Positions 1 through 64,000 of a stretch of DNA of 64,000 bases are shown here, piece by piece (the first letter of the stretch is position 1; each line of letters starts with the position of its first letter). Location of the stretch: assembly GCA_031401135.1 (NCBI GenBank), contig JANNRF010000345.1, positions 729 to 64,728 on the forward strand, in the 5' to 3' direction. This DNA is from Deltaproteobacteria bacterium (GTDB taxonomy: Bacteria; Myxococcota_A; UBA9160; UBA6930). The notes beneath the pieces are model-generated. The model did not search any database, was not told where the DNA came from, and was given only the letters and a program-made list of their open reading frames with translations. A program made the translations under genes and the position numbers.

Positions 1-68
1 ACGAGGTCGAGGCCTTGCGCACCAACGGCGCGACGTGAAGCTGTACCCCCAACGACATCGGGGGTGAC

Positions 69-680
69 ATGCAGAGCAACCGCATCTCTCAGGGCTTCGG
101 CATCGCGCTGCTAGCCGTCCTACTTGTTACGGCAGGCTGCGCAACGAGCGGGGGCAACAGCAGTGGCGGCCCCTCCGCGACGGAAACCGCGCCGAACTCC
201 ACCTACGAGAAGGACACCGTGCTGCGCCAAGCCGAAGGCGTCTTCGGCGAAGGCGCCGAGGGCATCGGCGACCTGATCGAGCGCTCGTTCAAGAGATTCG
301 GCCGCCCCAACGCCGTAATCCGTGGCGAAGAAGGCGGCGGCGCATTGGTCGCCGGCGTCCGTTACGGCAAAGGCCAGCTCTTCTTCGCTGGAGGAGGCGC
401 CCGCAAGATCTACTGGCAGAGCCCCTCGATCGGCTTCGACGCCGGCGGCAACGCCGCCAAGACCTTCATCATGGTCTACAACCTGAAGAGCACGCAGGAT
501 CTCTTCCAACGCTACCCAGCTGTCGACGGCAGCTTGTATTTCATCGGCGGCGCCGGCCTCAACTACAACCAGATCGACGACACCGTGCTCGCAGTCATCA
601 GGGTCGGAGTCGGCTGGAGAGCTGGTGTGAGCATCGGCTACCTGAAGTTCACGCCCGAAGCGAGCATCAACCCCTTCTGA
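69..680 (+). CDS. Lipoprotein of unknown function (resembles DUF1134 family, from memory)
   Basis: ATG ORF from the track. N-terminal signal peptide with lipobox LLVTAG|C. Gly-rich repeats (GGGALVAGVRYGKG, FIGGAGLNY). TGA stop. Confidence 0.7.
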   Translation: MQSNRISQGFGIALLAVLLVTAGCATSGGNSSGGPSATETAPNSTYEKDTVLRQAEGVFGEGAEGIGDLIERSFKRFGRPNAVIRGEEGGGALVAGVRYGKGQLFFAGGGARKIYWQSPSIGFDAGGNAAKTFIMVYNLKSTQDLFQRYPAVDGSLYFIGGAGLNYNQIDDTVLAVIRVGVGWRAGVSIGYLKFTPEASINPF

Positions 681-730
681 CGCAAAAGGCGCGCGCAGCG
701 CGTTCCCTTGCTAGCCCAAACGCGAAGCGT

Positions 731-763
731 GGAATCAGCGCGCCTCAACGGCGCGCTGATTCC
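731..763 (+). terminator. Perfect 14-bp stem hairpin downstream of the lipoprotein gene
   Basis: GGAATCAGCGCGCC (731-744), loop TCAAC, GGCGCGCTGATTCC (750-763). Lies 50 nt after the stop at 680. No U-tract follows. Confidence 0.45.
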
Positions 764-833
764 ACCCTCCCACCCCGTCCACCGCTGCGCGAATAACAAG
801 CACAACGCAAGCATGAGAGCGCACCGCCGAGGA

Positions 834-1049
834 GCGCGGGGCGAGGCGGGGGTCCCGGAGCGGAGTAGCGCGAGACCGCGCAACCAAGGCGCTCACACCG
901 CTGCGCCCCAACAGCTCGGGCAACGCCACGGGACACCTCGCTGCGTTCACCTACGCGTTCGCGCGACTGCCGCGGGACACCGGCTTTCGCACCGCATGCG
1001 CATCCCGCAAGCGTATGACGCGGAGCGGAGCCCCCGCCTCGCCCCGCGC
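834..1049. repeat. About 216-nt non-coding element bounded by a perfect 19-bp inverted repeat
   Basis: GCGCGGGGCGAGGCGGGGG (834-852) is the exact reverse complement of CCCCCGCCTCGCCCCGCGC (1031-1049). Direct repeat CGGAGCGGAG at 856-865 and 1021-1030 abuts the arms. It sits in a 443-nt gap between convergent genes. Confidence 0.5.
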
Positions 1050-1122
1050 GGCGCCACGAACGCAGGCTCTTCTCTTCTGCTCGGCGGCGAGTCCCCAATG
1101 CCGCCGATCCTCGCCCCGTCGC

Positions 1123-2130
1123 CTACTCGAACCCCCGCATCAACAACATCAACGTGTCGTACTCGAGCTCCGCCACCCTTCGCCCCGATGCCGCCAGCAC
1201 AATCGAAGGCACCGAGCCGTCGAGATGTTGCTTCGCCTGCCCCGCGAGCCCGAGCCCCCAGCGCAGCGTGCCCTGCGCCTTCCACCATTGATAACGTGCC
1301 TCGTTCCATTCGCCGCCCGCTTCCTGATAACCCGCGCGCAAATCGTCGCGCGTGCCGAAGCCGCCCACTTCGAGCGAGTCATTGCGGAAGCGCCACATGC
1401 GCTGCGCCACCCAGCCAGCGTCCTCCATCGGATCGCCGAGGTGGCAGCCCTCCCAGTCGAGCGAGGCGCGCAGGCCGTCGGCGCCGACGATCAGGTTGCC
1501 GTTGCGGAAATCGCCGTGGACGACCGTAATGCGTTCCGGCCCGCGCGGACGATTGCGCTTCAGCCAGTTGAAGCAGAGCGTGAACGTGGGCGATGGCTGG
1601 AGCAGTTCGTCGAGTTGGCGCCGCGAAGTCGCGAGCGCCGCTTCGAGCGGGTCGCCGCTCGGCCGCAGCACGAGCGGGTGCGCTCGCGACGCATCCGCCG
1701 CGTGCAGCATGGCGAGCGCAGCGCCGCACTGGCGCGCGAGCCGCGGCCCGAGGCCAGGCGTTTTCTCCACGAGCCGTAACACCTGACGCGGGATCGTCTC
1801 GCCCGCCACACGGGAAGTCAGGAAGAACGGCCCGCCTACCCAAGAGGTGTCGCTGGTGGCGGCGTGCACATGGGGCACCGGCATGCCCGCCGCTTCGGCG
1901 AGCTGCAGATTCGAGGCTTCCACCTCGATCGGGACGAGTTGCATCGCGGCGAAGGGCACGATCGTCGCGACCAACCCGGTGCGCTCGCCGCCTGCGACCG
2001 CGTCGAACAGCACGTTGCGGCGGCGCGCGCCTGCCGAAGCCAGGTCCAGGTTCTCAATGGCGACCGGCTTGCCCCACTTGTGCGACAAGTAAGCAGCAAG
2101 CCCCTTCTGAGTTTGATCGAGGACGCTCAC
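1123..2130 (-). CDS. Phosphotransferase family protein (APH/choline-kinase fold, acyl-CoA-dehydrogenase-associated type)
   Basis: 335-aa ORF. Catalytic-loop motif VVHGDFRNGNLIV and a DWE motif. Normal high-GC3 codon usage. Confidence 0.88.
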   Translation of the reverse strand: MSVLDQTQKGLAAYLSHKWGKPVAIENLDLASAGARRRNVLFDAVAGGERTGLVATIVPFAAMQLVPIEVEASNLQLAEAAGMPVPHVHAATSDTSWVGGPFFLTSRVAGETIPRQVLRLVEKTPGLGPRLARQCGAALAMLHAADASRAHPLVLRPSGDPLEAALATSRRQLDELLQPSPTFTLCFNWLKRNRPRGPERITVVHGDFRNGNLIVGADGLRASLDWEGCHLGDPMEDAGWVAQRMWRFRNDSLEVGGFGTRDDLRAGYQEAGGEWNEARYQWWKAQGTLRWGLGLAGQAKQHLDGSVPSIVLAASGRRVAELEYDTLMLLMRGFE

Positions 2131-2513
2131 CGCAGCTGCTCCCCACTGAAGTCGTAATCATCGTGGCCGGGCTTCGCGATCGCGAGCTTGCCGCGCACGA
2201 TTTCGAGCAGCGCCGGTACTGCGCGCTGCTCGAGTGCCGCGTCGTGCCCCGCCTCGAGCCTCGCGACGAGCGCCGCGCTCAGGCTCTTCGCATCGCGCCC
2301 GCCCGTTGATTCGCCTAACACGCTCGCGAGCAACTCCGTTTCGCGCGCCTCCTGCGCCGCGCCGAGCGCCGCCTCACGTTCGAGGATGCGGCACAGGTTG
2401 CCCGCGACGCGCACCTGATGCTTCAGGCCGCCGCTGGTTGCGTCGAGCACGGCGCCTTCGAGCAGCTCCGCGATAGTGGCGAGCAACTCGCTCGCGGTCG
2501 GTCGATCCTGCAT
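2127..2513 (-). CDS. Small helical protein (resembles DUF6285, usually paired with APH-type phosphotransferases)
   Basis: 128-aa ORF. Its stop overlaps the downstream start by 4 nt (2127-2130), which suggests translational coupling. Confidence 0.65.
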   Translation of the reverse strand: MQDRPTASELLATIAELLEGAVLDATSGGLKHQVRVAGNLCRILEREAALGAAQEARETELLASVLGESTGGRDAKSLSAALVARLEAGHDAALEQRAVPALLEIVRGKLAIAKPGHDDYDFSGEQLR

Positions 2514-2571
2514 GCGTGCGCTCCTGCGAAGGAGCGCAGCATATCGCCGAGCGCCGGGCGGTTTCGACCCA

Positions 2572-3654
2572 CTAGCGAAGCCCCGGCATCACCTCGGCCG
2601 CGAGCCGCTGCACCGCGCTGCTCGCTTCCTTCGCGTCGACGCCCGCGGTTGGGCCGATCAACACGAGCTTCGAGAGGCCGAGGCCAACGAGTTCGCGGAG
2701 GCGCGCGATGCATGCAGCGGGCGGCCCGACGACCGCGAAGCGATCGACGAAGGCGGGCGAGAGCAGGCCGGCCTGCGCGGAATCGCCGCGCGTGTGCTGG
2801 GTCATGTGGTAGCCGCGGTGCACTTCGGCGAGGACGCTGCGCTGCTCGTCGCTCGCGGGGCCGGCCACCTTGCCATGCATTACGGAGAAGCGCGCGAAAG
2901 TGGAGAGCCCGCCGCGCACGAGTGTGCGCGCGACCGCGATGTCAGCGTGCGTGGCGACGTTCACGAAAGCGCCGATGCGCAGCGCCGCCGGATCGCGGCC
3001 CGCGGCGCGCGCGGCTTCACGCGTCTGCGCGATGCCCCAAGCGATGCGCTCGGGATCCGCGCCCACCGCGAGCAGCACAGCGTCTGCGTGGCACGCCGCC
3101 GCCGTAATCACTCGTGGCCCCGTGCAGGCCACCTCCACCGCAACCTTCGCGAGATCGCCTGGGCGCGAGTGCAGCTTGCTCGCCTTCGGCGCGTCGGCGA
3201 GGCCGAGCGATGCGATCGGCGGCGCCGCGCGCTCGTCGAACGAGACTTGCTCGAACGGCAACGCGTCGCCGCGCAGGTACGCCTGAAGCTCCGCGAGATA
3301 GCGCTCGAGCACGGCGACGCGCGCAGGTGCGCGGCCGAGGTGCGCGAGCGCGGAATCGCCGCGGCCGATCCCTAACACCGCACGCCCGCCGGAGATCGCG
3401 TGCACGCTCGCGATTGCGGAAGCGGTAGCCGCGGCGTGGCGCGTGGCCGGGTTTGTTACGCCCGTCATCAGCTTCACGCGCTCCGTCTCGCGCGCCGCGA
3501 GCGCGAGCGCCACGTACGGGTCGCCGGAGAGGTTCTGCGAATCCACCACCGCGAAGCCATCAAAGCCAGCGCGCTCGGCGCGCTGCGCTTGCAGTGCGGC
3601 GCTGCGCGCGTCCGCGACGCCGAGGGTCCAGAGTTCGAGTGCCGGCGCGCTCAG
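2572..3654 (-). CDS. LLM-class (luciferase-like) flavin/F420-dependent oxidoreductase; start uncertain
   Basis: Track ORF 2572..3549 contains TGVTNPATRH and SGGRAVLGIGRGDS. LLM-like sequence (ALELWTLGVADARSAALQAQRAERAGFDGFAVVDSQNL) continues in frame upstream of the GTG at 3549. The only candidate start there is CTG at 3654, 6 nt after GGGAGG. Confidence 0.8.
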   Translation of the reverse strand: MSAPALELWTLGVADARSAALQAQRAERAGFDGFAVVDSQNLSGDPYVALALAARETERVKLMTGVTNPATRHAAATASAIASVHAISGGRAVLGIGRGDSALAHLGRAPARVAVLERYLAELQAYLRGDALPFEQVSFDERAAPPIASLGLADAPKASKLHSRPGDLAKVAVEVACTGPRVITAAACHADAVLLAVGADPERIAWGIAQTREAARAAGRDPAALRIGAFVNVATHADIAVARTLVRGGLSTFARFSVMHGKVAGPASDEQRSVLAEVHRGYHMTQHTRGDSAQAGLLSPAFVDRFAVVGPPAACIARLRELVGLGLSKLVLIGPTAGVDAKEASSAVQRLAAEVMPGLR

Positions 3655-4850
3655 GCTGCGCCTCCCAACTTCGCAATCTCGTCAGCCGTGAATCCCGCCT
3701 CCCGTAACACCTCCGCCGTGTGCTCGCCGAGTTGCGGCACGCCGTGGCGCACGTCTGTGGGGGTCTGCGAGTAGCGCGGCGGCGAGCGCAACACGTGCAG
3801 CGCGCCCGCGTGCGCGTCAGGCAGCTCGACGAGCACGCCGTTCGCGACGGCTTGCTCGTCGGCGAAGAAGCCGCGCATGTCGTTGATCGTCGCGATCGGC
3901 GCCTCGAACTCGCGCGCCCGTGTGGCGAGCTCTGCGTTCGTGAACTTGCCGATCTCGGCGGCGATCAGTTCGTAGAGCGCAGGCGCGTTCATGATTCGCG
4001 AAACGAGGCTGCCGAAGCGCGGATCGCTGATGACCGCTTCGAGCCCGAGCACGCGCATGACCGCTTCGAACTGTCGGTTCTCGATGATCACGATCGCGAC
4101 GTGGCCATCCTGCGTGGGCCACGCGCGGTAGAGCCCGTCGCCCACGCTCGGGGGCGGCGGCGGCGGTTCGCCGAACAGGCGCGGGCCTAACACGTCGGGC
4201 AACAGGAAGCTCGCGAACGCGTCGAGCATCGGCACGTCCACGCGCTGGCCCTTGCCGCTGCGCTCGCGCGCGAACAGCGCTGCGAGCGTCGACCAGGCGG
4301 CGGTCATGCCGCTGGTCTTGTCGGCCAACAAGTTCGGGATGAGCTTCGGCGGGCCCGTGCCGCCGAGCACGCGTGCGAAACCACTCCGCGCTTGGATCAC
4401 CATGTCGTAGGCGGGCTGATGCGCGTCGGGGCCGTCGGGCCCGAAGCCGCTGATGGCGGTGTAGACGAGCCGCGGGTTGTCTTGCGCGAGCCGCTCGTAG
4501 CCGAGCCCGAGGCGATCCATAACGCCCGGGCGGAAGTTCTCGAGCACGACGTCGGTCTTCGCCGCGAGGCGCAAGAAGGCGAGCTTCGCGTCGGGGTTCT
4601 TCAGGTCGAGCACTACGCTGCGCTTGTTACGGTTCAGCTGAGCGAACAGGCCGGTGACGCTGCCGCGGCGCTCGCCCATCACGCGCGTCGAATCGCCCGT
4701 GGGCGTCTCGATCTTCACGACATCGGCGCCGAGATCGCCGAGGATCTGGGCGCAGAACGGGCCCGAGACGATGGTGGAGAGATCGAGCACGCGAATGCCG
4801 CGAAGCGGCCCCGTGCTCTCGCTGCCGATCGCGACGCGCATGGAGGACAT
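3651..4850 (-). CDS. Family III CoA-transferase (CaiB/BaiF)
   Basis: 399-aa ORF. N-terminal motif [31 protein letters not shown]. Confidence 0.9.
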
Positions 4851-4967
4851 GCGGCCAGCCTATCACGGCGAAGAGGCGACTCGGCGCGCGCAGTGGAGCG
4901 CGCGCGTTTCCTATGGCGCGCGCGGCGCGCTGCAAGCCATGCTGCAACTCCCGCCCAAGGAGCCGCC

Positions 4968-5774
4968 ATGTCCGATCCTTACGCCGAGTACACCGAGCTG
5001 AAGTTCGAGCGGCCGCGGCCGGGCGTGCTCGCGGTCGTGCTCGATGGCCCGGGCCTCAACAGCGTCAACCAACGCATGCACCGCGAACTCGCCGATGTCT
5101 GGCGCACGATCGATCGCGACCCGGAGGTGCGCATCGCGCTGATCCGCGGCGCCGGCAAGGCCTTCTCCGCGGGCGGCAGCTTCGACCTAATCGATGGCGT
5201 GATCGGCGACCACGCGACGCGCCTGCGCATCATGCGCGAAGCGCGCGATCTCGTTTACAACGTGATCGATTGCAGCAAGCCGATCGTGTCGGCGATTCAC
5301 GGGCCCGCGGTGGGCGCGGGCCTGGTCGCCGGATTGCTCGCAGACATTTCGGTAGTCGGCCGCACCGCGCGCATCATCGACGGGCATACGCGGCTCGGTG
5401 TCGCAGCGGGCGATCACGCCGCGATCTGCTGGCCGCTGCTCTGCGGCATGGCGAAGGCGAAGTATTATTTGCTGACGTGCGACACGCTGACGGGCGAAGA
5501 GGCGGAGCGCATTGGGCTCGTCTCGCTTTGCGTGGACGACGCGCAGGTGCAGGAGCGTGCGCTCGCGATCGCCGAGCAACTCGCGAACGGGGCGCAGAGC
5601 GCGCTGCGTTACACGAAGCAAACGCTGAACGCGTGGTATCGCCAGTTCGGCGCCACGTTCGACGCCTCGCTCGCGCTCGAGTTCATTGGCTTCGGCGGGC
5701 CTGATGCGCGCGAAGGCGTGGCCTCCCATCGCGAAAAGCGCGCGCCGAAGTTTGGCGGGCCAACGGGGGAGTAG
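4968..5774 (+). CDS. Enoyl-CoA hydratase/isomerase (crotonase) family
   Basis: In-frame ATG at 4968 inside track ORF 4392..5774. [28 protein letters not shown]..., [12 protein letters not shown] and [10 protein letters not shown] oxyanion-hole motifs. Confidence 0.9.
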
Positions 5775-5783
5775 GCGCGCGCC

Positions 5784-6941
5784 TCACATCCACGGGTCGT
5801 CGCGGAGCCCGAGCTTCGGCCACGGGCCGTAACAGATCGGCTGGCAGTTCCCGACGCCGACGCCACCGCCGACCGGATCGATCACGCGCACCGCGGAGTC
5901 GCGGATCTGGTGGAGCCTGCGCGCAGCGCTTGGCTCACTGCAATCGAGGATGCGCTCGCCGTCGAGGTGCTGAGGCCCGCGCCACTCGCCGTGGTGATGC
6001 CCATCGAGGCCGAAGTAGAGCCCCGCTCCGAGCTGCACCCCCGTGTCGCTCAGCACTTCGAGCGTGATCGGCCGCTCGCTGCCATCGGCCATGCGCCCGA
6101 GCAGCCGGCCGCCGAGCAGGCGCCGGTTATCAGGGTGAAAGCGCAGCTCGGGTGCGAGATCGACGATCGCTTCCTCGCGCCCGTCCGGGTGCTCGATCTT
6201 CGAAGTGACGTGTTTCTGCGTGAAGCCCGGGCCTTCGGTGAGCGTGTAATGCAGGAACATCCCGTAACGCGAGCCGTCGGCGCGCGTCAGCAGCAGCGGG
6301 CACCAGATCATCTGAAAGCCGAAGCCGGGCGGGATTGCTGGGCGCGGCTTGGTGTCGGTCGGTGGCGTACCGACGTCGTAACGCACGCCCCAGGAGTGGT
6401 CGCGCGTCGAGACCCAGTTATCAGGGTCGAGGGCGATGCGCTCGCCATCGAGTTCGAGCCAGCCCGAGCAAGTTCCAATTTGGTGGTACCGCACGAGTTC
6501 CGCCGACATGCGGAAATCGTGGCGCATGAAGGTGCGCTCCTCGATCGCGGGCTGGAGGGCCGCCTCGAACAACCAGTCGAAGGCGAGCGGCTGGCAGGCG
6601 TTTCGCTCGAGCCGAAAGCGAACCCGCCGGAGCGGCTCGACGACTTCATAATGGATCGGCCCCGCGAAGACGCGCACTGGGTCTGCCGCCAGCTCGCGGC
6701 TCGCGCGCACCGTCAGCTGCTCCTTGCCGCGGGAGAGCGCCGCGTAGCCGTCCATCACGTTGCGGTTCGGATACTTCCCGAGGCCGAAGCCGAGCTGCAG
6801 CGAGCCGTCGCGCGCCATCGCCATCGCGCAAACTTTCTCGGTCCAGGCCGGGTCGCTCGTGCCGACGTGCGCAAACGTTTCCGCGACCTGATGCGTGAAG
6901 GTTTCGTCCGCCGGCAGCACGGGTCCAATCGGGTTGGTCAC
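5784..6941 (-). CDS. Conserved hypothetical protein
   Basis: Coding-like from GTG 6941 (VTNPIGPVLPADETFTHQV...), just downstream of the stop of the upstream gene at 6949. The Arg-rich N-terminal extension in the track is discarded. Confidence 0.65.
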   Translation of the reverse strand: MTNPIGPVLPADETFTHQVAETFAHVGTSDPAWTEKVCAMAMARDGSLQLGFGLGKYPNRNVMDGYAALSRGKEQLTVRASRELAADPVRVFAGPIHYEVVEPLRRVRFRLERNACQPLAFDWLFEAALQPAIEERTFMRHDFRMSAELVRYHQIGTCSGWLELDGERIALDPDNWVSTRDHSWGVRYDVGTPPTDTKPRPAIPPGFGFQMIWCPLLLTRADGSRYGMFLHYTLTEGPGFTQKHVTSKIEHPDGREEAIVDLAPELRFHPDNRRLLGGRLLGRMADGSERPITLEVLSDTGVQLGAGLYFGLDGHHHGEWRGPQHLDGERILDCSEPSAARRLHQIRDSAVRVIDPVGGGVGVGNCQPICYGPWPKLGLRDDPWM

Positions 6942-6948
6942 AGCGGCC

Positions 6949-8049
6949 TCATTGCCAGTAACTGCCGGCGAGCATCTGCTCGAGCAGCGGGCGGTGCGGG
7001 ATCGTGGCGTCGAGGTCTGCCGGCCAGCTGGCCTCGCCGAAGTGCACCGCGCGCGCCTGGATGCGCGCCATGATGATGGCATGGCGCAGCGCGGCGTAGG
7101 CCTCGTACCAACGCAGGTCGATCCCCTGGCCTGTTAGGCGCGCGTACTCGGCGGAGACGTCCGCGGCGCGCAGGAACTCCGGCATGCCGGGCAGGCCCGC
7201 GCCGCGCGCGATCATCTGGAAGAACGCGTGCAGGAACACGAGCCAGCCGAGATCGAGCCCGCGCGGGCCCGGCGCCGCCATCTCCCAATCGAGCACCGCC
7301 GCGGGCGCGAAGCCGTCGTAGAGCACATTGCCGATCCGCGAGTCGCCCCAACTGATTACGGTCTCGCCCTCGTCCACAGGCCAGTGCGCGTCGAGCCACG
7401 CGAACGCGCTCTCGATCACCGGGTAGCGCCGGCCTTGGCGCATCCAGTCGTAGAAGCGGCGCTGGTTCTCGACGTGACGGCGCAGCGCGGTGGCGCCGGG
7501 CAGCGGAAACTCGAGGAAGCTCGCGCCGGACTTGTCGAGGTCTATCGCGTGGAGCTTCGCGATCGCGGCGATCGTCGCGTTCTGGAGCGCGCGCTGCTCG
7601 CCGGGGCTCGCTTCCGAGAGCCAGCTGCTCATCGGGTAGGGCATGATGTCCGGCGGCACGCGGCCGGCGACGCGATCCATTAGGAAGAACGGCGAGCCGA
7701 TGCGCGCGGCGTCGAGTTCGAGCCAGCGCACGTTCGGCGCCGGCACGCCGCCGCGCGCCGCGATCTGCATCACGCCGAATTGCGCGGCGAGGTCGTAGTT
7801 AGGGAAGACCGGCACGTCGCGCGGATCCGGCGCGACGCGCGCCACGAACGGCGCAGTGCGCTCCGCGCGTGCCTCGCGCCAGGTCGCCTCGAACAGCAGC
7901 GTCTCGCTCGACATGCCCGTGCCCGAGGGGCTCGCGAGGTTGCCGATGCGCGCGCCGGGCAGCTTCGCCGCGAGCCACTGCTCGAGCCGCGCGCGCGTTT
8001 GCTCGAGATCGCGCGTCGAGCGCTTAGGGTTCGCGATGGCCTCGGGCAT
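6949..8049 (-). CDS. Phosphotransferase family protein (APH-like), paralog of 1123..2130
   Basis: ATG at 8049 (MPEAIANPKRSTRDLEQTRARLEQWLAAKLPG...). Motif ISWGDSRIGNVLY, then LDWEMA. Confidence 0.85.
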   Translation of the reverse strand: MPEAIANPKRSTRDLEQTRARLEQWLAAKLPGARIGNLASPSGTGMSSETLLFEATWREARAERTAPFVARVAPDPRDVPVFPNYDLAAQFGVMQIAARGGVPAPNVRWLELDAARIGSPFFLMDRVAGRVPPDIMPYPMSSWLSEASPGEQRALQNATIAAIAKLHAIDLDKSGASFLEFPLPGATALRRHVENQRRFYDWMRQGRRYPVIESAFAWLDAHWPVDEGETVISWGDSRIGNVLYDGFAPAAVLDWEMAAPGPRGLDLGWLVFLHAFFQMIARGAGLPGMPEFLRAADVSAEYARLTGQGIDLRWYEAYAALRHAIIMARIQARAVHFGEASWPADLDATIPHRPLLEQMLAGSYWQ

Positions 8050-8209
8050 GCGCGGGCTCCGTGCGAGAAGCCGCGACCCTAGCGCGCTCGCGCTGCGCCG
8101 AAGTCGGCGACCGCACGCGCCATTCACGAGCGCAGTGCCGCGGAGATTGGCGGCGCGACCGGATCTGGCGTTCCCTGCGAGAGGCCCGCCCTTCCTGGAG
8201 ACCCCGCCC

Positions 8210-10390
8210 ATGCGCACCACGCACCGCTCGCTGTGCCGCTTCTGCCACGCGCACTGCGCGGTAAAGGTCGACGTCGAAGACGGGCGTGTCGTCAAAGTGA
8301 TTGGGGACAAGGACGACCCGCTCTACGCGGGCTTCAGCTGCGCGAAGGGGCGCGAGGTGCCGCGGCAGATGGAGCACGCGCAGCGGTTGCTGCACTCGCA
8401 GCGCCGCCGCGCGGACGGCACGCACGAGCCGATCGCGAGCGCGCAGGCGATTCGCGAGATCGCCGAGCGAGTCCGGCGCATTCTCGACCGCGACGGCCCG
8501 CGCGCGATCGCGGCCTACACCGGCACGTACTCGTTCCCGTATCCGCCCACGCAGCCGATGGGCTGGGCGTTCATGGACGCGATCGGTTCGCCCATGCGCT
8601 TCACCTCGAACACGATCGATCAGCCGGGCAAGACGATCGCGCTCGCGATGCACGGCAGCTGGGGCGCGGGACCGCAAACCTTTGACGAAGCGGACACCTG
8701 GCTGTTGTTGGGGATCAACCCGCTGATCGCGATGAGCGGCGGCATCCCGAATACGAATCCCGCGAAGCAGCTGCACCAGGCGAAGAAGCGCGGGCTAAAG
8801 CTGATCGTGATCGATCCGCGCCGTACCGAGTGCGCCGAGCACGCGACGGTTCACTTGCAACCAAAGCCGGGCGAGGATCCGACGATTCTCGCGGGCCTCT
8901 TGCGCGTGATCCTCTGCGAAGGCCTGCACGACAAGCGCTTCGTCGACGAGAACGTGCGCGGTTTCGAGGCGCTGCGCGCTGCGGTCGAGCCCTTCACGCC
9001 TGAGTACGTGGCGCGCCGCGCCGACGTGCCCGCCGCGGAGCTGATCCGCGCCGCGCGCATCTTCGCCGCAGCGAAGCGCGGCTGCGCGAACGCGGGCACT
9101 GGCCCCAACATGGCGGGCCACGGCAACGTCACGGAGTACCTCTTGCTCGCACTGATTACGGTGTGCGGGCGCTGGCTGCGCGCCGGCGAGCGCGTGCCGA
9201 ACCCCGGCGCGCTGCTGCCGCAGTTCCCCGCAAAGGCGCAGGCGAACCCGCCGTGGCAAGCACACGGCTACGGCGAGCCGCTGCGCGTGCGCGGCTTCAC
9301 GGACGCTGCGTGCGGCCTCGCGACCGCCGCGCTCGCCGAAGAAATCCTGCAGGGCGGCCCGGGCCAGGTGAAGGCGCTGTTCGTGCTGGGCGGCAATCCC
9401 ATGCTCGCGTGGCCCGATCAGAAAAAGACGTACGACGCGATGCAGAAGCTCGAGCTGCTCGTCACGCTCGACATCAAGATGTCCGCGACGGCGCGGCTCG
9501 CTCATTATGTCGTCGCGCCGAGAGTCGGCTACGAGGTGCCAGGGCTCTCGCTGCCGAACGAGACGCTGAGCTTCTTCGGCGTCGGCTTCGGTTACACGCA
9601 GCCCTACGCGATGTACGCGCCGAAGCTGGTGGATCCGCCCGCGGGCTCGGACCTCATCGAGGACTGGGAGCTCTTCTACGGCCTCGCCCAACAACTGGGC
9701 AAGCAGCTGAAGCTCTCGTCGTCCTTCTCCTGGGGCCCGGCGGCGACCGAAGGCCCGACGCCGCTCGACATGCAGAACAAGCCCAGCACGGACGAACTCT
9801 ACGAGCTGCTTTGCAAAGGCTCGCGCGTTCCGCTCGACACCGTGAAGCAAGCCGGCCGCGGCGCGCTCTACCCCGACGCTTCGATCGTGGTGGCGGAGAA
9901 GGACGCCGGCTGGGAGGGCAAGCTCGACATCGGCAACGCCTACTTGTTGGGGGAACTCGAGGAGATCGCGCAAGAGCCGCTCGACCAAGGCACGCGCTTC
10001 GCATACCGCCTCGTCTCACGCCGCCTGCAAGACATCTACAACTCGAGCGGCCGCGACATCCCGCGCCTCACGCGCAAGTGGGCCTACAACCCGGCCTTCA
10101 TGAATCCCGCAGACCTCGAGAAGGAAGGCCTCGCGACTGGCGACACGATCGAAATCGCGAGCGACTACGAGCGCATCCTCGGTGTGGTCGAGAACGACCC
10201 GACCGTACGCGCCGGCGTCATCTCGATGGCGCACGCCTTCGGCGGCTTACCCGAGGAATCGCACAACGTACGCGGACTCGGCAGCAATACCGGCGCCCTA
10301 ATACCCGTAGATCGAGACTACGACCCGATCAGCGGCATCCCCCGCATGAGCGCGATCCCGGTGAACGTGACAAAGAACGCTGGAATGTGA
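8210..10390 (+). CDS. Molybdopterin-dependent oxidoreductase (DMSO reductase/formate dehydrogenase superfamily)
   Basis: ATG 8210. N-terminal Fe-S motif CRFCHAHCAVKV, 726 aa, C-terminal molybdopterin dinucleotide-binding-like region. Confidence 0.88.
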   Translation: MRTTHRSLCRFCHAHCAVKVDVEDGRVVKVIGDKDDPLYAGFSCAKGREVPRQMEHAQRLLHSQRRRADGTHEPIASAQAIREIAERVRRILDRDGPRAIAAYTGTYSFPYPPTQPMGWAFMDAIGSPMRFTSNTIDQPGKTIALAMHGSWGAGPQTFDEADTWLLLGINPLIAMSGGIPNTNPAKQLHQAKKRGLKLIVIDPRRTECAEHATVHLQPKPGEDPTILAGLLRVILCEGLHDKRFVDENVRGFEALRAAVEPFTPEYVARRADVPAAELIRAARIFAAAKRGCANAGTGPNMAGHGNVTEYLLLALITVCGRWLRAGERVPNPGALLPQFPAKAQANPPWQAHGYGEPLRVRGFTDAACGLATAALAEEILQGGPGQVKALFVLGGNPMLAWPDQKKTYDAMQKLELLVTLDIKMSATARLAHYVVAPRVGYEVPGLSLPNETLSFFGVGFGYTQPYAMYAPKLVDPPAGSDLIEDWELFYGLAQQLGKQLKLSSSFSWGPAATEGPTPLDMQNKPSTDELYELLCKGSRVPLDTVKQAGRGALYPDASIVVAEKDAGWEGKLDIGNAYLLGELEEIAQEPLDQGTRFAYRLVSRRLQDIYNSSGRDIPRLTRKWAYNPAFMNPADLEKEGLATGDTIEIASDYERILGVVENDPTVRAGVISMAHAFGGLPEESHNVRGLGSNTGALIPVDRDYDPISGIPRMSAIPVNVTKNAGM

Positions 10391-10474
10391 CGGACGACGA
10401 TGGGTCGCGGGAAAGGATGTCTGACAATTAGTCCGCCCCTTGCGTGGGAGCTGTAGCCGCGGCTCGCTTGGCGC

Positions 10475-10765
10475 GTGACTCAATCCTTCGGTGACGACAC
10501 AACGTCTGATCTCTACCGCGGCATCGCTTCTGCGCGCGTCAGACGACTCCCGTCGGCGATCGCACGGGCCGCAATCGGCAAGCCCGACATGCTCGACGCC
10601 GCAGAGCGTTTGATCGACCTGCAGTCGCCGCCCGGCAATCGACTGGAGTTGCTGGCCGGCCAATGGGCCGGGTGGTACAGCATTCGGGTCAATCGTCAGT
10701 GGCGTTTGGTCTTCCGCTGGACGGGACGCCACGCGCAGGCCGTGCGGCTCGTCGATTATCACTAG
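10475..10765 (+). CDS. higB: HigB-like toxin (RelE/ParE superfamily, plasmid maintenance killer type)
   Basis: 96 aa, GTG start. C-terminal YSIRVNRQWRLVFRW...VRLVDYH, typical of HigB. An HTH antitoxin gene follows 17 nt downstream. Confidence 0.85.
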   Translation: MTQSFGDDTTSDLYRGIASARVRRLPSAIARAAIGKPDMLDAAERLIDLQSPPGNRLELLAGQWAGWYSIRVNRQWRLVFRWTGRHAQAVRLVDYH

Positions 10766-10781
10766 AGCACGCGAGGTTCCA

Positions 10782-11069
10782 ATGCGCCCCATTCAACGCA
10801 TCCCGACGCATCCGGGCGAAGTGCTTGACGAGGAGTTTCTGCGCCCGCTCGGGCATTCGGCGTCGGCGTTCGCCACCCACCTGCGCATCTCTGCGAGAAG
10901 CGTCCGCGAGATCGTTCGCGGACGGCGCCGCGTCACGCCAGAGACGGCGTGGCTCCTCTCTCAGGCGCTCGGAACCACTCCCGAGTTCTGGTTGAACCTG
11001 CAGAACGCGCACGATCTCGTCGCTCGCCGCCCGAAGCGCACGGTGAAGCGCCTGAAGAGAGCTTCGTAG
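10782..11069 (+). CDS. higA: HigA antitoxin (XRE-type HTH)
   Basis: 95 aa. PTHPGEVLDEEFLRPLG...LRISARSVREIVRGRRRVTPETAWLLSQALGTTPEFWLNLQ. Confidence 0.88.
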   Translation: MRPIQRIPTHPGEVLDEEFLRPLGHSASAFATHLRISARSVREIVRGRRRVTPETAWLLSQALGTTPEFWLNLQNAHDLVARRPKRTVKRLKRAS

Positions 11070-11073
11070 CTCG

Positions 11074-13512
11074 TTACGTCAACACGCCCTTCGCCGCGAG
11101 CGCCGCGATCTTCTCCGCGCTGTAGCCGAGCACTTCCGTCAGCACGAACTCGTTGTCGCGGCCGAAGTGAATCGCGGCCTTCGGACGCAGCGGCTCGAGT
11201 TCGCTCAGCTTGATGCGGCCGCTCTCGACGAAGGTGGTCTGGTAGATCGAGTGTTCGCACTCGATCCAGTGGTCGCGATGCTGCATCTGCGGGCAGGCGT
11301 AGAGGCCCGCGGTGTCGAGCGCTTCGTGCGCGGGCACGCCGCGGGCTTGCAACGCCTGTTCGATCGCGCCCGGCTCGCGCTCGGCGCACCACGCGACGAC
11401 GGCTGTCGTCACGAGCGCTCGCTCGCCGCGTCGAGGGATTAGGTCCGCGCGCTGCATCTCGGCGCACAGCTCGCGCCAGTCGCGGTCGTCGCGCACCGCG
11501 ATCGCAACCCAGCGGTCTCTGCCTGCGCACGCGAACACGCCGTGCGGGAAGTAGTTCTCGTCCTCGTTGGCGTTGCCGCGCAGCACGTGGCCGTTCACAC
11601 TGAAATCGAGGTAACCGGGTGCGGCGAAGTGCAGGGCGCTCTCGGCTTGCGATTGGTCGATGCGCTGGCCGCGGCCGCTGCGGCGTTGCTCGTCGATCGC
11701 GCCTAACAGCGCGAGCGCGTTGTACCGCACGGCAATGAAGTCGGTGTACGCCGCCCACGGGCCGGACGGGATGCCGCCGGGCTCGGCGGCGAGAGTCATG
11801 TAACCCGTAACAGATGCGGCCAAGTTCCCGAAGCCGGTGAAGCTTCGCCACGGTCCGGTCTGCCCCATCAGGCAGCTTTCGAGCAGGATCGCGCGCGGGT
11901 TCAACTCGTGGATCGTTTCCCAGCCGAGACCGAGCTTGTCGAGCACGCCCGGGCCGAACGAATCCGTAATCACATCGGCCCAGCGCACGAGATCGAGAAT
12001 CGTCTCGCGGCCTTCGGGCATGTGCATGTCGATCGCAACGCCGAGTTTGTTGGCGTTCGCGCTCTGGAAACCCCCAGCGCCTTCGGGGTGCGGGTTCGAG
12101 AACTGATACGGCGTGATCACGCGTAGCGTGTCGATGTGCTTGCTCGATTCGACGTGCACCACGGTGGCGCCGTAATCAGCGAGCACGCGCGTCGCGCCGG
12201 GGCCGGCGAGCACCCAGAACAGGTCGAGCACCTTGAGGCCCTCGAAAGGCAGTTTGCCGTGGTGGCCCTCGCCGGCGTGGATCACCTCGACAGGCGCCTC
12301 GTCGATCGAGAGCGGCTTCCTGCGCGGATCGCTGCGCACTTCCTGCGTGTGCTCGCCGAGCCGCGGCGCGCGGCGCGTGAACTGCAGCGGCGTTTCTGAG
12401 AACTTCGCCCACGGTCCCGGGTGCGCGACGGGCGTGCTGTCGAGCGGGCTCGGCAGCTTCACCGCGAACTCGCGTGCCGCGAGCTGCGGGCTGCTCGCGA
12501 TCTCGCCGAGGTCGAACACCGGTGCGACGAGCATGCGCCGCTTCACGGATTGCTCCATCAACTCGGCGTTCGTCTTGGTGATGAAGAACTCACGCAGGGC
12601 ATTGTCGACGGGTTCGTAGGCCGTCTCGGGCAGCGCACCTTGGGCAATGCGAATCGCGAAGGTGTTCCAGTCTTGATCGACGAGCGCCGGATCGCAGCGG
12701 CCCTCCTCGACCAGCCAGCCCAATAAGCGCTTCATGAAGTGACCGGTGGACGGCAAGAACGCCGGGCCGAGTACGACCCAACCGTTGGCGGTCGGGTAGC
12801 GCGTACGCAGGAACGCGCCCTTGATGAACACGCCTCCCGAGATTCGGCGTGCGGGCACCTCTCCGATCGCGACGTCGAGCGCGCGAAATTGCGTCGCGAG
12901 CGTCGTCGAATGCTGCATCGCGACATCGACGTGCTGCCCGCGCCCGCTCTGCGCGCGCGCGAAGTGCGCGATCAGCGCGCCGAGCGCGCCGTCGGCCGAG
13001 GCGTGCAGCCCGGCCTGGGGGATCGCGACACGTAGCGGCCGGCCGTCGGATTCGCCTGATAAGAAGAGCGTGCTGCCCGCGGCGAGGCCAATTAGGTCTG
13101 TCGCGGCGTAGTGCGCCTTCGGGCCGTCTTGTCCGAACGCGCTGATCGAGACGTAGATCAGCGCGGGGTTCGTCAACACGAGATCGGCATAGCCGAGGCC
13201 GAGCGCGGCCATCTGCCCCGGCGCCGCGCTCTCGATCAAGAAGTCCGCGCCAAGCGCGAGGCGCTTCAACTCGTCGCGATCCGCCTGCGCGTCGAGATCG
13301 AGCACTGCGCTGCGCTTGCCGCGCGCCCACGCCCACCAGGTGAGCGAGCGCTCAGCGTCGCGCAGATCGCCCGCGAACGGGCCGCGCTTTCGCGCGCTCG
13401 AACCGCCGGGCGGCTCGATCGCGATTACGTCGCAGCCGAGGTCCGCGAGCAGTTGCCCGCACAAGATTCCGTCTTCGTTCGCGAGGTCGAGTACACGGTA
13501 CGGGCGCAACAT
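11074..13512 (-). CDS. Fused tandem family III CoA-transferase (two CaiB/BaiF domains in one 812-aa protein)
   Basis: Two copies of the N-terminal signature: YRVLDLANEDGILCGQLLADLGCDVIAIE, and LKVLDLFWVLAGPGATRVLADYGATVVHVE about 430 aa later. Confidence 0.88.
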   Translation of the reverse strand: MLRPYRVLDLANEDGILCGQLLADLGCDVIAIEPPGGSSARKRGPFAGDLRDAERSLTWWAWARGKRSAVLDLDAQADRDELKRLALGADFLIESAAPGQMAALGLGYADLVLTNPALIYVSISAFGQDGPKAHYAATDLIGLAAGSTLFLSGESDGRPLRVAIPQAGLHASADGALGALIAHFARAQSGRGQHVDVAMQHSTTLATQFRALDVAIGEVPARRISGGVFIKGAFLRTRYPTANGWVVLGPAFLPSTGHFMKRLLGWLVEEGRCDPALVDQDWNTFAIRIAQGALPETAYEPVDNALREFFITKTNAELMEQSVKRRMLVAPVFDLGEIASSPQLAAREFAVKLPSPLDSTPVAHPGPWAKFSETPLQFTRRAPRLGEHTQEVRSDPRRKPLSIDEAPVEVIHAGEGHHGKLPFEGLKVLDLFWVLAGPGATRVLADYGATVVHVESSKHIDTLRVITPYQFSNPHPEGAGGFQSANANKLGVAIDMHMPEGRETILDLVRWADVITDSFGPGVLDKLGLGWETIHELNPRAILLESCLMGQTGPWRSFTGFGNLAASVTGYMTLAAEPGGIPSGPWAAYTDFIAVRYNALALLGAIDEQRRSGRGQRIDQSQAESALHFAAPGYLDFSVNGHVLRGNANEDENYFPHGVFACAGRDRWVAIAVRDDRDWRELCAEMQRADLIPRRGERALVTTAVVAWCAEREPGAIEQALQARGVPAHEALDTAGLYACPQMQHRDHWIECEHSIYQTTFVESGRIKLSELEPLRPKAAIHFGRDNEFVLTEVLGYSAEKIAALAAKGVLT

Positions 13513-13612
13513 CGGCGCATTCTTTCACAACCTGGGCGCAAGTGGGGTTGCGTTCGTGGCGCGGCGCGAAACGCGCAGCGTCCGCCCAGCCCACCGCCTA
13601 TCGTGCCGCGCC

Positions 13613-14569
13613 ATGCACATCACTTTCCCCGCTGCGAAACGCGTCCGCTTGCCAGAAGTCACGCTCGAAGTGCACGAGGCGGGCAGCGGGCCGGCGGTGG
13701 TGATGTGCCACGGCTTCCCCGAACTCGCCTATTCGTGGCGTTATCAGGTGAACGCGCTCGCCGCCGCGGGCTTCCGCGCGATCGCGCCGAACCAGCGCGG
13801 CTACGGCGGGAGCGATGCGCCGGCCGCGATCGATGCCTATTCGCTCGATCACCTGTGCGACGACATGGCGCGCTTGCTCGACGCGCTCGGCATCGATCAG
13901 GCCGTGTTCGCCGGCCACGATTGGGGTGGCTTCGTCTCCTGGGGCATGACGCTGCGGCACCCGGATCGCTGTCTCGGCGCGATCGGCGTGAACACGCCCT
14001 ACATGGCGTTCCCCACCACCGAGCAGCTGCGCGCCGTCTTCAAGGACGACGAGAAGCTCTACATCCTGTGGTTCCAACAACCGGGCGTCGCGGAAGGCGT
14101 AATGGATCGCGAGCCGCGGCTGGTGTTCGAGAAGCTGATGCGGCGCGCCAGCGGCCCCGCCAGCGGCTTGTTATTCCGCGGCGACGCGCCGATCGACGCG
14201 AACCCGTTCCGCCGGCTCGCGGAGATGCAGCCGATGGGCTCGCCGCTGCTCAGCGAGGAAGAGCTCGGCGTCTACACGCGCGCGTTCCAGCAATCCGGCT
14301 TTCGCGGCGGCATCAACTGGTATCGCAACGCCGACAAGGACAAGCGCGTGCTGCCGGGGCTCGGTGTCGAGAAGCTGACGCTGCCGTGCCTGATGGTGAC
14401 GGCGTCGTGGGACGGAGCGCTGCCGCCTCAAGCCGCGGCGGGGATGCGGGCGCTCTGCAGCGATCTCGAAGTGCGCGAGCTCGCCTGCGGGCACTGGACC
14501 CAACAAGAGCAGCCAGCAGCGCTCGCGCGCGTGATGATCGACTGGCTGCGCCGCAGAGTGGTGGGCTGA
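13613..14569 (+). CDS. Alpha/beta hydrolase, epoxide-hydrolase-like
   Basis: ATG 13613. HGFPELAYSWRYQ (HGxP oxyanion motif), GHDWGG nucleophile elbow, C-terminal CGHWTQQE. Confidence 0.88.
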   Translation: MHITFPAAKRVRLPEVTLEVHEAGSGPAVVMCHGFPELAYSWRYQVNALAAAGFRAIAPNQRGYGGSDAPAAIDAYSLDHLCDDMARLLDALGIDQAVFAGHDWGGFVSWGMTLRHPDRCLGAIGVNTPYMAFPTTEQLRAVFKDDEKLYILWFQQPGVAEGVMDREPRLVFEKLMRRASGPASGLLFRGDAPIDANPFRRLAEMQPMGSPLLSEEELGVYTRAFQQSGFRGGINWYRNADKDKRVLPGLGVEKLTLPCLMVTASWDGALPPQAAAGMRALCSDLEVRELACGHWTQQEQPAALARVMIDWLRRRVVG

Positions 14570-14574
14570 GCGCG

Positions 14575-15630
14575 ATGCCGGGCCAGTTATTGATCTACGG
14601 CGCGACGGGTTACACGGGCAAGCTGTTCGCCGCTCACGCTGCCGCGCTTGGCCTCGCGCCGATCCTCGCGGGCCGCAATGCAAACACGGTGAAGGCGATC
14701 GCGGCGCAGCACGGGCTCGAAGCGCGCGTCGCCGCGATCGACGACGCGAGTGCGCTGCGCGGCATTCTCGAAGGGGTCAGCTGCGTGCTGCACGCGGCGG
14801 GTCCGTTCTCTGCGACCGCGCGGCCAATGCTCGAGGCTTGCCTCGCGGCGCGCGCGCACTACCTCGATGTCACCGGCGAAATCCCGGTCTTCGAGCTGTG
14901 CGAATCATTAGGGGCGCGTGCGCGCGAAGCCGACGTGATGCTGATGCCCGGCGTCGGCTTCGATGTCGTGCCCAGCGACTGTCTCGCCGCGCACGTAGCA
15001 GCGCGCGTGCCGGAGCCGCACACGCTGCGCATCGCGATCGACGCGATGGGCACACCCACACGTGGCACTGCGAAGACGAGCATCGAGATGATGGGCGTGG
15101 GCTGCCTGGTGCGGCGCGCGGGGCGCATCGTCGCGCTGCCGCCTGGTTCGCTGCAGCGCGATTTCGATTTCGGCTTCGGACCGACGCGCTGCGCCGGCGC
15201 GCCGCTCGGCGATCTCGTCACGGCTTGGCACGCGACGCGCGCGGAGAACATCGAGGTGTATCTGCGCGCGGGGTTCGGGATGCGCAGCATGCTGCGCGCG
15301 AGCGGCCCGCTCGGCCCGCTATTGCGGTTGCGCAGCGTGCAGCGCGGCTTCCAGCGCCTAATCAATGCGATGCCTGAGGGTCCAACCGAAGCAGAGCGCA
15401 CGGGGCTGCGCGGGCACATCGTTGCGGAGGCGATCGGCGCGGGCGGAGAATCTGCGCGCGCGCGGCTCGATACGCCCAGCGGCTATCAACTCACGATGCT
15501 CGCGGGCGTCGAGATCGCGCGGCGCGTGCTCGCGGGTGAAGGCAAGCCCGGTTATCAGACGCCAGCCACCGCGTTCGGCGCGGACTTCATCCTCGGGCCC
15601 GGCCTCAGCTGCGTGCGCACGGACGACTGA
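14575..15630 (+). CDS. Saccharopine-dehydrogenase-like NAD(P)-binding protein
   Basis: ATG 14575 inside track ORF 13111..15630. LLIYGATGYTGKL Rossmann motif. Confidence 0.8.
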   Translation: MPGQLLIYGATGYTGKLFAAHAAALGLAPILAGRNANTVKAIAAQHGLEARVAAIDDASALRGILEGVSCVLHAAGPFSATARPMLEACLAARAHYLDVTGEIPVFELCESLGARAREADVMLMPGVGFDVVPSDCLAAHVAARVPEPHTLRIAIDAMGTPTRGTAKTSIEMMGVGCLVRRAGRIVALPPGSLQRDFDFGFGPTRCAGAPLGDLVTAWHATRAENIEVYLRAGFGMRSMLRASGPLGPLLRLRSVQRGFQRLINAMPEGPTEAERTGLRGHIVAEAIGAGGESARARLDTPSGYQLTMLAGVEIARRVLAGEGKPGYQTPATAFGADFILGPGLSCVRTDD

Positions 15631-15708
15631 CGAAGTTCCGCGCGCCTCGCCTCGCGCGCCGCACTCCTTCGCGCCGCTCGGGGCGCAACCACAGGAAAGA
15701 GGAAGCCG

Positions 15709-16560
15709 ATGCTCGACGCGGCGGCGATTTCACTCGCAGGCAAGGCTGCGGTTGTTACGGGCGGCGGCGCCGGCATCGGACGAGCGATCGCGGAGACGCT
15801 CGCGGCGTGCGGCGCGGCGGTGGTCGTTGCGGAGAAGGACGCAGCGCGCGCCCGGGAGGTCGTGAGTGCGATCACGGCGCGCGGTGGCCGTGCGCTCGCG
15901 GTGGTCGGAGATGTCACCGAGCAGGACGCGGTGGACGCGCTCGCGCTCGCGGCGCAGGAGGCCTACGGCCGCGTCGACGTGCTCGTCAACAACGTCGGCG
16001 ACTGGCTCGGCTTCTCGAACCCATTCGTCGAGAGCACGGACGAGCAGTGGCGGAAACTCTTCGACGCGAATCTCGGCGCCGCGCTGCGCTGCACGCGCGC
16101 GCTCGCGCCCCTAATGATTCGGCAAGGCGCGGGCGGCAGCATCATCAACCTGACTACGATCGAGGCGCACCGCGGCATACCGGGCAACGTGATCTACTCG
16201 ACGTTCAAGGCGGCGACCGAGGGCTTCACACGCAGCCTCGCGCTGGAACTCGGACCCGCGCGCATTCGCGTGAACTGCGTCGCGCCCGAGACGACCGACA
16301 CGCCGCAAGTGCCGATGATGCGCTGGCTGCCCGAGGAGATGAAGGCCCGCATCCCGTACTGGATCCCGCTCGGCCGCTTCGGAACCCCCGACGATCTCGC
16401 GGGCGCCGCACTGTTCCTCGCGAGCGACCTCTCGGCGTGGGTCACGGGCACGACGCTGCACGTGAACGGCGGCGCGCTCGCTGCGGCGGGCTGGTACCGC
16501 ACGCCGAAGGGCGGCTGGACGAACACGCCAGTTGTTACGGGCGGCGGGCTCGGAGGCTGA
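15709..16560 (+). CDS. SDR-family oxidoreductase
   Basis: 283 aa. VVTGGGAGIGRA cofactor motif, NNVG, YSTFK catalytic motif. Confidence 0.9.
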   Translation: MLDAAAISLAGKAAVVTGGGAGIGRAIAETLAACGAAVVVAEKDAARAREVVSAITARGGRALAVVGDVTEQDAVDALALAAQEAYGRVDVLVNNVGDWLGFSNPFVESTDEQWRKLFDANLGAALRCTRALAPLMIRQGAGGSIINLTTIEAHRGIPGNVIYSTFKAATEGFTRSLALELGPARIRVNCVAPETTDTPQVPMMRWLPEEMKARIPYWIPLGRFGTPDDLAGAALFLASDLSAWVTGTTLHVNGGALAAAGWYRTPKGGWTNTPVVTGGGLGG

Positions 16561-16605
16561 GCGGGCGCTGCGCGCCTGCAGCTACCGCGTTGACTGCGCT
16601 CGGCT

Positions 16606-16680
16606 CACGCGAGCCCAGGGCTCGCGTGGCCTCGCTGCGCGCGGCGAAGCGCCGCTTGCTCGGAATCGGCGCTTCGCCGC
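16606..16680. terminator. Two adjacent hairpins between convergent genes; the second is built on the REP-like repeat
   Basis: First hairpin: CACGCGAGC / GCTCGCGTG (16606-16614 / 16620-16628). Second hairpin: GCGGCGAAGCGCC / GGCGCTTCGCCGC (16641-16653 / 16668-16680). Confidence 0.5.
16631..16660 (+). repeat. REP-like intergenic repeat, copy 1 (CTCGCTGCGCGCGGCGAAGCGCCGCTTGCT)
   Basis: The 30-nt string is identical to 40421-40450. Its first 20 nt are identical to 62728-62747. Confidence 0.7.
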
Positions 16681-16692
16681 ACGGGAGCGGAG

Positions 16693-17220
16693 TCAGTTCA
16701 GCTGAGACCCCGCACTCGGCGCCGGTGCGGTCTGCGGCAACTCCAGAGCGAGATCCCACTGCGCCTGCGCCGCGGCCTGATGCAGCAGCTTCATCAGAGA
16801 GTGGATCAGCAGTGCGTCGAGGTTGAGCGTGAGGCCGCGTCCCTGTTGTGTGTGCATCGCAAGCAGCGGCCGGCCATCGGGCGCGCGCATGCCCTGCACG
16901 CGCGCCAGTAACAGCGGCGCGTCGCCGAGCGGCATCTCGGCGCCAGTGGGCGCGAACGGCTTCGAGAAGTCGGCCTGCTTCACGGCTTCTGCGTGCTCCA
17001 TCTCCACGAGCGCCTTGCGCGCCTCCGGGCTAACTCGCTCGGGCGACTGTTGGACTACGGGGTTCGCCAGCTCGGCGAGGCTGCGCAGCGCGGGCCATAA
17101 CAGGCGCAGATAGCGGCGCGTCAGCCAGAAACGCAGTTCCGCGCCCTCGCTGGTCGCGATCCGCAGCCGCAGCCGGTCCTCCTCGGCGACGAAATCAACG
17201 CTCACTTGGTGGATGCGCAT
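16693..17220 (-). CDS. Hypothetical protein (last gene of a four-gene minus-strand cassette)
   Basis: 175-aa ORF with normal codon bias, 18 nt downstream of the lipase gene. No motif recognised. Confidence 0.6.
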   Translation of the reverse strand: MRIHQVSVDFVAEEDRLRLRIATSEGAELRFWLTRRYLRLLWPALRSLAELANPVVQQSPERVSPEARKALVEMEHAEAVKQADFSKPFAPTGAEMPLGDAPLLLARVQGMRAPDGRPLLAMHTQQGRGLTLNLDALLIHSLMKLLHQAAAQAQWDLALELPQTAPAPSAGSQLN

Positions 17221-17238
17221 GTGTGGGCCGCCTCGAGC

Positions 17239-18672
17239 TCAGTGTTGGCGCGGTTGCTCGAGCAGCCAGAACAGCACGTTGTCGCGGAACACGTCGCTGC
17301 GCGTGAGCCCGAGGTGCGAGTCGGGCAGCAATAACACCTGGCGGAACGCGAGCGGCGAATCGACGCCAGGCCGGTAGGCGCCGCCGGCGCGCTCGTCGAG
17401 CAGTGCGCTCGTGCGCAGCACGGTGCCGTCGCCGGGGCCGTGCAGCGTCACGCTGAGCGCTCCGCTTCCGCTGCGCACCGAAACGCGCTGCGCCGTCAGG
17501 GTGGCGTCGCCAGCCACGAGCGCGAGTTCGAGGCCAGCGGGCGGCGCTGCGTCACGACGATCGAGCGCGGCGTGGAAGGCGCGGGCGCGCTCGAGCGCGC
17601 GGCGTTGGAACGCGAGCGCCGTTGCCCGCCGCGCTGCGGGATCGCGCTCGTTCGGCAGCAGCGTCGCGAGCGCGCTCGCCTGCGCGCGGTTAGCGAGCCC
17701 CCAGCCGTTGCGTTCCCAGAGCGCAGCATCGTTGAGATCGGCGATCGGCCGCTGCGGATCTCCGTCCCAGAGCGCGACCGCATGCCGCCCGCGCGGGAGC
17801 AGCTGATAGATCGAGGGAAAGCTGCCGAGTACGGCGGGTGAATAATAAGGGAGCAGCGGACCGATCTTGCGGCCGTCCACCAGTTGCGCGAGCGCATCGA
17901 GTGAGCCTGCGTTCGGCGTGCCGATCAAGATCACGCGCTCGACGCGTTTCGCGCCGTCCCAGGTCAAGGCAGGCAGCGAGTCATCGGCGGGCAGATCCTG
18001 CGCGCCGTACATCAGGTAGTACCGCGCGATCAGGCCCCCCATCGAGTGCGCGGCGATGTCGAACTTCACGTCCGCGTTCGCGACGCCATAGCGCTTCGCG
18101 TACTCACGCTGCACGTAGGCGCGCTTCTCTTCGATGAAGGCGTGCAGGCGCTGCGCGTTCTCCACGTTGTCGCGGCGCCAGTCGTAATCGAACTGGAAGC
18201 AGGTGAAGTGGTCGTCGCCATAATCGACTTCGCCGGCGAGGCCGAGCGCTTCGTCGCGATAGCCGCCAACACCGAGCGTCGCGAGAATTCCCGCGTAGGC
18301 CTGGATGTCGACCGCGACGCCCGCGAACTCGATGCGCAGCTTGTCGAGCACGCCGCTCGGCACGATCTCGTCGCGTAACTCCGCGAGCGAGTGGATCGCG
18401 TCGATCGGTAGCGCGATCAGGCGCGCGCCGGCGGGATCCTCGGGATCTGCGGCGCCGGGCTCGAACGCGCCCCAGGCGAGTTCGCCTGTCTCCGGGTCGC
18501 GCAGTTTCGAACCCAAGATGCCCGGGATTGCGATGATCGGGTTGCGATCGGGGCCGTGGTGGCGCGCGGCGGGCGTGTAGAGCAGCGAGAAATCCGGCGC
18601 GCGCGCGGCGCCGGCGCAGGCGAGCGCGCCGAGCAGCGCAAAGGCCGCGAGCGCGCGTGCGGGCGCGCGCAC
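17239..18672 (-). CDS. Secreted alpha/beta-hydrolase lipase/acyltransferase (LCAT/PGAP1-like)
   Basis: 477 aa. Signal peptide ALAAFALLGALACAGA. Nucleophile elbow AAHSMGGLIARYY. Confidence 0.8.
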   Translation of the reverse strand: MRAPARALAAFALLGALACAGAARAPDFSLLYTPAARHHGPDRNPIIAIPGILGSKLRDPETGELAWGAFEPGAADPEDPAGARLIALPIDAIHSLAELRDEIVPSGVLDKLRIEFAGVAVDIQAYAGILATLGVGGYRDEALGLAGEVDYGDDHFTCFQFDYDWRRDNVENAQRLHAFIEEKRAYVQREYAKRYGVANADVKFDIAAHSMGGLIARYYLMYGAQDLPADDSLPALTWDGAKRVERVILIGTPNAGSLDALAQLVDGRKIGPLLPYYSPAVLGSFPSIYQLLPRGRHAVALWDGDPQRPIADLNDAALWERNGWGLANRAQASALATLLPNERDPAARRATALAFQRRALERARAFHAALDRRDAAPPAGLELALVAGDATLTAQRVSVRSGSGALSVTLHGPGDGTVLRTSALLDERAGGAYRPGVDSPLAFRQVLLLPDSHLGLTRSDVFRDNVLFWLLEQPRQH

Positions 18673-18676
18673 CGCC

Positions 18677-19843
18677 CTAACACTCGCCCGAGCGCACGAC
18701 GCAAATTGCCGAGAAGCCGCCGCCGGGGCTGCGCAAGTTCGTCACCTGGCCCTCGTACACGCGCGCGCCGAGCAGCAGCACGCGATTGCGGTAGGCGTAG
18801 GCGCGCACGTCGAACTTCATCTCGCGCGGGCCTTCGAGGGTTTGCACGTGCACCGAGCCCGGAAGCGCGAAGCGCTGCGCCACATAGCCCGGCTGTGCAG
18901 AGATCTCGGAAAACTTTTTGCGCGAGATCTTGTCGCCGCGGTAGACGGCGCGGCTGCCGAAGGCGGCGGCCGGCTTGAACACCCACTGCGCGCGCTCACT
19001 CCAGGCGCGCTCCGGCTCCATTTCCGCGAGCAGCCGCGTTTCGGGAATCACCTCGCCGAGGAAGCACGCGTCCTCATCCGCGACGCCCAACGCGAGCAGC
19101 CGCTCGCGCGAGGAGAAGAGCGCGAGCCGGCGCTTGTCCGCCAGCAGGAAGTGTTCGCGCGGTGAGGGCGTAACAACCACGCCGCCTGCGAGGTAGGCAT
19201 CGCGCAGCGCGCGCGTGCGCTCGCCGGCGAGCGCGAAATCGGTATCGCGCAAATACACGAGATCGACTTGCCAGTCGCCGAGCGCAACGCCGCCGCCCGG
19301 CGCCGCGCTGAGTTCGCGCGTGTCCGCGATGCGCGCCTCGATGCCGGCGCGCGCGAACAACTCGCGGAACAGCACGAACTCGGGCGCGAGGAACTGCTGT
19401 GCGGGGGCGTCGTCGACGATCGCCACGCGCGCGAGGTGCGCGCCGGCTCCGCGAACCGCCGCGAACTCGGCCCGAAACGTCTCGACGATGTCGCCCTCGA
19501 GCGCATCGACCGAGAGCAGCTGCGAGCACACGCAGGCGAGCTTCTCGGGGTCGCAGAGCGCGGCGGTGTGCAGGCCGTTCAGGAGGGCGCCGCCCGCGTT
19601 GGTGTTGACCTCGATCAGGCGCGGGCCTTCGGGCGTGAGGTGGAAGTCGTAGCCCATGAACACGCCGAAGTTGCCGGGCTCGTGAAGCGCGACCGCGTCG
19701 CCCGTCAGCGAGGCCTGATAACTCGGCGAGTGCGCGAGCGCGAACAGCTGCCGCACCGTGCGCTGGATGGCGGCGAAGTGCGCGGCGTCGAGCCCGATTA
19801 CGGTGGAGCCCGCGTATGGAATCTCGGCCCGCTCTGCCGCCAT
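18677..19843 (-). CDS. ATP-grasp-like protein (glutathionylspermidine-synthase/circularly permuted type; function unknown)
   Basis: 388 aa. FMGYDFHLTPEGPRLIEVNTNAGG and WVFKPAAAFGSRAVYRG segments. 4-nt gap to the lipase gene. Confidence 0.65.
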   Translation of the reverse strand: MAAERAEIPYAGSTVIGLDAAHFAAIQRTVRQLFALAHSPSYQASLTGDAVALHEPGNFGVFMGYDFHLTPEGPRLIEVNTNAGGALLNGLHTAALCDPEKLACVCSQLLSVDALEGDIVETFRAEFAAVRGAGAHLARVAIVDDAPAQQFLAPEFVLFRELFARAGIEARIADTRELSAAPGGGVALGDWQVDLVYLRDTDFALAGERTRALRDAYLAGGVVVTPSPREHFLLADKRRLALFSSRERLLALGVADEDACFLGEVIPETRLLAEMEPERAWSERAQWVFKPAAAFGSRAVYRGDKISRKKFSEISAQPGYVAQRFALPGSVHVQTLEGPREMKFDVRAYAYRNRVLLLGARVYEGQVTNLRSPGGGFSAICVVRSGEC

Positions 19844-19851
19844 CGCGTTGG

Positions 19852-20490
19852 CTACTCGCCCGAGTGGCCGTAGCTCACGACGATGTTGTCGTAGGTCACG
19901 TGGTCCTCGCCGGTATCAACCCCGGAGCGAATCTGAAGCCGTTCGAAGTCGAGCGGAGTAGGGGTGAAATCCAGTGGCGTAGCAGCGAGGGCGGACCAAA
20001 GGAACTCACCGGAGAAGGGCCAAACGCTGTCGTCGAAATCAAGGAGCCTGTAGCCCACCCGTCCCGGCCCGTCGTAGCCAAGCACGAAGTCCGTCTCGAC
20101 CGCCGTAGTGCTCGGGTCGTCGCCGCGGCGCGTTCCGGCGTTGATCAAGACCAAGGAGTCGATGCGGGTTCCAGGCGACTTGCGCACCCAAACGTCCACC
20201 TGCCGCAACGCCTGGATCTTCCCCTTCCTCGAGACGGCCACGATCGAAGTCGTCCCCTGATGCGTCACCAACGCAACACACTTGCAGCCGCCCTGCAGCG
20301 AACGGAAACGGAGTACGCCACCGCCCTGCAGCGCAATCGTCTTGAGGCGCGCCGTCTTCGGCACCGGATCGTCCGGCTTGTACGCAATCGGAGTGCGCCC
20401 CGAGATGCCCTCAAAGGTGATCGTCTCCAGCGTTTGACCGAACGAGGGCGCTGCGAGCAGTAGCGCCAGGACCAGCATCAGGATTCGCAC
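19852..20490 (-). CDS. Secreted hypothetical protein
   Basis: GTG 20490 preceded by GGAGGAACCCCCC. Signal peptide VRILMLVLALLLAAPSFG|Q. 8-nt gap to the ATP-grasp gene. Confidence 0.65.
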   Translation of the reverse strand: MRILMLVLALLLAAPSFGQTLETITFEGISGRTPIAYKPDDPVPKTARLKTIALQGGGVLRFRSLQGGCKCVALVTHQGTTSIVAVSRKGKIQALRQVDVWVRKSPGTRIDSLVLINAGTRRGDDPSTTAVETDFVLGYDGPGRVGYRLLDFDDSVWPFSGEFLWSALAATPLDFTPTPLDFERLQIRSGVDTGEDHVTYDNIVVSYGHSGE

Positions 20491-20627
20491 GGGGGGTTCC
20501 TCCGAAGGGAGAGGGTGTAGCCGCGGGGCGGTGAAACTGTCACGGGCAATCAGGGCCGCGGCGCCATTGGCCCCGGTCGAGCTGCCGTCTTTCTGCGGCA
20601 CACTGCAAGGCCCAAGGAGCCCCACGC

Positions 20628-21884
20628 ATGCTCACGATCAAGCAAGACATCCCGAACGGCCGCATCGAGGGCGCGTGCGACGAGCGCTTCGCCGAACTCG
20701 CGCGCGAGTTCGCTCGAGGCTTCGAGGAGCGCGGCGAGGTAGGGGCGAGCCTCTGCCTCACGCTGCACGGCGAGAAGCTCGTCGACCTGTGGGGCGGCGT
20801 CGCCGACCCGGCGAGCGGGCGCGCCTGGGAGCGCGACACGGTGAGCATCGTGTTCTCGTGCACCAAGGGCGCGACGGCGCTGTGCGCGCATCTGCTCGCC
20901 GCGCGCGGGATGCTCGATCTCGATGCGCCGGTCGCCGAGTACTGGCCCGAGTTCGCGGTGCGCGGCAAACAGGGCGCGAGCGTGCGCATGATGCTCGACC
21001 ACTCGGTGGGTGTGCCGGTGATTAGGGCGCCCGTGAAGCCCGGCGGCGCCTGCGACTGGGACTACATGATCGGCATGCTCGAAGCGCAGGAGCCGTTCTG
21101 GGAGCCCGGCACGCGCAACGGCTACCACATGATCAACTTCGGCTGGACGGTCGGCGAGCTCGTGCGCCGCGTCAGTAACAAATCTCTCGGCGCATTCTTT
21201 CAGGACGAACTCGCACAGCCGCTCGGCATCGACTTCTGGATCGGCACGCCCGAAGCGATCGAGCCGCGCGTGGCGCCGATGATCAATTACGTCGCGTCGC
21301 CAGGCGAACTGCCCGGCGAGTTCATGCTGAAAGTGCTGAAGGAGCGCGAGTCGATTCAATCGCTCTCGCTGCTGAACTCGGGCGGCTTCGACGCGAACTC
21401 ACGCGCCGTGCACGCCGCCGAGATCGGTGGCGGCGGCGGCATCTCGAACGCGCGCGGGCTCGCGGGCCTGTACGCGCCGTTCGCGTGCGGCGGCAAGCTC
21501 GGCGGGAAGACGTACGTGGACGCGGCTGCGCTCGCGCGCATGGGCGAAGTGTCGATGGCGACGCACGAGGACGCGACGCTCTTGATCCCGTCGCGTTTCG
21601 CGCTCGGCTTCATGAAGTCGATGGACAACCGCCGCCGCGCGCGCGGCGATCGCGACAGCGCGATCTTGTCTTCGAGCGCGTTCGGCCACGTCGGCGCGGG
21701 CGGCTCGATCGGTTTCGCCGATCCGCGCGAGGAACTCTCGTTTGGTTACTCGATGAACCGCATGGGCAAGGGCATCTTGCTGAACGAGCGCGGGCAATCC
21801 CTGGTGGACGCCGCCTACCGCGCGCTCGGCTACACGAGCAATGCGCCCGGCGTTTGGGTGAAGCCCAGTTCGGTGAATGCCTAA
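20628..21884 (+). CDS. Serine hydrolase, beta-lactamase (class C/EstB-like) family
   Basis: 418 aa. SxxK motif FSCTKGATAL. Confidence 0.88.
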   Translation: MLTIKQDIPNGRIEGACDERFAELAREFARGFEERGEVGASLCLTLHGEKLVDLWGGVADPASGRAWERDTVSIVFSCTKGATALCAHLLAARGMLDLDAPVAEYWPEFAVRGKQGASVRMMLDHSVGVPVIRAPVKPGGACDWDYMIGMLEAQEPFWEPGTRNGYHMINFGWTVGELVRRVSNKSLGAFFQDELAQPLGIDFWIGTPEAIEPRVAPMINYVASPGELPGEFMLKVLKERESIQSLSLLNSGGFDANSRAVHAAEIGGGGGISNARGLAGLYAPFACGGKLGGKTYVDAAALARMGEVSMATHEDATLLIPSRFALGFMKSMDNRRRARGDRDSAILSSSAFGHVGAGGSIGFADPREELSFGYSMNRMGKGILLNERGQSLVDAAYRALGYTSNAPGVWVKPSSVNA

Positions 21885-22525
21885 TGGCTCTCGACGTGAT
21901 CGGCACCGGCTTCGGCCGCACGGGCACGCTCTCGCTGAAGCTCGCCCTCGAGCAACTCGGCTTCGGGCGCTGTTATCACATGATGGAAGTGGGACAGAAC
22001 GCGGGGCACTCCGCGCTCTGGAGCGCAGCCGGCGATGGCGGGCGCACAGACTGGGACGCGCTGTTTGCGAACTACCGCGCGACGGTGGATTGGCCGTCGA
22101 CGCGCTTCTGGTGCGAGATCGTCGATCACTTCCCGGCGGCGAAAGTCATCCACACCGAGCGCCCGGCCGCGGCTTGGTACAAGAGCGCGCAGAGCACGAT
22201 CGTGCAGTCGATGTTGCGCGACACGCCCGCGAACGCACCTGCGGCCGCGCACGAGCAGCTGGCGATGGCGCGCAAGCTGATCCTGCGCGGCGTGTTCGGC
22301 GGCAGCTTCGACGACGAGGCCGGCGCGATCGCGATTTATCAGGCGCACAACGCGCGCGTGAAACGCGAGATCCCGCGCGAGCGTTTGCTCGTCTACGAAC
22401 CCGGCCAAGGCTGGGAGCCGCTCTGCAAGTTCCTCGGCGTGCCGGTCCCGGCTGCGCCGTATCCGAAGGTGAACACCACCGAAGATTTCCAGGCGCGCTT
22501 CTCGAAAGCCCGCAGCGAGGAGTAA
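21884..22525 (+). CDS. Sulfotransferase-family protein (small, Sulfotransfer_4-like)
   Basis: ATG 21884 in a TAATG overlap with the upstream stop. IGTGFGRTGTLSLKLALEQLG P-loop-like PAPS motif. Confidence 0.75.
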   Translation: MALDVIGTGFGRTGTLSLKLALEQLGFGRCYHMMEVGQNAGHSALWSAAGDGGRTDWDALFANYRATVDWPSTRFWCEIVDHFPAAKVIHTERPAAAWYKSAQSTIVQSMLRDTPANAPAAAHEQLAMARKLILRGVFGGSFDDEAGAIAIYQAHNARVKREIPRERLLVYEPGQGWEPLCKFLGVPVPAAPYPKVNTTEDFQARFSKARSEE

Positions 22526-22528
22526 GCG

Positions 22529-22990
22529 ATGCCGCGGCGCTTCAACCACGTGGAGCTGACCGTCCCGAAAGGCGCGCTCGAGAAATCACGCGACGAGCTC
22601 AAGGCGTTCTACGCCGATCTGTTCGACTGGGACGCGCTCGACGTGCCGATCCTCAAGCAAAATGGCTTGTTACTGCGCACCGATCCCGAGACCAGCCAGT
22701 TCATTCTCGTGACCGAGCAGCGCGCGCACCTGAGCTCCCCCGGCTTCGATCATCTCGGCATGCTGTGCGACACGCGTGCGGAAGTGGATGCGCTGCTCGC
22801 GAGAGCCAAAGACTGGCAGCGCCGCGACGCGCGTGTGGAGATCAAGGAGTACGAAGATCTCGTGACAGGGCCCGTGACGACCCACGCGTTCTACGTGCGC
22901 TTCCTGCTGCCGATCTGGCTCGACGTGCAGGTGCTCGAGTACGCGGACGGCGCGGCCCCGAAGCAGCGCTGGAGTTACGGCGCGGCCTGA
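22529..22990 (+). CDS. VOC (glyoxalase/bleomycin-resistance) family protein
   Basis: 153 aa. FNHVELTV and GFDHLGMLC motifs. Confidence 0.75.
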   Translation: MPRRFNHVELTVPKGALEKSRDELKAFYADLFDWDALDVPILKQNGLLLRTDPETSQFILVTEQRAHLSSPGFDHLGMLCDTRAEVDALLARAKDWQRRDARVEIKEYEDLVTGPVTTHAFYVRFLLPIWLDVQVLEYADGAAPKQRWSYGAA

Positions 22991-23222
22991 GCGGGCGCGG
23001 CTTCCGCTTCCGCGGCCGGCGCAGCGGGCTTCGCCGCCGCGCGGTTGCTGTTCCAGATGTCGCGGTGCATTCGCCAACCCGCGTCGGTCTTCTTCCATAA
23101 CACCAGATACTTCCCTGCGTCGGCCTGCGCGCCGTCCTTGGCGAAGAGCGCCGCGGCGCCCACCTCGCCGCGAAGTCTCCGCTCGTGAAAGTGACTTTCT
23201 CCGCGCGTTGCGTTCGACTCAC
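22975..23222 (-). pseudogene. 5'-truncated, frameshifted remnant of a DUF4440/SnoaL-like (NTF2 fold) gene
   Basis: The C-terminal piece GAAALFAKDGAQADAGKYLVLWKKTDAGWRMHRDIWNSN (track ORF 22975..23163) continues upstream in another frame as [12 protein letters not shown] (track ORF 22842..23222). No family-like sequence lies further upstream. It overlaps the start of the + gene at 23185. Confidence 0.55.
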
Positions 23223-24150
23223 AGGCTTGGTGCTCGTGCTGGCGGTCGCTGGCTGCGGATGGGCCGAAATCGCGCGCGCCGCCGAGTGTCTGGCGAAAGC
23301 GCCAGCGGTGCGCCTAATGATTCACGAGCCGAGCGTGTTGACGGCTCGCATCGCCATGCTCGGCAACGCGCCGGACGAACCCACGGCGCGCCGGGCGGCG
23401 TTCCGAAAACTCTTCGAGGCGGCGGGCTGCACACAGATCTCGGAGCAGGGTGATTCGGAGCGGAGCAAGAACGTCGAGTGCCGCGTGGCCGGGACTGGGA
23501 GCGGCGAGATCGTGGTGGGCGTCAGCCAAGCCCAGGACAGCCTTGGCTCGGCAGCCGTGTTGGCTTCGCTCGCAGAGAGCCTGGCTGCGGCCCCGCGTCA
23601 TCACACCTTGCGCTGGGTCGCGTTCTCGCCGGCTAACAAGCACGACGGCAAGCCGAAGGGTGGGGCTCGTTTGCTAGGCGCGCTCGCCGAGCACGAGCGA
23701 CGGCAGGTCCACGCGATGGTTCATGTCGGTCCGCTCGGCTTCGGCCCCGCGAGCGGGCATCCGTCCGCTGCCGGCGAAAAACTGCGCTGCGCGCTCGACA
23801 CCGCCGCGGCGGCGCTCGGGGGTGCGGTGCTGTGGGAGGCTGCGAAGGAGCGCATCAAGACGCGTCGCTGCTTCGCGCAGGGCTATGCAGTCGCGATCTC
23901 GTGCCCGCAAAACCAGCAGCTCGACTGGACCGGCGCCAAAGACTGGGAGACCGTTCGACGCGCCGGAATCCCGCTGATCGGCGTTCACTCCGGCGATCCC
24001 GACACGCTGACAGCTGAACTCGACGGCGAGGCTTACTACAAGGCATATCGTCTGCTTGCGGTCGCCCTCGCACTGATCGACGACGCGCTCGCGGCTGGCG
24101 GCGCAGCCGCGAGCGAATCGTTAGGCGCGGCGGCTACTTCTCCGCGCTGA
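23185..24150 (+). CDS. Lipoprotein with a degenerate M28-peptidase-like fold (paralog A)
   Basis: GTG start. Lipobox LAVAG|[33 protein letters not shown] resembles the M28 pattern but lacks the His/Asp metal ligands. GC3 is lower than in neighbouring genes. Confidence 0.65.
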
Positions 24151-24829
24151 CCGCGCGGTACGCGAAGCCCGCCGCGGTCGCGCCGAGAAGGGGCGCGAGC
24201 CAGAACAGCCACAGCTGCTGGATCGCCCATCCCCCGACGAACAGCGCAGGGCCGGTCGAGCGTGCGGGGTTCACCGAGGTGTTCGTCACCGGGATGCTGA
24301 TCAGGTGGATCAGCGTGAGGCCGAGGCCAATCGCGATCGGCGCGAAGCCGGCAGGTGCGCGCGCATCGGTCGCGCCGAGGATGATCATCAGGAACATGAA
24401 GGTGAGAACGGCTTCGGCGACGAAGCCGGCCAGCATCGAGTAGCCGCCGGGCGAGTGTTCGCCGTAACCGTTGGAAGCGAAGCCGGCGGAGACGTCGAAG
24501 CCCGCCGCGCCGCTCGCGATCACGTACAGCACGCCAGCGCCGGCGGCGGCGCCGAGCACCTGCGCCACCACGTAAGGCAGCAGCTGCGAACTCGGATGCC
24601 GCCCGCCCACCACGAGGCCGACCGTCACGGCCGGGTTCAAGTGGCAGCCCGAGATGTGGCCGATCGCATAGGCCATGGTGAGGACAGTGAGTCCGAAGGC
24701 GAACGACACGCCGAGCAGGCCGATGCCGACGCCGGGGAACGCAGCCGAGATGACCGCGCTGCCACAACCGCCGAACACGAGCCAAGCCGTGCCGAGAAAT
24801 TCCGCCGAAAGTTTGTTGCCGAGCGACAT
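24134..24829 (-). CDS. aqpZ: Aquaporin Z
   Basis: ATG 24829 preceded by [29 protein letters not shown]. Two NPA boxes ([14 protein letters not shown]). Confidence 0.93.
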
Positions 24830-24993
24830 GAAGGTTCTCCTTAGGCGCATCCTACGCCCGAGCCGATGAGAGGCGCTCGCTGAAGTTGCTCGCATCTTGC
24901 CGGTCGCAGTTCTCGCCGAGCGCTGCGCGTCGAGATCCCCGCGGTCTCTGGCTTCGTGCATAATCCCACTTTCGGCGGACGGAGAAGTTCAAC

Positions 24994-26415
24994 GTGTCGC
25001 TCCACGACGACCTGACGCGCGAGATCCGCGAGAGCCCTTCCGGGCCCGAGATCGGCGCGCTCTTCGACCTCGATCAAACGCTCGTCGCTGGTTTCTCCGC
25101 GACCGCGTTCCTGCGCGAGCGCGTCACGTCGGGTCGCATCTCGCCCAAGGAGCTGAGCGACACGCTCGCCGGCGCGCTCTCGTTTGCGCTCGGCCGCACC
25201 GGGTTCTCAGGCATGCTCGCGGGCGTCGTGGCGACTTACCGCGGGCTCAGCGAATCGGTGATGCGCGAGCAGGCCGAGGAGGTGTTCGAGAAGCGGCTCG
25301 CGAAAGACATCTACCCCGAAGCGCGCGCGCTGGTGGAGGCGCACCGCGCCAAGGGCCACACGCTCGGGATCGTGTCGTCGGCGCTGACTTATCAGGTGGA
25401 TCCGTTTGCCCGTGCGCTCGAGATTCCGCACGTGATGTGCACGCGGCTCGAAGTCGAGGACGGCGTGTTCACGGGCGAGGTGGTGAAGCCCACGTGCTGG
25501 CAGGAGGGCAAGCTCCACTACGCGTCGATTCTCGCCGAGCGCGAAGGTTTCGATCTCGCGAACTCGTGGTTCTACACGGACAGCGCGGACGATCTGCCGC
25601 TGCTCGAAGCGGTCGCGAAGCCGCGCGCGGTGAACCCCGGCTCGCGGCTCGCGGGCATCGCGCGCAACCGTGGCTGGCCGATTCGCCGCTTCACGAGCCG
25701 CGGCCGTCCCGACGGCGAAGCCATCGCGCGCACCGCGCTCGCCTACGCGAGCGTGATCCCGAGCGTGCTCGTCGGGATGGGCGTCGGCTTCGCGAACCGC
25801 TCGCAGCGCGAGGGCGCAAACGTCGCGATCGGCGCGTGGTCCGAGCTCGCGACGGCCTTCGCCGGCATCGAGCTCGACGTGAAGGGCGAGGAGCACCTCT
25901 GGTCGCACCGCCCCGCGGTGTTCATCTTCAACCACCAGAGCGGAGTGGATGCGCTGCTGGTCGCGAAGTTGTTACGGAAGGACTTTGCCGGCATCGCCAA
26001 GAAAGAGCTTCAGAGCGTGCCGTTGCTCGGCCAGGCGTTCGAGTTCGCGGGCACGGTGTTCATCGATCGCAGCAACACGCAGAGCGCGATCGAGGCGCTG
26101 GCGCCTGCGGTGCGCGCGCTTCAGGAGGGGCGCTCGATCGCGATCGCGCCCGAAGGCACGCGCTCGCGCACGCCGCGGCTCGGCCAGTTCAAGAAAGGCG
26201 CGTTCCACCTCGCGCTGCAGGCCGGCGTGCCGGTCGTGCCGATCGTGTTCAAGAACACGCTCGACGTGTTGCCGCGCGGCGCGATCGTGCTGCGCCCCGC
26301 GAACGTCGAGGCGGTCGTGCTGCCGCCGATCGATACTTCGGCCTGGACGCGCGAAACTCTCGACGCCGAGATCGAAGCGGTGCGCAAGAAGTTCCTCGAA
26401 GTATTAGGGAGCTAG
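24994..26415 (+). CDS. HAD-IB hydrolase fused to 1-acyl-sn-glycerol-3-phosphate acyltransferase (PlsC-like)
   Basis: GTG start. N-terminal FDLDQTLV HAD motif I. C-terminal FNHQSGVD acyltransferase motif and IAPEGTRS. Confidence 0.88.
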   Translation: MSLHDDLTREIRESPSGPEIGALFDLDQTLVAGFSATAFLRERVTSGRISPKELSDTLAGALSFALGRTGFSGMLAGVVATYRGLSESVMREQAEEVFEKRLAKDIYPEARALVEAHRAKGHTLGIVSSALTYQVDPFARALEIPHVMCTRLEVEDGVFTGEVVKPTCWQEGKLHYASILAEREGFDLANSWFYTDSADDLPLLEAVAKPRAVNPGSRLAGIARNRGWPIRRFTSRGRPDGEAIARTALAYASVIPSVLVGMGVGFANRSQREGANVAIGAWSELATAFAGIELDVKGEEHLWSHRPAVFIFNHQSGVDALLVAKLLRKDFAGIAKKELQSVPLLGQAFEFAGTVFIDRSNTQSAIEALAPAVRALQEGRSIAIAPEGTRSRTPRLGQFKKGAFHLALQAGVPVVPIVFKNTLDVLPRGAIVLRPANVEAVVLPPIDTSAWTRETLDAEIEAVRKKFLEVLGS

Positions 26416-26419
26416 CGCG

Positions 26420-27421
26420 ATGCCGCTGCGGGTGTGCGTGCTCGGTGCGGGATCCTGGGGCACGAGCGTCGCGACGCTCGCGAGCCGCAACACGCCGACC
26501 GTGCTCTGGGCGCGCCGCGCCGAGACCGCGGACGAGATCAACCGCGCGCGCAGCAACGAGCGCTATCTGCCGAACGCGAAGCTGCCGCGGGCGCTGCGCG
26601 CTACCGCGTCGCTCGAGGAGGCGGTGCGCGACGCCGACCTAATCGCCGTGGGCGTGCCCTCCCACGGGCAACGCGCCGTGCTGGAAGAAGTCCGCAAGTT
26701 CATCCGCCCTTGGGTGCCGCTCATCAGCCTCAGTAAGGGCCTCGAGCAGGGCACGCACCTGCGCATGACCGAGGTGATTCGCGAGCTGCTGCCCGACCGT
26801 CGCGCCGGAGTTCTCACGGGCCCGAACCTCGCCCGCGAAATCATTGCCGGCTTCGCGGCCGCGAGCGTGATCGCGATCGACGACGAGATGATCGCGCGTC
26901 AACTGCAGGATGTGTTTCACAGCGGGCTGTTCCGCGTCTACACGAACCGCGACGTGATCGGCTGCGAGCTCGGCGGCGCGCTCAAGAACGTGATTGCGAT
27001 CGCGGTCGGCATGGGCGACGGCCTCGGCGTCGGCGACAACACGCGCTCGGCCGTAATCACTCGCGGCCTGGCGGAGATGACGCGCCTCGGCGTCGCACTG
27101 GGCGGGCGCGCGGAGACGTTCGCCGGGCTCGCGGGCATGGGCGATCTCGTCGCCACCTGCGTGAGCCCACAGAGCCGCAACCGCCACGTCGGCGAGCAGC
27201 TCGGCCGCGGGCGCAAGATCGAAGAGATCATCGCCGAGATGCACATGGTCGCGGAGGGCGTGAAGACGACGAAGGTGGTGCTCGAACTCGCCGAGCGCGT
27301 GGGCGTGGCGATGCCGATCGCGCGCGAAGTGCACGGCGTGCTGTACGAGGGGCGCAGCGCGCAGGAGGCCTACCGCGGCCTCGTCCGTAACAAGCCGGGC
27401 GATGAGGGGGAGCCGGGGTGA
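26420..27421 (+). CDS. gpsA: NAD(P)H-dependent glycerol-3-phosphate dehydrogenase
   Basis: 333 aa. VCVLGAGSWGTSVA Rossmann motif, GALKNVIAIAVG, EGVKT. Confidence 0.93.
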   Translation: MPLRVCVLGAGSWGTSVATLASRNTPTVLWARRAETADEINRARSNERYLPNAKLPRALRATASLEEAVRDADLIAVGVPSHGQRAVLEEVRKFIRPWVPLISLSKGLEQGTHLRMTEVIRELLPDRRAGVLTGPNLAREIIAGFAAASVIAIDDEMIARQLQDVFHSGLFRVYTNRDVIGCELGGALKNVIAIAVGMGDGLGVGDNTRSAVITRGLAEMTRLGVALGGRAETFAGLAGMGDLVATCVSPQSRNRHVGEQLGRGRKIEEIIAEMHMVAEGVKTTKVVLELAERVGVAMPIAREVHGVLYEGRSAQEAYRGLVRNKPGDEGEPG

Positions 27422-28383
27422 CGGCCAGCGGAGCGCGGTGCGCGCTGTCCCGCTCCTTCGCGGTGGCTTTCGCGCTGCTCTCGATGGCGAGCGCGAACGC
27501 GCAGGAATCCGCGCGCGCCTGTCTACCCGCGGACTTGGAGCTGCGCGTCGCGTTCGCGGAACCGAAGCAGCTCACCGAGACGCTGGGCGAACTCACTAAC
27601 ACGCACAGTCGCGCGGGCAAGCGCGCGGTGCTCAGGCAGCGCTTCGAAGAAGCCGGCTGCGCGACCATCGAAGAACAGGGCGGGCGCGGTTCCGCGGAGC
27701 CGAACTTGATCTGTCGGTTACCGGGGACTGGGGAGGAGACGATCGCGATCGCATCGAGCCCGGCGTTCGACGGCTGGACCGCCGCCGCTCTGCTCCCCGA
27801 AGTCGCACGCGCCCTCGCGGCCGCGCCGCGTGAGCACGGCTATGCGATCGCGGTGCTCTCGCGCTCCAATTCCGAGACGCCAAGCGGCGCGCGCGCGTTC
27901 GCCGAATCGTTCGGTCTTCACTCGCCGATCTTTTTCGTGCACTTGGGAATGCTCGGCTCGCGGCTACCCATGATCGGCCCCGGGGCGCGCGACGAGCGCG
28001 TATGCGAAGTCGAGGCGGTCGCGCGAGCGGTCAGTGGCGCTTCGCTCGGAACGATCGGGAGCTGGAGTGGAGAACAGTTCAGCAGGCCGTGCCCAGGAAG
28101 CCCATTGCTCGACACACGATCACCGCACAGAGCCTCGATTTGTCAGAGTTCCCCGTTCAATCACTTCCTCGATACGGATCCATTCGTCCGCCGCGGCGTC
28201 GCCGTAATAGGCGTGTACGACTTCCCGCGAGACGGCGAACCCTGGGAACTCGACCCCGCGGCGTACGTCGCGACGTATCGCATACTCGCCGCCTACGCCG
28301 TCGCGCTGGACACGCTGCTCGCGCTGCCGAAGGCGCCCGCAGCTCGAGCGACACACGAAGCGGGATTGCCGAGCGGCTCGTGA
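27418..28383 (+). CDS. Secreted degenerate M28-peptidase-like protein (paralog B of 23185..24150)
   Basis: Start overlaps the gpsA stop by 4 nt. Signal peptide AFALLSMASANA. QRFEEAGCATIEEQ...NLICRLPGTGEETIAIASS aligns with paralog A. Confidence 0.65.
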   Translation: MTASGARCALSRSFAVAFALLSMASANAQESARACLPADLELRVAFAEPKQLTETLGELTNTHSRAGKRAVLRQRFEEAGCATIEEQGGRGSAEPNLICRLPGTGEETIAIASSPAFDGWTAAALLPEVARALAAAPREHGYAIAVLSRSNSETPSGARAFAESFGLHSPIFFVHLGMLGSRLPMIGPGARDERVCEVEAVARAVSGASLGTIGSWSGEQFSRPCPGSPLLDTRSPHRASICQSSPFNHFLDTDPFVRRGVAVIGVYDFPRDGEPWELDPAAYVATYRILAAYAVALDTLLALPKAPAARATHEAGLPSGS

Positions 28384-28396
28384 GTCGATCGCTCGT

Positions 28397-29653
28397 TCAC
28401 GCGACCGCAGGCTTGATGCGATACCGAATCGGCAGGTGCTTGATGCCCGGCACGAGATTCGACGCCGTGCGCTCCGGCTTGCCAACGAGCTCGATCTGCT
28501 CGATGCGTGGCAGCAGCTCGCGGAAGATCGAACTCGTGGTCTTGCGCGCGAGGTGCGAGCCGATGCAGAAGTGCTCGCCGATGCCGAACGCCAGGTGCGG
28601 ATTCGGATCGCGATCGAGGCGCAGCTCGTCGGGCGCCTCGAAGACTTCCTCGTCGCGATTCGCAGAGGCGTAGAACAGCACGAGCCGGTCGCCTCGCTTG
28701 ATGCGCTGCCCACGCAGCACATAATCGCTGGCCGCGGTGCGCTGCATGTGGTTCACAGGCGTGACGTAGCGGAGCAGCTCGTCGATCGCGGTGTCCTCGA
28801 GCGCCGGGTTCGCGCGCCAGCGCGCGAGCTGATCGGGGTTCTCGAGCAGCGCGAGCATGCCGCCGCCGATGCCGCCGCGCGTGGTCTCGTGGCCGGCGGT
28901 GAAAACAATTAGGGAGTAACCCATCGTCTCCATCACGCCCATCGCTTTGCCGTCGACTTGCGCGTTCGCGATCACGCTGGCGAGATCGCTTCTGGGCTGC
29001 GCGCGCCGGCTCTCCACGATCTTGTTGAAGTAGTTGAAGAAATCGAGGCCGAGCGCGCGCATGTTGGCCGTGCGTTCCTCGAGCGTGCTCATGCCGCCGC
29101 GCTGGAACTCCGGGTCCTCCGCGCCGAACAGCTCGTTGGTGAGGCGCAGGATGAACGGCTCGTCCGCGGGCGGGACGCCGAGGATGTGCGCGAGCACCTT
29201 GAGTGGGTGAAGCGACGCGACGTCTGTAATGAAATCGCACTCGCCCTCGCGGCCGAGCGAGTCCACGAGCGCACGCGCAGAGACATCGACGATTTCGTCG
29301 AGCCGCTTCAGGCCGCGCGGCGTGAACCACGGGCTCGTGACCTTCCGATATTTGCGGTGATCCGGCTGGTCCATGTTGATGATCGTGCGCATCTGCATGA
29401 AGCCGCCCTCGCGCTGGCGGCGCGCCTGCTCCTCGCGAATCATCGTCATACCGGGCTCGTTCAGGAAGATCTCGGGCTGCTTCGAGATCTCGATGATGTC
29501 GGCGTGCTTCGTGATCGCCCAGAACGGCTCCCAACTCTCGACTTCGAAGAACGCGACGGGCGACTCCCGGCGCAGTCGCTTCCACTCTGCGTGCGGATAG
29601 CCGCGCTCCATGTAGCTGCGCGGTTCGACGAGATGCGCGGGAACGATCGACAT
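28397..29653 (-). CDS. Cytochrome P450
   Basis: 418 aa. AGHETT I-helix, ELLR, heme loop FGIGEHFCIGSHLAR. Confidence 0.93.
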   Translation of the reverse strand: MSIVPAHLVEPRSYMERGYPHAEWKRLRRESPVAFFEVESWEPFWAITKHADIIEISKQPEIFLNEPGMTMIREEQARRQREGGFMQMRTIINMDQPDHRKYRKVTSPWFTPRGLKRLDEIVDVSARALVDSLGREGECDFITDVASLHPLKVLAHILGVPPADEPFILRLTNELFGAEDPEFQRGGMSTLEERTANMRALGLDFFNYFNKIVESRRAQPRSDLASVIANAQVDGKAMGVMETMGYSLIVFTAGHETTRGGIGGGMLALLENPDQLARWRANPALEDTAIDELLRYVTPVNHMQRTAASDYVLRGQRIKRGDRLVLFYASANRDEEVFEAPDELRLDRDPNPHLAFGIGEHFCIGSHLARKTTSSIFRELLPRIEQIELVGKPERTASNLVPGIKHLPIRYRIKPAVA

Positions 29654-29767
29654 CGGGATTCACCTCTTGGGCCGCCCAGGATGCCCGCAATCGCCGCGCG
29701 TGGCCACGCTGTGCGATCGCGTTTTCGCTCGAAGAGCGAGGCGCACATTTCGGTGGAGCTGGCAGAC

Positions 29768-31012
29768 CTAAGCGCTCGCGTTCGCCTCGACCACGAGCGG
29801 GAGCCGCGCGAGCCGGCGCACGAAGATGCTGGGCACGTGGCGCTCGGGCGCGGCGGGATCGAGCGCGAAGCTACGCGTCGCGGCGAGCAATTCCTCGAGC
29901 GCGATGCACGCTTCGAGGCGCGCGAGCGCGGCGCCCACGCAGAAATGCACGCCGCGCCCGAACGCGAGGTGAGCGCGCGGGTGCGGGCGCGCGAGATCGA
30001 GTTCGTCGGGGCGCGGGACGGCGGCCTCGTCGCGATTCGCCGAAGCCCAGAGCAGAGCAGCGCGCGAGCCTGCCGGCAGCGTGACGCCGCCGAGCACCGC
30101 GCTCCTCGTGACCGCGCGGTAATGAAACCGAAACGGCGGCTCGAGCCGTAACACTTCCTCCACGAAAGCCAGGATCGCATCCGGCCGCGCGCGCAGCTCG
30201 GCCTGGAGCGCGGGCCGCTGCGCGAGCAAGCGCGCCGCGCTGCCGATCAAGCTCGCCGTCGATTCGCCGCCCGCGCCCACCAGAATCACCGCGATGCCGA
30301 GCGCGCGGCGCTCCGCGAGTTCGCCGCGCTCCACCGCGCACAGCAGCGCATCGAGCAGCGGTGCGCTCGCGCGCAGCGCGCTGTCGCCTCGCGCAGCGGA
30401 GAAGTGGTGCGCGAGATATGCCGCGTGTTCGCCCGCGATCGCCGCGAGCGCGCCGAGTTCCGCGCGCGTCACCGTGCCCGCGAGCATCGCGCCGCCTTGC
30501 ATCGCCCAGAGCTGAATGCGCGCAAGGTCGGTAGCGGGGATCCCTAACAATCGAGAGATCACCTCGCTCGGCAGCGGATCGCTCACCGCGGCGACGTAAT
30601 CGTCGCCGCGCTGCGCCCACGCGCGCGTCCGCACGCGCGCGCGCTCGCGGATCCACGGCGCCTGCGCCGCGACGCGCACGGCAGCGAGCGCGGGCTGCAC
30701 CACGCGCCGATGCGCGGCGTGCGCCGGATCGTCCGCGGTCGCGAGCACGTCGGTCGAATCGCCGACCCCGCTCATGTCGAAAACAGCCGGCGCTCCGTCC
30801 GGCCCAGTCATGAGCAACCCCGTCAGCCGGCTCGAGAACTCCTCGCTTCGCTCCAGCGCTTCCTCGACCAGCGCGGCAGTCGCAACCAAAAACACGCCGC
30901 TCGATCCCACTTCTAGGACGGGGGCTTCGCGGCGCAGTTGCGCGAAGAACGCGTACGGCTGTTCGAGCACGGCGGGGTCGAACAGGGCGCGCGCGGCCTC
31001 GGCAGGGGTCAT
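29768..31012 (-). CDS. Cytochrome P450
   Basis: 414 aa. Heme loop FGRGVHFCVGAALAR, EEVLRLEPP. Confidence 0.92.
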   Translation of the reverse strand: MTPAEAARALFDPAVLEQPYAFFAQLRREAPVLEVGSSGVFLVATAALVEEALERSEEFSSRLTGLLMTGPDGAPAVFDMSGVGDSTDVLATADDPAHAAHRRVVQPALAAVRVAAQAPWIRERARVRTRAWAQRGDDYVAAVSDPLPSEVISRLLGIPATDLARIQLWAMQGGAMLAGTVTRAELGALAAIAGEHAAYLAHHFSAARGDSALRASAPLLDALLCAVERGELAERRALGIAVILVGAGGESTASLIGSAARLLAQRPALQAELRARPDAILAFVEEVLRLEPPFRFHYRAVTRSAVLGGVTLPAGSRAALLWASANRDEAAVPRPDELDLARPHPRAHLAFGRGVHFCVGAALARLEACIALEELLAATRSFALDPAAPERHVPSIFVRRLARLPLVVEANASA

Positions 31013-31052
31013 CGCGCGAGCGTGCCGGCGCGAGCTGACGCGCGCATCCCCC

Positions 31053-31088
31053 TTGACTTCAGCCAGATTTGGGAATAATTTCCCAAAT
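31053..31088 (+). promoter_or_regulatory. Sigma70-like promoter overlapped by an AT-rich 9-bp inverted repeat (candidate operator)
   Basis: TTGACT (31053-31058), 15-17 nt spacer, AATAAT/TAATTT. Palindrome ATTTGGGAA-TAAT-TTCCCAAAT (31067-31088). Located 50 nt upstream of the ATG at 31139, in a divergent intergenic region. Confidence 0.5.
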
Positions 31089-31138
31089 ACACCAAGAGAG
31101 CCCGGCCCCGGCGGATTCTCGAAATCGAGGGGTTCCGC

Positions 31139-32617
31139 ATGAAACCGTCCGCCGTCGCCTTCCTTCGCTGCCTCACTTCACTCGCAAACAAAACACGAGT
31201 CGACCGCCTGCTTCGCCTCAGGTTCACCGCGGTGGCTCTCGTGGTCGGGCTCGCCAGCTTGGCCGAAGCCCAAACTACAAATTACGTGGACGCCAACGGT
31301 CGGGAGTGGCTGCGGCTCGACGAGACCTTCTCGTTCGCCGGCTCCGTGCCGTCCCTCTGCGATCCCTTGTGTTCCGGGGTCGTGACCAAATCCAAGTACA
31401 CGGTCCAATACAACTCGTACACGAATCCGCAGCAGTTCTCGCTCGACGGATGGGCCTGGGCCAACAACGCCGAGGTCCAGGAGCTCATGGACACGACCGA
31501 CATCCTGTCGCTCGGCCTCTCCTACATGTTCGTGACCACCTACTCCTACTCGGAGGGCGTGCACGCGCTCACGTCGACGCTCGATCCGGCGTCCGGTCAG
31601 TACCACGTCGGCTACGCCTACTTCGCCCACAACATGGTGTCCATCAGCTACGGCCAAGCCATCGCGCCGCCAGGAACGCCGATCGGCTCCGGTCCGCGAG
31701 GTGCGTTCCTCTATCGCTTGACTGGCGTCGGTGGAATCCTCGCGAACGACGACTATGGCCAAGTGGCTTCGCCCGCAGGTGGAGTCGCGGTCGCGAACGT
31801 GCTCGCGAACGACTTCGTGGATGGCGCGCCCGCGACGCTGGCTACTGCGACGCTCTCGGCTGCTCCCGCGGGCCCCGTCTCGCTGGACGCAGCGACCGGG
31901 CAGGTCGTGGTCGCCGCCGGCGCCGCGTCCGGCGTGCACACGCTGACTTATCAGGCCTGCGCAGTCGCGGACCCCGCGGCCTGCGACACGGCGGTCGTGA
32001 CTGTCACGGTCCCGGCCTACGTGATCGACGCCAGGGACGACGCCGGCACGGTCTCACCACTCTCGGGCGGCGTCGCGGTGGCGAACGTTCTCAACAACGA
32101 CGTGCTCGGCCCCGCGCGCGCCACGCTCGCGAACGTCGCGCTCGCGCTCGTGGCGACGGATCACCCCGGCATCACGCTCGACGCGAGCGACGGCTCGGTC
32201 GACGTGGCCGCCGGCACTCCGGTCGGTCCGTACATGCTCATCTACAGCATCTGCGAGCTCGCCAACCCAACGAACTGCGACACCGCATTGGTCGCGGTCA
32301 CGGTGGCACGCAAGGCGATCTACGCCGGCGACGACGCGGCGCGCGCGTCTTCGAAGGTTGCGAACACCGCGATCGCGAGTGTGTTCGCGAACGACACGCT
32401 CAGTGGCGTGCGCGCGAGCGCTTCGATCGTGCGGCTCTCGCTCGTGACGGCGCCTCCCAAGTACGTCGTGCTCAACACGACGACCGGCGCGGTGCGCGTC
32501 ACGCGCAAGACCGAGAGCGGTACTTACCGCTTCACCTACCGCATCTGCGAGCTCGCGGACGCGACCAACTGCGACGACGCAGTCGTCACGCTCGATCTGA
32601 CCGGCAGCGGAAGCTGA
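31139..32617 (+). CDS. Secreted tandem-95-repeat (cadherin-like) protein
   Basis: 492 aa. Hydrophobic signal-like N-terminus (VALVVGLASLAEA|Q), then three units of about 97 aa, each with V..VLANDxx...Y.ICE...P.NCD.A.V.V. Confidence 0.8.
   Translation: MKPSAVAFLRCLTSLANKTRVDRLLRLRFTAVALVVGLASLAEAQTTNYVDANGREWLRLDETFSFAGSVPSLCDPLCSGVVTKSKYTVQYNSYTNPQQFSLDGWAWANNAEVQELMDTTDILSLGLSYMFVTTYSYSEGVHALTSTLDPASGQYHVGYAYFAHNMVSISYGQAIAPPGTPIGSGPRGAFLYRLTGVGGILANDDYGQVASPAGGVAVANVLANDFVDGAPATLATATLSAAPAGPVSLDAATGQVVVAAGAASGVHTLTYQACAVADPAACDTAVVTVTVPAYVIDARDDAGTVSPLSGGVAVANVLNNDVLGPARATLANVALALVATDHPGITLDASDGSVDVAAGTPVGPYMLIYSICELANPTNCDTALVAVTVARKAIYAGDDAARASSKVANTAIASVFANDTLSGVRASASIVRLSLVTAPPKYVVLNTTTGAVRVTRKTESGTYRFTYRICELADATNCDDAVVTLDLTGSGS
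31730..32614 (+). repeat. Three tandem in-frame coding repeats of about 290 nt
   Basis: Unit signatures: VANVLANDFVDGAPATL...YQACAVADPAACDTAVVTVTV; VANVLNNDVLGPARATL...YSICELANPTNCDTALVAVTV; IASVFANDTLSGVRASA...YRICELADATNCDDAVVTLDL. Confidence 0.8.
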
Positions 32618-32703
32618 CCATGCGCGACCGAACCCTCGCGGGCACGAGCTCGGTCCGCATTGACAAGGCTCTTGACCCCAACAACCAAAGAATGGAGATC
32701 GCG

Positions 32704-33126
32704 ATGAAGAACGTTCGAAGCACTCTCACTCTCACTCTTGCGCTGGCGATGCTCTTCGCCTTCGCGTTCCCCACGGCGTCGTTCGCCAAGGACAAACTCC
32801 GGATTCGCATCGACCTGGTGAACACGGGAGTCGAGTCGGACGCGGACGGCAAAGCCGAGTTCCGCATCAAGAAGAAGAACCGCATGCGCTTCAACGTCGA
32901 GGCCGAAGACCTGACGCCCGCGAACTACGACGTGGTCGTGGATGGTGTCGTGCGCGGTGTGCTCGATGTGCGCATGCAGCCGGACGGCGATGTCGAAGGC
33001 GAGATCGAGTTCGACTCGAAGCGCGAGCGCGGGCACGTGCTGCTCACGTTCGACCCGCGCGGCAAGCTCGTGACCGTGGAGCGCGCCGGAACGGTGTATC
33101 TCCAGGTCGTGTTCCCGGCCCAGTAG
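32704..33126 (+). CDS. Small secreted protein of unknown function
   Basis: ATG 32704, 7 nt after GGAG. Signal peptide LTLALAMLFAFAFPTASFA|K. 140 aa. Confidence 0.65.
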   Translation: MKNVRSTLTLTLALAMLFAFAFPTASFAKDKLRIRIDLVNTGVESDADGKAEFRIKKKNRMRFNVEAEDLTPANYDVVVDGVVRGVLDVRMQPDGDVEGEIEFDSKRERGHVLLTFDPRGKLVTVERAGTVYLQVVFPAQ

Positions 33127-33131
33127 CCCAC

Positions 33132-33188
33132 GTGACGCCGCTTCGGGGCTGTCCGCGCGAGCGGGCGGCCCCGAACACGGGGCGTCAC
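33132..33188 (+). terminator. Long imperfect hairpin between the small secreted gene and the DUF6502-like gene
   Basis: GTGACGCC..TTCGGGGC (33132-33149) pairs with GCCCCGAA..GGCGTCAC (33168-33188) as two perfect 8-bp segments. Confidence 0.4.
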
Positions 33189-33206
33189 AGCGAGGCAACC
33201 AGTCCC

Positions 33207-34043
33207 ATGCAAGACCGCCCCGCACTCGCAGCCGCCGTTCGCAGCGTGTTGCGGCCGCTCGTGCGGATTTTGCTGCGTAACAAGGTCGACCTGTGGACGC
33301 TGGTCGAGTACGCGAAGCAGATCTACGTGGATGTCGCCTCCAAAGAGTTCGGTGTGCCGGGCCGCCAGCCCACCGTCTCGCGCGTGTCGCTGCTCACAGG
33401 CCTAACGCGCAAGGAAGTGAGCCGGCTCTGGGAGGGCGGCGACGCCGCGGGCGTAGATTCCGCGCGCTACAGCCGAGCGGCGAACGTGGTGACGGGCTGG
33501 ATTCGCGCGCCGGGTTTTCAGAACTCGGCGGGCGCACCGCTCGAGTTGCCCTTCGACGGCGCGCGGCGCTCCTTCAGCGAACTCGTGCGGCGCTTCGGCG
33601 CAGATATTACGCCGCGCGCACTGCTCGATGAGCTGACGCAATCCGGCGCGGTCGATCGCACTGCGTCGAATCGCGTCAAGCTCGTGGCGCGTGGCTACGT
33701 CCCGCGCACCGACGACGCCGCGAAGCTCGGGATTCTCGGCTCGGATGTTGCTGATCTGATCTCGACCGTGGACCACAACATCGTGAATCCGCCGGAGCGG
33801 GCTTTTTTCCAGCGCAAAGTCGCCTACGACAATCTGGTCGCTGCCTGCCTGCCGGAGTTGCGAGATCGCGCCGCGCGCCGCGGGCAGACGCTGCTCGAAG
33901 CGCTCGACGAGTTCATGGCCGCGAACGACCGGGACGCGAATCCGAGCGTGGAAGGTGAAGGCCGTCACCGCGCTGTGATCGGAATCTATTACTACGAGGA
34001 ACCCGCGCAGCCCGCGGACTCCGAGGAGAACGAAGATGCGTAA
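33207..34043 (+). CDS. DUF6502-like protein (possible HTH regulator)
   Basis: ATG 33207. MQDRPALAAAVRSVLRPLVRILLRNKVDLWTLVEYAKQIYVDVA. 278 aa. Its end overlaps the next gene by 8 nt. Confidence 0.65.
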   Translation: MQDRPALAAAVRSVLRPLVRILLRNKVDLWTLVEYAKQIYVDVASKEFGVPGRQPTVSRVSLLTGLTRKEVSRLWEGGDAAGVDSARYSRAANVVTGWIRAPGFQNSAGAPLELPFDGARRSFSELVRRFGADITPRALLDELTQSGAVDRTASNRVKLVARGYVPRTDDAAKLGILGSDVADLISTVDHNIVNPPERAFFQRKVAYDNLVAACLPELRDRAARRGQTLLEALDEFMAANDRDANPSVEGEGRHRAVIGIYYYEEPAQPADSEENEDA

Positions 34044-35481
34044 GTTCATCGCGCTCGCGCTGACCGTGGCGATTTCGCTCGGTTGTGGCGCCGGCACCTT
34101 GGCCGGCGGTGGTATCGGCGGCAGCGGGCTCTCCTCGGGCTCGATCAGCGGCTTCGGCAGCATCTTCGTGACCGGCACCGAGTACGACACCAACACCGCG
34201 GGCGTCACGCTCGAGCGCGTCGCGAGCCCGGCCTCAGCGCTCCGCATCGGCATGGTGGTCGTGGTCGAAGGCGAGCGCGCGGCGAGCGGCACGACCGGCA
34301 CCGCGCAGACCGTGACCTACGACGACGAGATCGAGGGCCCGATCAGCGCGATCACGAGCGTGAGCGCCGACGAGAAGCAGCTCGCGATTCTCGGCCAGAC
34401 CGTAACAATCGAGCGCAACCTCACGCGCTTCGACGCCAGCAGCGGCGTGACTGTGCCCACGTTCGACACGATCGCGGTGAACGATCTCGTCGAAGTGAGC
34501 GGCTTCCGGCGCGCGACCGACATCCAGGCCACTTATCTCGAGAAGAAGGGCGTTGCGGGCGCGACGCCGGCCGTCGAGCTGAAGGGCACTGTGAGCGGCA
34601 TCTCGGGCCAGAGCTTCATGCTCGGCACGATCCTCGTGAACTGGACCAACGCCACGACGCTCTCGAATCTGCCGAGCGGCGGCCCCACCAACGGCGACTT
34701 CGTCGAAGTGGAGGGCACGCTCACGAACGCGACGACCGTGGAGGCCGCGCGCATCGAACGCGAGAGCGCGTTCAGCGGCAACATCGACGACTTCGAGATC
34801 GAAGGCGTCGTCTCGCAGTTCACTTCGCTCGCGAGCTTCCGCGTCGATGGCCAGCTCGTGAACGCGGCCGGCGCGGGCGTCCGCTTCGAGCCCGCGAACT
34901 CTGCCTTCGTGCGCGACGGCGCACGCGTCGAGGTCGATGGCGAGCTGGTGAACGGCACGCTGATCGCGGAAGAAGTGAAGCAACGCGACGGCGAGGCGCG
35001 CGTGTACGCCGAGATCGCGAACGCCGCGGACATCAACGTCGCGAACGGCACCGTGCGCTTGTTGGGGATCCTGATCCGCACGGACGCCTCGACCCAGTTC
35101 GAGGACGACTTGTTGGGGAACCCGAACTTCGATCTCGCCGACCTGGTGGCCGGTGATTTCCTCGAAGTGCGGGGGATCGAGGACGCCGCGGGCGGCATGC
35201 TCGCGACCGAACTTTCCAGAGACTCGGCCGACGACATCCGCTTGCGCGGTGGCGTCACCGCGATCGATTCCGTGCTGCCGGGCCGCTCCGTCACGATCCT
35301 CGGCGTCGTGGTGCCGACCGACGCGAACACATCGTTCAACGGCTTCCCCGGAACCGTGAACGACGAGGACGACTTCTACGCCGCGGTGCAAGTGGGTGAC
35401 TTGCTCAGCGTGACGGACGACCAGGACGGCGACGAGACTCTGATCGACGTCGCAGATGAGATCGAGTTCGAGACGCCCTAA
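34036..35481 (+). CDS. Lipoprotein with repeated DUF5666-like beta domains
   Basis: Lipobox AISLG|C. At least five repeats of the pattern LG..V....T.F......L..GD.VEV.G (VEVSG, VEVEG, VEVDG, LEVRG). Confidence 0.75.
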   Translation: MRKFIALALTVAISLGCGAGTLAGGGIGGSGLSSGSISGFGSIFVTGTEYDTNTAGVTLERVASPASALRIGMVVVVEGERAASGTTGTAQTVTYDDEIEGPISAITSVSADEKQLAILGQTVTIERNLTRFDASSGVTVPTFDTIAVNDLVEVSGFRRATDIQATYLEKKGVAGATPAVELKGTVSGISGQSFMLGTILVNWTNATTLSNLPSGGPTNGDFVEVEGTLTNATTVEAARIERESAFSGNIDDFEIEGVVSQFTSLASFRVDGQLVNAAGAGVRFEPANSAFVRDGARVEVDGELVNGTLIAEEVKQRDGEARVYAEIANAADINVANGTVRLLGILIRTDASTQFEDDLLGNPNFDLADLVAGDFLEVRGIEDAAGGMLATELSRDSADDIRLRGGVTAIDSVLPGRSVTILGVVVPTDANTSFNGFPGTVNDEDDFYAAVQVGDLLSVTDDQDGDETLIDVADEIEFETP

Positions 35482-35523
35482 GGGCTTCTCCCGACCCCGA
35501 AAACGCAACGGAGCGGCCACGTT

Positions 35524-36654
35524 TTGTCGAAGAGAAACAGACTCATGACCACCTCCTCCCCGAAACCCTTCCAGGCATGGGCGCCGCGCGCGCTCGAGAG
35601 TTCGCTCGATGCGCGCGACACACTGCGCATCGCGGCCGCCCCGCGCGCCTACTCGACGCGACGCGCGCAGCCGGAACTGCTGCGCGCACTGCGCACGGAT
35701 CTCGCGCCGAGGAGCGGCGATCTCGTGCTCGCGCGCGTCGCGAAGATCGGCCAGCACTTCCGGCTTCACCTCCCGAGCGGGCGCAGCCGCCAGCTTTGGG
35801 TCGACGACGAAATCGTCGTCGCTTACGCCGATCGTTATGCCCCGAGCCAGTACGAGGCGCACGTCCCCCGCGACCTCGGGCCGTGTCACCTGGCCGCGAG
35901 CGGTGGCATCGCGGCGCGTGTCGTCGTCAGCAACGCGAAGCTCGCCAAGCGTCCCACGGAGATCGAGCCGATCGGCCTGGTCTGCGCGGACCCAGAGGCG
36001 GCAGCGCTGAACCTCGCGGACTTTGCGTTGAGAGAGCTTCCGGGCGCGACGCGCCTAATGACCACGCTCGCGGTGGTGGGCTCGGCGATGGACTCCGGCA
36101 AGACGAGCGCGCTCGCGCACCTCGCCAAGGGCATCTCGCGGCTTGGCCTGCGCGTGGGCTACGCGAAGCTCACGGGAACTGCAGCGGGCGGCGACCCCTG
36201 GCTGCTCGTCGATGCGGGCGCGGATCCCGTGCTCGATTTCACGGATCTCGGCCTCGCATCGACCTATCGCATCGCGCTGCCCGAACTCGAGAGCGTCTGT
36301 GAGCAGCTCGTGCTGCAGTTGCAGCACGCCGGCGCGGAAGTCGCGCTGCTCGAGATCGCGGACGGGCTGTTCCAACCCGAAACCGCCGCGCTGCTCGCGA
36401 GCGCGCGCCTGCGCCCGCTCGTCGACGGCATGCTCTACGCCGCAGTCGACGCCCTCGGCGCGAGCCACGGCGCCGAGCTGATCCACGCGCAGCGCCATCG
36501 CCTGCTCGGCCTGACAGGCATGCTCGCAGCCGCGCCGCTGCTGACGCGCGAGGCGCAGTGCGCGACGGAGCTGCCCGTGTACGACCGCAGCGAACTCGCG
36601 GATGCCTCGGTGGCCGCGAAGCTGCTCGCCGCAGCGCGCGAGAAGCTGTCGTGA
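35524..36654 (+). CDS. P-loop NTPase of unknown function (SIMIBI/DUF1611-like)
   Basis: TTG 35524 (alternative ATG 35545). Walker A VVGSAMDSGKTSA in the middle of the protein. 376 aa. Confidence 0.65.
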   Translation: MSKRNRLMTTSSPKPFQAWAPRALESSLDARDTLRIAAAPRAYSTRRAQPELLRALRTDLAPRSGDLVLARVAKIGQHFRLHLPSGRSRQLWVDDEIVVAYADRYAPSQYEAHVPRDLGPCHLAASGGIAARVVVSNAKLAKRPTEIEPIGLVCADPEAAALNLADFALRELPGATRLMTTLAVVGSAMDSGKTSALAHLAKGISRLGLRVGYAKLTGTAAGGDPWLLVDAGADPVLDFTDLGLASTYRIALPELESVCEQLVLQLQHAGAEVALLEIADGLFQPETAALLASARLRPLVDGMLYAAVDALGASHGAELIHAQRHRLLGLTGMLAAAPLLTREAQCATELPVYDRSELADASVAAKLLAAAREKLS

Positions 36655-37490
36655 GCGCGCTGCCGCTGCGCGGCCGGATTCTGCGCACGCGCACCCAGGA
36701 CGCCTTCGCGCTCGAATACGCGATGTACTGCCCGGCGAGCGCGGGCGACGACGCGCCGCTGCTCGTGGCGGTGCACGGCTACTCGCGCAACGCAGAGGAG
36801 CAGGCGGAGCGCTTCGCGCCCCTGTGCGAGAGCGCGGGCATCGTGCTCGCTGCGCCGCACTTCGACGCGGACGCATTCCCTGATTACCAGCGCCTCGGTT
36901 CGCGCGGCGCCCGCGCCGATCTCGCGCTCGACGCGATGATCGGCGAGCTGCGCCAGTCGCTCGGCTTCCTGCTCGGGCGCGTCTCGCTGTTCGGCTTCTC
37001 GGGCGGCGGCCAGTTCGTCCACCGCTACCTAATGGCTCACCCGAAGCGCGTGACGAACGCGGTCGTGGCCGCTCCGGGCTGGTTCACGTTCCCGGGTCGC
37101 GAGCACGCCTATCCGTTCGGCACGCGCGGCGCCCGCAGGCGGCTCGGCCTGCGCATGCGAGCCGAGGCGTTTCTCGGGGTCCCGGTACTTGTTGCGGTCG
37201 GCGAGCGCGATGACGACGAGCGCTCCGAGCATCTGCGCCGCTCGCAAGCGCTCGACGCTCAGCAAGGAACGAATCGGCTCGAGCGCGCGGCGCGCTGGGT
37301 GCGCGCGATGCAGGACGCCGCCGCCGCGATCAGTTTCCCGCCGCGCGTTCGCCTCGCCGTGCTGCCGAACGCGGGCCATTCCTTCGCCGAGTGCATGGAC
37401 AACGGCCTCGGCGAACTCGTGATCGAGCACGCCGTCGGCGCGCCAGCAGCCAGCAGCGCGGCGCGCAAGCGTCTGATCGCGCTCCCCTGA
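36651..37490 (+). CDS. Alpha/beta hydrolase (esterase/depolymerase-like)
   Basis: GTG 36651 in a GTGA overlap with the upstream stop. LLVAVHGYSRN and nucleophile elbow LFGFSGGGQF. Confidence 0.75.
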   Translation: MSALPLRGRILRTRTQDAFALEYAMYCPASAGDDAPLLVAVHGYSRNAEEQAERFAPLCESAGIVLAAPHFDADAFPDYQRLGSRGARADLALDAMIGELRQSLGFLLGRVSLFGFSGGGQFVHRYLMAHPKRVTNAVVAAPGWFTFPGREHAYPFGTRGARRRLGLRMRAEAFLGVPVLVAVGERDDDERSEHLRRSQALDAQQGTNRLERAARWVRAMQDAAAAISFPPRVRLAVLPNAGHSFAECMDNGLGELVIEHAVGAPAASSAARKRLIALP

Positions 37491-37526
37491 GCGCGCCTGG
37501 CGTTCCGCCTCTCGCACTCATCCATT

Positions 37527-38729
37527 ATGGAGAATCACGTGAAACTATCGCTTCGCTTCGCTGCGGCCTTGGCTTGTTCGTTCTCGCTCGCGAACGCGGC
37601 GCTGGCGGATGTCGACGTTTCCGCCGACAACGGCCTGCGTTTCCGCTTCAAGGAGGCGGACACCACGATCCATCTCGGCGGCCGGCTGCACCTCGATTAC
37701 GCCTTCTTCGACGACGATCTGACGCCGATCGACGACGACTTCGACGTGCGCCGCGCGCGCCCGATGCTCGAAGGCGAGTTCGGCAACGACTGGAAGGTGA
37801 AGCTCGAGTACGACTTCGCGCGCGGGCGGGACGGCTGGCGCGCGGCGTGGATCGCGTGGGACGGCATCGACCACGTGAAGGTGCGCGTCGGCAACCAGAC
37901 CGTGCCGTTCGGCCTCGAAGAGCAGGAGAGCTCGAACGACATCGTGTTCAACGAGCGCTCGCTCGCTTCTGCACTCGCACCGTCTTACGGGACGGGGCTC
38001 GTGGTGTCCGGGAACGGGCGCCTGGTCGGCAAGAGTCGCTTCACGCTGGCCGGCGGCGTTTATACCGAGCCGTTCGGCGACAGTGATTACGACCGCCACG
38101 GCAGCGACCATCTCGGCTTCTCGGGGCGCGCGACCTTCGCGCCGATCTCGCGCAAACGAACCGTCGTGCAGATCGGCGGCTCGTTCGACTACCAGAACGT
38201 GAGCGGCGACGACAGCTGGAGCGTCTCGCGCAGGCCCGAATCCAACGTTGCGCCGGCACTGATCGGTGTGGGCCTCTCGGACATCGCGAGCACGAGCACG
38301 TTCGGCATCGAAGGCGCCGCGATGTTCGGTCCGGTGTTGTTTCAAGCCGAGTACCTGATGACGAGCGCCGATCGCCAAAGCGGCAGCCTGCTCGCAGACG
38401 CCGACTTCAACGGCGCCTACGCGCAGCTGAGTTGGGTTGTTACGGGCGAGCGCCACCGCTACTCGAAGGGCCTCGGCACCTTCGGCGGCGTCAAGCCGCG
38501 CCGCGATTGGGGCGCAGTCGAAATCGCAGTGCGCTGGAGCACGCTCGACCTCACGGATTCAGGCGTCAGCGGCGGCGAAGCCGACGACATCACGTTCGGC
38601 GTGAGCTGGTGGATTCGCGAAAACGCGCGCTTGATGTTCAACTACGTGAATGTCGATTCGCGCGTTTCTGGCAGCTTGCTCTCGGACGACCCGCAGATCT
38701 TCGCGCTGCGCTTCGTCTACCACCTCTAA
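37527..38729 (+). CDS. Outer-membrane porin, phosphate-selective porin O/P (OprO/OprP) family
   Basis: 400 aa. Signal peptide AALACSFSLANAALA|D. Beta-barrel alternation. C-terminal ...IFALRFVYHL. Confidence 0.65.
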   Translation: MENHVKLSLRFAAALACSFSLANAALADVDVSADNGLRFRFKEADTTIHLGGRLHLDYAFFDDDLTPIDDDFDVRRARPMLEGEFGNDWKVKLEYDFARGRDGWRAAWIAWDGIDHVKVRVGNQTVPFGLEEQESSNDIVFNERSLASALAPSYGTGLVVSGNGRLVGKSRFTLAGGVYTEPFGDSDYDRHGSDHLGFSGRATFAPISRKRTVVQIGGSFDYQNVSGDDSWSVSRRPESNVAPALIGVGLSDIASTSTFGIEGAAMFGPVLFQAEYLMTSADRQSGSLLADADFNGAYAQLSWVVTGERHRYSKGLGTFGGVKPRRDWGAVEIAVRWSTLDLTDSGVSGGEADDITFGVSWWIRENARLMFNYVNVDSRVSGSLLSDDPQIFALRFVYHL

Positions 38730-38747
38730 CTCAATGAGCGCACGAGC

Positions 38748-40331
38748 GTGAGCTTTCCGCGCGTCATCACCGGCAGGCGCCGCGCGCTCGTCGCGCAGTT
38801 GGTGGTGAACGGGCTCGCGCAGGCGGCTGCGGCGCTCGCGGGCGTGCAGGCGCTGCACGCGTCCCTAACAGCGCAGCCCGCGAACGCGCGCGCGCTGCTC
38901 GTGCTCGCCGGCTCCGGCGCCGCGCTCGTCGCGTTGCGCATTCACGCAGCCGGCGTCGGCGAACGCCTCGGGCAGGACTACGTCACGCGCGTGCGCCTGC
39001 GCATCTTCGAGGCCGTGGCAGCGCGGCCCGCGCGCGGCACGCCGAACCGCGCGGGCGTGACGATGGCGCGTGTGATCAGCGATCTGTCCTCGCTGCGCAG
39101 TTGGGTGAGCGCCGGCATCGCGCGCAGTCTGGTGGCGGGCGTAACAATCGCGGCCGCGCTCACCGCGTTGGCCGTTGCGCGCCCGGCCGCGGCGCTCACG
39201 CTCGGCGGCGTGGCGTTCGGCTGCGCGCTCGCGGCCGCCGCACTCGCGCCGCTGCTGCGCGCGCGCGTGCGCGAAGCGCGCCGCCGCCGCGGCCGGCTCG
39301 CTAACAACCTCGGCGAAAAGCTGCTCGCCTCGAACACCGTGCGGCAACTCGGCCAGACCACTGCCGAGCTCGCGCGCGTGCGTACCCACAGCGGTTGGCT
39401 GCGCGACGCGCTGGTGCGGCGCGCGCGCGTGGCGGAAGCGATGAGCGCGCTGCCAGAGCTCGCGACGCCGCTCGCGATCGCGCTCTGGCTCGCGTTGAAC
39501 GGCGCCGCCCACGCGGGTGAGCTGGCGGGCGGCGTGCTGATGCTCGGCGTGCTGGGCGCCGCGCTGCGCGATCTCGCGCGCGCGTTCGAGCACCGCATTG
39601 CGTTCGAGGAAGGGCGCCGCCGTATCGCCGAGCTGCTCGATGCGCCGCGCCTCGAGGAGAAAAGGCGCGCGCAGAGTCTCCCCGGCCGCGGGCCGCTCGC
39701 GCTCGAGTTCCGAGGGGCTTCGGTGGAGGGCGCACTGCGCGACGTGAACCTCATCGCGAAGCCTGGCGAACGCGTACTGATTACGGGCGCCACGGGCTCT
39801 GGAAAATCGACGCTGCTCGCGCTCGCCGCGCGCCTGCTCGATCCGAGCGATGGCGAACTGCGCCTCGGCGACACGCCGCTGCGCGCGCTCGCGCTCGATG
39901 CCGTGCACGAAGCCGTGCAACTGATTTCACCCGAGCTGCCGCTCTTGCGCGGCAGCGTCGCGGAGAACGTGAGTTATGCCGCCGCCGAAGACGATCCGGA
40001 GTGGATCGAGCAAGTCGTGCTCGCGTGCGGTCTCGCGGACGACCCCGCGCTGCCCGAGGGCCTCGCCACGCGAATCGAGGAGCGCGGCGCGAATCTCGCG
40101 CACGGTCTGCGCGCGCGCATCGCACTGGCGCGCGCGCTCGCGCTGCGCCCCCGCGCGCTGCTCGTGGACGACGCCGCGTTCGCGCAAAGCGCTGAAGCCG
40201 CCGCGCTGCAGCGGGCCTGCGCGCTGCATCCGATGACGGTGCTCGCAGTGGCGTCCGAGGGCAGCACGCTGCTCGCGTTCGATCGCGAGTGGCGGCTCGA
40301 GGACGGCGCCGCGCGCGAAGTGGCGCGCTGA
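38748..40331 (+). CDS. ABC exporter, fused permease and ATP-binding protein
   Basis: GTG start, 527 aa. N-terminal TM region. Walker A GATGSGKST, signature-like NLAHGLRARIALAR, Walker B LLVDDA. Confidence 0.85.
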   Translation: MSFPRVITGRRRALVAQLVVNGLAQAAAALAGVQALHASLTAQPANARALLVLAGSGAALVALRIHAAGVGERLGQDYVTRVRLRIFEAVAARPARGTPNRAGVTMARVISDLSSLRSWVSAGIARSLVAGVTIAAALTALAVARPAAALTLGGVAFGCALAAAALAPLLRARVREARRRRGRLANNLGEKLLASNTVRQLGQTTAELARVRTHSGWLRDALVRRARVAEAMSALPELATPLAIALWLALNGAAHAGELAGGVLMLGVLGAALRDLARAFEHRIAFEEGRRRIAELLDAPRLEEKRRAQSLPGRGPLALEFRGASVEGALRDVNLIAKPGERVLITGATGSGKSTLLALAARLLDPSDGELRLGDTPLRALALDAVHEAVQLISPELPLLRGSVAENVSYAAAEDDPEWIEQVVLACGLADDPALPEGLATRIEERGANLAHGLRARIALARALALRPRALLVDDAAFAQSAEAAALQRACALHPMTVLAVASEGSTLLAFDREWRLEDGAAREVAR

Positions 40332-40400
40332 GGGAGCGGCTGGTGCCTGGCGTCGCGGGAACGCGCGCGACGAGGCGCAGCCGACGCGGAGGCCGCTGTT

Positions 40401-40450
40401 CGATCTCCGCTCGCCTGCGGCTCGCTGCGCGCGGCGAAGCGCCGCTTGCT
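40401..40450 (+). repeat. REP-like intergenic repeat, copy 2 (longest form); overlaps the stop of the cupin gene
   Basis: 40421-40450 is identical to 16631-16660. 40403-40432 matches the reverse complement of 49036-49065 with 1 mismatch in 30. Confidence 0.7.
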
Positions 40451-40913
40451 ACTCCGCCGCGAGCCCCATCATCACCACGGCCATTCGCACCGGCTTCCCG
40501 CTCTTGTTGCGCCACGCGTGCGTCGTGCCGCGCTGCACGACGCAATCGCCGGGGCCGAGCGTCACGCTGCCGCGATCGAGTTCGAGCGTGATCTCGCCGC
40601 CGAGGATCATCACGTAGTCGAGCGTGTTCGTGCGGTGGAAGGCGGTATCCGCGTCGCCGTGCTTGGAAGCACCCTGCGCCTTCAGGTACTGCGCAACGAT
40701 CGCGTCGTCGGGCAGCTCGAACACGCGCCACGTCGTTGCGCCCGGCGGCGGTGCAAGCCGTGCGCCCGCACCCGTCGCGCTCACGCGCGCCGCCGGAGCG
40801 AGCGGCTCACGCGCCGCGCTCGCCCACAACTCCGCGAACTGCGGCGCCGCGTCCGTCACGCTCTCGAAGTACGATTTTCCGTCCGCGCCGTTCGCCGTAA
40901 TCACTCGCTTCAT
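40449..40913 (-). CDS. Cupin-domain protein
   Basis: ATG 40913 inside track ORF 40449..41654. MKRVITANGADGKSYF...TLDYVMILGGEITLELD...GTTHAWRN. Confidence 0.78.
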   Translation of the reverse strand: MKRVITANGADGKSYFESVTDAAPQFAELWASAAREPLAPAARVSATGAGARLAPPPGATTWRVFELPDDAIVAQYLKAQGASKHGDADTAFHRTNTLDYVMILGGEITLELDRGSVTLGPGDCVVQRGTTHAWRNKSGKPVRMAVVMMGLAAE

Positions 40914-40927
40914 GCGAAGCGCGCCGC

Positions 40928-42106
40928 TCAGAGCGAGGCGTAGGCCGCGGCCAGCAGCCGGCGCGGGCGCGGATCGACGAGCCAGGCGCCGGTGTGCATC
41001 AGATTCATCGCGTAGCCGAACGAGAGGCGGTGCTCGGGATCGGCGTGGCTGTAGGAGCCGCCCATGCCGCCGTGGCCGAAGGCGCGCGGGTTCGGGCCGA
41101 GCGGTTCGTTCGGCGCCGGCAGGAAGAAGCCGAGCGCGATGCGCGTGTGCAGCGGCAGCACTTCGTCGTGGCCGTTGACTTGTTCGGTGCGCGCGCGCTC
41201 GATCGCCTCGCGCGAAAGCAGCGTCACGCCAAAGGCCGTGCCGCCGTTCGCGAGCGGCGCGTAGATGCGCGCCAGCGAGTGCGCGTTGGAGTGCCCGTTC
41301 GCGCCGGGGATCTCCGCCGCGCGCCACGCGCGCGTGTTCACGAGTCCGGGTACCGCCAGCGTGGGCGGGTTGGCGAACGCCTTGCCGAGCAAGCCCTCCG
41401 GGTTCTCCATAATGGCTTTCACGAGGTCGAAGCTGACGTCGCCTTGCGGCGGATGAATCGGACCCTGCGCGAGCGGCGCCACGCGCGCGTCGAGCTCGGG
41501 GCCGAAGCCGATCTCGAAGGTCGCGCCGAGCGGCCGCGCGATCTCGTCGCGCACCACGTCGCCGATCTTCTTGCCGCGCACGCGCCGCACGATCTCGCCA
41601 TTCAGCCAGCCGAAGGTGAGCGCGTGATAACCGTGCGCTTTGCCTGGCTCCCACCAGGGCTCCTGCGCAGCGAGCTCATTCGTCATGCGGTTCCAGTCGT
41701 AGAGCGCGTCCAGCGGCAGCGGCTTCTTCACCGCCGCGAGCCCGGCTTCGTGAGAGAGCAGGTACCGCACCGGCAAGTTCGCCTTGCCCGCCTGCGCGAA
41801 CTCGGGCCAGTAGCGCGCGACCGGCGCGTCGAGATCGACTTTGCCTTCGTCCACCAGCCGGTGCAGCGCCAGCGCCGTAATGCCTTTGGTGGTGGAGTAG
41901 ACGTTCACCAGCGTGTCGTGCTCGAACGGCTTCGTGCGCGCGGCGTCCTGATGACCGGCCCACAGGTCCACCACCATTTCGCTCTCGAGCGTCAGCGCGA
42001 CGCCTGCGCCCAGCTCGTTGCCGTCGGCGAATTCCTTGGCGAACGCGTCCTTCACGCGCGCGAACTTCGCGTGACAGACGCCGTGGATCTCGATGGTTGC
42101 GCTCAT
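40928..42106 (-). CDS. Serine hydrolase, beta-lactamase family (paralog of 20628..21884)
   Basis: ATG 42106 preceded by TAGGAG. SxxK motif YSTTKGITAL. Confidence 0.88.
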   Translation of the reverse strand: MSATIEIHGVCHAKFARVKDAFAKEFADGNELGAGVALTLESEMVVDLWAGHQDAARTKPFEHDTLVNVYSTTKGITALALHRLVDEGKVDLDAPVARYWPEFAQAGKANLPVRYLLSHEAGLAAVKKPLPLDALYDWNRMTNELAAQEPWWEPGKAHGYHALTFGWLNGEIVRRVRGKKIGDVVRDEIARPLGATFEIGFGPELDARVAPLAQGPIHPPQGDVSFDLVKAIMENPEGLLGKAFANPPTLAVPGLVNTRAWRAAEIPGANGHSNAHSLARIYAPLANGGTAFGVTLLSREAIERARTEQVNGHDEVLPLHTRIALGFFLPAPNEPLGPNPRAFGHGGMGGSYSHADPEHRLSFGYAMNLMHTGAWLVDPRPRRLLAAAYASL

Positions 42107-42298
42107 GGGGGCTCCTAAGGATGGGACGCCGAGCATGCGCGGGGCGCGTGGCGTGTGTCAACGCTGGCGCGAGTGACGAAGCGCGCGCGCAGAAGTGACG
42201 CAGAACGTCGCTTTGGCCGCGGGGGGTTCGGGCGCGGTGGCTCGTGGTTCGAGCGGGCGTGCGCGGTGCTGCAAGCCGAGTTGCGCGCCCGCGAGCCC

Positions 42299-42316
42299 TC
42301 GGCCCAGCTGTTGCTT
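42299..42316 (+). promoter_or_regulatory. Candidate sigma54 (-24/-12) promoter upstream of the pilin genes
   Basis: CGGCCCAGCTGTTGCT has GG and GC 12 nt apart, as in TGGCAC-N5-TTGC. It ends 28 nt before the GTG at 42344. The RBS GGAGAGGAGAGG lies between. Confidence 0.35.
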
Positions 42317-42343
42317 TAGCCACGCGCACGGAGAGGAGAGGTT

Positions 42344-42898
42344 GTGCGCGAACGTCGACGCCAAGGCTTCACGCTCGTCGAAATGATCATCGTGGTCGCG
42401 ATCCTCGGGATCCTGGCCACGATCGCGGTGCCCAACTTCATCCGCATGCAGACGCGCAGCCGAACCAGCGAGGCCTACACGAACCTCGCGCTGCTGCGCG
42501 AGGCGCAGCTCAGCCATTATGCCGAGGCCGGTAATTTTCTGAAGACCGGCAGCGCACCGGCCGGCGTGCCAGGCACGCGCCAGCGCCCGTGGGCAGGCGC
42601 GAACACGCTCGAGTTCCGCGAGCTGCTCGGCTTCCGCCCCGACGGCGACGTCTATTTCCAATACGGAGTGAACGCGCGAGGCGACGCCTTCACGCTCAGC
42701 GCGCTCTCCGACCTCGATGGCGAAGGGCCGCTCGCGCAGTTCGGTCTCGTGCACGCGGCGCCCGGCACAAAAATGGGTGTGCGCCACGAGATCGGCACCT
42801 GTTCGCCGCTCGGCGTCTACGACCCGGCGACTGGCCGCCCGACGCGCCTCGACACGATCGGCCCGTGCGGCGCGGAAGACGGCAAGACGAAGCTGTGA
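42344..42898 (+). CDS. Type IV pilin/pseudopilin with N-terminal methylation motif
   Basis: GTG start. RRQG|FTLVEMIIVVAILGILATIAVPNF. C-terminal disulfide pair ...GTCSP...GPCGAEDG. Confidence 0.88.
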   Translation: MRERRRQGFTLVEMIIVVAILGILATIAVPNFIRMQTRSRTSEAYTNLALLREAQLSHYAEAGNFLKTGSAPAGVPGTRQRPWAGANTLEFRELLGFRPDGDVYFQYGVNARGDAFTLSALSDLDGEGPLAQFGLVHAAPGTKMGVRHEIGTCSPLGVYDPATGRPTRLDTIGPCGAEDGKTKL

Positions 42899-42902
42899 GG
42901 AG

Positions 42903-43472
42903 ATGCTGCGCGTGCGCCACCAGGAGCAATCGGAGCGTGGCTTCACGCTGATCGAGTTGATGATCGTCGTCGCGATCATCGGAGTTCTGGCCGCGGTCGC
43001 GATTCCCAATTTCATGCGCTTCCAGCTCCGCTCCAAAACGAGCGAGGCGAAGATGAACATCGCCTCGATCCGCACCGCGGAAGACGCGTACTACGCGGCG
43101 AACGGGAAGTTCGCCGGCGCGTTCGTGACGCCGGCCATCGCGCCAGACGCCAGCAAGCACCAGTGGGCCGGAGTTCCCGGCGTGGCGCAATTCGCCGAGC
43201 TCGGCTGGCGACCAGAGGGTGATCTCTATTTCGTCTACGCCGTGAACGGCTTGGCCAGCTCGTTCTCGATCACCGCGATCGGAAACCTCGACGGCGATGC
43301 GACTCCTTCGCAGTACGCCTACTTCCGGCAGATACCGGGTCTGGCGCTCGGGCCCGGCCCTCCAATCGGCACCTGCTCGCCGACCGGCGTCTACAACGCC
43401 GCGACGAGCTCGCAGGATCTCCTCAACACCGTAGGCCCATGCACGGCGCAGGACGGCCAGACCCAGTTCTGA
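42903..43472 (+). CDS. Type IV pilin/pseudopilin, tandem paralog
   Basis: ATG 42903. SERG|FTLIELMIVVAIIGVLAAVAIPNF. C-terminal ...GTCSP...GPCTAQDG. Confidence 0.88.
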   Translation: MLRVRHQEQSERGFTLIELMIVVAIIGVLAAVAIPNFMRFQLRSKTSEAKMNIASIRTAEDAYYAANGKFAGAFVTPAIAPDASKHQWAGVPGVAQFAELGWRPEGDLYFVYAVNGLASSFSITAIGNLDGDATPSQYAYFRQIPGLALGPGPPIGTCSPTGVYNAATSSQDLLNTVGPCTAQDGQTQF

Positions 43473-43529
43473 CGCGTTCGGCGAACCCGCAGCGCGTTGC
43501 TAACTGACAGGCCTCTTCGAGGAGGCCTC

Positions 43530-46500
43530 GTGCACAAGCCGCTCGCTGTTCTTTCTGCGCTGGCGTTGCTCGCCGCGCATCCCACGCTCGCGGAAGAGCC
43601 CGCTGCGGAAGCGCCTTGGCGTGTCGATGCGCCGATCGGGCCCGCGCGCACGGTCGCATTCGAGACGGGCGAGGGCAGCTGGCTGCATCTCGACGTGCAC
43701 CCGGACGGCGCGCGCATCGTGTTCTCGTTGTTAGGGGATCTCTATCTGCTGCCGATCGCAGGCGGCGAGGCGCAGCGCATCACGAGCGGCCCGGCCTACG
43801 ACGTGCAGCCGCGCTTCAGCCCGGACGGAACGCAGGTTGCGTTCGCGAGCGATCGCTCGGGCATCGAGAACCTGTGGGTCTGCGATCTCGCGGGCGGCGC
43901 GGCGCGGGCGCTGACGCAAGAAAAAGAAGTCACGGTCAGCGCGCCCGCCTGGGCGCCGAGCGGGGAGTGGGTCGTCGGGCGCAAGCGCATCACGGATGCG
44001 TCCTCGCTCGCCACGGTCGAACTCTGGATGTGGCACGTGAAGGGCGGCCAGGGCGTGCGGCTGAGCAAGCGCGAGGAGCAGCCCGACGCCGCGGACCCCA
44101 TGTTCGCGCCGGGCGGCGATCGCTTCGTTTATTATTCCGCGCGCGACGAGCGTTATCGCTACAGCCGGAACGTCAACGAAGGCATCTGGCAGATCAAGCG
44201 GCTCGATCGGCTCGATGGCAAGTCGGTGCCGATCACAGGCGAGTTCGGCGGCGCGGCCACGCCGGTGTTTTCGCGCGACGGCAAGACGCTGGCGTTCGTG
44301 CGCCGGGTGCGCGCGAAGACGCGCATCGAGCTGATGGACGTGGCGAGCGGCCGCACGCGCGTGCTTGCCGAGGGCGTGCAGCGCGACAACCAAGAGGGCT
44401 TCGCGTTCCACGGCGTGTTCCCGGGCTACGCGTTCACGCCGGACGGGCGTGCGCTGATCGCGAGCGCCGATAACAAGCTGTGGCGCTTCGACGTTGCGAG
44501 CGGGGCGCGCACTGCGGTTCCGTTCCGCGCGAAAGTCGAGCAGACCGTGACGGAGGCGTTGCGGCAGCCGCGGCGCGTCGGCCAGGGCGACGTGCGCGCG
44601 CGTGTGTTGCGCTGGGCTTCGCTCTCGCCTGATGGCAAGACGCTGCTGTTCGAGGCGCTCGGGAGCATCTGGACGATGCCCGCGAAGGGCGGGGCTCCGC
44701 GCCGGCTGACGGACGGCGCGGATCTCGAAGTAGCGCCCGCGTTTTCGCCGAATGGGCGCGAGGTGGTTTACGCGACCTGGAACGACCGCGAGGGCGGGCA
44801 CGTCTGGCGCCGCGCGCTCGCGGGCGGCAAGCCGGTGCGCTTGACCGACGCGCCGGGGCAGTACGCGAACCCGGCATTCTCGCCCGACGGCAGCAACGTG
44901 GTGTTCGTGCGCGGCAGCGGCGCGACGTTCCGCGATCACGATTTGCTCGAGGAACTCTGGCTCGAAGTGCGCTGGGTGAGCCGCGCGGGCGGCGAGAGTC
45001 ATTATGTGGCGAGCGTCGCGAACCGCGGCGGCGACCGGCGCATGCCGCGGCCCGCGTTCTCGCCGGACGGCGCTCGCATCTTTTTCGTGGACGACGAGCC
45101 GGCCGAGCAGCCCGCCACGCCGTCGCGCAGCGTGCTCCACTCCGCGCAGCTCGACGGCACCGACAAGCGCGCGCACCTGCGCTTCACGCGCGCGGAAGAA
45201 ATCGCGGTCTCGCCTGATGGCCGGCACGTCGCCTTCAACGAGCAGCACGATGCTTGGGTGACTGCGTTGCCGAGCGCGAGCGACGCGGCCATCGAGGTTG
45301 GCCTCGAGAACGGCGCGCTGCCGCTGGCGCGCCTCTCGGACGAAGGCGGCGAGTGGGTCGCGTGGGCACGCGGCGGCGAGGCGATCAGCTTCGTGCGCGG
45401 GCCGGAAGTGCGAGTGACGCGCCTCGCGGATGCGCTACGCGCGCCCGAACCGGAGCCCGCGCCCGCACCTGATAAGCCGGCTGCAGCGAAGCCCGAGGCG
45501 GAGAAGGAGAAGAAACCCGCGCTGCCCGCGAGCGAGCTCATCGCAGTCGAGCTGCGCGTGCCGCGTGCGCGGCCGACCGAGCTCGTCGCGTACGTCGGCG
45601 CGCGCATCATCACGATGCGCGGCGACGAGGTGATCGAGAACGGCGCGCTGATTGTCGACGGCGATCGCATCCGCAGCGTGGGCGCCGCGAGCGAGCTCGC
45701 AATCCCTGCCAACGCGCGGCGCGTCGACCTAACAGGCCGCACGCTCATCCCGGGCCTCTTCGACGAGCACGCACACCTCCACTACTCGACGCTCGACGTC
45801 CACCCACAGCGCCCGTGGAAGTACCTCGCGAACCTGGCCTACGGCGTGACGTCGACCCACGACGTCTCTGCGACCAGCCACGAAGTGTTCGCGCAGTCCG
45901 AGCGCGTCGAGGCGGGCCTGATGATCGGGCCGCGCATTTTCTCGACGGGCTCGGTGCTGTACGGCGCTGACCTGCCGAGCCGCACGATCATCAAGTCATT
46001 GGACGACGCGCGCCGCACGCTGCGCCGCATGAAGGCCTTCGGCGCGTTCAGCGTGAAGTCCTACATGCAGCCGGGCCGTAATCAGCGCCAATGGATCCTG
46101 CAGGCCGCCCGCGAGGAGGGCATGCTCGTCGTGCCCGAGGGCGGCGGCGACCTCGAGATGGACATGACGATGGTGCTCGACGGGCACACCACGATCGAGC
46201 ACGCGCTGCCGATAGCGCCGCTCGCGCGCGACGTGATCCAGCTCGTGTCGCAAAGCGGCACCGCCTACACGCCCACACTGCTCGTCGCTTACGGCGGCTT
46301 GGCTGGCGATCTCTGGTTCCATCAACACTACGAGCTTTGGAAGGATGAGCGGCTCGCGCGCTTCGTACCGCAGAGCATCATCGACGGGCTCGGGCGCATT
46401 CGCGGAGTGATGGCGACCGATCCCGCGGACTGGCACCACCTCGACGTCGCCGCCTCCGCGAAGGACTTGTTACGGGCCGGCACGCTCGTCAACCTCGGTG

Positions 46501-46778
46501 GCCACGGCCAGATGCAGGGCCTCGGCCCGCACTGGGAGATGTGGGCGTTCGTGCAGGCCGGCATGACGCCTCACGAGGCATTGCGCGTCGCGACGCTGAA
46601 CCCCGCGAAGACGCTCGGCCTCGACCAAGATCTGGGCTCGCTCGAAGCCGGCAAGCTCGCCGATTTCGCAGTGCTTGAACTGAACCCGCTGGAGCGCATC
46701 GAGAACAGCGAGAGCGTGGCGCTCGTGGTGAAGAACGGCGTCGCGTATGCGCTGAGCGAGCTGGAGCGGGCGCAGTGA
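43530..46778 (+). CDS. Periplasmic TolB-like beta-propeller(s) fused to an amidohydrolase domain
   Basis: GTG 43530, 5 nt after GAGGAGG. Signal peptide LSALALLAAHPTLA|E. Repeated PxFSPDG propeller blades. C-terminal FDEHAHLHY metal-binding motif. Confidence 0.85.
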   Translation: MHKPLAVLSALALLAAHPTLAEEPAAEAPWRVDAPIGPARTVAFETGEGSWLHLDVHPDGARIVFSLLGDLYLLPIAGGEAQRITSGPAYDVQPRFSPDGTQVAFASDRSGIENLWVCDLAGGAARALTQEKEVTVSAPAWAPSGEWVVGRKRITDASSLATVELWMWHVKGGQGVRLSKREEQPDAADPMFAPGGDRFVYYSARDERYRYSRNVNEGIWQIKRLDRLDGKSVPITGEFGGAATPVFSRDGKTLAFVRRVRAKTRIELMDVASGRTRVLAEGVQRDNQEGFAFHGVFPGYAFTPDGRALIASADNKLWRFDVASGARTAVPFRAKVEQTVTEALRQPRRVGQGDVRARVLRWASLSPDGKTLLFEALGSIWTMPAKGGAPRRLTDGADLEVAPAFSPNGREVVYATWNDREGGHVWRRALAGGKPVRLTDAPGQYANPAFSPDGSNVVFVRGSGATFRDHDLLEELWLEVRWVSRAGGESHYVASVANRGGDRRMPRPAFSPDGARIFFVDDEPAEQPATPSRSVLHSAQLDGTDKRAHLRFTRAEEIAVSPDGRHVAFNEQHDAWVTALPSASDAAIEVGLENGALPLARLSDEGGEWVAWARGGEAISFVRGPEVRVTRLADALRAPEPEPAPAPDKPAAAKPEAEKEKKPALPASELIAVELRVPRARPTELVAYVGARIITMRGDEVIENGALIVDGDRIRSVGAASELAIPANARRVDLTGRTLIPGLFDEHAHLHYSTLDVHPQRPWKYLANLAYGVTSTHDVSATSHEVFAQSERVEAGLMIGPRIFSTGSVLYGADLPSRTIIKSLDDARRTLRRMKAFGAFSVKSYMQPGRNQRQWILQAAREEGMLVVPEGGGDLEMDMTMVLDGHTTIEHALPIAPLARDVIQLVSQSGTAYTPTLLVAYGGLAGDLWFHQHYELWKDERLARFVPQSIIDGLGRIRGVMATDPADWHHLDVAASAKDLLRAGTLVNLGGHGQMQGLGPHWEMWAFVQAGMTPHEALRVATLNPAKTLGLDQDLGSLEAGKLADFAVLELNPLERIENSESVALVVKNGVAYALSELERAQ

Positions 46779-46816
46779 TCTCGCGATTCTCAGGGCCGCC
46801 GCCTATGGTGCGCCAC

Positions 46817-47344
46817 ATGAACAAACTTCTTCGCACCGCGCTCGCGCTCCTCAGCATTCCCTTCGCGGCGAATGCCGCGGAGCCGGTGGTCGGCGCTGCA
46901 GCGCCGGCGTTCTCGCTGCCCGGTTCCGATGGCGCCACGCACGCGCTCGCCGATCACGTCGGCAAGCGCGGCATCGTGCTGGCCTGGTTCCCGAAAGCGT
47001 TCACACCTGGTTGAACGGAAGAACTGAAGGCGCTGCGTGACAGCGCCAACGCCATCGCGGAGTACGACGTCGCCGTTTATTACGCGAGCCTCGACGACCC
47101 GGCGAAGAACGCCGAGTTCGCGCGCGCGCTGGGCGCGAAACACGTGCTGCTCTCGGACAACAGCGCCGCGGCTGCGAAGGAATACGGCGTGCTCGGCCTC
47201 GGCGGGCTCTACGCGAAACGCTGGACGTTCTACATCGGCAAAGACGGGCGCATCGCCGCGATCGACCAGGACGTGAACGTGAAGAGCGCAGGCCAGGACA
47301 TCGCACGCAAGCTCGGTGAGTTGGGGTTTGCCAAACGGAAGTAG
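46817..47344 (+). CDS. Probable selenoprotein: secreted BCP/PrxQ-type peroxiredoxin with UGA (Sec) at 47012-47014
   Basis: Track ORFs 46775..47014 and 47144..47344 are in the same frame with no other stop between them. Read-through gives WFPKAFTPG-U-TEELKALRD, the Prx active site with TGA in place of Cys. A hairpin lies at 47029-47047. Signal peptide ALLSIPFAANA|A. Confidence 0.75.
47029..47047 (+). promoter_or_regulatory. bSECIS-like stem-loop
   Basis: GGCGCTG (47029-47035) / CAGCGCC (47041-47047) form a perfect 7-bp stem with apical loop CGUGA. The stem begins 14 nt after the UGA. Confidence 0.65.
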
Positions 47345-47372
47345 GGCGGCGGAAAAATCGGAGCGCGCCGCC
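47345..47372 (+). terminator. Hairpin after the peroxiredoxin gene
   Basis: GGCGGCG (47345-47351) / CGCCGCC (47366-47372), followed by GTTTGAG. Confidence 0.35.
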
Positions 47373-47441
47373 GTTTGAGTCCACAGGCCCGGCCGCTACC
47401 GTGCCGCGCCTTCGCATGAGCACCTGCAGGAGTTTCGCTCG

Positions 47442-47858
47442 ATGGCTCGAATGACAGCGCTGACCGTCGTCCTCAGCCTCGCGGTTTTCGCGAGTGTTGC
47501 GGTGGCTGAGCCGTTCAACTCGGAACGCGCGTCGACCGAGTCGGTGGTCGAGGTGCTGACGAGCGACACGGACGGCGAGTTGCGCGAGACGCCTGTCTGG
47601 ATCGTGGTGATCGACGACGTGGCCTACGTGCGCACGAACGATTCGAAGTGGCTCGCGAACATTCGCCGCGGCTCGGCGGTGCGGGTTCGTGTGCGCGGGG
47701 TAGAAAGCGGAGTGCTCGCCTTCGAAGTCGCCGACGCAGCGCTGAAGGCGCGAGTCGAGAAGGCGTTCAAAGCGAAATACGGGCTGCAGCAGCGCATCAT
47801 GAGCGCGTTCCGCACGAGCGAACCCGTAGTGCTGAGACTCGCGCCGAAGGCGGATTGA
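47442..47858 (+). CDS. Secreted small protein (resembles DUF2255)
   Basis: 138 aa. Signal peptide VVLSLAVFASVAVA|E. Confidence 0.65.
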   Translation: MARMTALTVVLSLAVFASVAVAEPFNSERASTESVVEVLTSDTDGELRETPVWIVVIDDVAYVRTNDSKWLANIRRGSAVRVRVRGVESGVLAFEVADAALKARVEKAFKAKYGLQQRIMSAFRTSEPVVLRLAPKAD

Positions 47859-47920
47859 GGCGCTGCTCGTAAAGACGGGCCCCGGCGCGAAGCCAGTGCT
47901 TTCGCACTAGCGTCGCGCGC

Positions 47921-49015
47921 ATGACGCACACACTCGATTTCTTGGTGAAGCGCGACGAACTCCGCAGCGGCGTGTTCGAGCGCGGCGAGGACGCGAGCCA
48001 GATCGCGCTCGCACCCGGCGGCGTGTTGCTCGCGATCGACCACTTCGCGCTCACCGCCAATAACATCACCTACGCGGCGTTCGGCGAGGCCATGGCGTAC
48101 TGGCAGTTCTTTCCCACGCGCGAGGGTTTCGGCCGCGTGCCGGTTTGGGGCTTCGCAGACGTCGTGCGCTCACGCCATGACGCGATTCGCGAGGGCGAGC
48201 GCGTCTACGGCTACTTCCCGATGTCGACGCATCTCGCCGTGCAAGCCGATCGCGTGAGCGACACGAGTTTCGTCGACGCCGCCCTGCACCGCGCGAAGTT
48301 GCCGCCGGTCTACAACCAGTACACGCGCCTCGGCGCCGCGCACCGCCGCGAGCTCGAAGACGCGCAGATGCTGTTCCGCCCGCTGTTCATGACCTCGTTC
48401 GTGATCGACGACATGCTCGCGCGGCATGAGTTCTTCGGCGCGCGCCAGATCGTGCTGTCGAGCGCGTCGAGCAAGACGTCGCTCTCGCTCGCACACCTGC
48501 TCTCGCGCCGTGCGTCGCCGCGCGCCGAAGTGGTCGGCCTCACGTCGCCAGCGCATCGCGCGTTCGTGAAGCGGGCCGGTTGTTACGACCGAATCGCCGG
48601 CTACGACGAGGTCGGCTCGCTCGCGCGTACGCCCGCGGTCTACGTCGACATGGCGGGCAACGGCCCCGTGCTCTCCGCGGTGCACGAGCACTTCGCGGGC
48701 GAGCTGAAGCACTCGTGCTTGGTCGGCGCGACGCACTGGGAAGCGCGCGGCGCGGGCAGGCGCGAGCCGTTACCCGGCCCGAAGCCGGAACTGTTCTTCG
48801 CGCCCGATCACATCCGCGCCGCAATTCAAGCCCTCGGTGCGGACGCATTCTCGGCGCGCGTCGAATCGAGCTGGGGTCCGTTCGCGCACGCGGCGAGCGG
48901 CTGGATCGAGACGACGCGCCACCGCGGCGAAGCCGCCGTTCGCGCCGCGTATCTCGAAGTGCTCGAGAACCGCGCGCTGCCCGAGCGCGGCTACGTGCTC
49001 TCGCTGCGCGAGTAG
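47921..49015 (+). CDS. DUF2855-like protein (MDR/Rossmann-like, unknown function)
   Basis: 364 aa. FALTANNITYAAFGEAMAYWQFFP, as I recall for DUF2855. Confidence 0.7.
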   Translation: MTHTLDFLVKRDELRSGVFERGEDASQIALAPGGVLLAIDHFALTANNITYAAFGEAMAYWQFFPTREGFGRVPVWGFADVVRSRHDAIREGERVYGYFPMSTHLAVQADRVSDTSFVDAALHRAKLPPVYNQYTRLGAAHRRELEDAQMLFRPLFMTSFVIDDMLARHEFFGARQIVLSSASSKTSLSLAHLLSRRASPRAEVVGLTSPAHRAFVKRAGCYDRIAGYDEVGSLARTPAVYVDMAGNGPVLSAVHEHFAGELKHSCLVGATHWEARGAGRREPLPGPKPELFFAPDHIRAAIQALGADAFSARVESSWGPFAHAASGWIETTRHRGEAAVRAAYLEVLENRALPERGYVLSLRE

Positions 49016-49035
49016 GAGGAGGCGCAGCACCCGCA

Positions 49036-49065
49036 GCGCGCAGCGAGCCGCAGGCGAGCGAAGAT
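49036..49065 (-). repeat. REP-like repeat, partial inverted copy
   Basis: GCGCGCAGCGAGCCGCAGGCGAGCGAAGAT is the reverse complement of 40403-40432 with one mismatch. It lies between convergent genes. Confidence 0.6.
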
Positions 49066-49457
49066 CACCTGAGCGAGCGGTGCTCGCTGTTAGGCCCCGG
49101 CGTTGCGTAGAGCAGCTTCACTTCGCCGTGCGGGAGCACGCGATGCCAGAGCCCGCGTGGCACGACGCACGCAGCGCCCGCCGCGAGCTCGATGCGCTCC
49201 TCGCCCTCGGGCCGCTCGAGCAGCACGGTGGCTTGGCCTGCGATCACGAAGAGCAGCTCGTCGCCGTCCGGGTGCCGCTCGCCCGCATGCGGCGCTGGCT
49301 GGTTCATGACGGCGACGCCGATCGAGAGGCCATCAACGCGCGGCGGCGGCCGCATGTTCGCGAGCAGCGAGATCGCACCGCCGCGATCGAATCCAACGCT
49401 TTGCATGGCGAGATCGAGCAGAGCGGTCGTCGGCATCACGGACTCCGAGAGGGGCAT
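49065..49457 (-). CDS. Cupin-domain protein
   Basis: 130 aa. GERHPDGDELLFVIAGQATV...PRGLWHRV. Confidence 0.8.
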   Translation of the reverse strand: MPLSESVMPTTALLDLAMQSVGFDRGGAISLLANMRPPPRVDGLSIGVAVMNQPAPHAGERHPDGDELLFVIAGQATVLLERPEGEERIELAAGAACVVPRGLWHRVLPHGEVKLLYATPGPNSEHRSLR

Positions 49458-49540
49458 GCAGCATACGCGGGGCGAACCGCAGCGCGGCGTGCTAGCGACG
49501 CTCCGCGTTGCCGCCGCAAGGGCCGTGAGGAGAGCGCGCG

Positions 49541-50785
49541 TTGCTGAAGCAGCTCGAACATCCCCAATGGGTGCGCCGCCTCAACCTGTTCGGGCCGTCG
49601 GTCGGCGACCCGCGCCACGTGGTCTCGCTCGATGCCGACGAACTCGTCGCGCTCGCCCGCAAGACCACCGGGCTCGATGATTACGGCGACGCAGGCTGGG
49701 AGCCCGGCTACCGTGCGCTGATGTCAGCGCTCGACGGCGAGGCGCAGCTCCACTTGTTGGGGCGAGTGCTCACGCGCGCCGAGGTGCTGCGCGTGCTCCA
49801 GACGAAGTTGCGTCTTCAGCGCGCGTGGAGCGAGCGGCCTGCGACTTTGCGCGAGCCCGTTGCGGCGCCGCTGTTCGTGCTCGGCCCGCCGCGCTCGGGC
49901 ACCACGATCCTGCTGGAGCTGCTCGCGCTCGATCCGAGCCTGCGCGCGCCGCTCGCCTGGGAGGCAGCGCACCCACTGCCGCTGCTCTCCGACCCCACGC
50001 GTGACGTTGCGCACCGCATGGAACTAGCCGAGAGCGAGCACGAGATGTGGGCTGAGATCGACCCCGCGTTCATCACGATGCACGAGCTGCGGCACGACCT
50101 GCCGTGCGAGTGCGTGCACTTCACGCAGGTGGATTTCGCGGGCCCGTATTGGTCGATGCAGTACGACGCGCCCAGCTACATGCAGTGGAAGCTCACGACG
50201 CCAGGCCTCGACGCGCGCTTCTACGCCGGGCACCGCCGCTTCTTGCAAACGCTCCAGCACGGCAGCGCGCCCAAGCGCTGGCTGCTGAAATCGCCGGGAC
50301 ATCTCTCCACGCTCCCGGCGCTGTTCGGCGAATATCCCGATGCGCGCGTGATCCACACACATCGCGATCCCACCAAGTTTGTCGGCTCGGTCGCGAACCT
50401 GATGTGCACGCTGCGCTTCATGCGCAGCGATGTCGTCGATGTCGCGCAGCAAGGGCAGATCGCGCTCGGCGCGTTCAAGTATCTGCTCGAACTCGGCATG
50501 CAGCTGCGCACGAGCGGCGCGCTGCCCGCGCAGCAGATCGTCGATTCGCACTACCTCGACCTGATGAGCGAGCCGGTGGCGAAGCTGCGTCACATCTACG
50601 AGCAGCTCGGCCTCGCGTGGCCGAATGGGCACGACGAGCGCATTCGCAGCTACCTGCGCGAAAAGCCGAGAGCGAAGTTCGGCGCGCACGCTTACCGGTA
50701 CGAGGAACTCGGGCTCGACGTGAACGCAGTGCGCGAGCAGTTCGCGCCCTACGTCGCGCATTATGGGATTCGCGCAGAAAGCTAG
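49541..50785 (+). CDS. Sulfotransferase-family protein
   Basis: TTG start, 414 aa. PAPS-binding loop GPPRSGTTILLELL and RDPTKFVGS. Confidence 0.82.
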   Translation: MLKQLEHPQWVRRLNLFGPSVGDPRHVVSLDADELVALARKTTGLDDYGDAGWEPGYRALMSALDGEAQLHLLGRVLTRAEVLRVLQTKLRLQRAWSERPATLREPVAAPLFVLGPPRSGTTILLELLALDPSLRAPLAWEAAHPLPLLSDPTRDVAHRMELAESEHEMWAEIDPAFITMHELRHDLPCECVHFTQVDFAGPYWSMQYDAPSYMQWKLTTPGLDARFYAGHRRFLQTLQHGSAPKRWLLKSPGHLSTLPALFGEYPDARVIHTHRDPTKFVGSVANLMCTLRFMRSDVVDVAQQGQIALGAFKYLLELGMQLRTSGALPAQQIVDSHYLDLMSEPVAKLRHIYEQLGLAWPNGHDERIRSYLREKPRAKFGAHAYRYEELGLDVNAVREQFAPYVAHYGIRAES

Positions 50786-50795
50786 GAGGCGCAGG

Positions 50796-51914
50796 GTGGC
50801 CGAGATCGCGAGTGAAGCACGCGGCGCGCTGCGCGAGTTGATCGCGCTGCTGCAAGAAGTCGATCAGCGCTTCCTCTCCGCGGAGTGGAACCTGATGAGC
50901 GGCGCGGACGTGGGCGAGGCGACGCGCGCCCTGATGCACATGCTGCAAGGCGGCCTCGCGCTGCAGTTCGAGCGCGCGCCGGAGCGCCCCTCATTTCGCC
51001 GCATCGTCTCGCCCACGCGCAAGTTCACGGGGGACAACGCCGACGCGATCTACTACGACGCGCCGGTCTCGGGCGAATACGCCTACCGCGTGCGCGGAAA
51101 CATGGCCGGCGCGGCCTACGTCTCGATCACGATCGAGGCTGGCGTTGCGGACGGCGGCCTGCGCGGGCGCACCGCGGGCGTCATCAACGACACGCAGTTC
51201 GACGTCGCCGCGGACGGCGCCTTCGAGCTCGCACTGGGCGGCCCGGAACGAGCGCGCAACTGGTTGCCGCTACCCGGCGACGCCTACGCGCTGACCACGC
51301 GCCACTACTTCGAGGAGCGGCACTGCGTCGCTGCGGACGCCTCGCGCGTGATCCCGCTCGCGATCAAAGTGTTGGGCGGTTCGCCCGCGCCCGCCGCGCC
51401 GAGCGACGCCGGGGTCGCCGCCGGCATTCGCCGCGTGATCGGCTTTGTGCGCGGCCGTTCGCTGGAGATGCCGCCGCTCGCGAACCGTGAGCAGCCCGCC
51501 TTCGTGTCGCGAGTCCCTAATCAGTTCCCGAAGCCCGCGAAGCCCGGCGCGATGGGGCTCGCCGCGTTCGACGCCGCCTACTCGATGGCGCCCTACGTGA
51601 TCGGCCCCGATCAGGCGCTCGTAATGAGCGCGCGCTGGCCGAACTGCCGCTGCGCGAACGTCGACCTCTGGACGCGCCACCAGATGACCTACGACTACGC
51701 GAACCGCAGCGTGTCACTGAACCGCGCGCAGACGAAGCTCGAAGCCGACGGCAGCTTCCGCGTCGTGATCGCGCACAAGGACCCCGGAGTCCCTAATTGG
51801 CTGGACAGCGAGGGCCGCGCGTTCGGGCTGGTGTTCTGGCGCTACATGCTGCCGGAAGGCGAGATCGAGACGCCGCAGGCGAGAGTGGTGAAGTTCGAGG
51901 AGGTAGGGCGGTAA
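50796..51914 (+). CDS. DUF1214-like protein
   Basis: GTG 50796, 6 nt after AGGAGG. FTGDNADAIYYDAPV segment. 372 aa. Confidence 0.7.
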   Translation: MAEIASEARGALRELIALLQEVDQRFLSAEWNLMSGADVGEATRALMHMLQGGLALQFERAPERPSFRRIVSPTRKFTGDNADAIYYDAPVSGEYAYRVRGNMAGAAYVSITIEAGVADGGLRGRTAGVINDTQFDVAADGAFELALGGPERARNWLPLPGDAYALTTRHYFEERHCVAADASRVIPLAIKVLGGSPAPAAPSDAGVAAGIRRVIGFVRGRSLEMPPLANREQPAFVSRVPNQFPKPAKPGAMGLAAFDAAYSMAPYVIGPDQALVMSARWPNCRCANVDLWTRHQMTYDYANRSVSLNRAQTKLEADGSFRVVIAHKDPGVPNWLDSEGRAFGLVFWRYMLPEGEIETPQARVVKFEEVGR

Positions 51915-51916
51915 CC

Positions 51917-52444
51917 ATGCGAGAGTCGATCACAGCACCTGAGGGGGAGCGCAAGGCGGAGAAGGGCTGGTACAACGGCTACAGCTGGAAGGAGCGCGAA
52001 GCCAAGTTTCGAGAACTCAAACGCCCAATTTGTTGAGGGGAACTCCCGGTCGCCAGTGGCCCTTGTCAACTGTGCGGCGATGTCGGCGTCCCGGTGGTTT
52101 ACCACGACGAGGACGACAGCCTTCCGTACCGCTGGCTCCCACCGGCTCTTTTCGCGCTGTGCCGCAACTGTCATCTCGACAAGCTGCACAAGCGTTGTTC
52201 GCGCCCGCATCGATGGAATGCGTTTCTCGCTCACGTTCGTCGAGGTGGGTACGCGAGGGATCTCAAAGATCCGAATGTGAAGCGGGCGGTGCTTGCCGTT
52301 GAGCGTGCGATTGCACGAGGAGAGCCGCAGCCAACACTTCCCGAGCTGCGCCCGTATCGCGCCACCCCAGGAAGTGAGTGGTTCGCCGCGCTCAGCGTGG
52401 ATCCAATCGTCGTGTCACCTGGCGCACCGCGGCCGAGGCCGTGA
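51917..52444 (+). CDS. Cys-rich zinc-ribbon-like protein interrupted by an in-frame TGA (52034-52036); Sec recoding or pseudogene
   Basis: ATG 51917, 2 nt after the upstream TAA. Track ORFs 51797..52036 and 52094..52444 share a frame. Read-through gives KRPIC-U-GELPVASGPCQLCGD...ALCRNCHLDKLHKR. Confidence 0.5.
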
Positions 52445-52501
52445 GCGCGGGCTGAAGCGCTCCACAAAGGAGGCGCGATTGGACAGCCTTTGCCTCGCGC
52501 C

Positions 52502-53299
52502 TCACCTCACCCCTCGCACCACGAACTGCGGCAGAACCGCGAGCCACTCACCGCTCGTGATCGCAGCCTCGATGCGCGTGCGCAGCTCGGCGCAGCGCGC
52601 TTCGGAGAGCGTCCCGAACTTGCGCGCGTATCCGAGCATGTTCTCGACGACGGGGCGCAAGAAGCCCTTGTCGTCAGCGGAGGCGACGATCTCGACGCGC
52701 ACGTCGTTGAAGCCGGCGCTGCGGAATGCGCCGCGCAATTTGCGGCCGATGTGCGGCTCGCGAAACGCGGGCGCGGCGGCGGCGAACAATTCGCGCACTT
52801 CATCGGGTGTTAGGGGCTCGATCAGCACGAACGCCCAGTCCGAGTCGATCGCGGTGAGCGTGCCGCCGGGTTTCAGCACGCGATGCAGTTCGCGCAGCGT
52901 TGTGGCCACGTCAGGCACGTACTCGAGCACATTCTTCGCGAGCGCGCGGTCGCAGCTCGCGTCGGCGAGCGGGAAGCGCTCGCCTGTTAGGTGGTGCACG
53001 TCGACGCGCTCCGCTACGCCGGCTTCTACCGCCACCGCACGCGCGCGCGTCACGAACTCCGCGTTCACGTCGAGGGCGTGCACGCGCCCGCTCGGGCCGA
53101 CCAGGCGCGCGATCTGCGCGGCCACGTAGCCGGGCCCGCAGCCGAGATCGAGCGCGGTCAAGCCGGGCGCGAGCGCGAGCGGGGCCAGCAGCTTGTCGGC
53201 GCGCTTGTCATCGAGCCGAAACATCTCGTCGTAACGAGCGAAGCGATCCGGCTCGATCGTGACCCAGTGATCGCGGAAGTAGCTGTCGAGCGAGGACAT
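52502..53299 (-). CDS. Class I SAM-dependent methyltransferase
   Basis: ATG 53299, 7 nt after GGGAGG. Motif I ALDLGCGPGY. LKPGG post-I motif. Confidence 0.85.
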   Translation of the reverse strand: MSSLDSYFRDHWVTIEPDRFARYDEMFRLDDKRADKLLAPLALAPGLTALDLGCGPGYVAAQIARLVGPSGRVHALDVNAEFVTRARAVAVEAGVAERVDVHHLTGERFPLADASCDRALAKNVLEYVPDVATTLRELHRVLKPGGTLTAIDSDWAFVLIEPLTPDEVRELFAAAAPAFREPHIGRKLRGAFRSAGFNDVRVEIVASADDKGFLRPVVENMLGYARKFGTLSEARCAELRTRIEAAITSGEWLAVLPQFVVRGVR

Positions 53300-53637
53300 A
53301 AGGGCGCCTCCCAGAAGGAGTCGCCCGTATACACCAGGCATTCGACGGCCGGGGAACGCGGGCCGCTTACGCCGCGGGCGTGCTGCATCGCGGCGTCGCC
53401 CGGTTTCTCGAACGGGTTGCCCATCGGGAAGTTCACGAACACGCTGCGCGGCGGCAGCACTTGTTGGGTGAGATCGCGGCCGGCCGAGATGAGCACGGCC
53501 GGGATGCGGCGGGCTTCGAGAGTGCGTGCGACCAGCCCGCGGTCGGGTCGTCGACCGATCAAGCGGGCACGAGCAGGAACGAATCGACGCGCGCGGCGCG
53601 GGATCGCCTTCACGACGAGCGCCGCGCCCCCGGTCAT
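53158..53637 (-). CDS. Small ORF resembling the C-terminal region of GrdB/PrdB-family reductase proteins; 3' end anomalous
   Basis: ATG 53637 in an ATGA overlap with the upstream methyltransferase stop. IPAVLISAGRDLTQQVLPPRSVFVNFPMGNPFEKPGDAAMQ. There is no stop until 53158, which is 141 nt inside the next gene. Confidence 0.4.
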   Translation of the reverse strand: MTGGAALVVKAIPRRARRFVPARARLIGRRPDRGLVARTLEARRIPAVLISAGRDLTQQVLPPRSVFVNFPMGNPFEKPGDAAMQHARGVSGPRSPAVECLVYTGDSFWEAPLCPRSTATSAITGSRSSRIASLVTTRCFGSMTSAPTSCWPRSRSRPA

Positions 53638-54389
53638 CTCCGCCTCAGCACGACCATCGCTCTGCGCACGATCGCGGCGGCGGGCTGGCCCTCGATGCTG
53701 AACGCGCTGTCTCCGGCCGCGCCGCTTGCTGCCGGATGCCACGACTCGATGGCGAACTCGGGGCAAGCGCCCACGCGTTCGACGAAGGAACTCGTCGTGT
53801 AGCCGCGCAGATGAGAACCGGCGCCCCACGCAAGGCTTCGCGTAATGCCCGCTTCGGTCACGGCGACACCCTCGTTCTCGCCGCGCACGGTGACTTCGCC
53901 GCGCGTCACCTCCCAGCCTTCGCTGGTGGTGGTCACCGGGTCGTCGGCGCTCCGCAGGAATCCGAGATCAATCACGTAGACGCCGCAGGGTCGCAGCGCT
54001 GCCGCCATGCAGCGCAGATGCGCGTCGGCCGCGCTGTCGCTGTGAAGCAGGCGGAACGAACTGATTGGGTTGAAAGCGGCGCCGAAGGGCTCGCGCACTG
54101 AGAACGCGGTCATGTCGGCGCAGAGCGTCGCAAGGTGCGTCGCCTCGGCGGCGGCTTGCTCAAGCGCGAGTTCGAGCATTGCCGGGCTCGAGTCGAGGCC
54201 GGTGACGCGAAAGCCGCGCCGAGCGAGCAAGCGCGCGACCCGCGCGGGACCGCAGCCGACTTCGAGGAGCGACTCGGCAGGTGTTATGCCGCAGCGCGCG
54301 AACGTGCGGAACTCGGCTTCGCTGCTGCGGTCGAAGCCGAAGAGAATGTCGTAGTAGAGCGGGTGGTCGTAGATCGTGTCGGTGGCCAT
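53634..54389 (-). CDS. Class I SAM-dependent methyltransferase
   Basis: 251 aa. Motif I LLEVGCGPARVA, then GLDSSPAML. Confidence 0.85.
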   Translation of the reverse strand: MATDTIYDHPLYYDILFGFDRSSEAEFRTFARCGITPAESLLEVGCGPARVARLLARRGFRVTGLDSSPAMLELALEQAAAEATHLATLCADMTAFSVREPFGAAFNPISSFRLLHSDSAADAHLRCMAAALRPCGVYVIDLGFLRSADDPVTTTSEGWEVTRGEVTVRGENEGVAVTEAGITRSLAWGAGSHLRGYTTSSFVERVGACPEFAIESWHPAASGAAGDSAFSIEGQPAAAIVRRAMVVLRRR

Positions 54390-54599
54390 GTGTCGTCTCC
54401 CGAGGCGGGCGCGAGCGGAGGGCTCGAGGCGCAGTGGTCATGCAGGCGCACGCTGCGCGAGGCGAACCCGCGAGGGCGCTCTTGAATCGATGCGTACTCG
54501 GATCAATGAGAGAACATGACCCGCGCAGCGTCCTACGCCGGGAAGTTCCAGTCAAGCTGAGAACGCCACGAAGATCGCTCAATTCGAGGACGCGATAGC

Positions 54600-55286
54600 G
54601 TGCGCCGCATGCGCCTCGCGAAGCCCTGCATCGATGTCGGCATTCTCACCAATCGCGGCGAGGAGCAGCTGGCGTTCTGGCAGCGCGAGGTGGGCTTGCC
54701 GTTCGAGGAGCGGCTGCCCGTGCGGCGCGGTTTCGCGCAGATGCGTCACGGCATGAATGGCTCGGTGTTCAAGCTGAACGTGGTGAAGGAGCCGGTGCCT
54801 GATAACCCGCGCGCGGGGTACCGCGAACTGTGGATCGCGCGCGAAGGAGTCGCTGCACCGCGCGCGCTCGAGGATTCGGACGGGAACCGCGTCGTGCTCG
54901 TGCCGCCGGGGCATCAGGGCATTACGGGCATCGGCGTCGTGCTCACGGTGCGCGATGCGGCTGCGCATCGTCGCTTCTACACGCACACACTCGGGCTCGC
55001 GGAAACCGCGCCCGGCGCGTTTTGCTGCGGCACTTCGCTGTTCTTCGTGCGCGAGGATGCCAGCGCGCGCGGCGACGCTTCGCGCGACGGGCTCGGCTAC
55101 CGCTACACGACCATCCAAGTGTGGGACTGCAACGCCGAGCACGCTGGCGTGCTCGCCCGCGGCGGCGCGGAGGGCGCGCCGGCGATCACACTCGGTGAGA
55201 CGGCGCGCTTTTCGTTCGTGCGCGATCCCGACGGCAACTGGATCGAGATTTCGCAGCGCGCCTCGCTCACCGGCCCGCTGCCTTAG
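54600..55286 (+). CDS. VOC (glyoxalase) family protein, two-domain
   Basis: GTG 54600 (alternative ATG 54609). FVRDPDGNWIEI C-terminal motif. Confidence 0.75.
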   Translation: MRRMRLAKPCIDVGILTNRGEEQLAFWQREVGLPFEERLPVRRGFAQMRHGMNGSVFKLNVVKEPVPDNPRAGYRELWIAREGVAAPRALEDSDGNRVVLVPPGHQGITGIGVVLTVRDAAAHRRFYTHTLGLAETAPGAFCCGTSLFFVREDASARGDASRDGLGYRYTTIQVWDCNAEHAGVLARGGAEGAPAITLGETARFSFVRDPDGNWIEISQRASLTGPLP

Positions 55287-55302
55287 TGACGAGCGCGGCC
55301 TA

Positions 55303-56235
55303 ATGGCATCCGCGTTGCCCGAAGCCGCAGCCGCGCTCGCCGCGCCGGGCTGGCTGTGGATCCCGATCACGATCGCGGCCGCGCTCGCGCAGAACCTGCG
55401 CACTGCGGTGCAGCGCAAACTGAAGGGCGTGCTCTCCACGAATGGCGCGAACTACACGCGCTTCGTGTTCGGCGTGCCGCTCGCGGCGAGCTATCTGGCG
55501 GCGCTTGCGTTGTTAGGCGATATCGAGCTCGCACGGCCCAACGCACGCTTCCTCGTCTCGGTGACGCTCGGCGGCATCGCGCAGATCCTCGGCACCTCGG
55601 CGCTGCTCGAGGCAATGGCGCGCCGCAACTTCGCCGCGGGCATCGCGTTCTCGAAGACCGAGGCGGTGCAGGCCGCGCTCTTCGAGGTGTTCGTACTGGG
55701 AGCCGCGCTCTCTGAGGGGGGCGCGCTCGCGATCGCGGTCGCCACCGCGGGCGTGCTGCTGATCTCGCTCGCGCGTCCGGGCGAGACGGGCCTGCGCGAT
55801 TCCGCGCTCTGGCTCGGCGTCGCGTCGGGCGGGCTCTACGCGATCTCGGCAGTGGGCTTCCGCTCGGCGTCGCTCGCGCTCGCGCACCCGTCGTACCTGA
55901 TGAGTGCGGCCACCGTGTTGCTCTTCGCGCAGACCCTGCAAACTGTGCTGCTGGGCGGCTGGCTGTTATGGCGCGAGCCCGGGCAACTCGCAGCCGTGCG
56001 CGCGAACTGGCGCGTCGCGAGCCTCGCGGGGCTCACCGGCACGCTCGCCAGCGCGGGCTGGTTCACCGCGATGACGCTCACAGTGGCGGCCTACGTGCGC
56101 ACGCTCGGGCTGGTGGAGTTGCTGTTCACGTTCGCGATCGGCCGCATCGTGTTTCGCGAGACCCCCGCGCCACGCGAACTCGCGGGCGCGCTGCTGCTAG
56201 CGGTTGGCATTGCGCTGCTGCTGAACGCGAGCTGA
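55303..56235 (+). CDS. EamA/DMT-family transporter
   Basis: ATG 55303 inside track ORF 54955..56235. About 10 hydrophobic segments. 310 aa. Confidence 0.8.
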   Translation: MASALPEAAAALAAPGWLWIPITIAAALAQNLRTAVQRKLKGVLSTNGANYTRFVFGVPLAASYLAALALLGDIELARPNARFLVSVTLGGIAQILGTSALLEAMARRNFAAGIAFSKTEAVQAALFEVFVLGAALSEGGALAIAVATAGVLLISLARPGETGLRDSALWLGVASGGLYAISAVGFRSASLALAHPSYLMSAATVLLFAQTLQTVLLGGWLLWREPGQLAAVRANWRVASLAGLTGTLASAGWFTAMTLTVAAYVRTLGLVELLFTFAIGRIVFRETPAPRELAGALLLAVGIALLLNAS

Positions 56236-56271
56236 GCGCGCTGGCGCTCGGTCGCAAGCGGTCGCGAGCCG

Positions 56272-56320
56272 ACAGCGCAGAGAGGCAGCGGGGTCTGACC
56301 CCGCTGCCTCTCTGCGCTGT
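56272..56320 (+). terminator. Perfect 22-bp stem hairpin after the transporter gene
   Basis: ACAGCGCAGAGAGGCAGCGGGG (56272-56293), loop TCTGA, CCCCGCTGCCTCTCTGCGCTGT (56299-56320). No U-tract follows. Confidence 0.55.
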
Positions 56321-56445
56321 GCGGTTGCGTCCGCCTCCGCCTCCGCTTCTGTCGCGGCGTGCGCGAGAGGCGCAGGAAGAGGTCTGCGCGGGCCTGCGCC
56401 GTTACTTGCACTCTTCGGGCGCGCTCTCGCGATAGATTGCGCGGC

Positions 56446-57291
56446 ATGTCGCAACCGCGTCCGCTCGTGAGCGGAATTGTCACTTGCTTCAACGAGGAGC
56501 GGCACCTGCACGCCTGCCTCGAGAGCCTCGCTTGGTGCGACGAGATCGTGGTGCTCGATTCGTTCTCGACCGACCACTCGGCCGAGATCGCGAAGAGCTT
56601 CCCGAACGTGCGCTTCTTCGAGCGCACCTATTACGGCGCCGCCGCCGCCAAGAACTTCGCGCTCGACCAGGCGCGCCACGCCTGGCGCTTCATCCTCGAT
56701 TCCGATGAGCGCTGCACCCCCGAGTTGCAGCGCGAGATCGAGGCACTGCTGGGCAGGGGGCCGGCGCACGGGGCCTACACCGTGAAGCGCCGCTGCTTCT
56801 TCCTCGGCCGCGAGATTCGCTTCTCAGGTTGGCAGCGCGACCGCGTGGTACGCCTCATCCAAGCCGGCGCCGCCCGCCACGCGAACGCACGCGTGCACCC
56901 CAAAGTGCTCGTGCAAGGCGCAGCGCCGCTGCTCGCGAGCCCGATCCTCCACTACATGATCGAGGACTTTCACGAGTACTCGCAGCGCATGCTCAAGTAC
57001 GGTTATTGGGGCGCAGCGCAGGCGTGGCGCGACGGCACGCGCGCGCACTCCTTCGCCGATGTCTGGTTCCGCCCCGTCTGGCGCTTCTTCCGCAGCTACG
57101 TGCTCCAGCTCGGCTTCCTCGACGGTGGCGTCGGCATCACGTTCTGCATGTGTCAGGCATTCGCGACGTACACGAAGTGGTCGCTGCTGTGGAGCTGGCA
57201 GCTCGACGCCGCGCGCGGCCGCGAACCGCAGCTGCCCGCGTTCGACGAGCGCGAGGAGACCTGGCGGGGAGCGGAAGCCGCGCGCGAGTAG
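56446..57291 (+). CDS. Family 2 glycosyltransferase (LPS-core type)
   Basis: ATG 56446. VSGIVTCFNEERHL, VVLDSFSTD, LDSDE (DxD) motifs. Confidence 0.85.
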   Translation: MSQPRPLVSGIVTCFNEERHLHACLESLAWCDEIVVLDSFSTDHSAEIAKSFPNVRFFERTYYGAAAAKNFALDQARHAWRFILDSDERCTPELQREIEALLGRGPAHGAYTVKRRCFFLGREIRFSGWQRDRVVRLIQAGAARHANARVHPKVLVQGAAPLLASPILHYMIEDFHEYSQRMLKYGYWGAAQAWRDGTRAHSFADVWFRPVWRFFRSYVLQLGFLDGGVGITFCMCQAFATYTKWSLLWSWQLDAARGREPQLPAFDEREETWRGAEAARE

Positions 57292-57313
57292 CGGCTCGAC
57301 GGATCGCGGAACT

Positions 57314-57529
57314 TCACGCCTCTTCGACGATCTTCAGCGCCCGATTCGGGCAGTAGCGCACCGCCGCTTCCACCTGCGCGCGCGTCGCTTCGGGGAACGG
57401 ATCGAGCAACAGCTGCGCCTGCCCATAATCACCCGCGCGTTCGACTACGAGAAACACGTCTGGCGCCTCGCCCATGCACACGCCGTGACCCTGGCAGAGA
57501 TCGCGGTCGATCAGCACGCGCAGCTTCAT
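57314..57529 (-). CDS. Ferredoxin (single-cluster, P450 partner type)
   Basis: ATG 57529 in an ATGA overlap with the P450 stop. IDRDLCQGHGVCMGEAPDVF...YCP. 71 aa. Confidence 0.85.
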   Translation of the reverse strand: MKLRVLIDRDLCQGHGVCMGEAPDVFLVVERAGDYGQAQLLLDPFPEATRAQVEAAVRYCPNRALKIVEEA

Positions 57530-58854
57530 CGCACGCGTCTCCTGTAGCTGAGCCGGCACGGCTCGCTGGTACGCAGAATCAACGACGGCATCTCGTCGCG
57601 GTAACTCTCGGGCGCGTCCACCAATGCGAACTCGTAGCGCGCGAGCAGCGCCGTGAAGATCGCCTTCACTTGTAGCAGCGCGAACGCGTTGCCCACGCAC
57701 TTGCGCCTGCCAGCGCCGAACGGGATGTACGCGAAGACGTTCTCAGGGAACGCGCGCTCGGGGTCGAAGCGCTCAGGGTCGGGGTAGTGCTCGGGAATGC
57801 GGTGTGCGACGTAGGGCGAGACCACGATCGTCGCGCCACTCGGGATTACGGCGCCCTTGAACGTGAAATCGCGCTTCACGAGCCGCATCAGCGTGACGAG
57901 CGGCGGGTGGATGCGCAGCACCTCGAACACGAAGCGCTCGAGCGCGGGCAACTCGCGCAGCGCTGCGTGCCCGAGCTCGCCGCCCGGCGCGTAGACGGAA
58001 TCCACTTCGCGGACGAGGCGCGCGGCGTGCTGCGGGTGACGCGCGAGCTCGACGATCGTCCAGGTCGCGGTGTTCGAGCTGGTGTGAAAGCCCGCGAACA
58101 TGATCCAGATGACCATGCCCACGATCTCGTCGTCTCTGAGCCGCCGCCCGTCGAGATAGGCCGCTTCCATGAACGACTGCAACATGTCGGGCGACTGCGC
58201 GCCGGTGCGGCGCCGCTCCTCGATCACGGCCGTAATCAGTTCGACGAGCCGCGCTCGCGAGCGGTCGCGACGCGCAAACGCTTCCTGCTGGCCGTACGGA
58301 TCGAGGATCGACTCTGCCGAGACTGCGTGTTCGAGATCCTGATAAAGCGCGCCGAACTCGTCCGTCAGCTTCGCGCGGAACTCGCTGCCCATTAGGCAGT
58401 GCGTCGAGGTGCGCAGCACGAGCTCCTTCAGCTCGTCGTAGAAGTCCTTCTCGCCGGCATCGTCCCAACGCGCGACCCACTCCTCGACTTCGCGCGCGAT
58501 CACGCTCGCGTAGGCCTTCATGCGATCGAGGCGCAGCGCGTTCGCCTGCATCTTCACTTGCTGGCGCTCGAGTTCGAGCGGCGCGCCGAACTGAATGCCC
58601 TCGCCGAACACGGGCACCATGAACCGGTACGGCTCGGACGCCGAGAGCTGATCGTCCGGGGCGCGGAAGACGGCCTCCGATGCCTCGGGGCTGCTCAATA
58701 ACACGTGGCACGCCCCGCCCAGCTCGAACTCGGCGAACTCGCCGCACTCGCGGTAGGCGCGCAGCATGAAGTGCGCGGGGTGCGCGACGAACTCTTCGTA
58801 ATGCCCGCTGCCGGGCTTTGCGCCGGAGACGACCGGCCAGCCCGCGCCGCTCAC
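57526..58854 (-). CDS. cyp51: CYP51-like cytochrome P450 (sterol 14-alpha-demethylase family)
   Basis: GTG 58854 in a GTGA overlap with the upstream stop. Collinear with M. tuberculosis CYP51 as I recall it (VSG..GH.EEF..P, YPFM.P.FGEG, FAG.HTSS, IPFGAGR..CVG, YR......C...YRRR). Confidence 0.8.
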   Translation of the reverse strand: MSGAGWPVVSGAKPGSGHYEEFVAHPAHFMLRAYRECGEFAEFELGGACHVLLSSPEASEAVFRAPDDQLSASEPYRFMVPVFGEGIQFGAPLELERQQVKMQANALRLDRMKAYASVIAREVEEWVARWDDAGEKDFYDELKELVLRTSTHCLMGSEFRAKLTDEFGALYQDLEHAVSAESILDPYGQQEAFARRDRSRARLVELITAVIEERRRTGAQSPDMLQSFMEAAYLDGRRLRDDEIVGMVIWIMFAGFHTSSNTATWTIVELARHPQHAARLVREVDSVYAPGGELGHAALRELPALERFVFEVLRIHPPLVTLMRLVKRDFTFKGAVIPSGATIVVSPYVAHRIPEHYPDPERFDPERAFPENVFAYIPFGAGRRKCVGNAFALLQVKAIFTALLARYEFALVDAPESYRDEMPSLILRTSEPCRLSYRRRVR

Positions 58855-59724
58855 GCCACCGGCCTCGGCCGCACTCTCGGAAACTCGGGGTGCCGGAATG
58901 CGTCGCCTGGCTTCAGGCGGCCGGAGAGCAGCTGGAACACGCTCGTGGCCTTGGATTCGGGAATCGTCTTGTCGGTCAGGAACGGGCGCTGCGCGTAGCG
59001 CGCATCGGCCCCGAAGAACCGTAGTGACAACGTGCGCCGCCGCGCGCCCGCATGGGTGGCAGCGCCGCCGTGCAGGAGCCCGGGATGAAACACGACCGCG
59101 TCGCCCGGCTCGACGCCGAACGCCACGACGTCCCAACTTGTTGGGTCTCGCTGGCGCTCGGCCTCGATGTTCGGGAGCCGCGGCAGCGAGCCATCGCCGT
59201 AGATCGGCGTCGTGTCGTCAGCCGGATCGAACGCCGAGCCGTCGTACATCGGGCCGTTGTGCGAGCCGCGCACGAACTCGAGCGAGTGCTCGCGCGCCAC
59301 GGCGTCGAACGAGATCCACACCACCGCGATCTGCTCGCCGTCCACGGGCAGGTACGACGAATCCTGGTGCCATGGCGTGCGGCGCGTATCGCCGCCTTCT
59401 TTCAGGAATACCTGCTCGTACATGAACCACACGTCGGGCGCGTTCCAGAGCGCGGCGACGGCGTTCGGCGGCTGGCGTCGCGTGCACGAGATCGCGGTAG
59501 ACGGGCTGTGCGCTGCGGTTCGCGAGATCCTGATAGAAGCGGCCATCGCCGCCCGCATAGGTGTTCGCGCTCGGGCTCGGGTTCGCGAGGCTCCACTCGT
59601 AGGCGACGCGCGCGTCGGCGAGCTCGCGCTCGCCTAGCAGCCCACGCAGGCACACCACCCCATCACGCCGGAAGGTGGCGCGCATTGCGTCGTCGATGCG
59701 CGTTCCCGCGCTGCTCGCCGTCAC
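58851..59724 (-). pseudogene. Phytanoyl-CoA dioxygenase (PhyH) family gene split by a +1 frameshift near 59465-59480
   Basis: The N-terminal part is in track ORF 59218..59724 (...FYQDLANRSAQPVYRDLVHAT). The C-terminal part is in track ORF 58851..59558 (QPPNAVAALWNAPDVWFMYEQVFLKEGG..TPWHQDSSY...). Removing one C from ACGCCAG restores a single frame. Confidence 0.7.
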
Positions 59725-61658
59725 GAGAGCACGTAGTCCGCAGCGTCAACGCTGCGGGTTTCTTGCCAGTACTCGAGCAGCGTGAAGGGCCAGTTCTGCG
59801 CGACGCGCCCGCTCGCGCTCTTGTACCAGCTGCTCACTTTCGAGACTCCCCACACCATATTCCGGTTGCCCTCGTCGATGCGTTCGTTGTAGGCGTCGTG
59901 CACGTCCTGCTTGCACTCGAGCGAGCGCTTGCCGCTTTCGAGGAGCAGACGGATCGCGTTGACGATGTAGCGCGTCTCGCACTCCGAGAAGTAGATGATG
60001 CTGCCGTTCACCACGATGTTGGTGTTCGGGCCGTACATGAAGAAGAAGTTCGGGAAGTTCGGCGCGGTGAGGCCCAGGTAAGCCCGCGCGTTTCCGTCCC
60101 ACTGCTTGTGCAAATCCGCGCCGCCGCGGCCGAGCACCTGCATCGGCGTCAAGAACTTCGAGGCTTGGAAGCCGGTGGCGAAGACGATCACGTCCGCGGG
60201 GCGCTCGACGCAGTCCTGGCTGACGACCCCGTTCGCGGTGATCTCGCGAATGCCTTCGGTTATCAGGTTCACGTTGGGTCGCTTCAACGCCGCACACCAG
60301 ACGCCGTTGTCGACCAGGATGCGCTTGCTCGCGGGCGGATAGTTCGGCACGACCTTCGGGATTAGGTCGGGGCGGTCGGCGAGCTGCGCGCGCAGCGCCT
60401 CGGCGAGCAGCGCGCGCAACTCCTCGTTGCCCGCGCTCACGCTGTCCTCGTGCCCGGTCCAGGCGCGGTCGACGCGCACGCGCGGCAGAAACATGCCGTC
60501 GCCGGTGCGCCAGAACAGCCAGAAACGGTGCCAGTGCCCCGCGTGCGGCACGTGCGCGAACAGCCAGCGCTGGCCCGCTGGAATCTCGGCGTGGTAATCG
60601 GGCGCGGGCAACAGCCAGTTCGGCGTGCGCTGGTAGATGTCGAGCTGCGCCACCTGCTCGGCAATTACAGGCACGAACTGCGCAGCGGTCGCGCCAGTCC
60701 CAATCACTGCGACGCGCTTGCCCTTGAGGTCGACGCTGTGGTCCCAGCGCGCCGAATGAAACGACGGCCCACGGAAGCGATCTCGCCCCGCGATCTCGGG
60801 CAGCTTCGGCTGATTGAGCTGGCCGACAGCGCTGATCAGCGCGCTCGCTTCGATGAACTCCTCCGCGCCATCGGGCTTGCGCACACGAATGCGCCAAAGC
60901 GAGCGGTCCTCTTGCCACGCGGCCGAGAGCACCTCCGTCTTGAAACGGATCAGCTTGCGCAACTCGAAGCGCTCGGCGCACTCGCGGAAGTAGGCGAGCA
61001 GCGCGGGCTGGGTGGAATAATGATTCGGCCAGTCGGACTTTTGCGCGAACGAATACGAGAAGAACGAGTTCGCGACGTCGACGCGGCAGCCGGGGTAGGT
61101 GTTCTCGTACCAAGTTCCGCCCACTTCGTCGTTCTTCTCGAGCATCACGCAGGGCACGCCGGCTTGCGTGAGACGATGCGCCGCGAGCAGCCCCGACATG
61201 CCGGCGCCAATAATCACCACGCGGAAATCGCGGCCCGGCGCGAGCGCCTGCGCGTTCCAGTTCGGCGCGCGCAAATCGTTGTCGCCGACTGAGAGCTCCT
61301 CCTTCACGAGCGGCAGATACGGCTCGATCTCCGCCTCGGGCGAAATCCAGCGCAGGATGCCGCGCAGGAAATCGTCGCTCGGCATCGGCGGCGCGGGGCA
61401 GCCGGCGTCGCGGTACTTCGCGAGCACCGCGAGAGCGTGCGCGCGCGCTGCTTGCGCCGCCGCTTCGCCGCCCTCGAAGCCGCTCGGATCGCCGACCATC
61501 GACGAAGTATCAGGGCGCAAGTCGGCGCGCAGCACGCCGAGATCGCCCGTGATGTGCGCGAGCGCGGGCAACAGCGAGGGCAGGTGCGCCTCCGCCAGCG
61601 CGCGCGCGATCTCGTCGTTCGTTTCCGTAATGCGCTGCGCCGGGCGCGAGAGATCCAT
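59721..61658 (-). CDS. Flavin-dependent (Baeyer-Villiger/FMO-type) monooxygenase with an N-terminal extension of about 150 aa
   Basis: ATG 61658. VVIIGAGMSGLLAA FAD motif, GGTWYENTYPGCRVD, VAVIGTGATAAQ NADP motif. Confidence 0.88.
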   Translation of the reverse strand: MDLSRPAQRITETNDEIARALAEAHLPSLLPALAHITGDLGVLRADLRPDTSSMVGDPSGFEGGEAAAQAARAHALAVLAKYRDAGCPAPPMPSDDFLRGILRWISPEAEIEPYLPLVKEELSVGDNDLRAPNWNAQALAPGRDFRVVIIGAGMSGLLAAHRLTQAGVPCVMLEKNDEVGGTWYENTYPGCRVDVANSFFSYSFAQKSDWPNHYSTQPALLAYFRECAERFELRKLIRFKTEVLSAAWQEDRSLWRIRVRKPDGAEEFIEASALISAVGQLNQPKLPEIAGRDRFRGPSFHSARWDHSVDLKGKRVAVIGTGATAAQFVPVIAEQVAQLDIYQRTPNWLLPAPDYHAEIPAGQRWLFAHVPHAGHWHRFWLFWRTGDGMFLPRVRVDRAWTGHEDSVSAGNEELRALLAEALRAQLADRPDLIPKVVPNYPPASKRILVDNGVWCAALKRPNVNLITEGIREITANGVVSQDCVERPADVIVFATGFQASKFLTPMQVLGRGGADLHKQWDGNARAYLGLTAPNFPNFFFMYGPNTNIVVNGSIIYFSECETRYIVNAIRLLLESGKRSLECKQDVHDAYNERIDEGNRNMVWGVSKVSSWYKSASGRVAQNWPFTLLEYWQETRSVDAADYVLS

Positions 61659-61698
61659 CGTGTGCTCCGAGTGCGAAGGGAGGGTGATCGTCGCAGCT

Positions 61699-62661
61699 CT
61701 ACGCGCCCAGCTTCCAGTTCGCCTCCGCCACGAGCTTCTGCATGAACGCTTCGCCGTAGGCGTCCTCGGGCGCGGCGCGCACGAGGCGGTCGAGCACCTG
61801 CGCGTCGTTGCCAACGAGGATCCGCCAGCGTTCCTGGCGCACGCCGTCGAGGATCACGCTCGCGGCTTCAGCGGCGGTCATGGGCGCGTCGTCGCGGAAG
61901 CTGTCGCCGCCAGCGATTAGGGCGAGGCGGATCTGTTCGGGTGAGAGCCCCGCCACCGGCAGCCCCATGCGCGTCATGCGGTCGCGCGCCTCCGCGAGCT
62001 TCTCCTCGGGCAACTCCTTCGGATCGCGCCCGAGCACTTTGGCCGAGTTGATCACGATCGATGTCCCGATGTGCCCCGGCATCACCACCGACACTTTTAC
62101 GTGTGGCGCGTTGACGCGGAAATCATTGATCAGCGCTTCGCTGAAACCCTTCACCGCGAACTTCGCCGCGCTGTAGGCGCTGTGCGCGCTGCGCGGCCCG
62201 AGCGAGGCCCAGAAGCCGTTCACGCTGCTGGTGTTGATTAGGTGGCCTTCGGGCGCGGCGACGAGCATCGGCACGAACGCGCGCGCGACGAAGTACACGC
62301 CGTTCCAGCACACCGCGAAGGTCTTGTCCCACTCGTCGCGCGCGTCGCAGACGAAGCTGCCGCCGCCGCCGATGCCGGCGTTGTTGAAGACGAGGTGCAC
62401 GCACTCGGTGGCGTGCTCCTTCGCGACGGCATCGCGAAACGCGAGCACGCGCGCCTCGTCCGAGACATCCGCGACGAACGTCGTCACGCGCACGCCGCGG
62501 TTCTCGCGTGCGCACAGCGCCTTCGTCTGCTCCATGTTCTCGGCGCTCACGTCGCAGATCGCGATGTGGCAACCCTCCGCAGCCAGCTGACGCGCGAGCT
62601 CGCGCCCCATGCCCGTGCCGCCGCCCGTGATCACCGCGATTTTTCCGTCGAAGCGTTCCAT
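61699..62661 (-). CDS. SDR-family oxidoreductase
   Basis: 320 aa. AVITGGGTGMGRE, NNAG, YSAAK. Confidence 0.9.
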   Translation of the reverse strand: MERFDGKIAVITGGGTGMGRELARQLAAEGCHIAICDVSAENMEQTKALCARENRGVRVTTFVADVSDEARVLAFRDAVAKEHATECVHLVFNNAGIGGGGSFVCDARDEWDKTFAVCWNGVYFVARAFVPMLVAAPEGHLINTSSVNGFWASLGPRSAHSAYSAAKFAVKGFSEALINDFRVNAPHVKVSVVMPGHIGTSIVINSAKVLGRDPKELPEEKLAEARDRMTRMGLPVAGLSPEQIRLALIAGGDSFRDDAPMTAAEAASVILDGVRQERWRILVGNDAQVLDRLVRAAPEDAYGEAFMQKLVAEANWKLGA

Positions 62662-62727
62662 TTCTTTGTCCTCCAGAGCGTCGAAGCTTGCCTCGGCGCC
62701 GTGCTGTTAGCGAGACTCGCCCCCTTT

Positions 62728-62758
62728 CTCGCTGCGCGCGGCGAAGCCGCCGCTTGCG
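62728..62758 (+). repeat. REP-like repeat, copy 3 (variant)
   Basis: CTCGCTGCGCGCGGCGAAGC (62728-62747) is identical to the first 20 nt of the copies at 16631 and 40421, then continues CGCCGCTTGCG. It lies in a divergent intergenic region. Confidence 0.6.
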
Positions 62759-62780
62759 TTCGCCCCAGGAGAACTGCCAA

Positions 62781-64000
62781 ATGCCCGACCCGCGCCCACT
62801 TCGTTTCGCAATCATCGGCGCCGGCATGGCTGGCGTGCTCGCGGCCATCAAGCTGCGCGAGGCCGGCTACGACGATTTCGCGGTCTACGAGAAGGGCGCT
62901 TCGGTCGGCGGCACCTGGCGCGAGAACACCTATCCGGGGCTCTCCTGCGACGTGCCCTCGCACATCTACAGCTACGCGTTCGAGCCGAACCCCGAATGGA
63001 GCCACCGCTTCTCGCCCGGCGCCGAGATCCGCGAATACTTCGAGGGCGTCGCGCGCAAGTATGAAGTGCTGCCGCGCATCCGCTTCAACACCGAGATTGC
63101 GCGGCTCGAGTTCTCGGGCGGCCGCTGGCGCATCGAAACGAAGACGGGCGAGCGCGACGAAGCGGACGTCGTGATCGCCGCGACCGGCGTGCTGCATCAC
63201 CCGAACCTCCCGAAGATCGCGGGCGTCGATTCCTTCGCGGGCGCGTGCTTCCACAGCGCGCGTTGGGACCACTCGGTCCCGCTCGATGGCAAGCGCATCG
63301 GCGTGATTGGCACCGGCTCAACCGCGATCCAGATGACCGGCGCGCTCGTGCCGCGCGCAGCGAAGTACTCCTTGTTTCAGCGCACCGCGCAGTGGGTCGC
63401 GCCGCAAGAGAACCCCGCATACAGCGAGGACGAGAAGGCGACGCTGCGCGGGGATCGCAGTGCGCTGCAAACCCTCCACGTCGAGATGACGAAGACCTTC
63501 CACGAGACGTTCTCGAACGGCGTGGTCGACGCGAACTCCGAGCAGATGAAGGGGCTCGAGGCGGTCTGCCGCGCGCATCTCGAGGGAGCTGTCGCGGATC
63601 CGGCGCTGCGCGAGAAGCTGCGACCTAATTACAGAGCCGCGTGCAAGCGGTTGGTGATCTCGGGCGATTTCTATCCGGCGATCCAGAAGCCGAACGCCGA
63701 GCTCGTGACCGAAGCGATCGAGCGCATAGAGCCCGGCGGCGTGCGAACGCAAGACGGACGCCTCCACCAGCTCGACGTGCTCGTGCTCGCGACGGGCTTT
63801 CGCGTGGACCGCTTCATCCGCCCGATCGCGGTGACCGGGCGCGACGGCGTGAAGCTCAACGAGGTCTGGGCCGAGCGGCCGAACGCGTACCTCTCGGTCT
63901 CGATTCCGCGCTTCCCGAATTTGTTCATGCTGAACGGCCCGAACGGCCCGGTCGGAAACTTCTCCCTAATCACCATCGCCGACATGCAGCTCCACTACAT
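62781..64000 (+). CDS. Flavin-containing (BVMO/FMO-type) monooxygenase, 3'-partial at the window edge
   Basis: Not in the track because it has no stop within the window. ATG 62781. FAIIGAGMAGVLAA, GGTWRENTYPGLSCD, IGVIGTGSTAIQ. The frame is open to base 64000. Confidence 0.88.
   Translation, partial: MPDPRPLRFAIIGAGMAGVLAAIKLREAGYDDFAVYEKGASVGGTWRENTYPGLSCDVPSHIYSYAFEPNPEWSHRFSPGAEIREYFEGVARKYEVLPRIRFNTEIARLEFSGGRWRIETKTGERDEADVVIAATGVLHHPNLPKIAGVDSFAGACFHSARWDHSVPLDGKRIGVIGTGSTAIQMTGALVPRAAKYSLFQRTAQWVAPQENPAYSEDEKATLRGDRSALQTLHVEMTKTFHETFSNGVVDANSEQMKGLEAVCRAHLEGAVADPALREKLRPNYRAACKRLVISGDFYPAIQKPNAELVTEAIERIEPGGVRTQDGRLHQLDVLVLATGFRVDRFIRPIAVTGRDGVKLNEVWAERPNAYLSVSIPRFPNLFMLNGPNGPVGNFSLITIADMQLHY

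Follow-up and report, generated by a model that had tools for sequence, protein, structure and literature searches.

In a few bacterial groups other than the one studied here, the genome carries "self-tag" words such as the uptake sequences and HIP1. The uptake words USS and DUS are located in ORFs at 65%, 49%, and 34.5% (PMC2817400). The DNA analysed in this study, called the window, is a stretch of 64,000 nucleotides that makes up nearly the whole of a 64.7-kb contig from a GC-rich lineage of uncultured soil Myxococcota. Its composition is 68.5% GC, 15.9% A, and 15.6% T. The analysis covered this window of about 64 kb together with orthologous and neighbouring loci of MAGs.

The window contains a family of AT-rich, non-palindromic words of 7-9 bases centred on TTA, namely TGATTA[CG]GG, [TGC]TGTTACGG, TGTTAGG, ATTAGG, and (G)TTATCAGG, which equals CTGATAAC. 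The family has approximately 86 sites, or one per 750 bp, and in coding DNA its words reach 15-20 times the expectation from synonymous shuffles. The sequence-only reading had proposed four words as the set. All of them are enriched, but they belong to this larger family, of which TTGTTGGGG is a weaker relative. Exact counting on both strands gave 11 sites for TGATTACGG, 9 for TTGTTACGG, 13 for TTATCAGG, and 6 for TTGTTGGGG; every coordinate reported before was an exact match and only the earlier tally of 10 for TGATTACGG was wrong. TGTTAGG was observed 14 times against 0.8 expected, and ATTAGG 25 times against 3.1, with the coding-strand reading C CTA AT in 18 of the 25. Among all 9-mers with at least five A/T, the three TTA words of the original set ranked as the top three.

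TGATTACGG is spelled in sense as CTG ATT ACG G at 9153-9161 (+), 39778-39786 (+), and 58230-58238 (-), as GTG ATT ACG G at 3102-3110 (-, in gene 2572-3549(-)), 11964-11972 (-), and 40895-40903 (-), as GAT GAT TAC GGC at 49678-49686 (+), and as GCT GAT TAC GGC at 12170-12178 (-), the site missing from the earlier list. It is antisense at 7353-7361 (+; ACC GTA ATC AGT) in gene 6949-8049(-), whose strand was confirmed by a Pfam APH match, at 27051-27059 (-; GCC GTA ATC ACT) in the gpsA-like gene 26420-27421(+), and at 46076-46084 (-; GGC CGT AAT CAG) in gene 43566-46778(+). TTGTTACGG is read in sense, always on the plus strand, as CTT GTT ACG G at 124-132, as GTT GTT ACG G at 15752-15760, 16532-16540, and 38437-38445, and as TTG TTA CGG at 25969-25977 and 46467-46475. 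Its antisense sites are 4624-4632 (+; AAC CGT AAC AAG), 27385-27393 (-; GTC CGT AAC AAG), and 34400-34408 (-; ACC GTA ACA ATC). The other TGTTACGG family members lie on the minus strand, GTGTTACGG at 1774-1782, 3702-3710, and 30146-30154, and CTGTTACGG at 5827-5835 and 11805-11813. TTATCAGG is read in sense as GGT TAT CAG G at 1323-1330 (-), with the first codon changed to CGT at 13741-13748 (+), AGT at 19714-19721 (-), ATT at 22336-22343 (+), ACT at 25389-25396 (+) and 31948-31955 (+), and CTT at 58338-58345 (-), and as TTA TCA GGC at 13055-13062 (-). In antisense it gives CCT GAT AAC at 6127-6134 (+), 6418-6425 (+), and 54798-54805 (-), CCT GAT AAG at 45468-45475 (-), and CTG ATA ACC at 60260-60267 (+). 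TTGTTGGGG is read in sense as TTG TTG GGG at 8705-8713, 9944-9952, 35059-35067, 35110-35118, and 49754-49762 (all +), and in antisense as GAC CCC AAC AAC at 32676-32684 (-).

TGTTAGG lies on the plus strand at 7132-7138, 43729-43735 (inside TTGTTAGGG), 49088-49094, 52808-52814, 52985-52991, and 55511-55517, and on the minus strand at 2314-2320, 3371-3377, 4186-4192, 11702-11708, 18676-18682, 30543-30549 (again inside TTGTTAGGG), 38864-38870, and 45728-45734. At 18676-18682 the gene coordinates make its TAG the stop codon of gene 18677-19843(-). ATTAGG is found on the plus strand at 7679-7684, 11438-11443, 13091-13096, 14907-14912 (inside GAATCATTAGG), 21021-21026, 26403-26408, 28908-28913, 58391-58396, 60361-60366, 61916-61921, and 62237-62242. 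On the minus strand it occupies 5186-5191, 10297-10302, 15357-15362, 16110-16115 (inside GAATCATTAGG), 21880-21885, 23313-23318, 26638-26643, 36054-36059, 37028-37033, 51516-51521, 51792-51797, 55299-55304, 63624-63629, and 63965-63970. At 21880-21885 the plus strand reads CCTAAT, whose TAA serves as stop codon for gene 20628-21884 according to the gene coordinates and overlaps the next start (TAATG). The site at 55299-55304 stands between called genes and is among the few non-coding matches.

The counts were compared with a series of null models, given here for TGATTACGG, TTGTTACGG, TTATCAGG, and TTGTTGGGG in this order. The i.i.d. expectations were 0.17, 0.17, 0.50, and 0.37, close to the earlier estimates. 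Whole-window dinucleotide shuffles gave 0.07 for TGATTACGG, 0.20 for TTATCAGG, and 0.10 for TTGTTGGGG, and with up to one mismatch TTGTTACGG was observed 24 times against 3.27. Within-gene synonymous-codon shuffles (n=1000) gave 1.02, 0.20, 0.39, and 0.48 and never reached the observed counts. The expectations were 0.75, 0.10, 0.26, and 0.10 when junction dinucleotides were kept, and 2.6, 0.67, 2.3, and 0.16 (maxima 5, 3, 5, and 2) when the two neighbouring bases on either side were also held fixed. 3-periodic Markov models of order 1-3 expected at most 0.5 for all four words, and that of order 4 expected 1.9, 2.3, 1.6, and 0.13. Only the order-5 models, homogeneous (5.5, 3.7, 5.2, and 0.89) or 3-periodic (7.2, 7.3, 8.4, and 0.80), came near the counts of TGATTACGG to TTATCAGG, and such models memorise rare 6-mers. 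Relative to the shuffle null, the 9-mers had Poisson P values between 7e-13 and 8e-9 and the 8-mers values of about 1e-15, and these survived a Bonferroni correction for the full set of words. In 300 shuffles no AT-rich 9-mer occurred more than 9 times, compared with the top observed count of 11. TTGTTGGGG alone did not reach Bonferroni significance in the window; it replicates in relatives (4 against 0.03 expected), as does TTGTTGGG (10 against 0.40). Compositionally matched words, a check suggested earlier, were not enriched, nor were one-mismatch neighbours of the words in the window. The over-representation of the words is real and strong. Since neither synonymous shuffles nor 3-periodic Markov models of order 4 or lower account for the counts, the earlier view of a DNA-level signal, rather than an amino-acid or simple codon preference, is upheld.

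Codon context, another candidate of the sequence-only reading, is strongly argued against by the data. The family totals were 43 in sense against 2.2 expected and 41 in antisense against 2.8. The equal enrichment indicates that the signal lies in the duplex DNA and not in translation. Enrichment was also seen phase by phase in several codon phases, and the amino acid readings quoted before (L/V-I-T, D-Y-G, R-N-Q, and V-I-S/T; G-Y-Q, P-D-N, L-I-T, and L-S-G) are right. The claimed independence of frame and strand holds for the TTA words; in the window it is not evident for TTGTTGGGG, five of whose six sites there share one phase (TTG TTG GGG). As had been proposed, the words force rare synonymous codons in either orientation: 15 of the 31 TTA codons and 22 of the 42 CTA codons of the window lie inside words. 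The filling of permissible sites depends on the codons required, being near-complete where T-ending wobble codons suffice and sparse where AGG, ATA, TTA, or TCA is called for. TTATCAGG fills 7/7 permissible sites as NNT TAT CAG G (X-Y-Q-[GAVDE]) and 4/4 as CCT GAT AAx (P-D-[NK]), compared with 0/11 where AGG and 1/15 where ATA is required; TGATTACGG occupies 10/22. GC-rich neighbours are depleted, with TGATCACGG found once against 3.5 expected. The GAT[C/T]ACGG ratio is 3:14 in the window versus 81:7 in other high-GC loci, and TACCAGG occurs 0 versus 42 times.

The words are common to relatives, where the sequence-only reading had advised looking for them. The window carries 0.91 of them per kb and close relatives, with 46 kb of out-of-sample DNA included, 0.49/kb; the value falls to 0.15/kb (TTATCAGG only) for the higher-GC sister group and to 0.011/kb for 658 kb of other loci with GC of at least 66%. 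Relatives' DNA without a match to the window held 23 word matches in 46 kb (P = 2e-30). The words are lineage-specific. Across orthologous alignments 47/233 word sites were kept, against 198/4624 control 8-mers in which two or more third positions are A/T (odds ratio 5.6, P = 2e-17), so that preservation is about fivefold that of other rare-codon-rich 8-mers. Compared with average 8-mers, however, the words are conserved equally well (0.20 versus 0.21-0.28 in relatives of about 80% identity); purifying maintenance thus holds only relative to the rare-codon-rich controls. The TTGTTGGGG site at 9944 is common to loci L002, L003, and L004, the TTATCAGG site at 13741 is identical in L003, L005, L007, and L008, and the TGATTACGG site at 11964 is common to L002 and is TCGTCACCT in relatives of the higher-GC group. 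Outgroup-polarised comparison with L102, 94% identical to the window, gave five gains and three losses; among the gains, CTATCAGG turned into TTATCAGG independently at two sites. The TTATCAGG site at 58338 is a recent gain (CTATCAGG in L102, L104, and L107), as is ATTAGG at 58391 (ATCAGG in L102, L104, L105, and L107). TGATTACGG at 58230, absent from the same four loci, and ATTAGG at 62237 are gains of the window lineage; ATTAGG at 63624 is common to L104 and L107 and was lost in L102.

Depending on the frame, a word arises from unrelated precursors, as with [CG]TACCAGG and GTTGTCSGG, which both lead to (G)TTATCAGG. Therefore, the force appears to act on the finished word and not on a single precursor, which suggests that duplex DNA is read by a sequence-specific protein. 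It is unlikely that a plain context-dependent mutation spectrum is the cause. Very probably the words form a real, protein-read, DNA-level word system. The gene content of the window speaks against a protein-read drive, as it yielded no effector and lacks DNA methyltransferases, Vsr-like nucleases, and competence genes. The best overall reading, which we hold at about even confidence, is that the words are driven or selected by a protein that recognises them once complete, most likely through a site-autonomous drive opposed by codon cost. Word-bearing alleles would be favoured at each DNA exchange or repair, either through a preference for word-bearing DNA in uptake and recombination, by analogy with USS, DUS, and HIP1, or through mismatch correction biased towards the word, and the translational cost of rare codons would limit the words. 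Selection for a set word density fits less well, because sites are filled whatever their neighbours (58230, 58338, and 58391 within 170 bp; 6127 and 6418 within 300 bp) and the inter-word spacing is random-like (CV 0.86). Whether the force is drive rather than selection on each site is evenly balanced. The data do not separate a drive of the uptake type from one of the repair type or from selection on binding sites, and each may apply; of the earlier candidates, the uptake-like or protein-binding word and the repair signature are thus retained.

A drive linked specifically to uptake or transformation is doubtful. Two further observations count against the overall reading. Several words of comparable frequency stand side by side, whereas USS and DUS genomes have a single dominant word. 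Non-coding DNA is about 3.7 times poorer in the words than coding DNA (4/138 matches, P = 0.002), the opposite of USS and DUS (PMC2817400). The coding excess could be explained by a weak drive, since protein constraint fixes 5-6 of the 8-9 bases and such a drive would have to fix only the 2-3 synonymous sites left. A word system of this kind has apparently not been reported before for Myxococcota, and its words resemble the self-tag words, uptake sequences and HIP1, of the few other bacterial groups.

The four words that the sequence-only reading had tallied in the window are TGATTACGG, TTGTTACGG, TTATCAGG and TTGTTGGGG. All of its coordinates were exact, but its count of 10 for TGATTACGG was short by one copy, at 12170 on the minus strand. 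The true counts are 11, 9, 13 and 6 in the same order. The three TTA words lead all 9-mers of the window that have at least five A/T, a class with a mean of 0.16 per word. The expectations for the four words were 0.17, 0.17, 0.50 and 0.37 under an i.i.d. model, and below 1 for each of the four under homogeneous Markov models up to order 4. The excess had been claimed to exceed codon usage, and within-gene synonymous-codon shuffles (n = 1000) did not reproduce it, with expectations of 1.02, 0.20, 0.39 and 0.48 and maxima of 6, 3, 3 and 3. Shuffles that also preserved the junction dinucleotides gave 0.75, 0.10, 0.26 and 0.10, and those keeping two flanking bases per side gave 2.6, 0.67, 2.3 and 0.16 (maxima 5, 3, 5 and 2). 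The 3-periodic Markov null failed as well, giving at most 0.5 at orders 1 to 3 and 1.9, 2.3, 1.6 and 0.13 at order 4. Only order-5 models approach the counts of the three TTA words, and with 58 kb of training data they memorise the 6-mers of the words themselves; TTGTTGGGG stays below 1 even at order 5. The Poisson P values against the shuffle null were 7e-13 for TTGTTACGG, 2e-9 for GTTATCAGG, 8e-9 for TGATTACGG and about 1e-15 for the 8-mer cores, and they stay significant when Bonferroni-corrected for all words. In 300 shuffles no AT-rich 9-mer occurred more than 9 times, short of the top count of 11. A general clustering of A/T-ending codons was rejected as the source. It is only slight (369 lag-1 pairs against 342), and therefore the signal is word-specific.

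The words are common to the relatives of the window, on which the density and shuffle tests agree. The five main words occur at 0.91 matches/kb in the window and at 0.49 matches/kb in 148 kb of close relatives, named 'clade A' (contigs L002, L004, L008, L032, L058, L102, L104, L105 and L107 with fragments). In a sister group of higher GC content (71–73%; L003 and L005–L007), only TTATCAGG/CTGATAAC is found, at 0.15 matches/kb. The density of the five main words is 0.011 matches/kb in 70 other loci of at least 66% GC (658 kb), including other Myxococcota-like contigs, Dehalococcoidia and Streptomyces. The labels 'clade A' and 'clade B' are used operationally and do not stand for a phylogeny. 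Besides the window of about 64 kb, the data include about 220 kb from related loci; since many of these are mutually orthologous, pooled counts are not fully independent. In shuffle tests of the relatives the same words were the top AT-rich 8-mers, and nothing comparable appeared in unrelated loci of 69–70% GC. TTGTTGGGG, which alone is not Bonferroni-significant in the window and has five of its six copies in one phase, replicates in the relatives (4 against 0.03 expected; TTGTTGGG, 10 against 0.40). An out-of-sample set was formed by 46 kb of clade A DNA with no BLAST match to the window, most of it beyond the right edge of the window in L104, L105 and L107. It contained 23 matches, with P = 2e-30 at the background rate. 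An assembly or sequencing artefact was rejected, since the same words occur in independent MAGs and in raw contigs of different projects. As a separate observation, L017, an unrelated deltaproteobacterial MAG locus of 69.7% GC, carries two copies of TGTTACGG 11 bp apart on the same strand (768–786). The pair probably reflects a local tandem arrangement rather than the word system.

The sequence-only reading had proposed a signal at the DNA level rather than an amino-acid or codon preference, and this proposal was borne out by the equal enrichment of sense and antisense matches and by the failure of the codon nulls. The whole family counts 43 sense matches against 2.2 expected and 41 antisense matches against 2.8. 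Apart from TTGTTGGGG, all of the words are enriched in more than one codon phase and in either gene orientation. The antisense matches lie within genes whose strand Pfam matches confirm, for example those at 43566–46778, 59721–61658, 34036–35481, 26420–27421 and 6949–8049. The plus to minus ratio of the family is 41:45 in total, and it is 5:9, 7:7, 7:6, 6:8 and 11:14 for the family word classes F1, F2, F3, F5 and F6, respectively. Only TTGTTGGGG is skewed, at 5:1, which follows from where Leu-Leu-Gly occurs. No strand skew of the replication type was found within the window, and a function of the Chi or KOPS type is excluded by that lack of skew. Translation-level explanations are excluded by the strand symmetry. 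An account by a codon-pair or codon-context preference in translation, or by chance once words have been picked post hoc, is effectively refuted. Such an account could point to the general choice of TAT over TAC before codons starting with C, and to AT-rich 9-mers made of common codons, which reach 5–9 copies in shuffles. It is opposed by the antisense enrichment, by the failure of the junction-preserving shuffles and the periodic Markov models, by the Bonferroni-safe P values and by the replication in the 46 kb of unaligned relatives' DNA. Selection for off-frame stops ('ambush') was also rejected: TTA/TAA occurs 226 times against 225 expected, CTA/TAG and TCA/TGA are not enriched, and the totals of stop triplets are unchanged.

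Apart from the words, CC/GG words are depleted against synonymous shuffles (CCC/GGG 0.69, GGAGG 0.36, CCCCC 0.29, CCWGG 0.44 and GAGCTCC 0.16), CGAGC, GCAGC and GCGCG are enriched in the window, and TAT replaces TAC mainly before codons starting with C. Together these form a second, more ordinary layer of context bias.

A scan of all 5- to 9-mers against the shuffle null showed that all of the strongly enriched AT-rich words contain TTA/TAA. The observed and expected counts were 25 and 3.1 for ATTAGG, 24 and 3.2 for TTGTTA, 41 and 11.6 for TTACGG, 14 and 0.8 for TGTTAGG, 14 and 1.1 for TTATCAG, 10 and 0.5 for ATTAGGG, 21 and 5.3 for TGATTA, and 4 and 0.05 for TAATGATTC. The total of TTA is as expected, yet it stands in a narrow range of contexts: 183 of the 226 copies follow a purine, and CG or GG comes next. 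TTAA is absent from the window against 31–35 expected, and CTAG stands at a quarter of its expectation (28 against 109). TTAA is likewise rare in the other high-GC loci fetched (0–2 per 10–20 kb), and its scarcity looks like a general high-GC feature rather than a lineage-specific signal. In single-base scans, the interior one-mismatch neighbours of the words were absent. A change is tolerated only at the first base, at the C/G before GG and at the last base, as in TGATTAGGG (3 against 0.03) and [GC]TGTTACGG (5 against 0.2). The core CTGATWAC is common to TGATTAC and the reverse complement of TTATCAG; by its variable base, this core occurs 8 times against 0.63 with A, 7 times against 0.58 with T, and once against 3.35 with C. 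At least five words have similar frequencies, namely TGATTACGG (11), TGTTACGG (14), TTATCAGG (13), TGTTAGG (14) and ATTAGG (25). No word equals its own reverse complement. Pooling TGATTA[CG]GG, TGTTACGG, TTATCAGG, TTGTTGGGG, TGTTAGG and ATTAGG gives 86 sites, one per 751 bp, which are evenly distributed over genes and over positions within genes. Their spacing shows no significant regularity (CV 0.86 against a random 5–95% range of 0.83–1.15). A longer repeat or mobile element, such as REP or MITE fragments, was rejected because the flanks of all copies are unrelated; the sole hint of similarity between the flanks is that A is slightly over-represented two bases upstream. Among the recurring members of the family the 11-mer GAATCATTAGG is the longest, with three copies (14902–14912, 16110–16120 and one more). 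It resembles part of a Fur-box-like AT-rich consensus, superficially only. GAATCATTA occurs 4 times against 0.05 expected.

The occupancy of the words was determined over the positions of the window where the protein sequence permits a synonymous spelling. TGATTACGG fills 10 of 22 such sites, TTGTTACGG 9 of 36 and TTATCAGG 13 of 42, whereas 12 random permutations of TGATTACGG fill 0–3 of 5–35. TTATCAGG, spelled as NNT TAT CAG G, occupies 7/7 X-Tyr-Gln-[GAVDE] sites, each time with a rare T-ending codon upstream. Spelled as CCT GAT AAx, it occupies 4/4 Pro-Asp-[Asn/Lys] sites, against 5/59 other Pro-Asp pairs with CCT GAT. In contrast, it is found at 0/11 sites where AGG (Arg) is needed, at 1/15 with ATA (Ile) and at 1/5 with TTA TCA. 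The pooled occupancy of TTATCAGG is 11/11 where only T-ending codons are required and 1/26 where AGG or ATA is needed. The word is written where the cost is only a C-to-T wobble read by the same tRNA, and mostly not where a rare tRNA is needed. Family words contain 15 of the 31 TTA codons and 22 of the 42 CTA codons.

Other loci spell these amino-acid contexts in a different way. The ratio of [CG]TACCAGG to TTATCAGG is 42 to 0 in 394 kb of other high-GC loci and 0 to 13 in the window, and GATCACGG:GATTACGG is 81:7 in other high-GC loci and 3:14 in the window. For TG-CTG-GG, TG-TTG-GG and TG-TTA-GG, the ratio is 70:9:1 elsewhere and 8:13:14 in the window. These figures could suggest that GC-rich counterparts are avoided, for example restriction sites overlapping TACCAGG or GATCACGG, and that codons are thereby pushed towards AT. 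TACCAGG is absent and GATCACGG rare here while both are common in other high-GC loci, and CCWGG is reduced to 0.44 of expectation. However, one change would be enough for avoidance and the word needs two or three, as seen in the rare T-ending upstream codon at all seven Y-Q-[GAVDE] sites. The P-D-[NK] sites (CCS GAC AAS) have no GC-rich word in common with TACCAGG and end in the same product. CCWGG still occurs 103 times, and the total of word and counterparts rises instead of being merely redistributed (CTGATNAC 21 against 7.2). The window already shows the word, and not all of the alternative synonymous spellings, at these sites. Pure restriction avoidance is excluded by the extra changes that the word needs, and avoidance of the GC-rich counterparts is highly improbable.

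A context-dependent mutation or repair spectrum without recognition of the finished word was also considered, in which the words would be equilibrium by-products of contexts that mutate to, or are protected as, A/T. Most of the steps from the common spelling to the word are transitions (GATC to GATT, GTC to GTT, TAC to TAT, and CTG to TTG to TTA). The sister group holds the intermediates CTACCAGG (3) and CTATCAGG (4) next to TTATCAGG (9). The genome also has other strong oligonucleotide biases, such as the GG/CC depletion and the lack of TTAA (0 against 31). Against this, the dependence spans 8–9 bases. The C:T ratio in GATyA is 3:14 before CGG, 17:1 before CGC and 14:3 before CGA, so that the choice between ATT and ATC is set by a GG four bases downstream. 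Unrelated precursors converge across frames, including by transversions (CCG/CCC GAC AAC to CCT GAT AAC), and the Markov and context-preserving nulls fail. A single local context for the C-to-T steps, such as one methylation-deamination motif, was sought by reasoning from the spelling comparison, and none was found. Considering the 8–9-base dependence and the retention of the words, which are kept about five times better than other AT3-rich 8-mers, a plain mutation spectrum is unlikely, distinctly so in our estimation.

The retention was measured on the relatives. Of 233 aligned word sites across 13 of them, 47 were identical; among the control sites, which were the remaining 8-mers of the window that have two or more A/T third positions, the number was 198 of 4624 (odds ratio 5.6, P = 2e-17). 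The words are thus not ephemeral clusters of rare codons. An average 8-mer is retained about equally well, at 0.21–0.28 against 0.20 for the words in relatives of about 80% identity. Wordless relatives carry ordinary GC-rich codons at the orthologous positions, often with 3–5 of 9 bases different, for example TCGTCACCG in place of TTGTTACGG and TGCTCGG in place of TGTTAGG. The window and L102, which are 94% identical, disagree at eight sites on whether a word is present; with L104, L105 and L107 as outgroups, these represent about five gains and three losses. Among them, the step from CTATCAGG to TTATCAGG was taken at two different sites, one in the lineage of the window and one in that of L102.

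The force favours the finished word. This follows from the convergence of unrelated precursors, frames and orientations, sometimes via transversions, and from equally AT-rich or equally GC-form-avoiding spellings being unused. Judged from sequence, such convergence would be the signature of a sequence-specific protein that reads duplex DNA. One candidate is per-site selection, in which the words would be bound by a plentiful chromosomal protein (nucleoid-associated, or linked to segregation or replication) that depends on AT-rich landing sites in a GC-rich genome and is kept from promoters. The words are sharp and resemble protein sites of 8–9 bp, they are conserved above the rare-codon-rich controls, and their scarcity in non-coding DNA would follow if binding in regulatory regions were harmful. 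On the other hand, all of the cheap permissible sites are filled even when they lie 100–300 bp apart, which selection for coverage would not bring about. There is no pattern of orientation or spacing, and gain and loss are rapid between 94%-identical genomes. To our knowledge, no unskewed chromosomal site occurs at such a density inside genes. We consider per-site selection rather unlikely. Since cheap sites are filled despite close neighbours and the spacing is random, a site-autonomous drive is favoured over selection for site density. The drive could operate by preferential uptake and recombination of word-bearing DNA, as for USS, DUS and in recent work on HIP1, or by mismatch correction towards the word, as in the HIP1 repair model and VSP repair.

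The second route would require a methyltransferase or nicking-endonuclease pair that recognises the words, near-cognate mismatches being corrected towards them. It is a variant of the site-autonomous drive, and the analysis leaves it rather doubtful, though a possibility. The related words share cores (RTTA(C)GG and CTGATWAC) and their one-transition GC-rich neighbours are depleted, which is the pattern of short-patch repair, and the sites are autonomous and strand-symmetric. However, the direction is towards A/T, opposite to the known T:G-to-C:G correction of VSP repair, and non-palindromic words would carry a methyl mark on one strand only. According to the Pfam annotation of the called genes, the window has no DNA methyltransferase or Vsr gene, and no candidate effector was found there. 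The absence of significant regular spacing (CV 0.86) also speaks against repair. As for density, about one site per 750 bp is near the roughly one per 1000 nt predicted by Elhai's model of HIP1, which invokes methylation-dependent mismatch repair (PMC4390886).

The words are almost confined to coding DNA. Non-coding DNA likewise has 68.5% GC and a similar TTA density (18 in 5.7 kb), and almost no words. In the window pooled with both groups of relatives, 134 matches were coding and 4 non-coding (97% coding), the non-coding density being 3.7-fold lower (P = 0.002). We infer that protein constraint may hold 5–6 of the 8–9 bases, at the first and second positions of Tyr, Asp, Asn, Ile and Leu codons, so that a weak drive on near-cognates would need to fix only two or three synonymous positions. 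In non-coding DNA, which drifts freely under GC pressure, near-cognates would be rare and would decay at all positions. Alternatively, the words may be selected against in regulatory DNA, where a protein would bind to them.

The window has 68.5% GC and is about 91% coding, with 59 genes called in this analysis from codon usage and strands mostly confirmed by Pfam matches. The SDR protein of the window is on record for a contig of 64,731 bp, of which the window is thus almost the whole. Two proteins at the edges of the window had no exact counterpart in the records, probably owing to start codons called differently there. Its gene content is ordinary for metabolism and envelope: CoA-transferases, a molybdopterin oxidoreductase, P450s, FMO-like monooxygenases, SDRs, beta-lactamase-fold proteins, a porin, an ABC exporter and GpsA. 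Scans of the window for tRNAs, Rfam families and tandem repeats gave nothing bearing on the words. The nearest public relatives are MAGs from soil and sediment, labelled Myxococcota or 'Deltaproteobacteria', with protein identities of 76–87% for the 812-aa CoA-transferase, about 82% for the 1070-aa amidohydrolase and 83–98% for the SDR. The Logan contig L001 is 99.94% identical to the window across 8.4 kb, and none of the five differences lies inside a word. The longest stretches with no called gene are 10391–11073 (683 bp) and 51915–52501 (587 bp), of 63–65% GC; the public gene call on L001 places a 95-aa HTH_3 protein in the former, which our caller missed.

In the region 42383–43472, a 189-aa protein (gene 42903–43472) carries a prepilin-type N-terminal methylation motif (PF07963). 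It is preceded by a 171-aa protein with no Pfam matches and is followed just downstream by the 1070-aa PD40/amidohydrolase gene. The 189-aa protein could be a pseudopilin or minor pilin, and it is by itself no evidence for an uptake receptor. The 2.5-kb stretch 40928–43472 has zero family words, as does 46805–49015. A 69-aa ORF at 46805–47014 matches the AhpC/TSA profile over the first 40 positions only and may be a truncated gene remnant. The cluster at 56437–64000 is syntenic in all of the clade members fetched (L102–L107). It encodes a glycosyltransferase, a ferredoxin, a P450, a PhyH-like dioxygenase, an FMO-like monooxygenase, a 241-aa unknown protein, an SDR and a second FMO-like protein, and resembles a small cluster for oxidative tailoring or catabolism. 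L102 (7574–8331), L103 (6699–7456) and L107 (15747–16504) have an insertion of two genes separating the ferredoxin gene from the glycosyltransferase gene, encoding a 74-aa protein and a 178-aa protein with an AbiEii-like toxin domain. The insertion is absent from the window (counterpart position about 57291–57314), L104 and L105, and its presence and absence among relatives indicate a variable toxin-antitoxin-like cassette.

The most far-reaching reading is a multi-word 'self-tag' system, hitherto unrecognised, of an uncultured soil Myxococcota clade, and our confidence in it stays a little below even. An uptake receptor or a nuclease- or methylase-linked repair would have rewritten about one coding site per 750 bp towards TTA-centred words. 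If so, the force fixes rare codons at nearly every cheaply permissible site and accounts for half of the TTA/CTA codons. It would be without precedent outside Pasteurellaceae, Neisseriaceae and cyanobacteria, and no earlier system would combine several AT-rich words with a GC-rich genome. Literature searches met the words solely within primers and turned up no account of over-represented words or uptake sequences in Myxococcota; we know of no uptake sequence reported for this phylum. The 7/7 and 4/4 sites show that a DNA-level force can override codon usage almost deterministically, and much of the rarest codon use in a GC-rich genome is explained by the words. They also provide a sharp and cheap marker (0.9/kb against 0.011/kb) for DNA of the lineage in metagenomes and for recently acquired genes. 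From the higher-GC sister group, which has one word, to the window, which has the whole family, the relatives form a gradient with intermediates such as CTATCAGG. This natural series could serve to date when the force arose and to find the responsible gene by phylogenetic profiling. Whether such words originate by drive or by selection would become testable in a new phylum.

Several known systems resemble the words in part. VSP repair corrects T:G to C:G, towards GC, at a C5-methylation site with linked Vsr and methyltransferase, and shifts 4–5-mers less than 2-fold. In E. coli, it is reported to raise CCWGG and its relatives and to lower CTAG (Bhagwat and McClelland 1992; Merkl et al. 1992). 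The words share with it the rise of related words with a common core, the depletion of one-transition neighbours (GATCACGG vs GATTACGG 3:14 here and 81:7 elsewhere; TACCAGG 0), strand symmetry and independence of frame. However, the shift here is from C to T, towards AT, 10–40-fold and in words of 8–9 bases. The Chi, KOPS and AIMS octamers, which occur once per few kb and are read by a DNA-translocating protein, are also over-represented 8-mers inside genes. They have a strong replication-direction skew, whereas each word here lies on both strands (41:45). Codon-pair or context bias acts on the sense strand in fixed phases, unlike the equal antisense enrichment found here.

HIP1 (GCGATCGC), one of the highly iterated palindromes of cyanobacteria, is closer, being of octamer scale, inside genes in all frames, at about one per kb, and evolutionarily maintained. 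It differs in being a GC-rich palindrome containing the methyltransferase sites GATC and CGATCG, whereas the words are AT-rich, non-palindromic and several. HIP1 has cognate orphan methyltransferases; for the words none is known, and none lies in the window. Whether its mechanism is a repair-linked drive (PMC4390886) or lies in transformation (bioRxiv 10.64898/2026.06.24.733823) is a debate of long standing. The USS of Pasteurellaceae (AAGTGCGGT / ACAAGCGGT) and the DUS dialects of Neisseriaceae (GCCGTCTGAA family) are likewise short, non-palindromic, over-represented words in about equal orientations at about one per kb. They have lineage-specific 'dialects', a composition atypical of the host and continual gain and loss, and their choice of frame in genes follows codon cost (PMC2817400), as the frame usage of the words does. 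However, USS and DUS have one dominant word and the present family at least five of comparable frequency. They are enriched in non-coding DNA, only 34.5–65% lying in ORFs (PMC2817400), whereas the words are 97% coding and depleted in non-coding DNA. The words lack terminator-like inverted pairs, and they are known from sequence alone where USS and DUS have an uptake preference and a receptor, for example the minor pilin ComP. Words over-represented across genomes have each opened up a part of DNA biology: uptake specificity for USS and DUS, recombination control for Chi, chromosome segregation for KOPS, and methylation-linked repair or transformation for HIP1. Phenomena of this class are known, and the present instance differs in its several words, AT-rich in a GC-rich genome, non-palindromic, almost only coding and in a phylum for which the literature searches showed nothing similar.

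Follow-up and report, generated by a model that had tools for sequence, protein, structure and literature searches.

The segment 46817-47344 of the window (the whole 64,000-nucleotide stretch of DNA analysed here, from an uncultured "Deltaproteobacteria" bacterium) is very probably a functional gene for an exported peroxiredoxin of the BCP/PrxQ type, in which the peroxidatic residue, specified by codon 66, is selenocysteine (Sec). From the comparative data we infer the actual insertion of Sec, the export of the protein, its substrate and its reductant. The doubt that remains stems mostly from the Sec machinery, which rests outside the evidence of the window. The features of the locus are collected in Table 1.

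Table 1. Coordinates of the features at the selenoperoxiredoxin locus, given as positions in the window.
Feature	Position	Strand	Basis or remark
Candidate own promoter, TCTCGCG - 18 nt - TATGGT	46779..46809	+	Conserved; 7 nt before ATG; tentative
Selenoperoxiredoxin gene	46817..47344	+	174 sense codons, Sec as codon 66, plus TAG stop
Signal-peptide-like N-terminus MNKLLRTALALLSIPFAANA, predicted cleavage after A-N-A	46817..46876	+	Direct reading, hydrophobicity heuristic
Active-site motif P59-K-A-F-T63-P-G-U66 (PxxxTxxU)	46991..47014	+	Invariant columns; aligns with 3drn
In-frame UGA, predicted to be read as selenocysteine, codon 66	47012..47014	+	TGA/Cys-codon counts in homologous genes
Spacer of 14 nt from UGA to hairpin	47015..47028	+	Length identical in all Sec forms; alignment gap-free
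bSECIS-type hairpin, 7-bp stem GGCGCUG/CAGCGCC, apical loop CGUGA	47029..47047	+	Conserved, covarying, specific to TGA forms
Arg codon CGU, supplying the apical-loop G-U (loop positions 1-3)	47036..47038	+	Codon usage
Arg135 codon, conserved catalytic Arg of peroxiredoxins (K-R-W-T-F)	47219..47221	+	Invariant in alignment A3; aligns with the Arg of 3drn
Inverted repeat GGCGGCG..13 nt..CGCCGCC then GUUU, possible weak terminator	47346..47372	+	Tentative

Gene Structure and Reading Frame

In the open reading frame track, the gene appears as two pieces. The ORF at 46775..47014, which ends at TGA, and the ORF at 47144..47344 share a frame on the forward strand, and no other in-frame stop occurs between 47015 and the TAG at 47342-47344; positions 46817-47344 form one 175-codon frame with a single internal TGA at 47012-47014. 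What has been annotated as two short ORFs at 46.8-47.3 kb is a single gene. An earlier note on this DNA had joined them in the same way, and its proposal is borne out by the shared frame and by an AhpC-TSA domain that runs across the TGA. Its expectation that standard gene callers would truncate the gene also agrees with the public gene calls, which cut it into one piece of 65 or 69 amino acids and another of 86 or 66. The 90% cluster that holds the C-terminal fragment consists entirely of truncated pieces (15 of 15 members), some of them labelled "peroxiredoxin Q/BCP".

Translation from the ATG at 46817 gives MNKLLRTALALLSIPFAANAAEPVVG...AWFPKAFTPG-U-TEELKALRDSANAIAEYD...AKRWTFYIGKDG...GFAKRK, or in outline MNKLL...KAFTPG-U-TEELKALRDS...FAKRK as the read-through product. 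This start codon is kept in four orthologous loci (L001, L003, L085 and L086), and orthologues open with M(S/T)(K/R)LL at the matching position; another ATG, 12 nt further upstream, is absent from them. The same four loci share with the window the promoter-like motif listed in Table 1, and L003 keeps it even though it has no detectable homologue of the genes that flank the window's copy. A scan for consensus sigma-70 promoters does not call this motif, and the promoter and terminator scan around the gene made no call. The inverted repeat just past the stop codon folds at -15.1 kcal/mol, which is no better than its shuffles (z=-0.56).

Peroxiredoxin Identity and Active Site

When cysteine is placed at the stop, the joined protein matches the Pfam AhpC-TSA profile (PF00578) at 90.5 bits (E=1e-25, cut-off 26). 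The match covers profile positions 1-123 of 124 and spans the TGA. Each half also matches separately, over profile positions 1-40 and 42-123, so that the TGA corresponds to profile position 41, the peroxidatic Cys. In a 43-sequence alignment of homologues at 48-64% identity (A3), the column of U66 holds Cys in all 42 homologues, which upholds the earlier suggestion that U aligns with the peroxidatic Cys. The other invariant residues of A3 are W57, F58, P59, A61, F62, T63, G65, T67, E69, R135, W136 and T137. The two features that define peroxiredoxins, the PxxxTxxC/U motif and the catalytic Arg, are thereby both present in the predicted protein.

The best solved relative is Bcp1 of S. solfataricus (3drn; E=5e-15 over query residues 25-149), in which the TPG(C45S) site aligns with the PxxxTxxU site; 5epf, 2ywn and the 1-Cys protein AhpE follow. 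Homology to such solved Prx structures predicts a thioredoxin fold, which in peroxiredoxins places the peroxidatic residue at the start of helix alpha-2. Among NCBIfam models, the top two matches are BCP (PRK09437) and PrxQ, at 71.1 bits against a cut-off of 140 and 66.4 against 260, respectively. Judged by these matches, the protein is BCP/PrxQ-like and nearest to that subfamily without being an equivalog, and it represents a subfamily for which there is no curated model. The earlier note had likewise assigned the read-through product to the BCP/PrxQ type.

Other Sec-containing families were rejected as its home. With the PrxU model (NF040737), the protein reaches 26.9 bits where 270 are required, and Prx-SUH was likewise dismissed on motif and score. 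The "Prx-like" family is characterized by UxxC, while here T-E-E follows Sec in a protein without Cys. In the nomenclature of the field, TxxU denotes "Prx" and UxxC denotes "Prx-like", and the family label "Prx-like" used in the earlier note should accordingly read "Prx". The feature by which the "Prx" selenoprotein family is recognized, TxxU within a PF00578 domain, is found here as T63-P-G-U66.

A Hairpin Downstream of the UGA

Bacterial SECIS elements are stem-loops that follow the UGA directly on its 3' side and have a G in their small apical loop (PMC1088965). In the window, the stem strands lie at 47029-47035 (GGCGCTG) and 47041-47047 (CAGCGCC), with the loop CGTGA at 47036-47040 between them, precisely as had been noted before. 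Taken from this single sequence, the evidence for a bSECIS is suggestive only. A perfect Watson-Crick 7-bp hairpin located 8-20 nt past a TGA, with G early in its loop, accompanies 6 of the 1184 TGA triplets of the window (0.5%), and a 70-nt region around the hairpin folds no better than its shuffles (z=-0.10; DNA of 68.5% GC). It is the comparative evidence that makes the case solid.

Two sets of homologues were compared, one from a scan of one genome per species, which gave 80 loci, and the other from a metagenome scan, which gave another 80. In the genome set, a perfect 7-bp stem occurs in 35 of 39 Sec forms and in none of 42 Cys forms, with mean numbers of pairs of 6.85 and 3.90, respectively (Mann-Whitney p about 7e-15). 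The independent metagenome set shows a perfect stem in 54 of 61 Sec forms against 2 of 24 Cys forms; with both sets pooled, the stem is perfect in ~90% of TGA forms vs 2 of 66 Cys forms. When the 39 Sec forms are aligned without gaps, 97.6% of the cells are paired, as compared to 30-64% in slid registers. Compensatory double changes are present in 4 of the 7 stem pairs, and none of 500 shuffles reached the observed covariation. RNAalifold, applied to 78-nt windows, returns this hairpin as the sole consensus structure.

The loop is conserved as well. Its second position is an invariant G in alignments A1 and A4, and of all 79 distinct Sec forms, 78 have G there. Among Sec forms with Arg at this place, the codon is CGU in 61 of 71 (86%) and never CGC, whereas Cys forms mostly use CGC at the loop Arg, and in the genes of the window CGU accounts for just 6.8% of all Arg codons. 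This bias reflects selection on the RNA and not on the protein.

A covariance model (R1) was trained on 40 Sec forms with the window's own clade excluded. Its only significant match within the 64 kb of the window, at 47012-47056, has 32.9 bits and E=1.7e-6, a score that in part reflects shared coding sequence; the next best match reaches 11.5 bits (E=0.29). Together with the restriction of the stem to TGA forms and its covariation, this match supports the assignment as a bSECIS. Searches with Rfam over the whole window at gathering thresholds, and over 46900-47200 at E<=10, returned chance matches to miRNA and sRNA families and no SECIS family. The bacterial SECIS models of Rfam are clade-specific, and this silence is therefore read as uninformative.

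Alternative Readings of the UGA Codon

The proposed decoding is simple. The hairpin would form 14 nt past the UGA and present its G-U apical loop, and the UGA at 47012 would then be read as Sec instead of as a stop. A different kind of read-through is very unlikely, namely one without Sec, in which a near-cognate or suppressor tRNA inserts Trp, Cys or Arg and the hairpin acts as a generic stimulator of read-through or pausing. Sec insertion is itself deduced, and one homologue (P0035) has Trp at the position of codon 66, both of which such a reading would accommodate. The site is, however, the catalytic Cys of the family, where the chemistry is possible with Cys or Sec only, and the position and size of the hairpin, as well as its loop G-U, are typical of SelB-binding elements (PMC1088965).

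Moreover, TGA terminates other genes normally. It ends 15 of the 28 Pfam-supported genes of the window; it is thus an ordinary stop here, and the UGA of the peroxiredoxin gene represents local recoding and not a change of code, as had been proposed earlier. Reassignment of TGA in the code as a whole was rejected on the same count. Of the examples given previously of genes ending in TGA, those at 680, 10390, 14569 and 16560 hold; the ORF with its end at 15630 is unlikely to be a genuine gene.

The machinery for Sec would have to be encoded elsewhere in the genome. No selA, selB, selD or tRNA-Sec gene was found in the window, which comprises 64,000 of the 64,731 bp of the contig, by Pfam on about 50 ORFs and by ARAGORN, and ARAGORN reports no tRNA of any kind there. 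Likewise, none of these genes adjoins any of 54 related loci (tRNA-Sec by ARAGORN). A search of the window for a second selenoprotein gene, which looked for in-frame TGAs flanked by coding-like GC3, returned only adjacent genes and antisense frames; this screen is crude and missed the peroxiredoxin gene itself.

The lack of visible Sec machinery in the window would also suit a pseudogene, in which a Cys-peroxiredoxin gene was killed by a TGC-to-TGA nonsense mutation and the downstream part is no longer translated. TGC and TGA are one nucleotide apart, and the two fragments reported by gene callers are what such a lesion would produce. The history of the family makes this extremely improbable. 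Of 174 homologous genes at 162 loci, 106 have TGA at this codon and 68 have TGC or TGT. The closest relatives of the window are L001 (from a "Deltaproteobacteria" MAG, 89% identical), L003, L085, L086 and L087, with L081 and L083 as near-identical copies in other assemblies, and the TGA and the same hairpin are kept in all seven. The gene order amidohydrolase - prx - DUF2255 - DUF2855 is retained in L001 and, as far as the contigs reach, in L085 and L086. Neighbouring proteins in these syntenic relatives are about 70-89% identical, so that the TGA has persisted in orthologues whose neighbours have diverged by 11-30%.

The part of the gene beyond the TGA has also remained constrained. For this part, dN/dS amounts to 0.106 in the comparison with L001 and to 0.135 in that with L003 (dS about 0.43); the corresponding upstream values are 0.149 and 0.22, which means that the downstream part is as constrained as the upstream one. 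By this measure, the segment past the TGA is under purifying selection. The conservation of both the hairpin and the rare CGU codon likewise speaks against a pseudogene. The earlier note had also considered that homologues might naturally end at FTPG; what was found instead is Prx homology on the downstream side, with a dN/dS of 0.11-0.14.

There is scarcely more room for the view that the hairpin simply follows from the coding of the conserved peptide K-A-L-R-D-S-A and does nothing at the level of the RNA. Stem and loop do fall within the codons of a conserved L-R-(D/E)-S segment, and among Cys forms the stem has 6 of its 7 pairs in some and all 7 in two. Nevertheless, in Cys forms with similar peptides, such as SFRESG in L037 and SLRENG in L151, no more than 4-5 of the 7 pairs form. 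Compensatory changes preserve the stem even where they alter the amino acids (S-L..S-G versus A-L..S-A), and the synonymous bias towards CGU is confined to Sec forms. Finally, an assembly or sequencing error hiding a true TGC or TGT, as the origin of the window in a metagenome-assembled contig might suggest, has a negligible probability, since an identical TGA recurs in independent ENA, Logan, JGI and NCBI assemblies (L081, L083, L001, L003 and L085-L087), which excludes a sequencing error.

Proposed Export and Catalysis by a Single Selenocysteine

Returning to the reading of the gene as an exported selenoperoxiredoxin, the N-terminus has K3 and R6 as basic residues, a hydrophobic core of 12 residues and an AxA motif, and contains neither Cys nor a twin-Arg pair. 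The Prx domain begins at residue 25, after an N-terminal extension of about 24 residues. On visual inspection and by a hydrophobicity heuristic, this n/h/c layout is that of a Sec-type signal peptide, and the protein is predicted to be exported. The same had been proposed before, and it receives additional weight from the homologues, 94% of which (of 112) have, according to the heuristic, a hydrophobic 10-mer within their first 35 residues. In the proposed mechanism, the 20-residue signal peptide would bring the protein to the cell envelope by way of the Sec translocon.

The read-through translation of the window protein contains no Cys anywhere, a point absent from the earlier note. Sec is followed by T-E-E-L-K, so that a resolving Cys at +5 is missing. 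Such a Cys is found in canonical BCPs, which are cytoplasmic, as seen in the alignment with 3drn; the BCP/PrxQ subfamily is of the atypical 2-Cys type, with some 1-Cys members. In the sister clade a second Cys stands at +4, and the motif U/C-T-x-E-C is shared by most of the family members recovered from Acidobacteriota, Verrucomicrobiota and Planctomycetota. In the clade of the window the residue at +4 is Leu, and the same is true of its nearest Cys homologues (58-64% identity in A3, motif C-T-x-E-L), which carry one Cys only. Without any Cys, the protein would work as a "1-Sec" enzyme, whose selenenic acid needs an external thiol reductant.

In catalysis, the selenolate of U66, positioned by Thr63 and Arg135, would attack H2O2 or organic hydroperoxides and be converted into the selenenic acid, and an external thiol donor would then reduce the oxidized Sec directly. 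By analogy with the periplasmic peroxiredoxin PprX, described below, this donor might most plausibly be a periplasmic thioredoxin-like protein fed by a membrane electron transporter of the DsbD/CcdA/ScsB type; its identity is purely conjectural. The Pfam search of about 50 ORFs found no thioredoxin, DsbD, CcdA or TlpA/ScsB partner in the window. Beside two close Cys homologues, the adjoining gene encodes an acyl-CoA dehydrogenase, with no conserved redox partner.

Significance of the Family

A wider interpretation can be put forward tentatively, as a possibility that falls somewhat short of being probable. The clade formed by the window, L001, L003, L081, L083 and L085-L087 might be a distinct, unmodelled lineage of peroxiredoxins that are exported by the Sec translocon and operate on a single Sec with no Cys. 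Its members could serve as selenium-based peroxide scavengers of the envelope, with the selenenic acid recycled by an envelope thiol reductase or possibly through an intersubunit diselenide, in uncultured "Deltaproteobacteria" for which no use of selenium has been described. In addition, over half of a large exported BCP-like family in soil Acidobacteriota, Verrucomicrobiota and Planctomycetota might use Sec and be systematically truncated in databases.

In public data, this gene is mis-annotated as two fragments, as are no fewer than a hundred of the relatives recovered, and none of the NCBIfam models offers a remedy. The annotation of this abundant antioxidant enzyme of soil bacteria would be mended by a SECIS model specific to the family, such as R1, or by a protein model of its own, which would also mark the host genomes as users of selenium. 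Furthermore, an exported, Cys-free peroxiredoxin with a single Sec is a natural test case for the preference of Sec over Cys and for the recycling of peroxidases in the envelope. Sec may, for example, be of advantage where reductant is in short supply, because it resists irreversible over-oxidation.

Comparison with Known Peroxiredoxins

Sec-peroxiredoxins, bacterial SECIS elements and periplasmic BCP-type peroxiredoxins have each been described separately, and no new category is opened by this gene. What is new is modest: the export signal, the complete lack of Cys, a family in soil phyla that is very large and uniform in its SECIS, and the absence of a curated model for it.

Sec-peroxiredoxins with TxxU, the "Prx" family, are well established (definition in PMC1088965, Table 3, and PMC13188914, Table 1). 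Known since 2001-2005, they are among the most abundant bacterial selenoprotein families, with 253 genes in the GOS data (PMC2398784), and they occur in many Deltaproteobacteria, including three copies in Anaeromyxobacter (PMC1794560). A 2026 review lists the family with the PxxxTxxU motif (PMC13188914). The window gene is a new member of this family and agrees with it in every testable feature. It shares with the surveyed proteins (COG1225/PF00578; PMC1088965, PMC1794560, PMC2398784, PMC13188914) the PF00578 domain, the PxxxTxxU motif, the pairing of Sec with Cys forms, and a SECIS with G in a small apical loop directly after the UGA, as well as its occurrence in "Deltaproteobacteria", the lineage richest in selenoproteins. 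Unlike them, the window protein combines a predicted signal peptide with the lack of Cys and of any NCBIfam model at its cut-off, and exported forms go unmentioned in these four surveys.

The only characterized envelope peroxiredoxin of the BCP type is PprX of Caulobacter crescentus, a periplasmic BCP/PrxQ-type protein with a 20-residue signal sequence. Its reductant is either TlpA, a thioredoxin-like protein of the periplasm that ScsB feeds, or the gamma domain of DsbD (PMC3322552). The window protein resembles PprX in its BCP/PrxQ type, in the PxxxTxxC/U site and in the conserved Arg, and is predicted to carry a comparable N-terminal signal sequence of about 20 residues. By analogy, PprX is likely its functional counterpart in scavenging peroxides in the envelope. 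The two differ in that PprX employs Cys together with a resolving Cys, whereas the window protein uses Sec without a resolving Cys and has no TlpA, ScsB or DsbD gene nearby.

Among proteins of solved structure, the active-site Thr, the Cys/U and the Arg align with those of the BCP/PrxQ structures 3drn, 5epf and 2ywn. PrxU of Eubacterium acidaminophilum (NF040737), which PMC13188914 cites (its reference 83) as a biochemically characterized Sec thiol peroxidase, likewise contains Sec within TxxU; its model score (26.9 bits against 270) places it in a different Prx subfamily from the window protein. AhpE of M. tuberculosis (Rv2238c; 1xxu, 4x0x; E about 2e-9) provides a further parallel, as it also has a single redox-active residue, lacks a resolving Cys and depends on an external reductant, although it is cytoplasmic, Cys-based and only distantly related.

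Duplicated and Possibly Converted Peroxiredoxin Genes

Two tandem copies of the peroxiredoxin gene, spaced 600-900 nt apart, occur in 12 related loci, which belong for the most part to Acidobacteriota (Table). Both copies carry TGA at the peroxidatic codon (Sec form) in six of these loci, while the remaining six pair a Sec copy with a Cys copy, the former bearing the motif FTGG-U-TAEC and the latter FTQG-C-TIEC. Judging from this arrangement, the mixed pairs could serve as a backup for selenium availability, a role for which the Sec/Cys isoenzymes known from methanogens provide a precedent.

The SECIS-type hairpin, positioned 14 nt past the UGA in Sec forms, is still present in three genes with a Cys codon, with full pairing in locus L142 at 2645 and locus L158 at 382 (7/7 each) and nearly full pairing in locus L091 at 1049 (6/7). 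These three genes have the appearance of a recent switch from Sec to Cys, or from Cys to Sec. The TGA form of locus L131 at 513 has a degraded hairpin, in which 5/7 pairs remain and the loop, ACCGA, lacks the G at loop position 2 that is invariant in other forms; this gene may be decaying or may use a different SECIS. In P0035, a homologous protein with 63% identity, the peroxidatic position is occupied by Trp (WFPKAFTPG-W-TQEL). TGG differs from TGA by one base, and the Trp could mark an inactive protein variant, derive from a mutated Sec codon or result from a sequencing error.

Upstream Region and Genomic Setting

A conserved motif precedes the window gene and is shared with four orthologues from the same clade (L001, L003, L085 and L086), which suggests that the gene has its own promoter. 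A consensus sigma-70 scan did not call this motif as a promoter. No Shine–Dalgarno sequence is found in the region directly upstream of the ATG, and the mRNA is perhaps leaderless or near-leaderless.

Table. Tandem peroxiredoxin loci and features of the window
Feature	Source	Position	Strand	Remarks
Tandem copies	L023	3184 and 3994
Tandem copies	L038	3187 and 4106
Tandem copies	L019	884 and 1498
Tandem copies	L039	2432 and 3124
Tandem copies	L041	2549 and 3136
Tandem copies	L103, L106, L111, L117, L123, L153, L155
Upstream motif	window	46779-46816	+	TCTCGCG - 18 nt - TAT(G/C)(G/T)T; ends 7 nt before ATG
Cytochrome P450	window	28397-29653, 29768-31012, 57526-59136
Family III CoA-transferases	window	3651-4850, 11074-13512
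Molybdopterin oxidoreductase	window	7856-10390	+	844 aa; Fe4S4, Molybdopterin, Molydop_binding
Two overlapping ORFs	window	42344-42898, 42717-43472	+	prepilin-type N-terminal methylation motifs
TolB-like/amidohydrolase gene	window	43497-46778

Besides its cytochromes P450 and CoA-transferases, the window is rich in luciferase-like and flavin monooxygenases, SDRs and beta-lactamase-fold proteins, and also encodes a sulfotransferase; the source looks like an uncultured high-GC lineage oxidising lipids or hydrocarbons. FdhA, the commonest bacterial selenoprotein, falls in the molybdopterin oxidoreductase enzyme class, and the window's member of this class is an uninterrupted ORF without in-frame TGA. 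The two prepilin-motif ORFs resemble type IV pilins or pseudopilins and are located upstream of the gene for the TolB-like/amidohydrolase protein.

The MAG closest to the window is filed under 'Deltaproteobacteria'. The labels of L003 ('Spirochaetales') and of L019 and L041 ('Bifidobacteriaceae') seem implausible for high-GC genes so similar to homologues from Acidobacteriota or from this 'Deltaproteobacteria' MAG, and these contigs are probably mis-binned or mislabelled.
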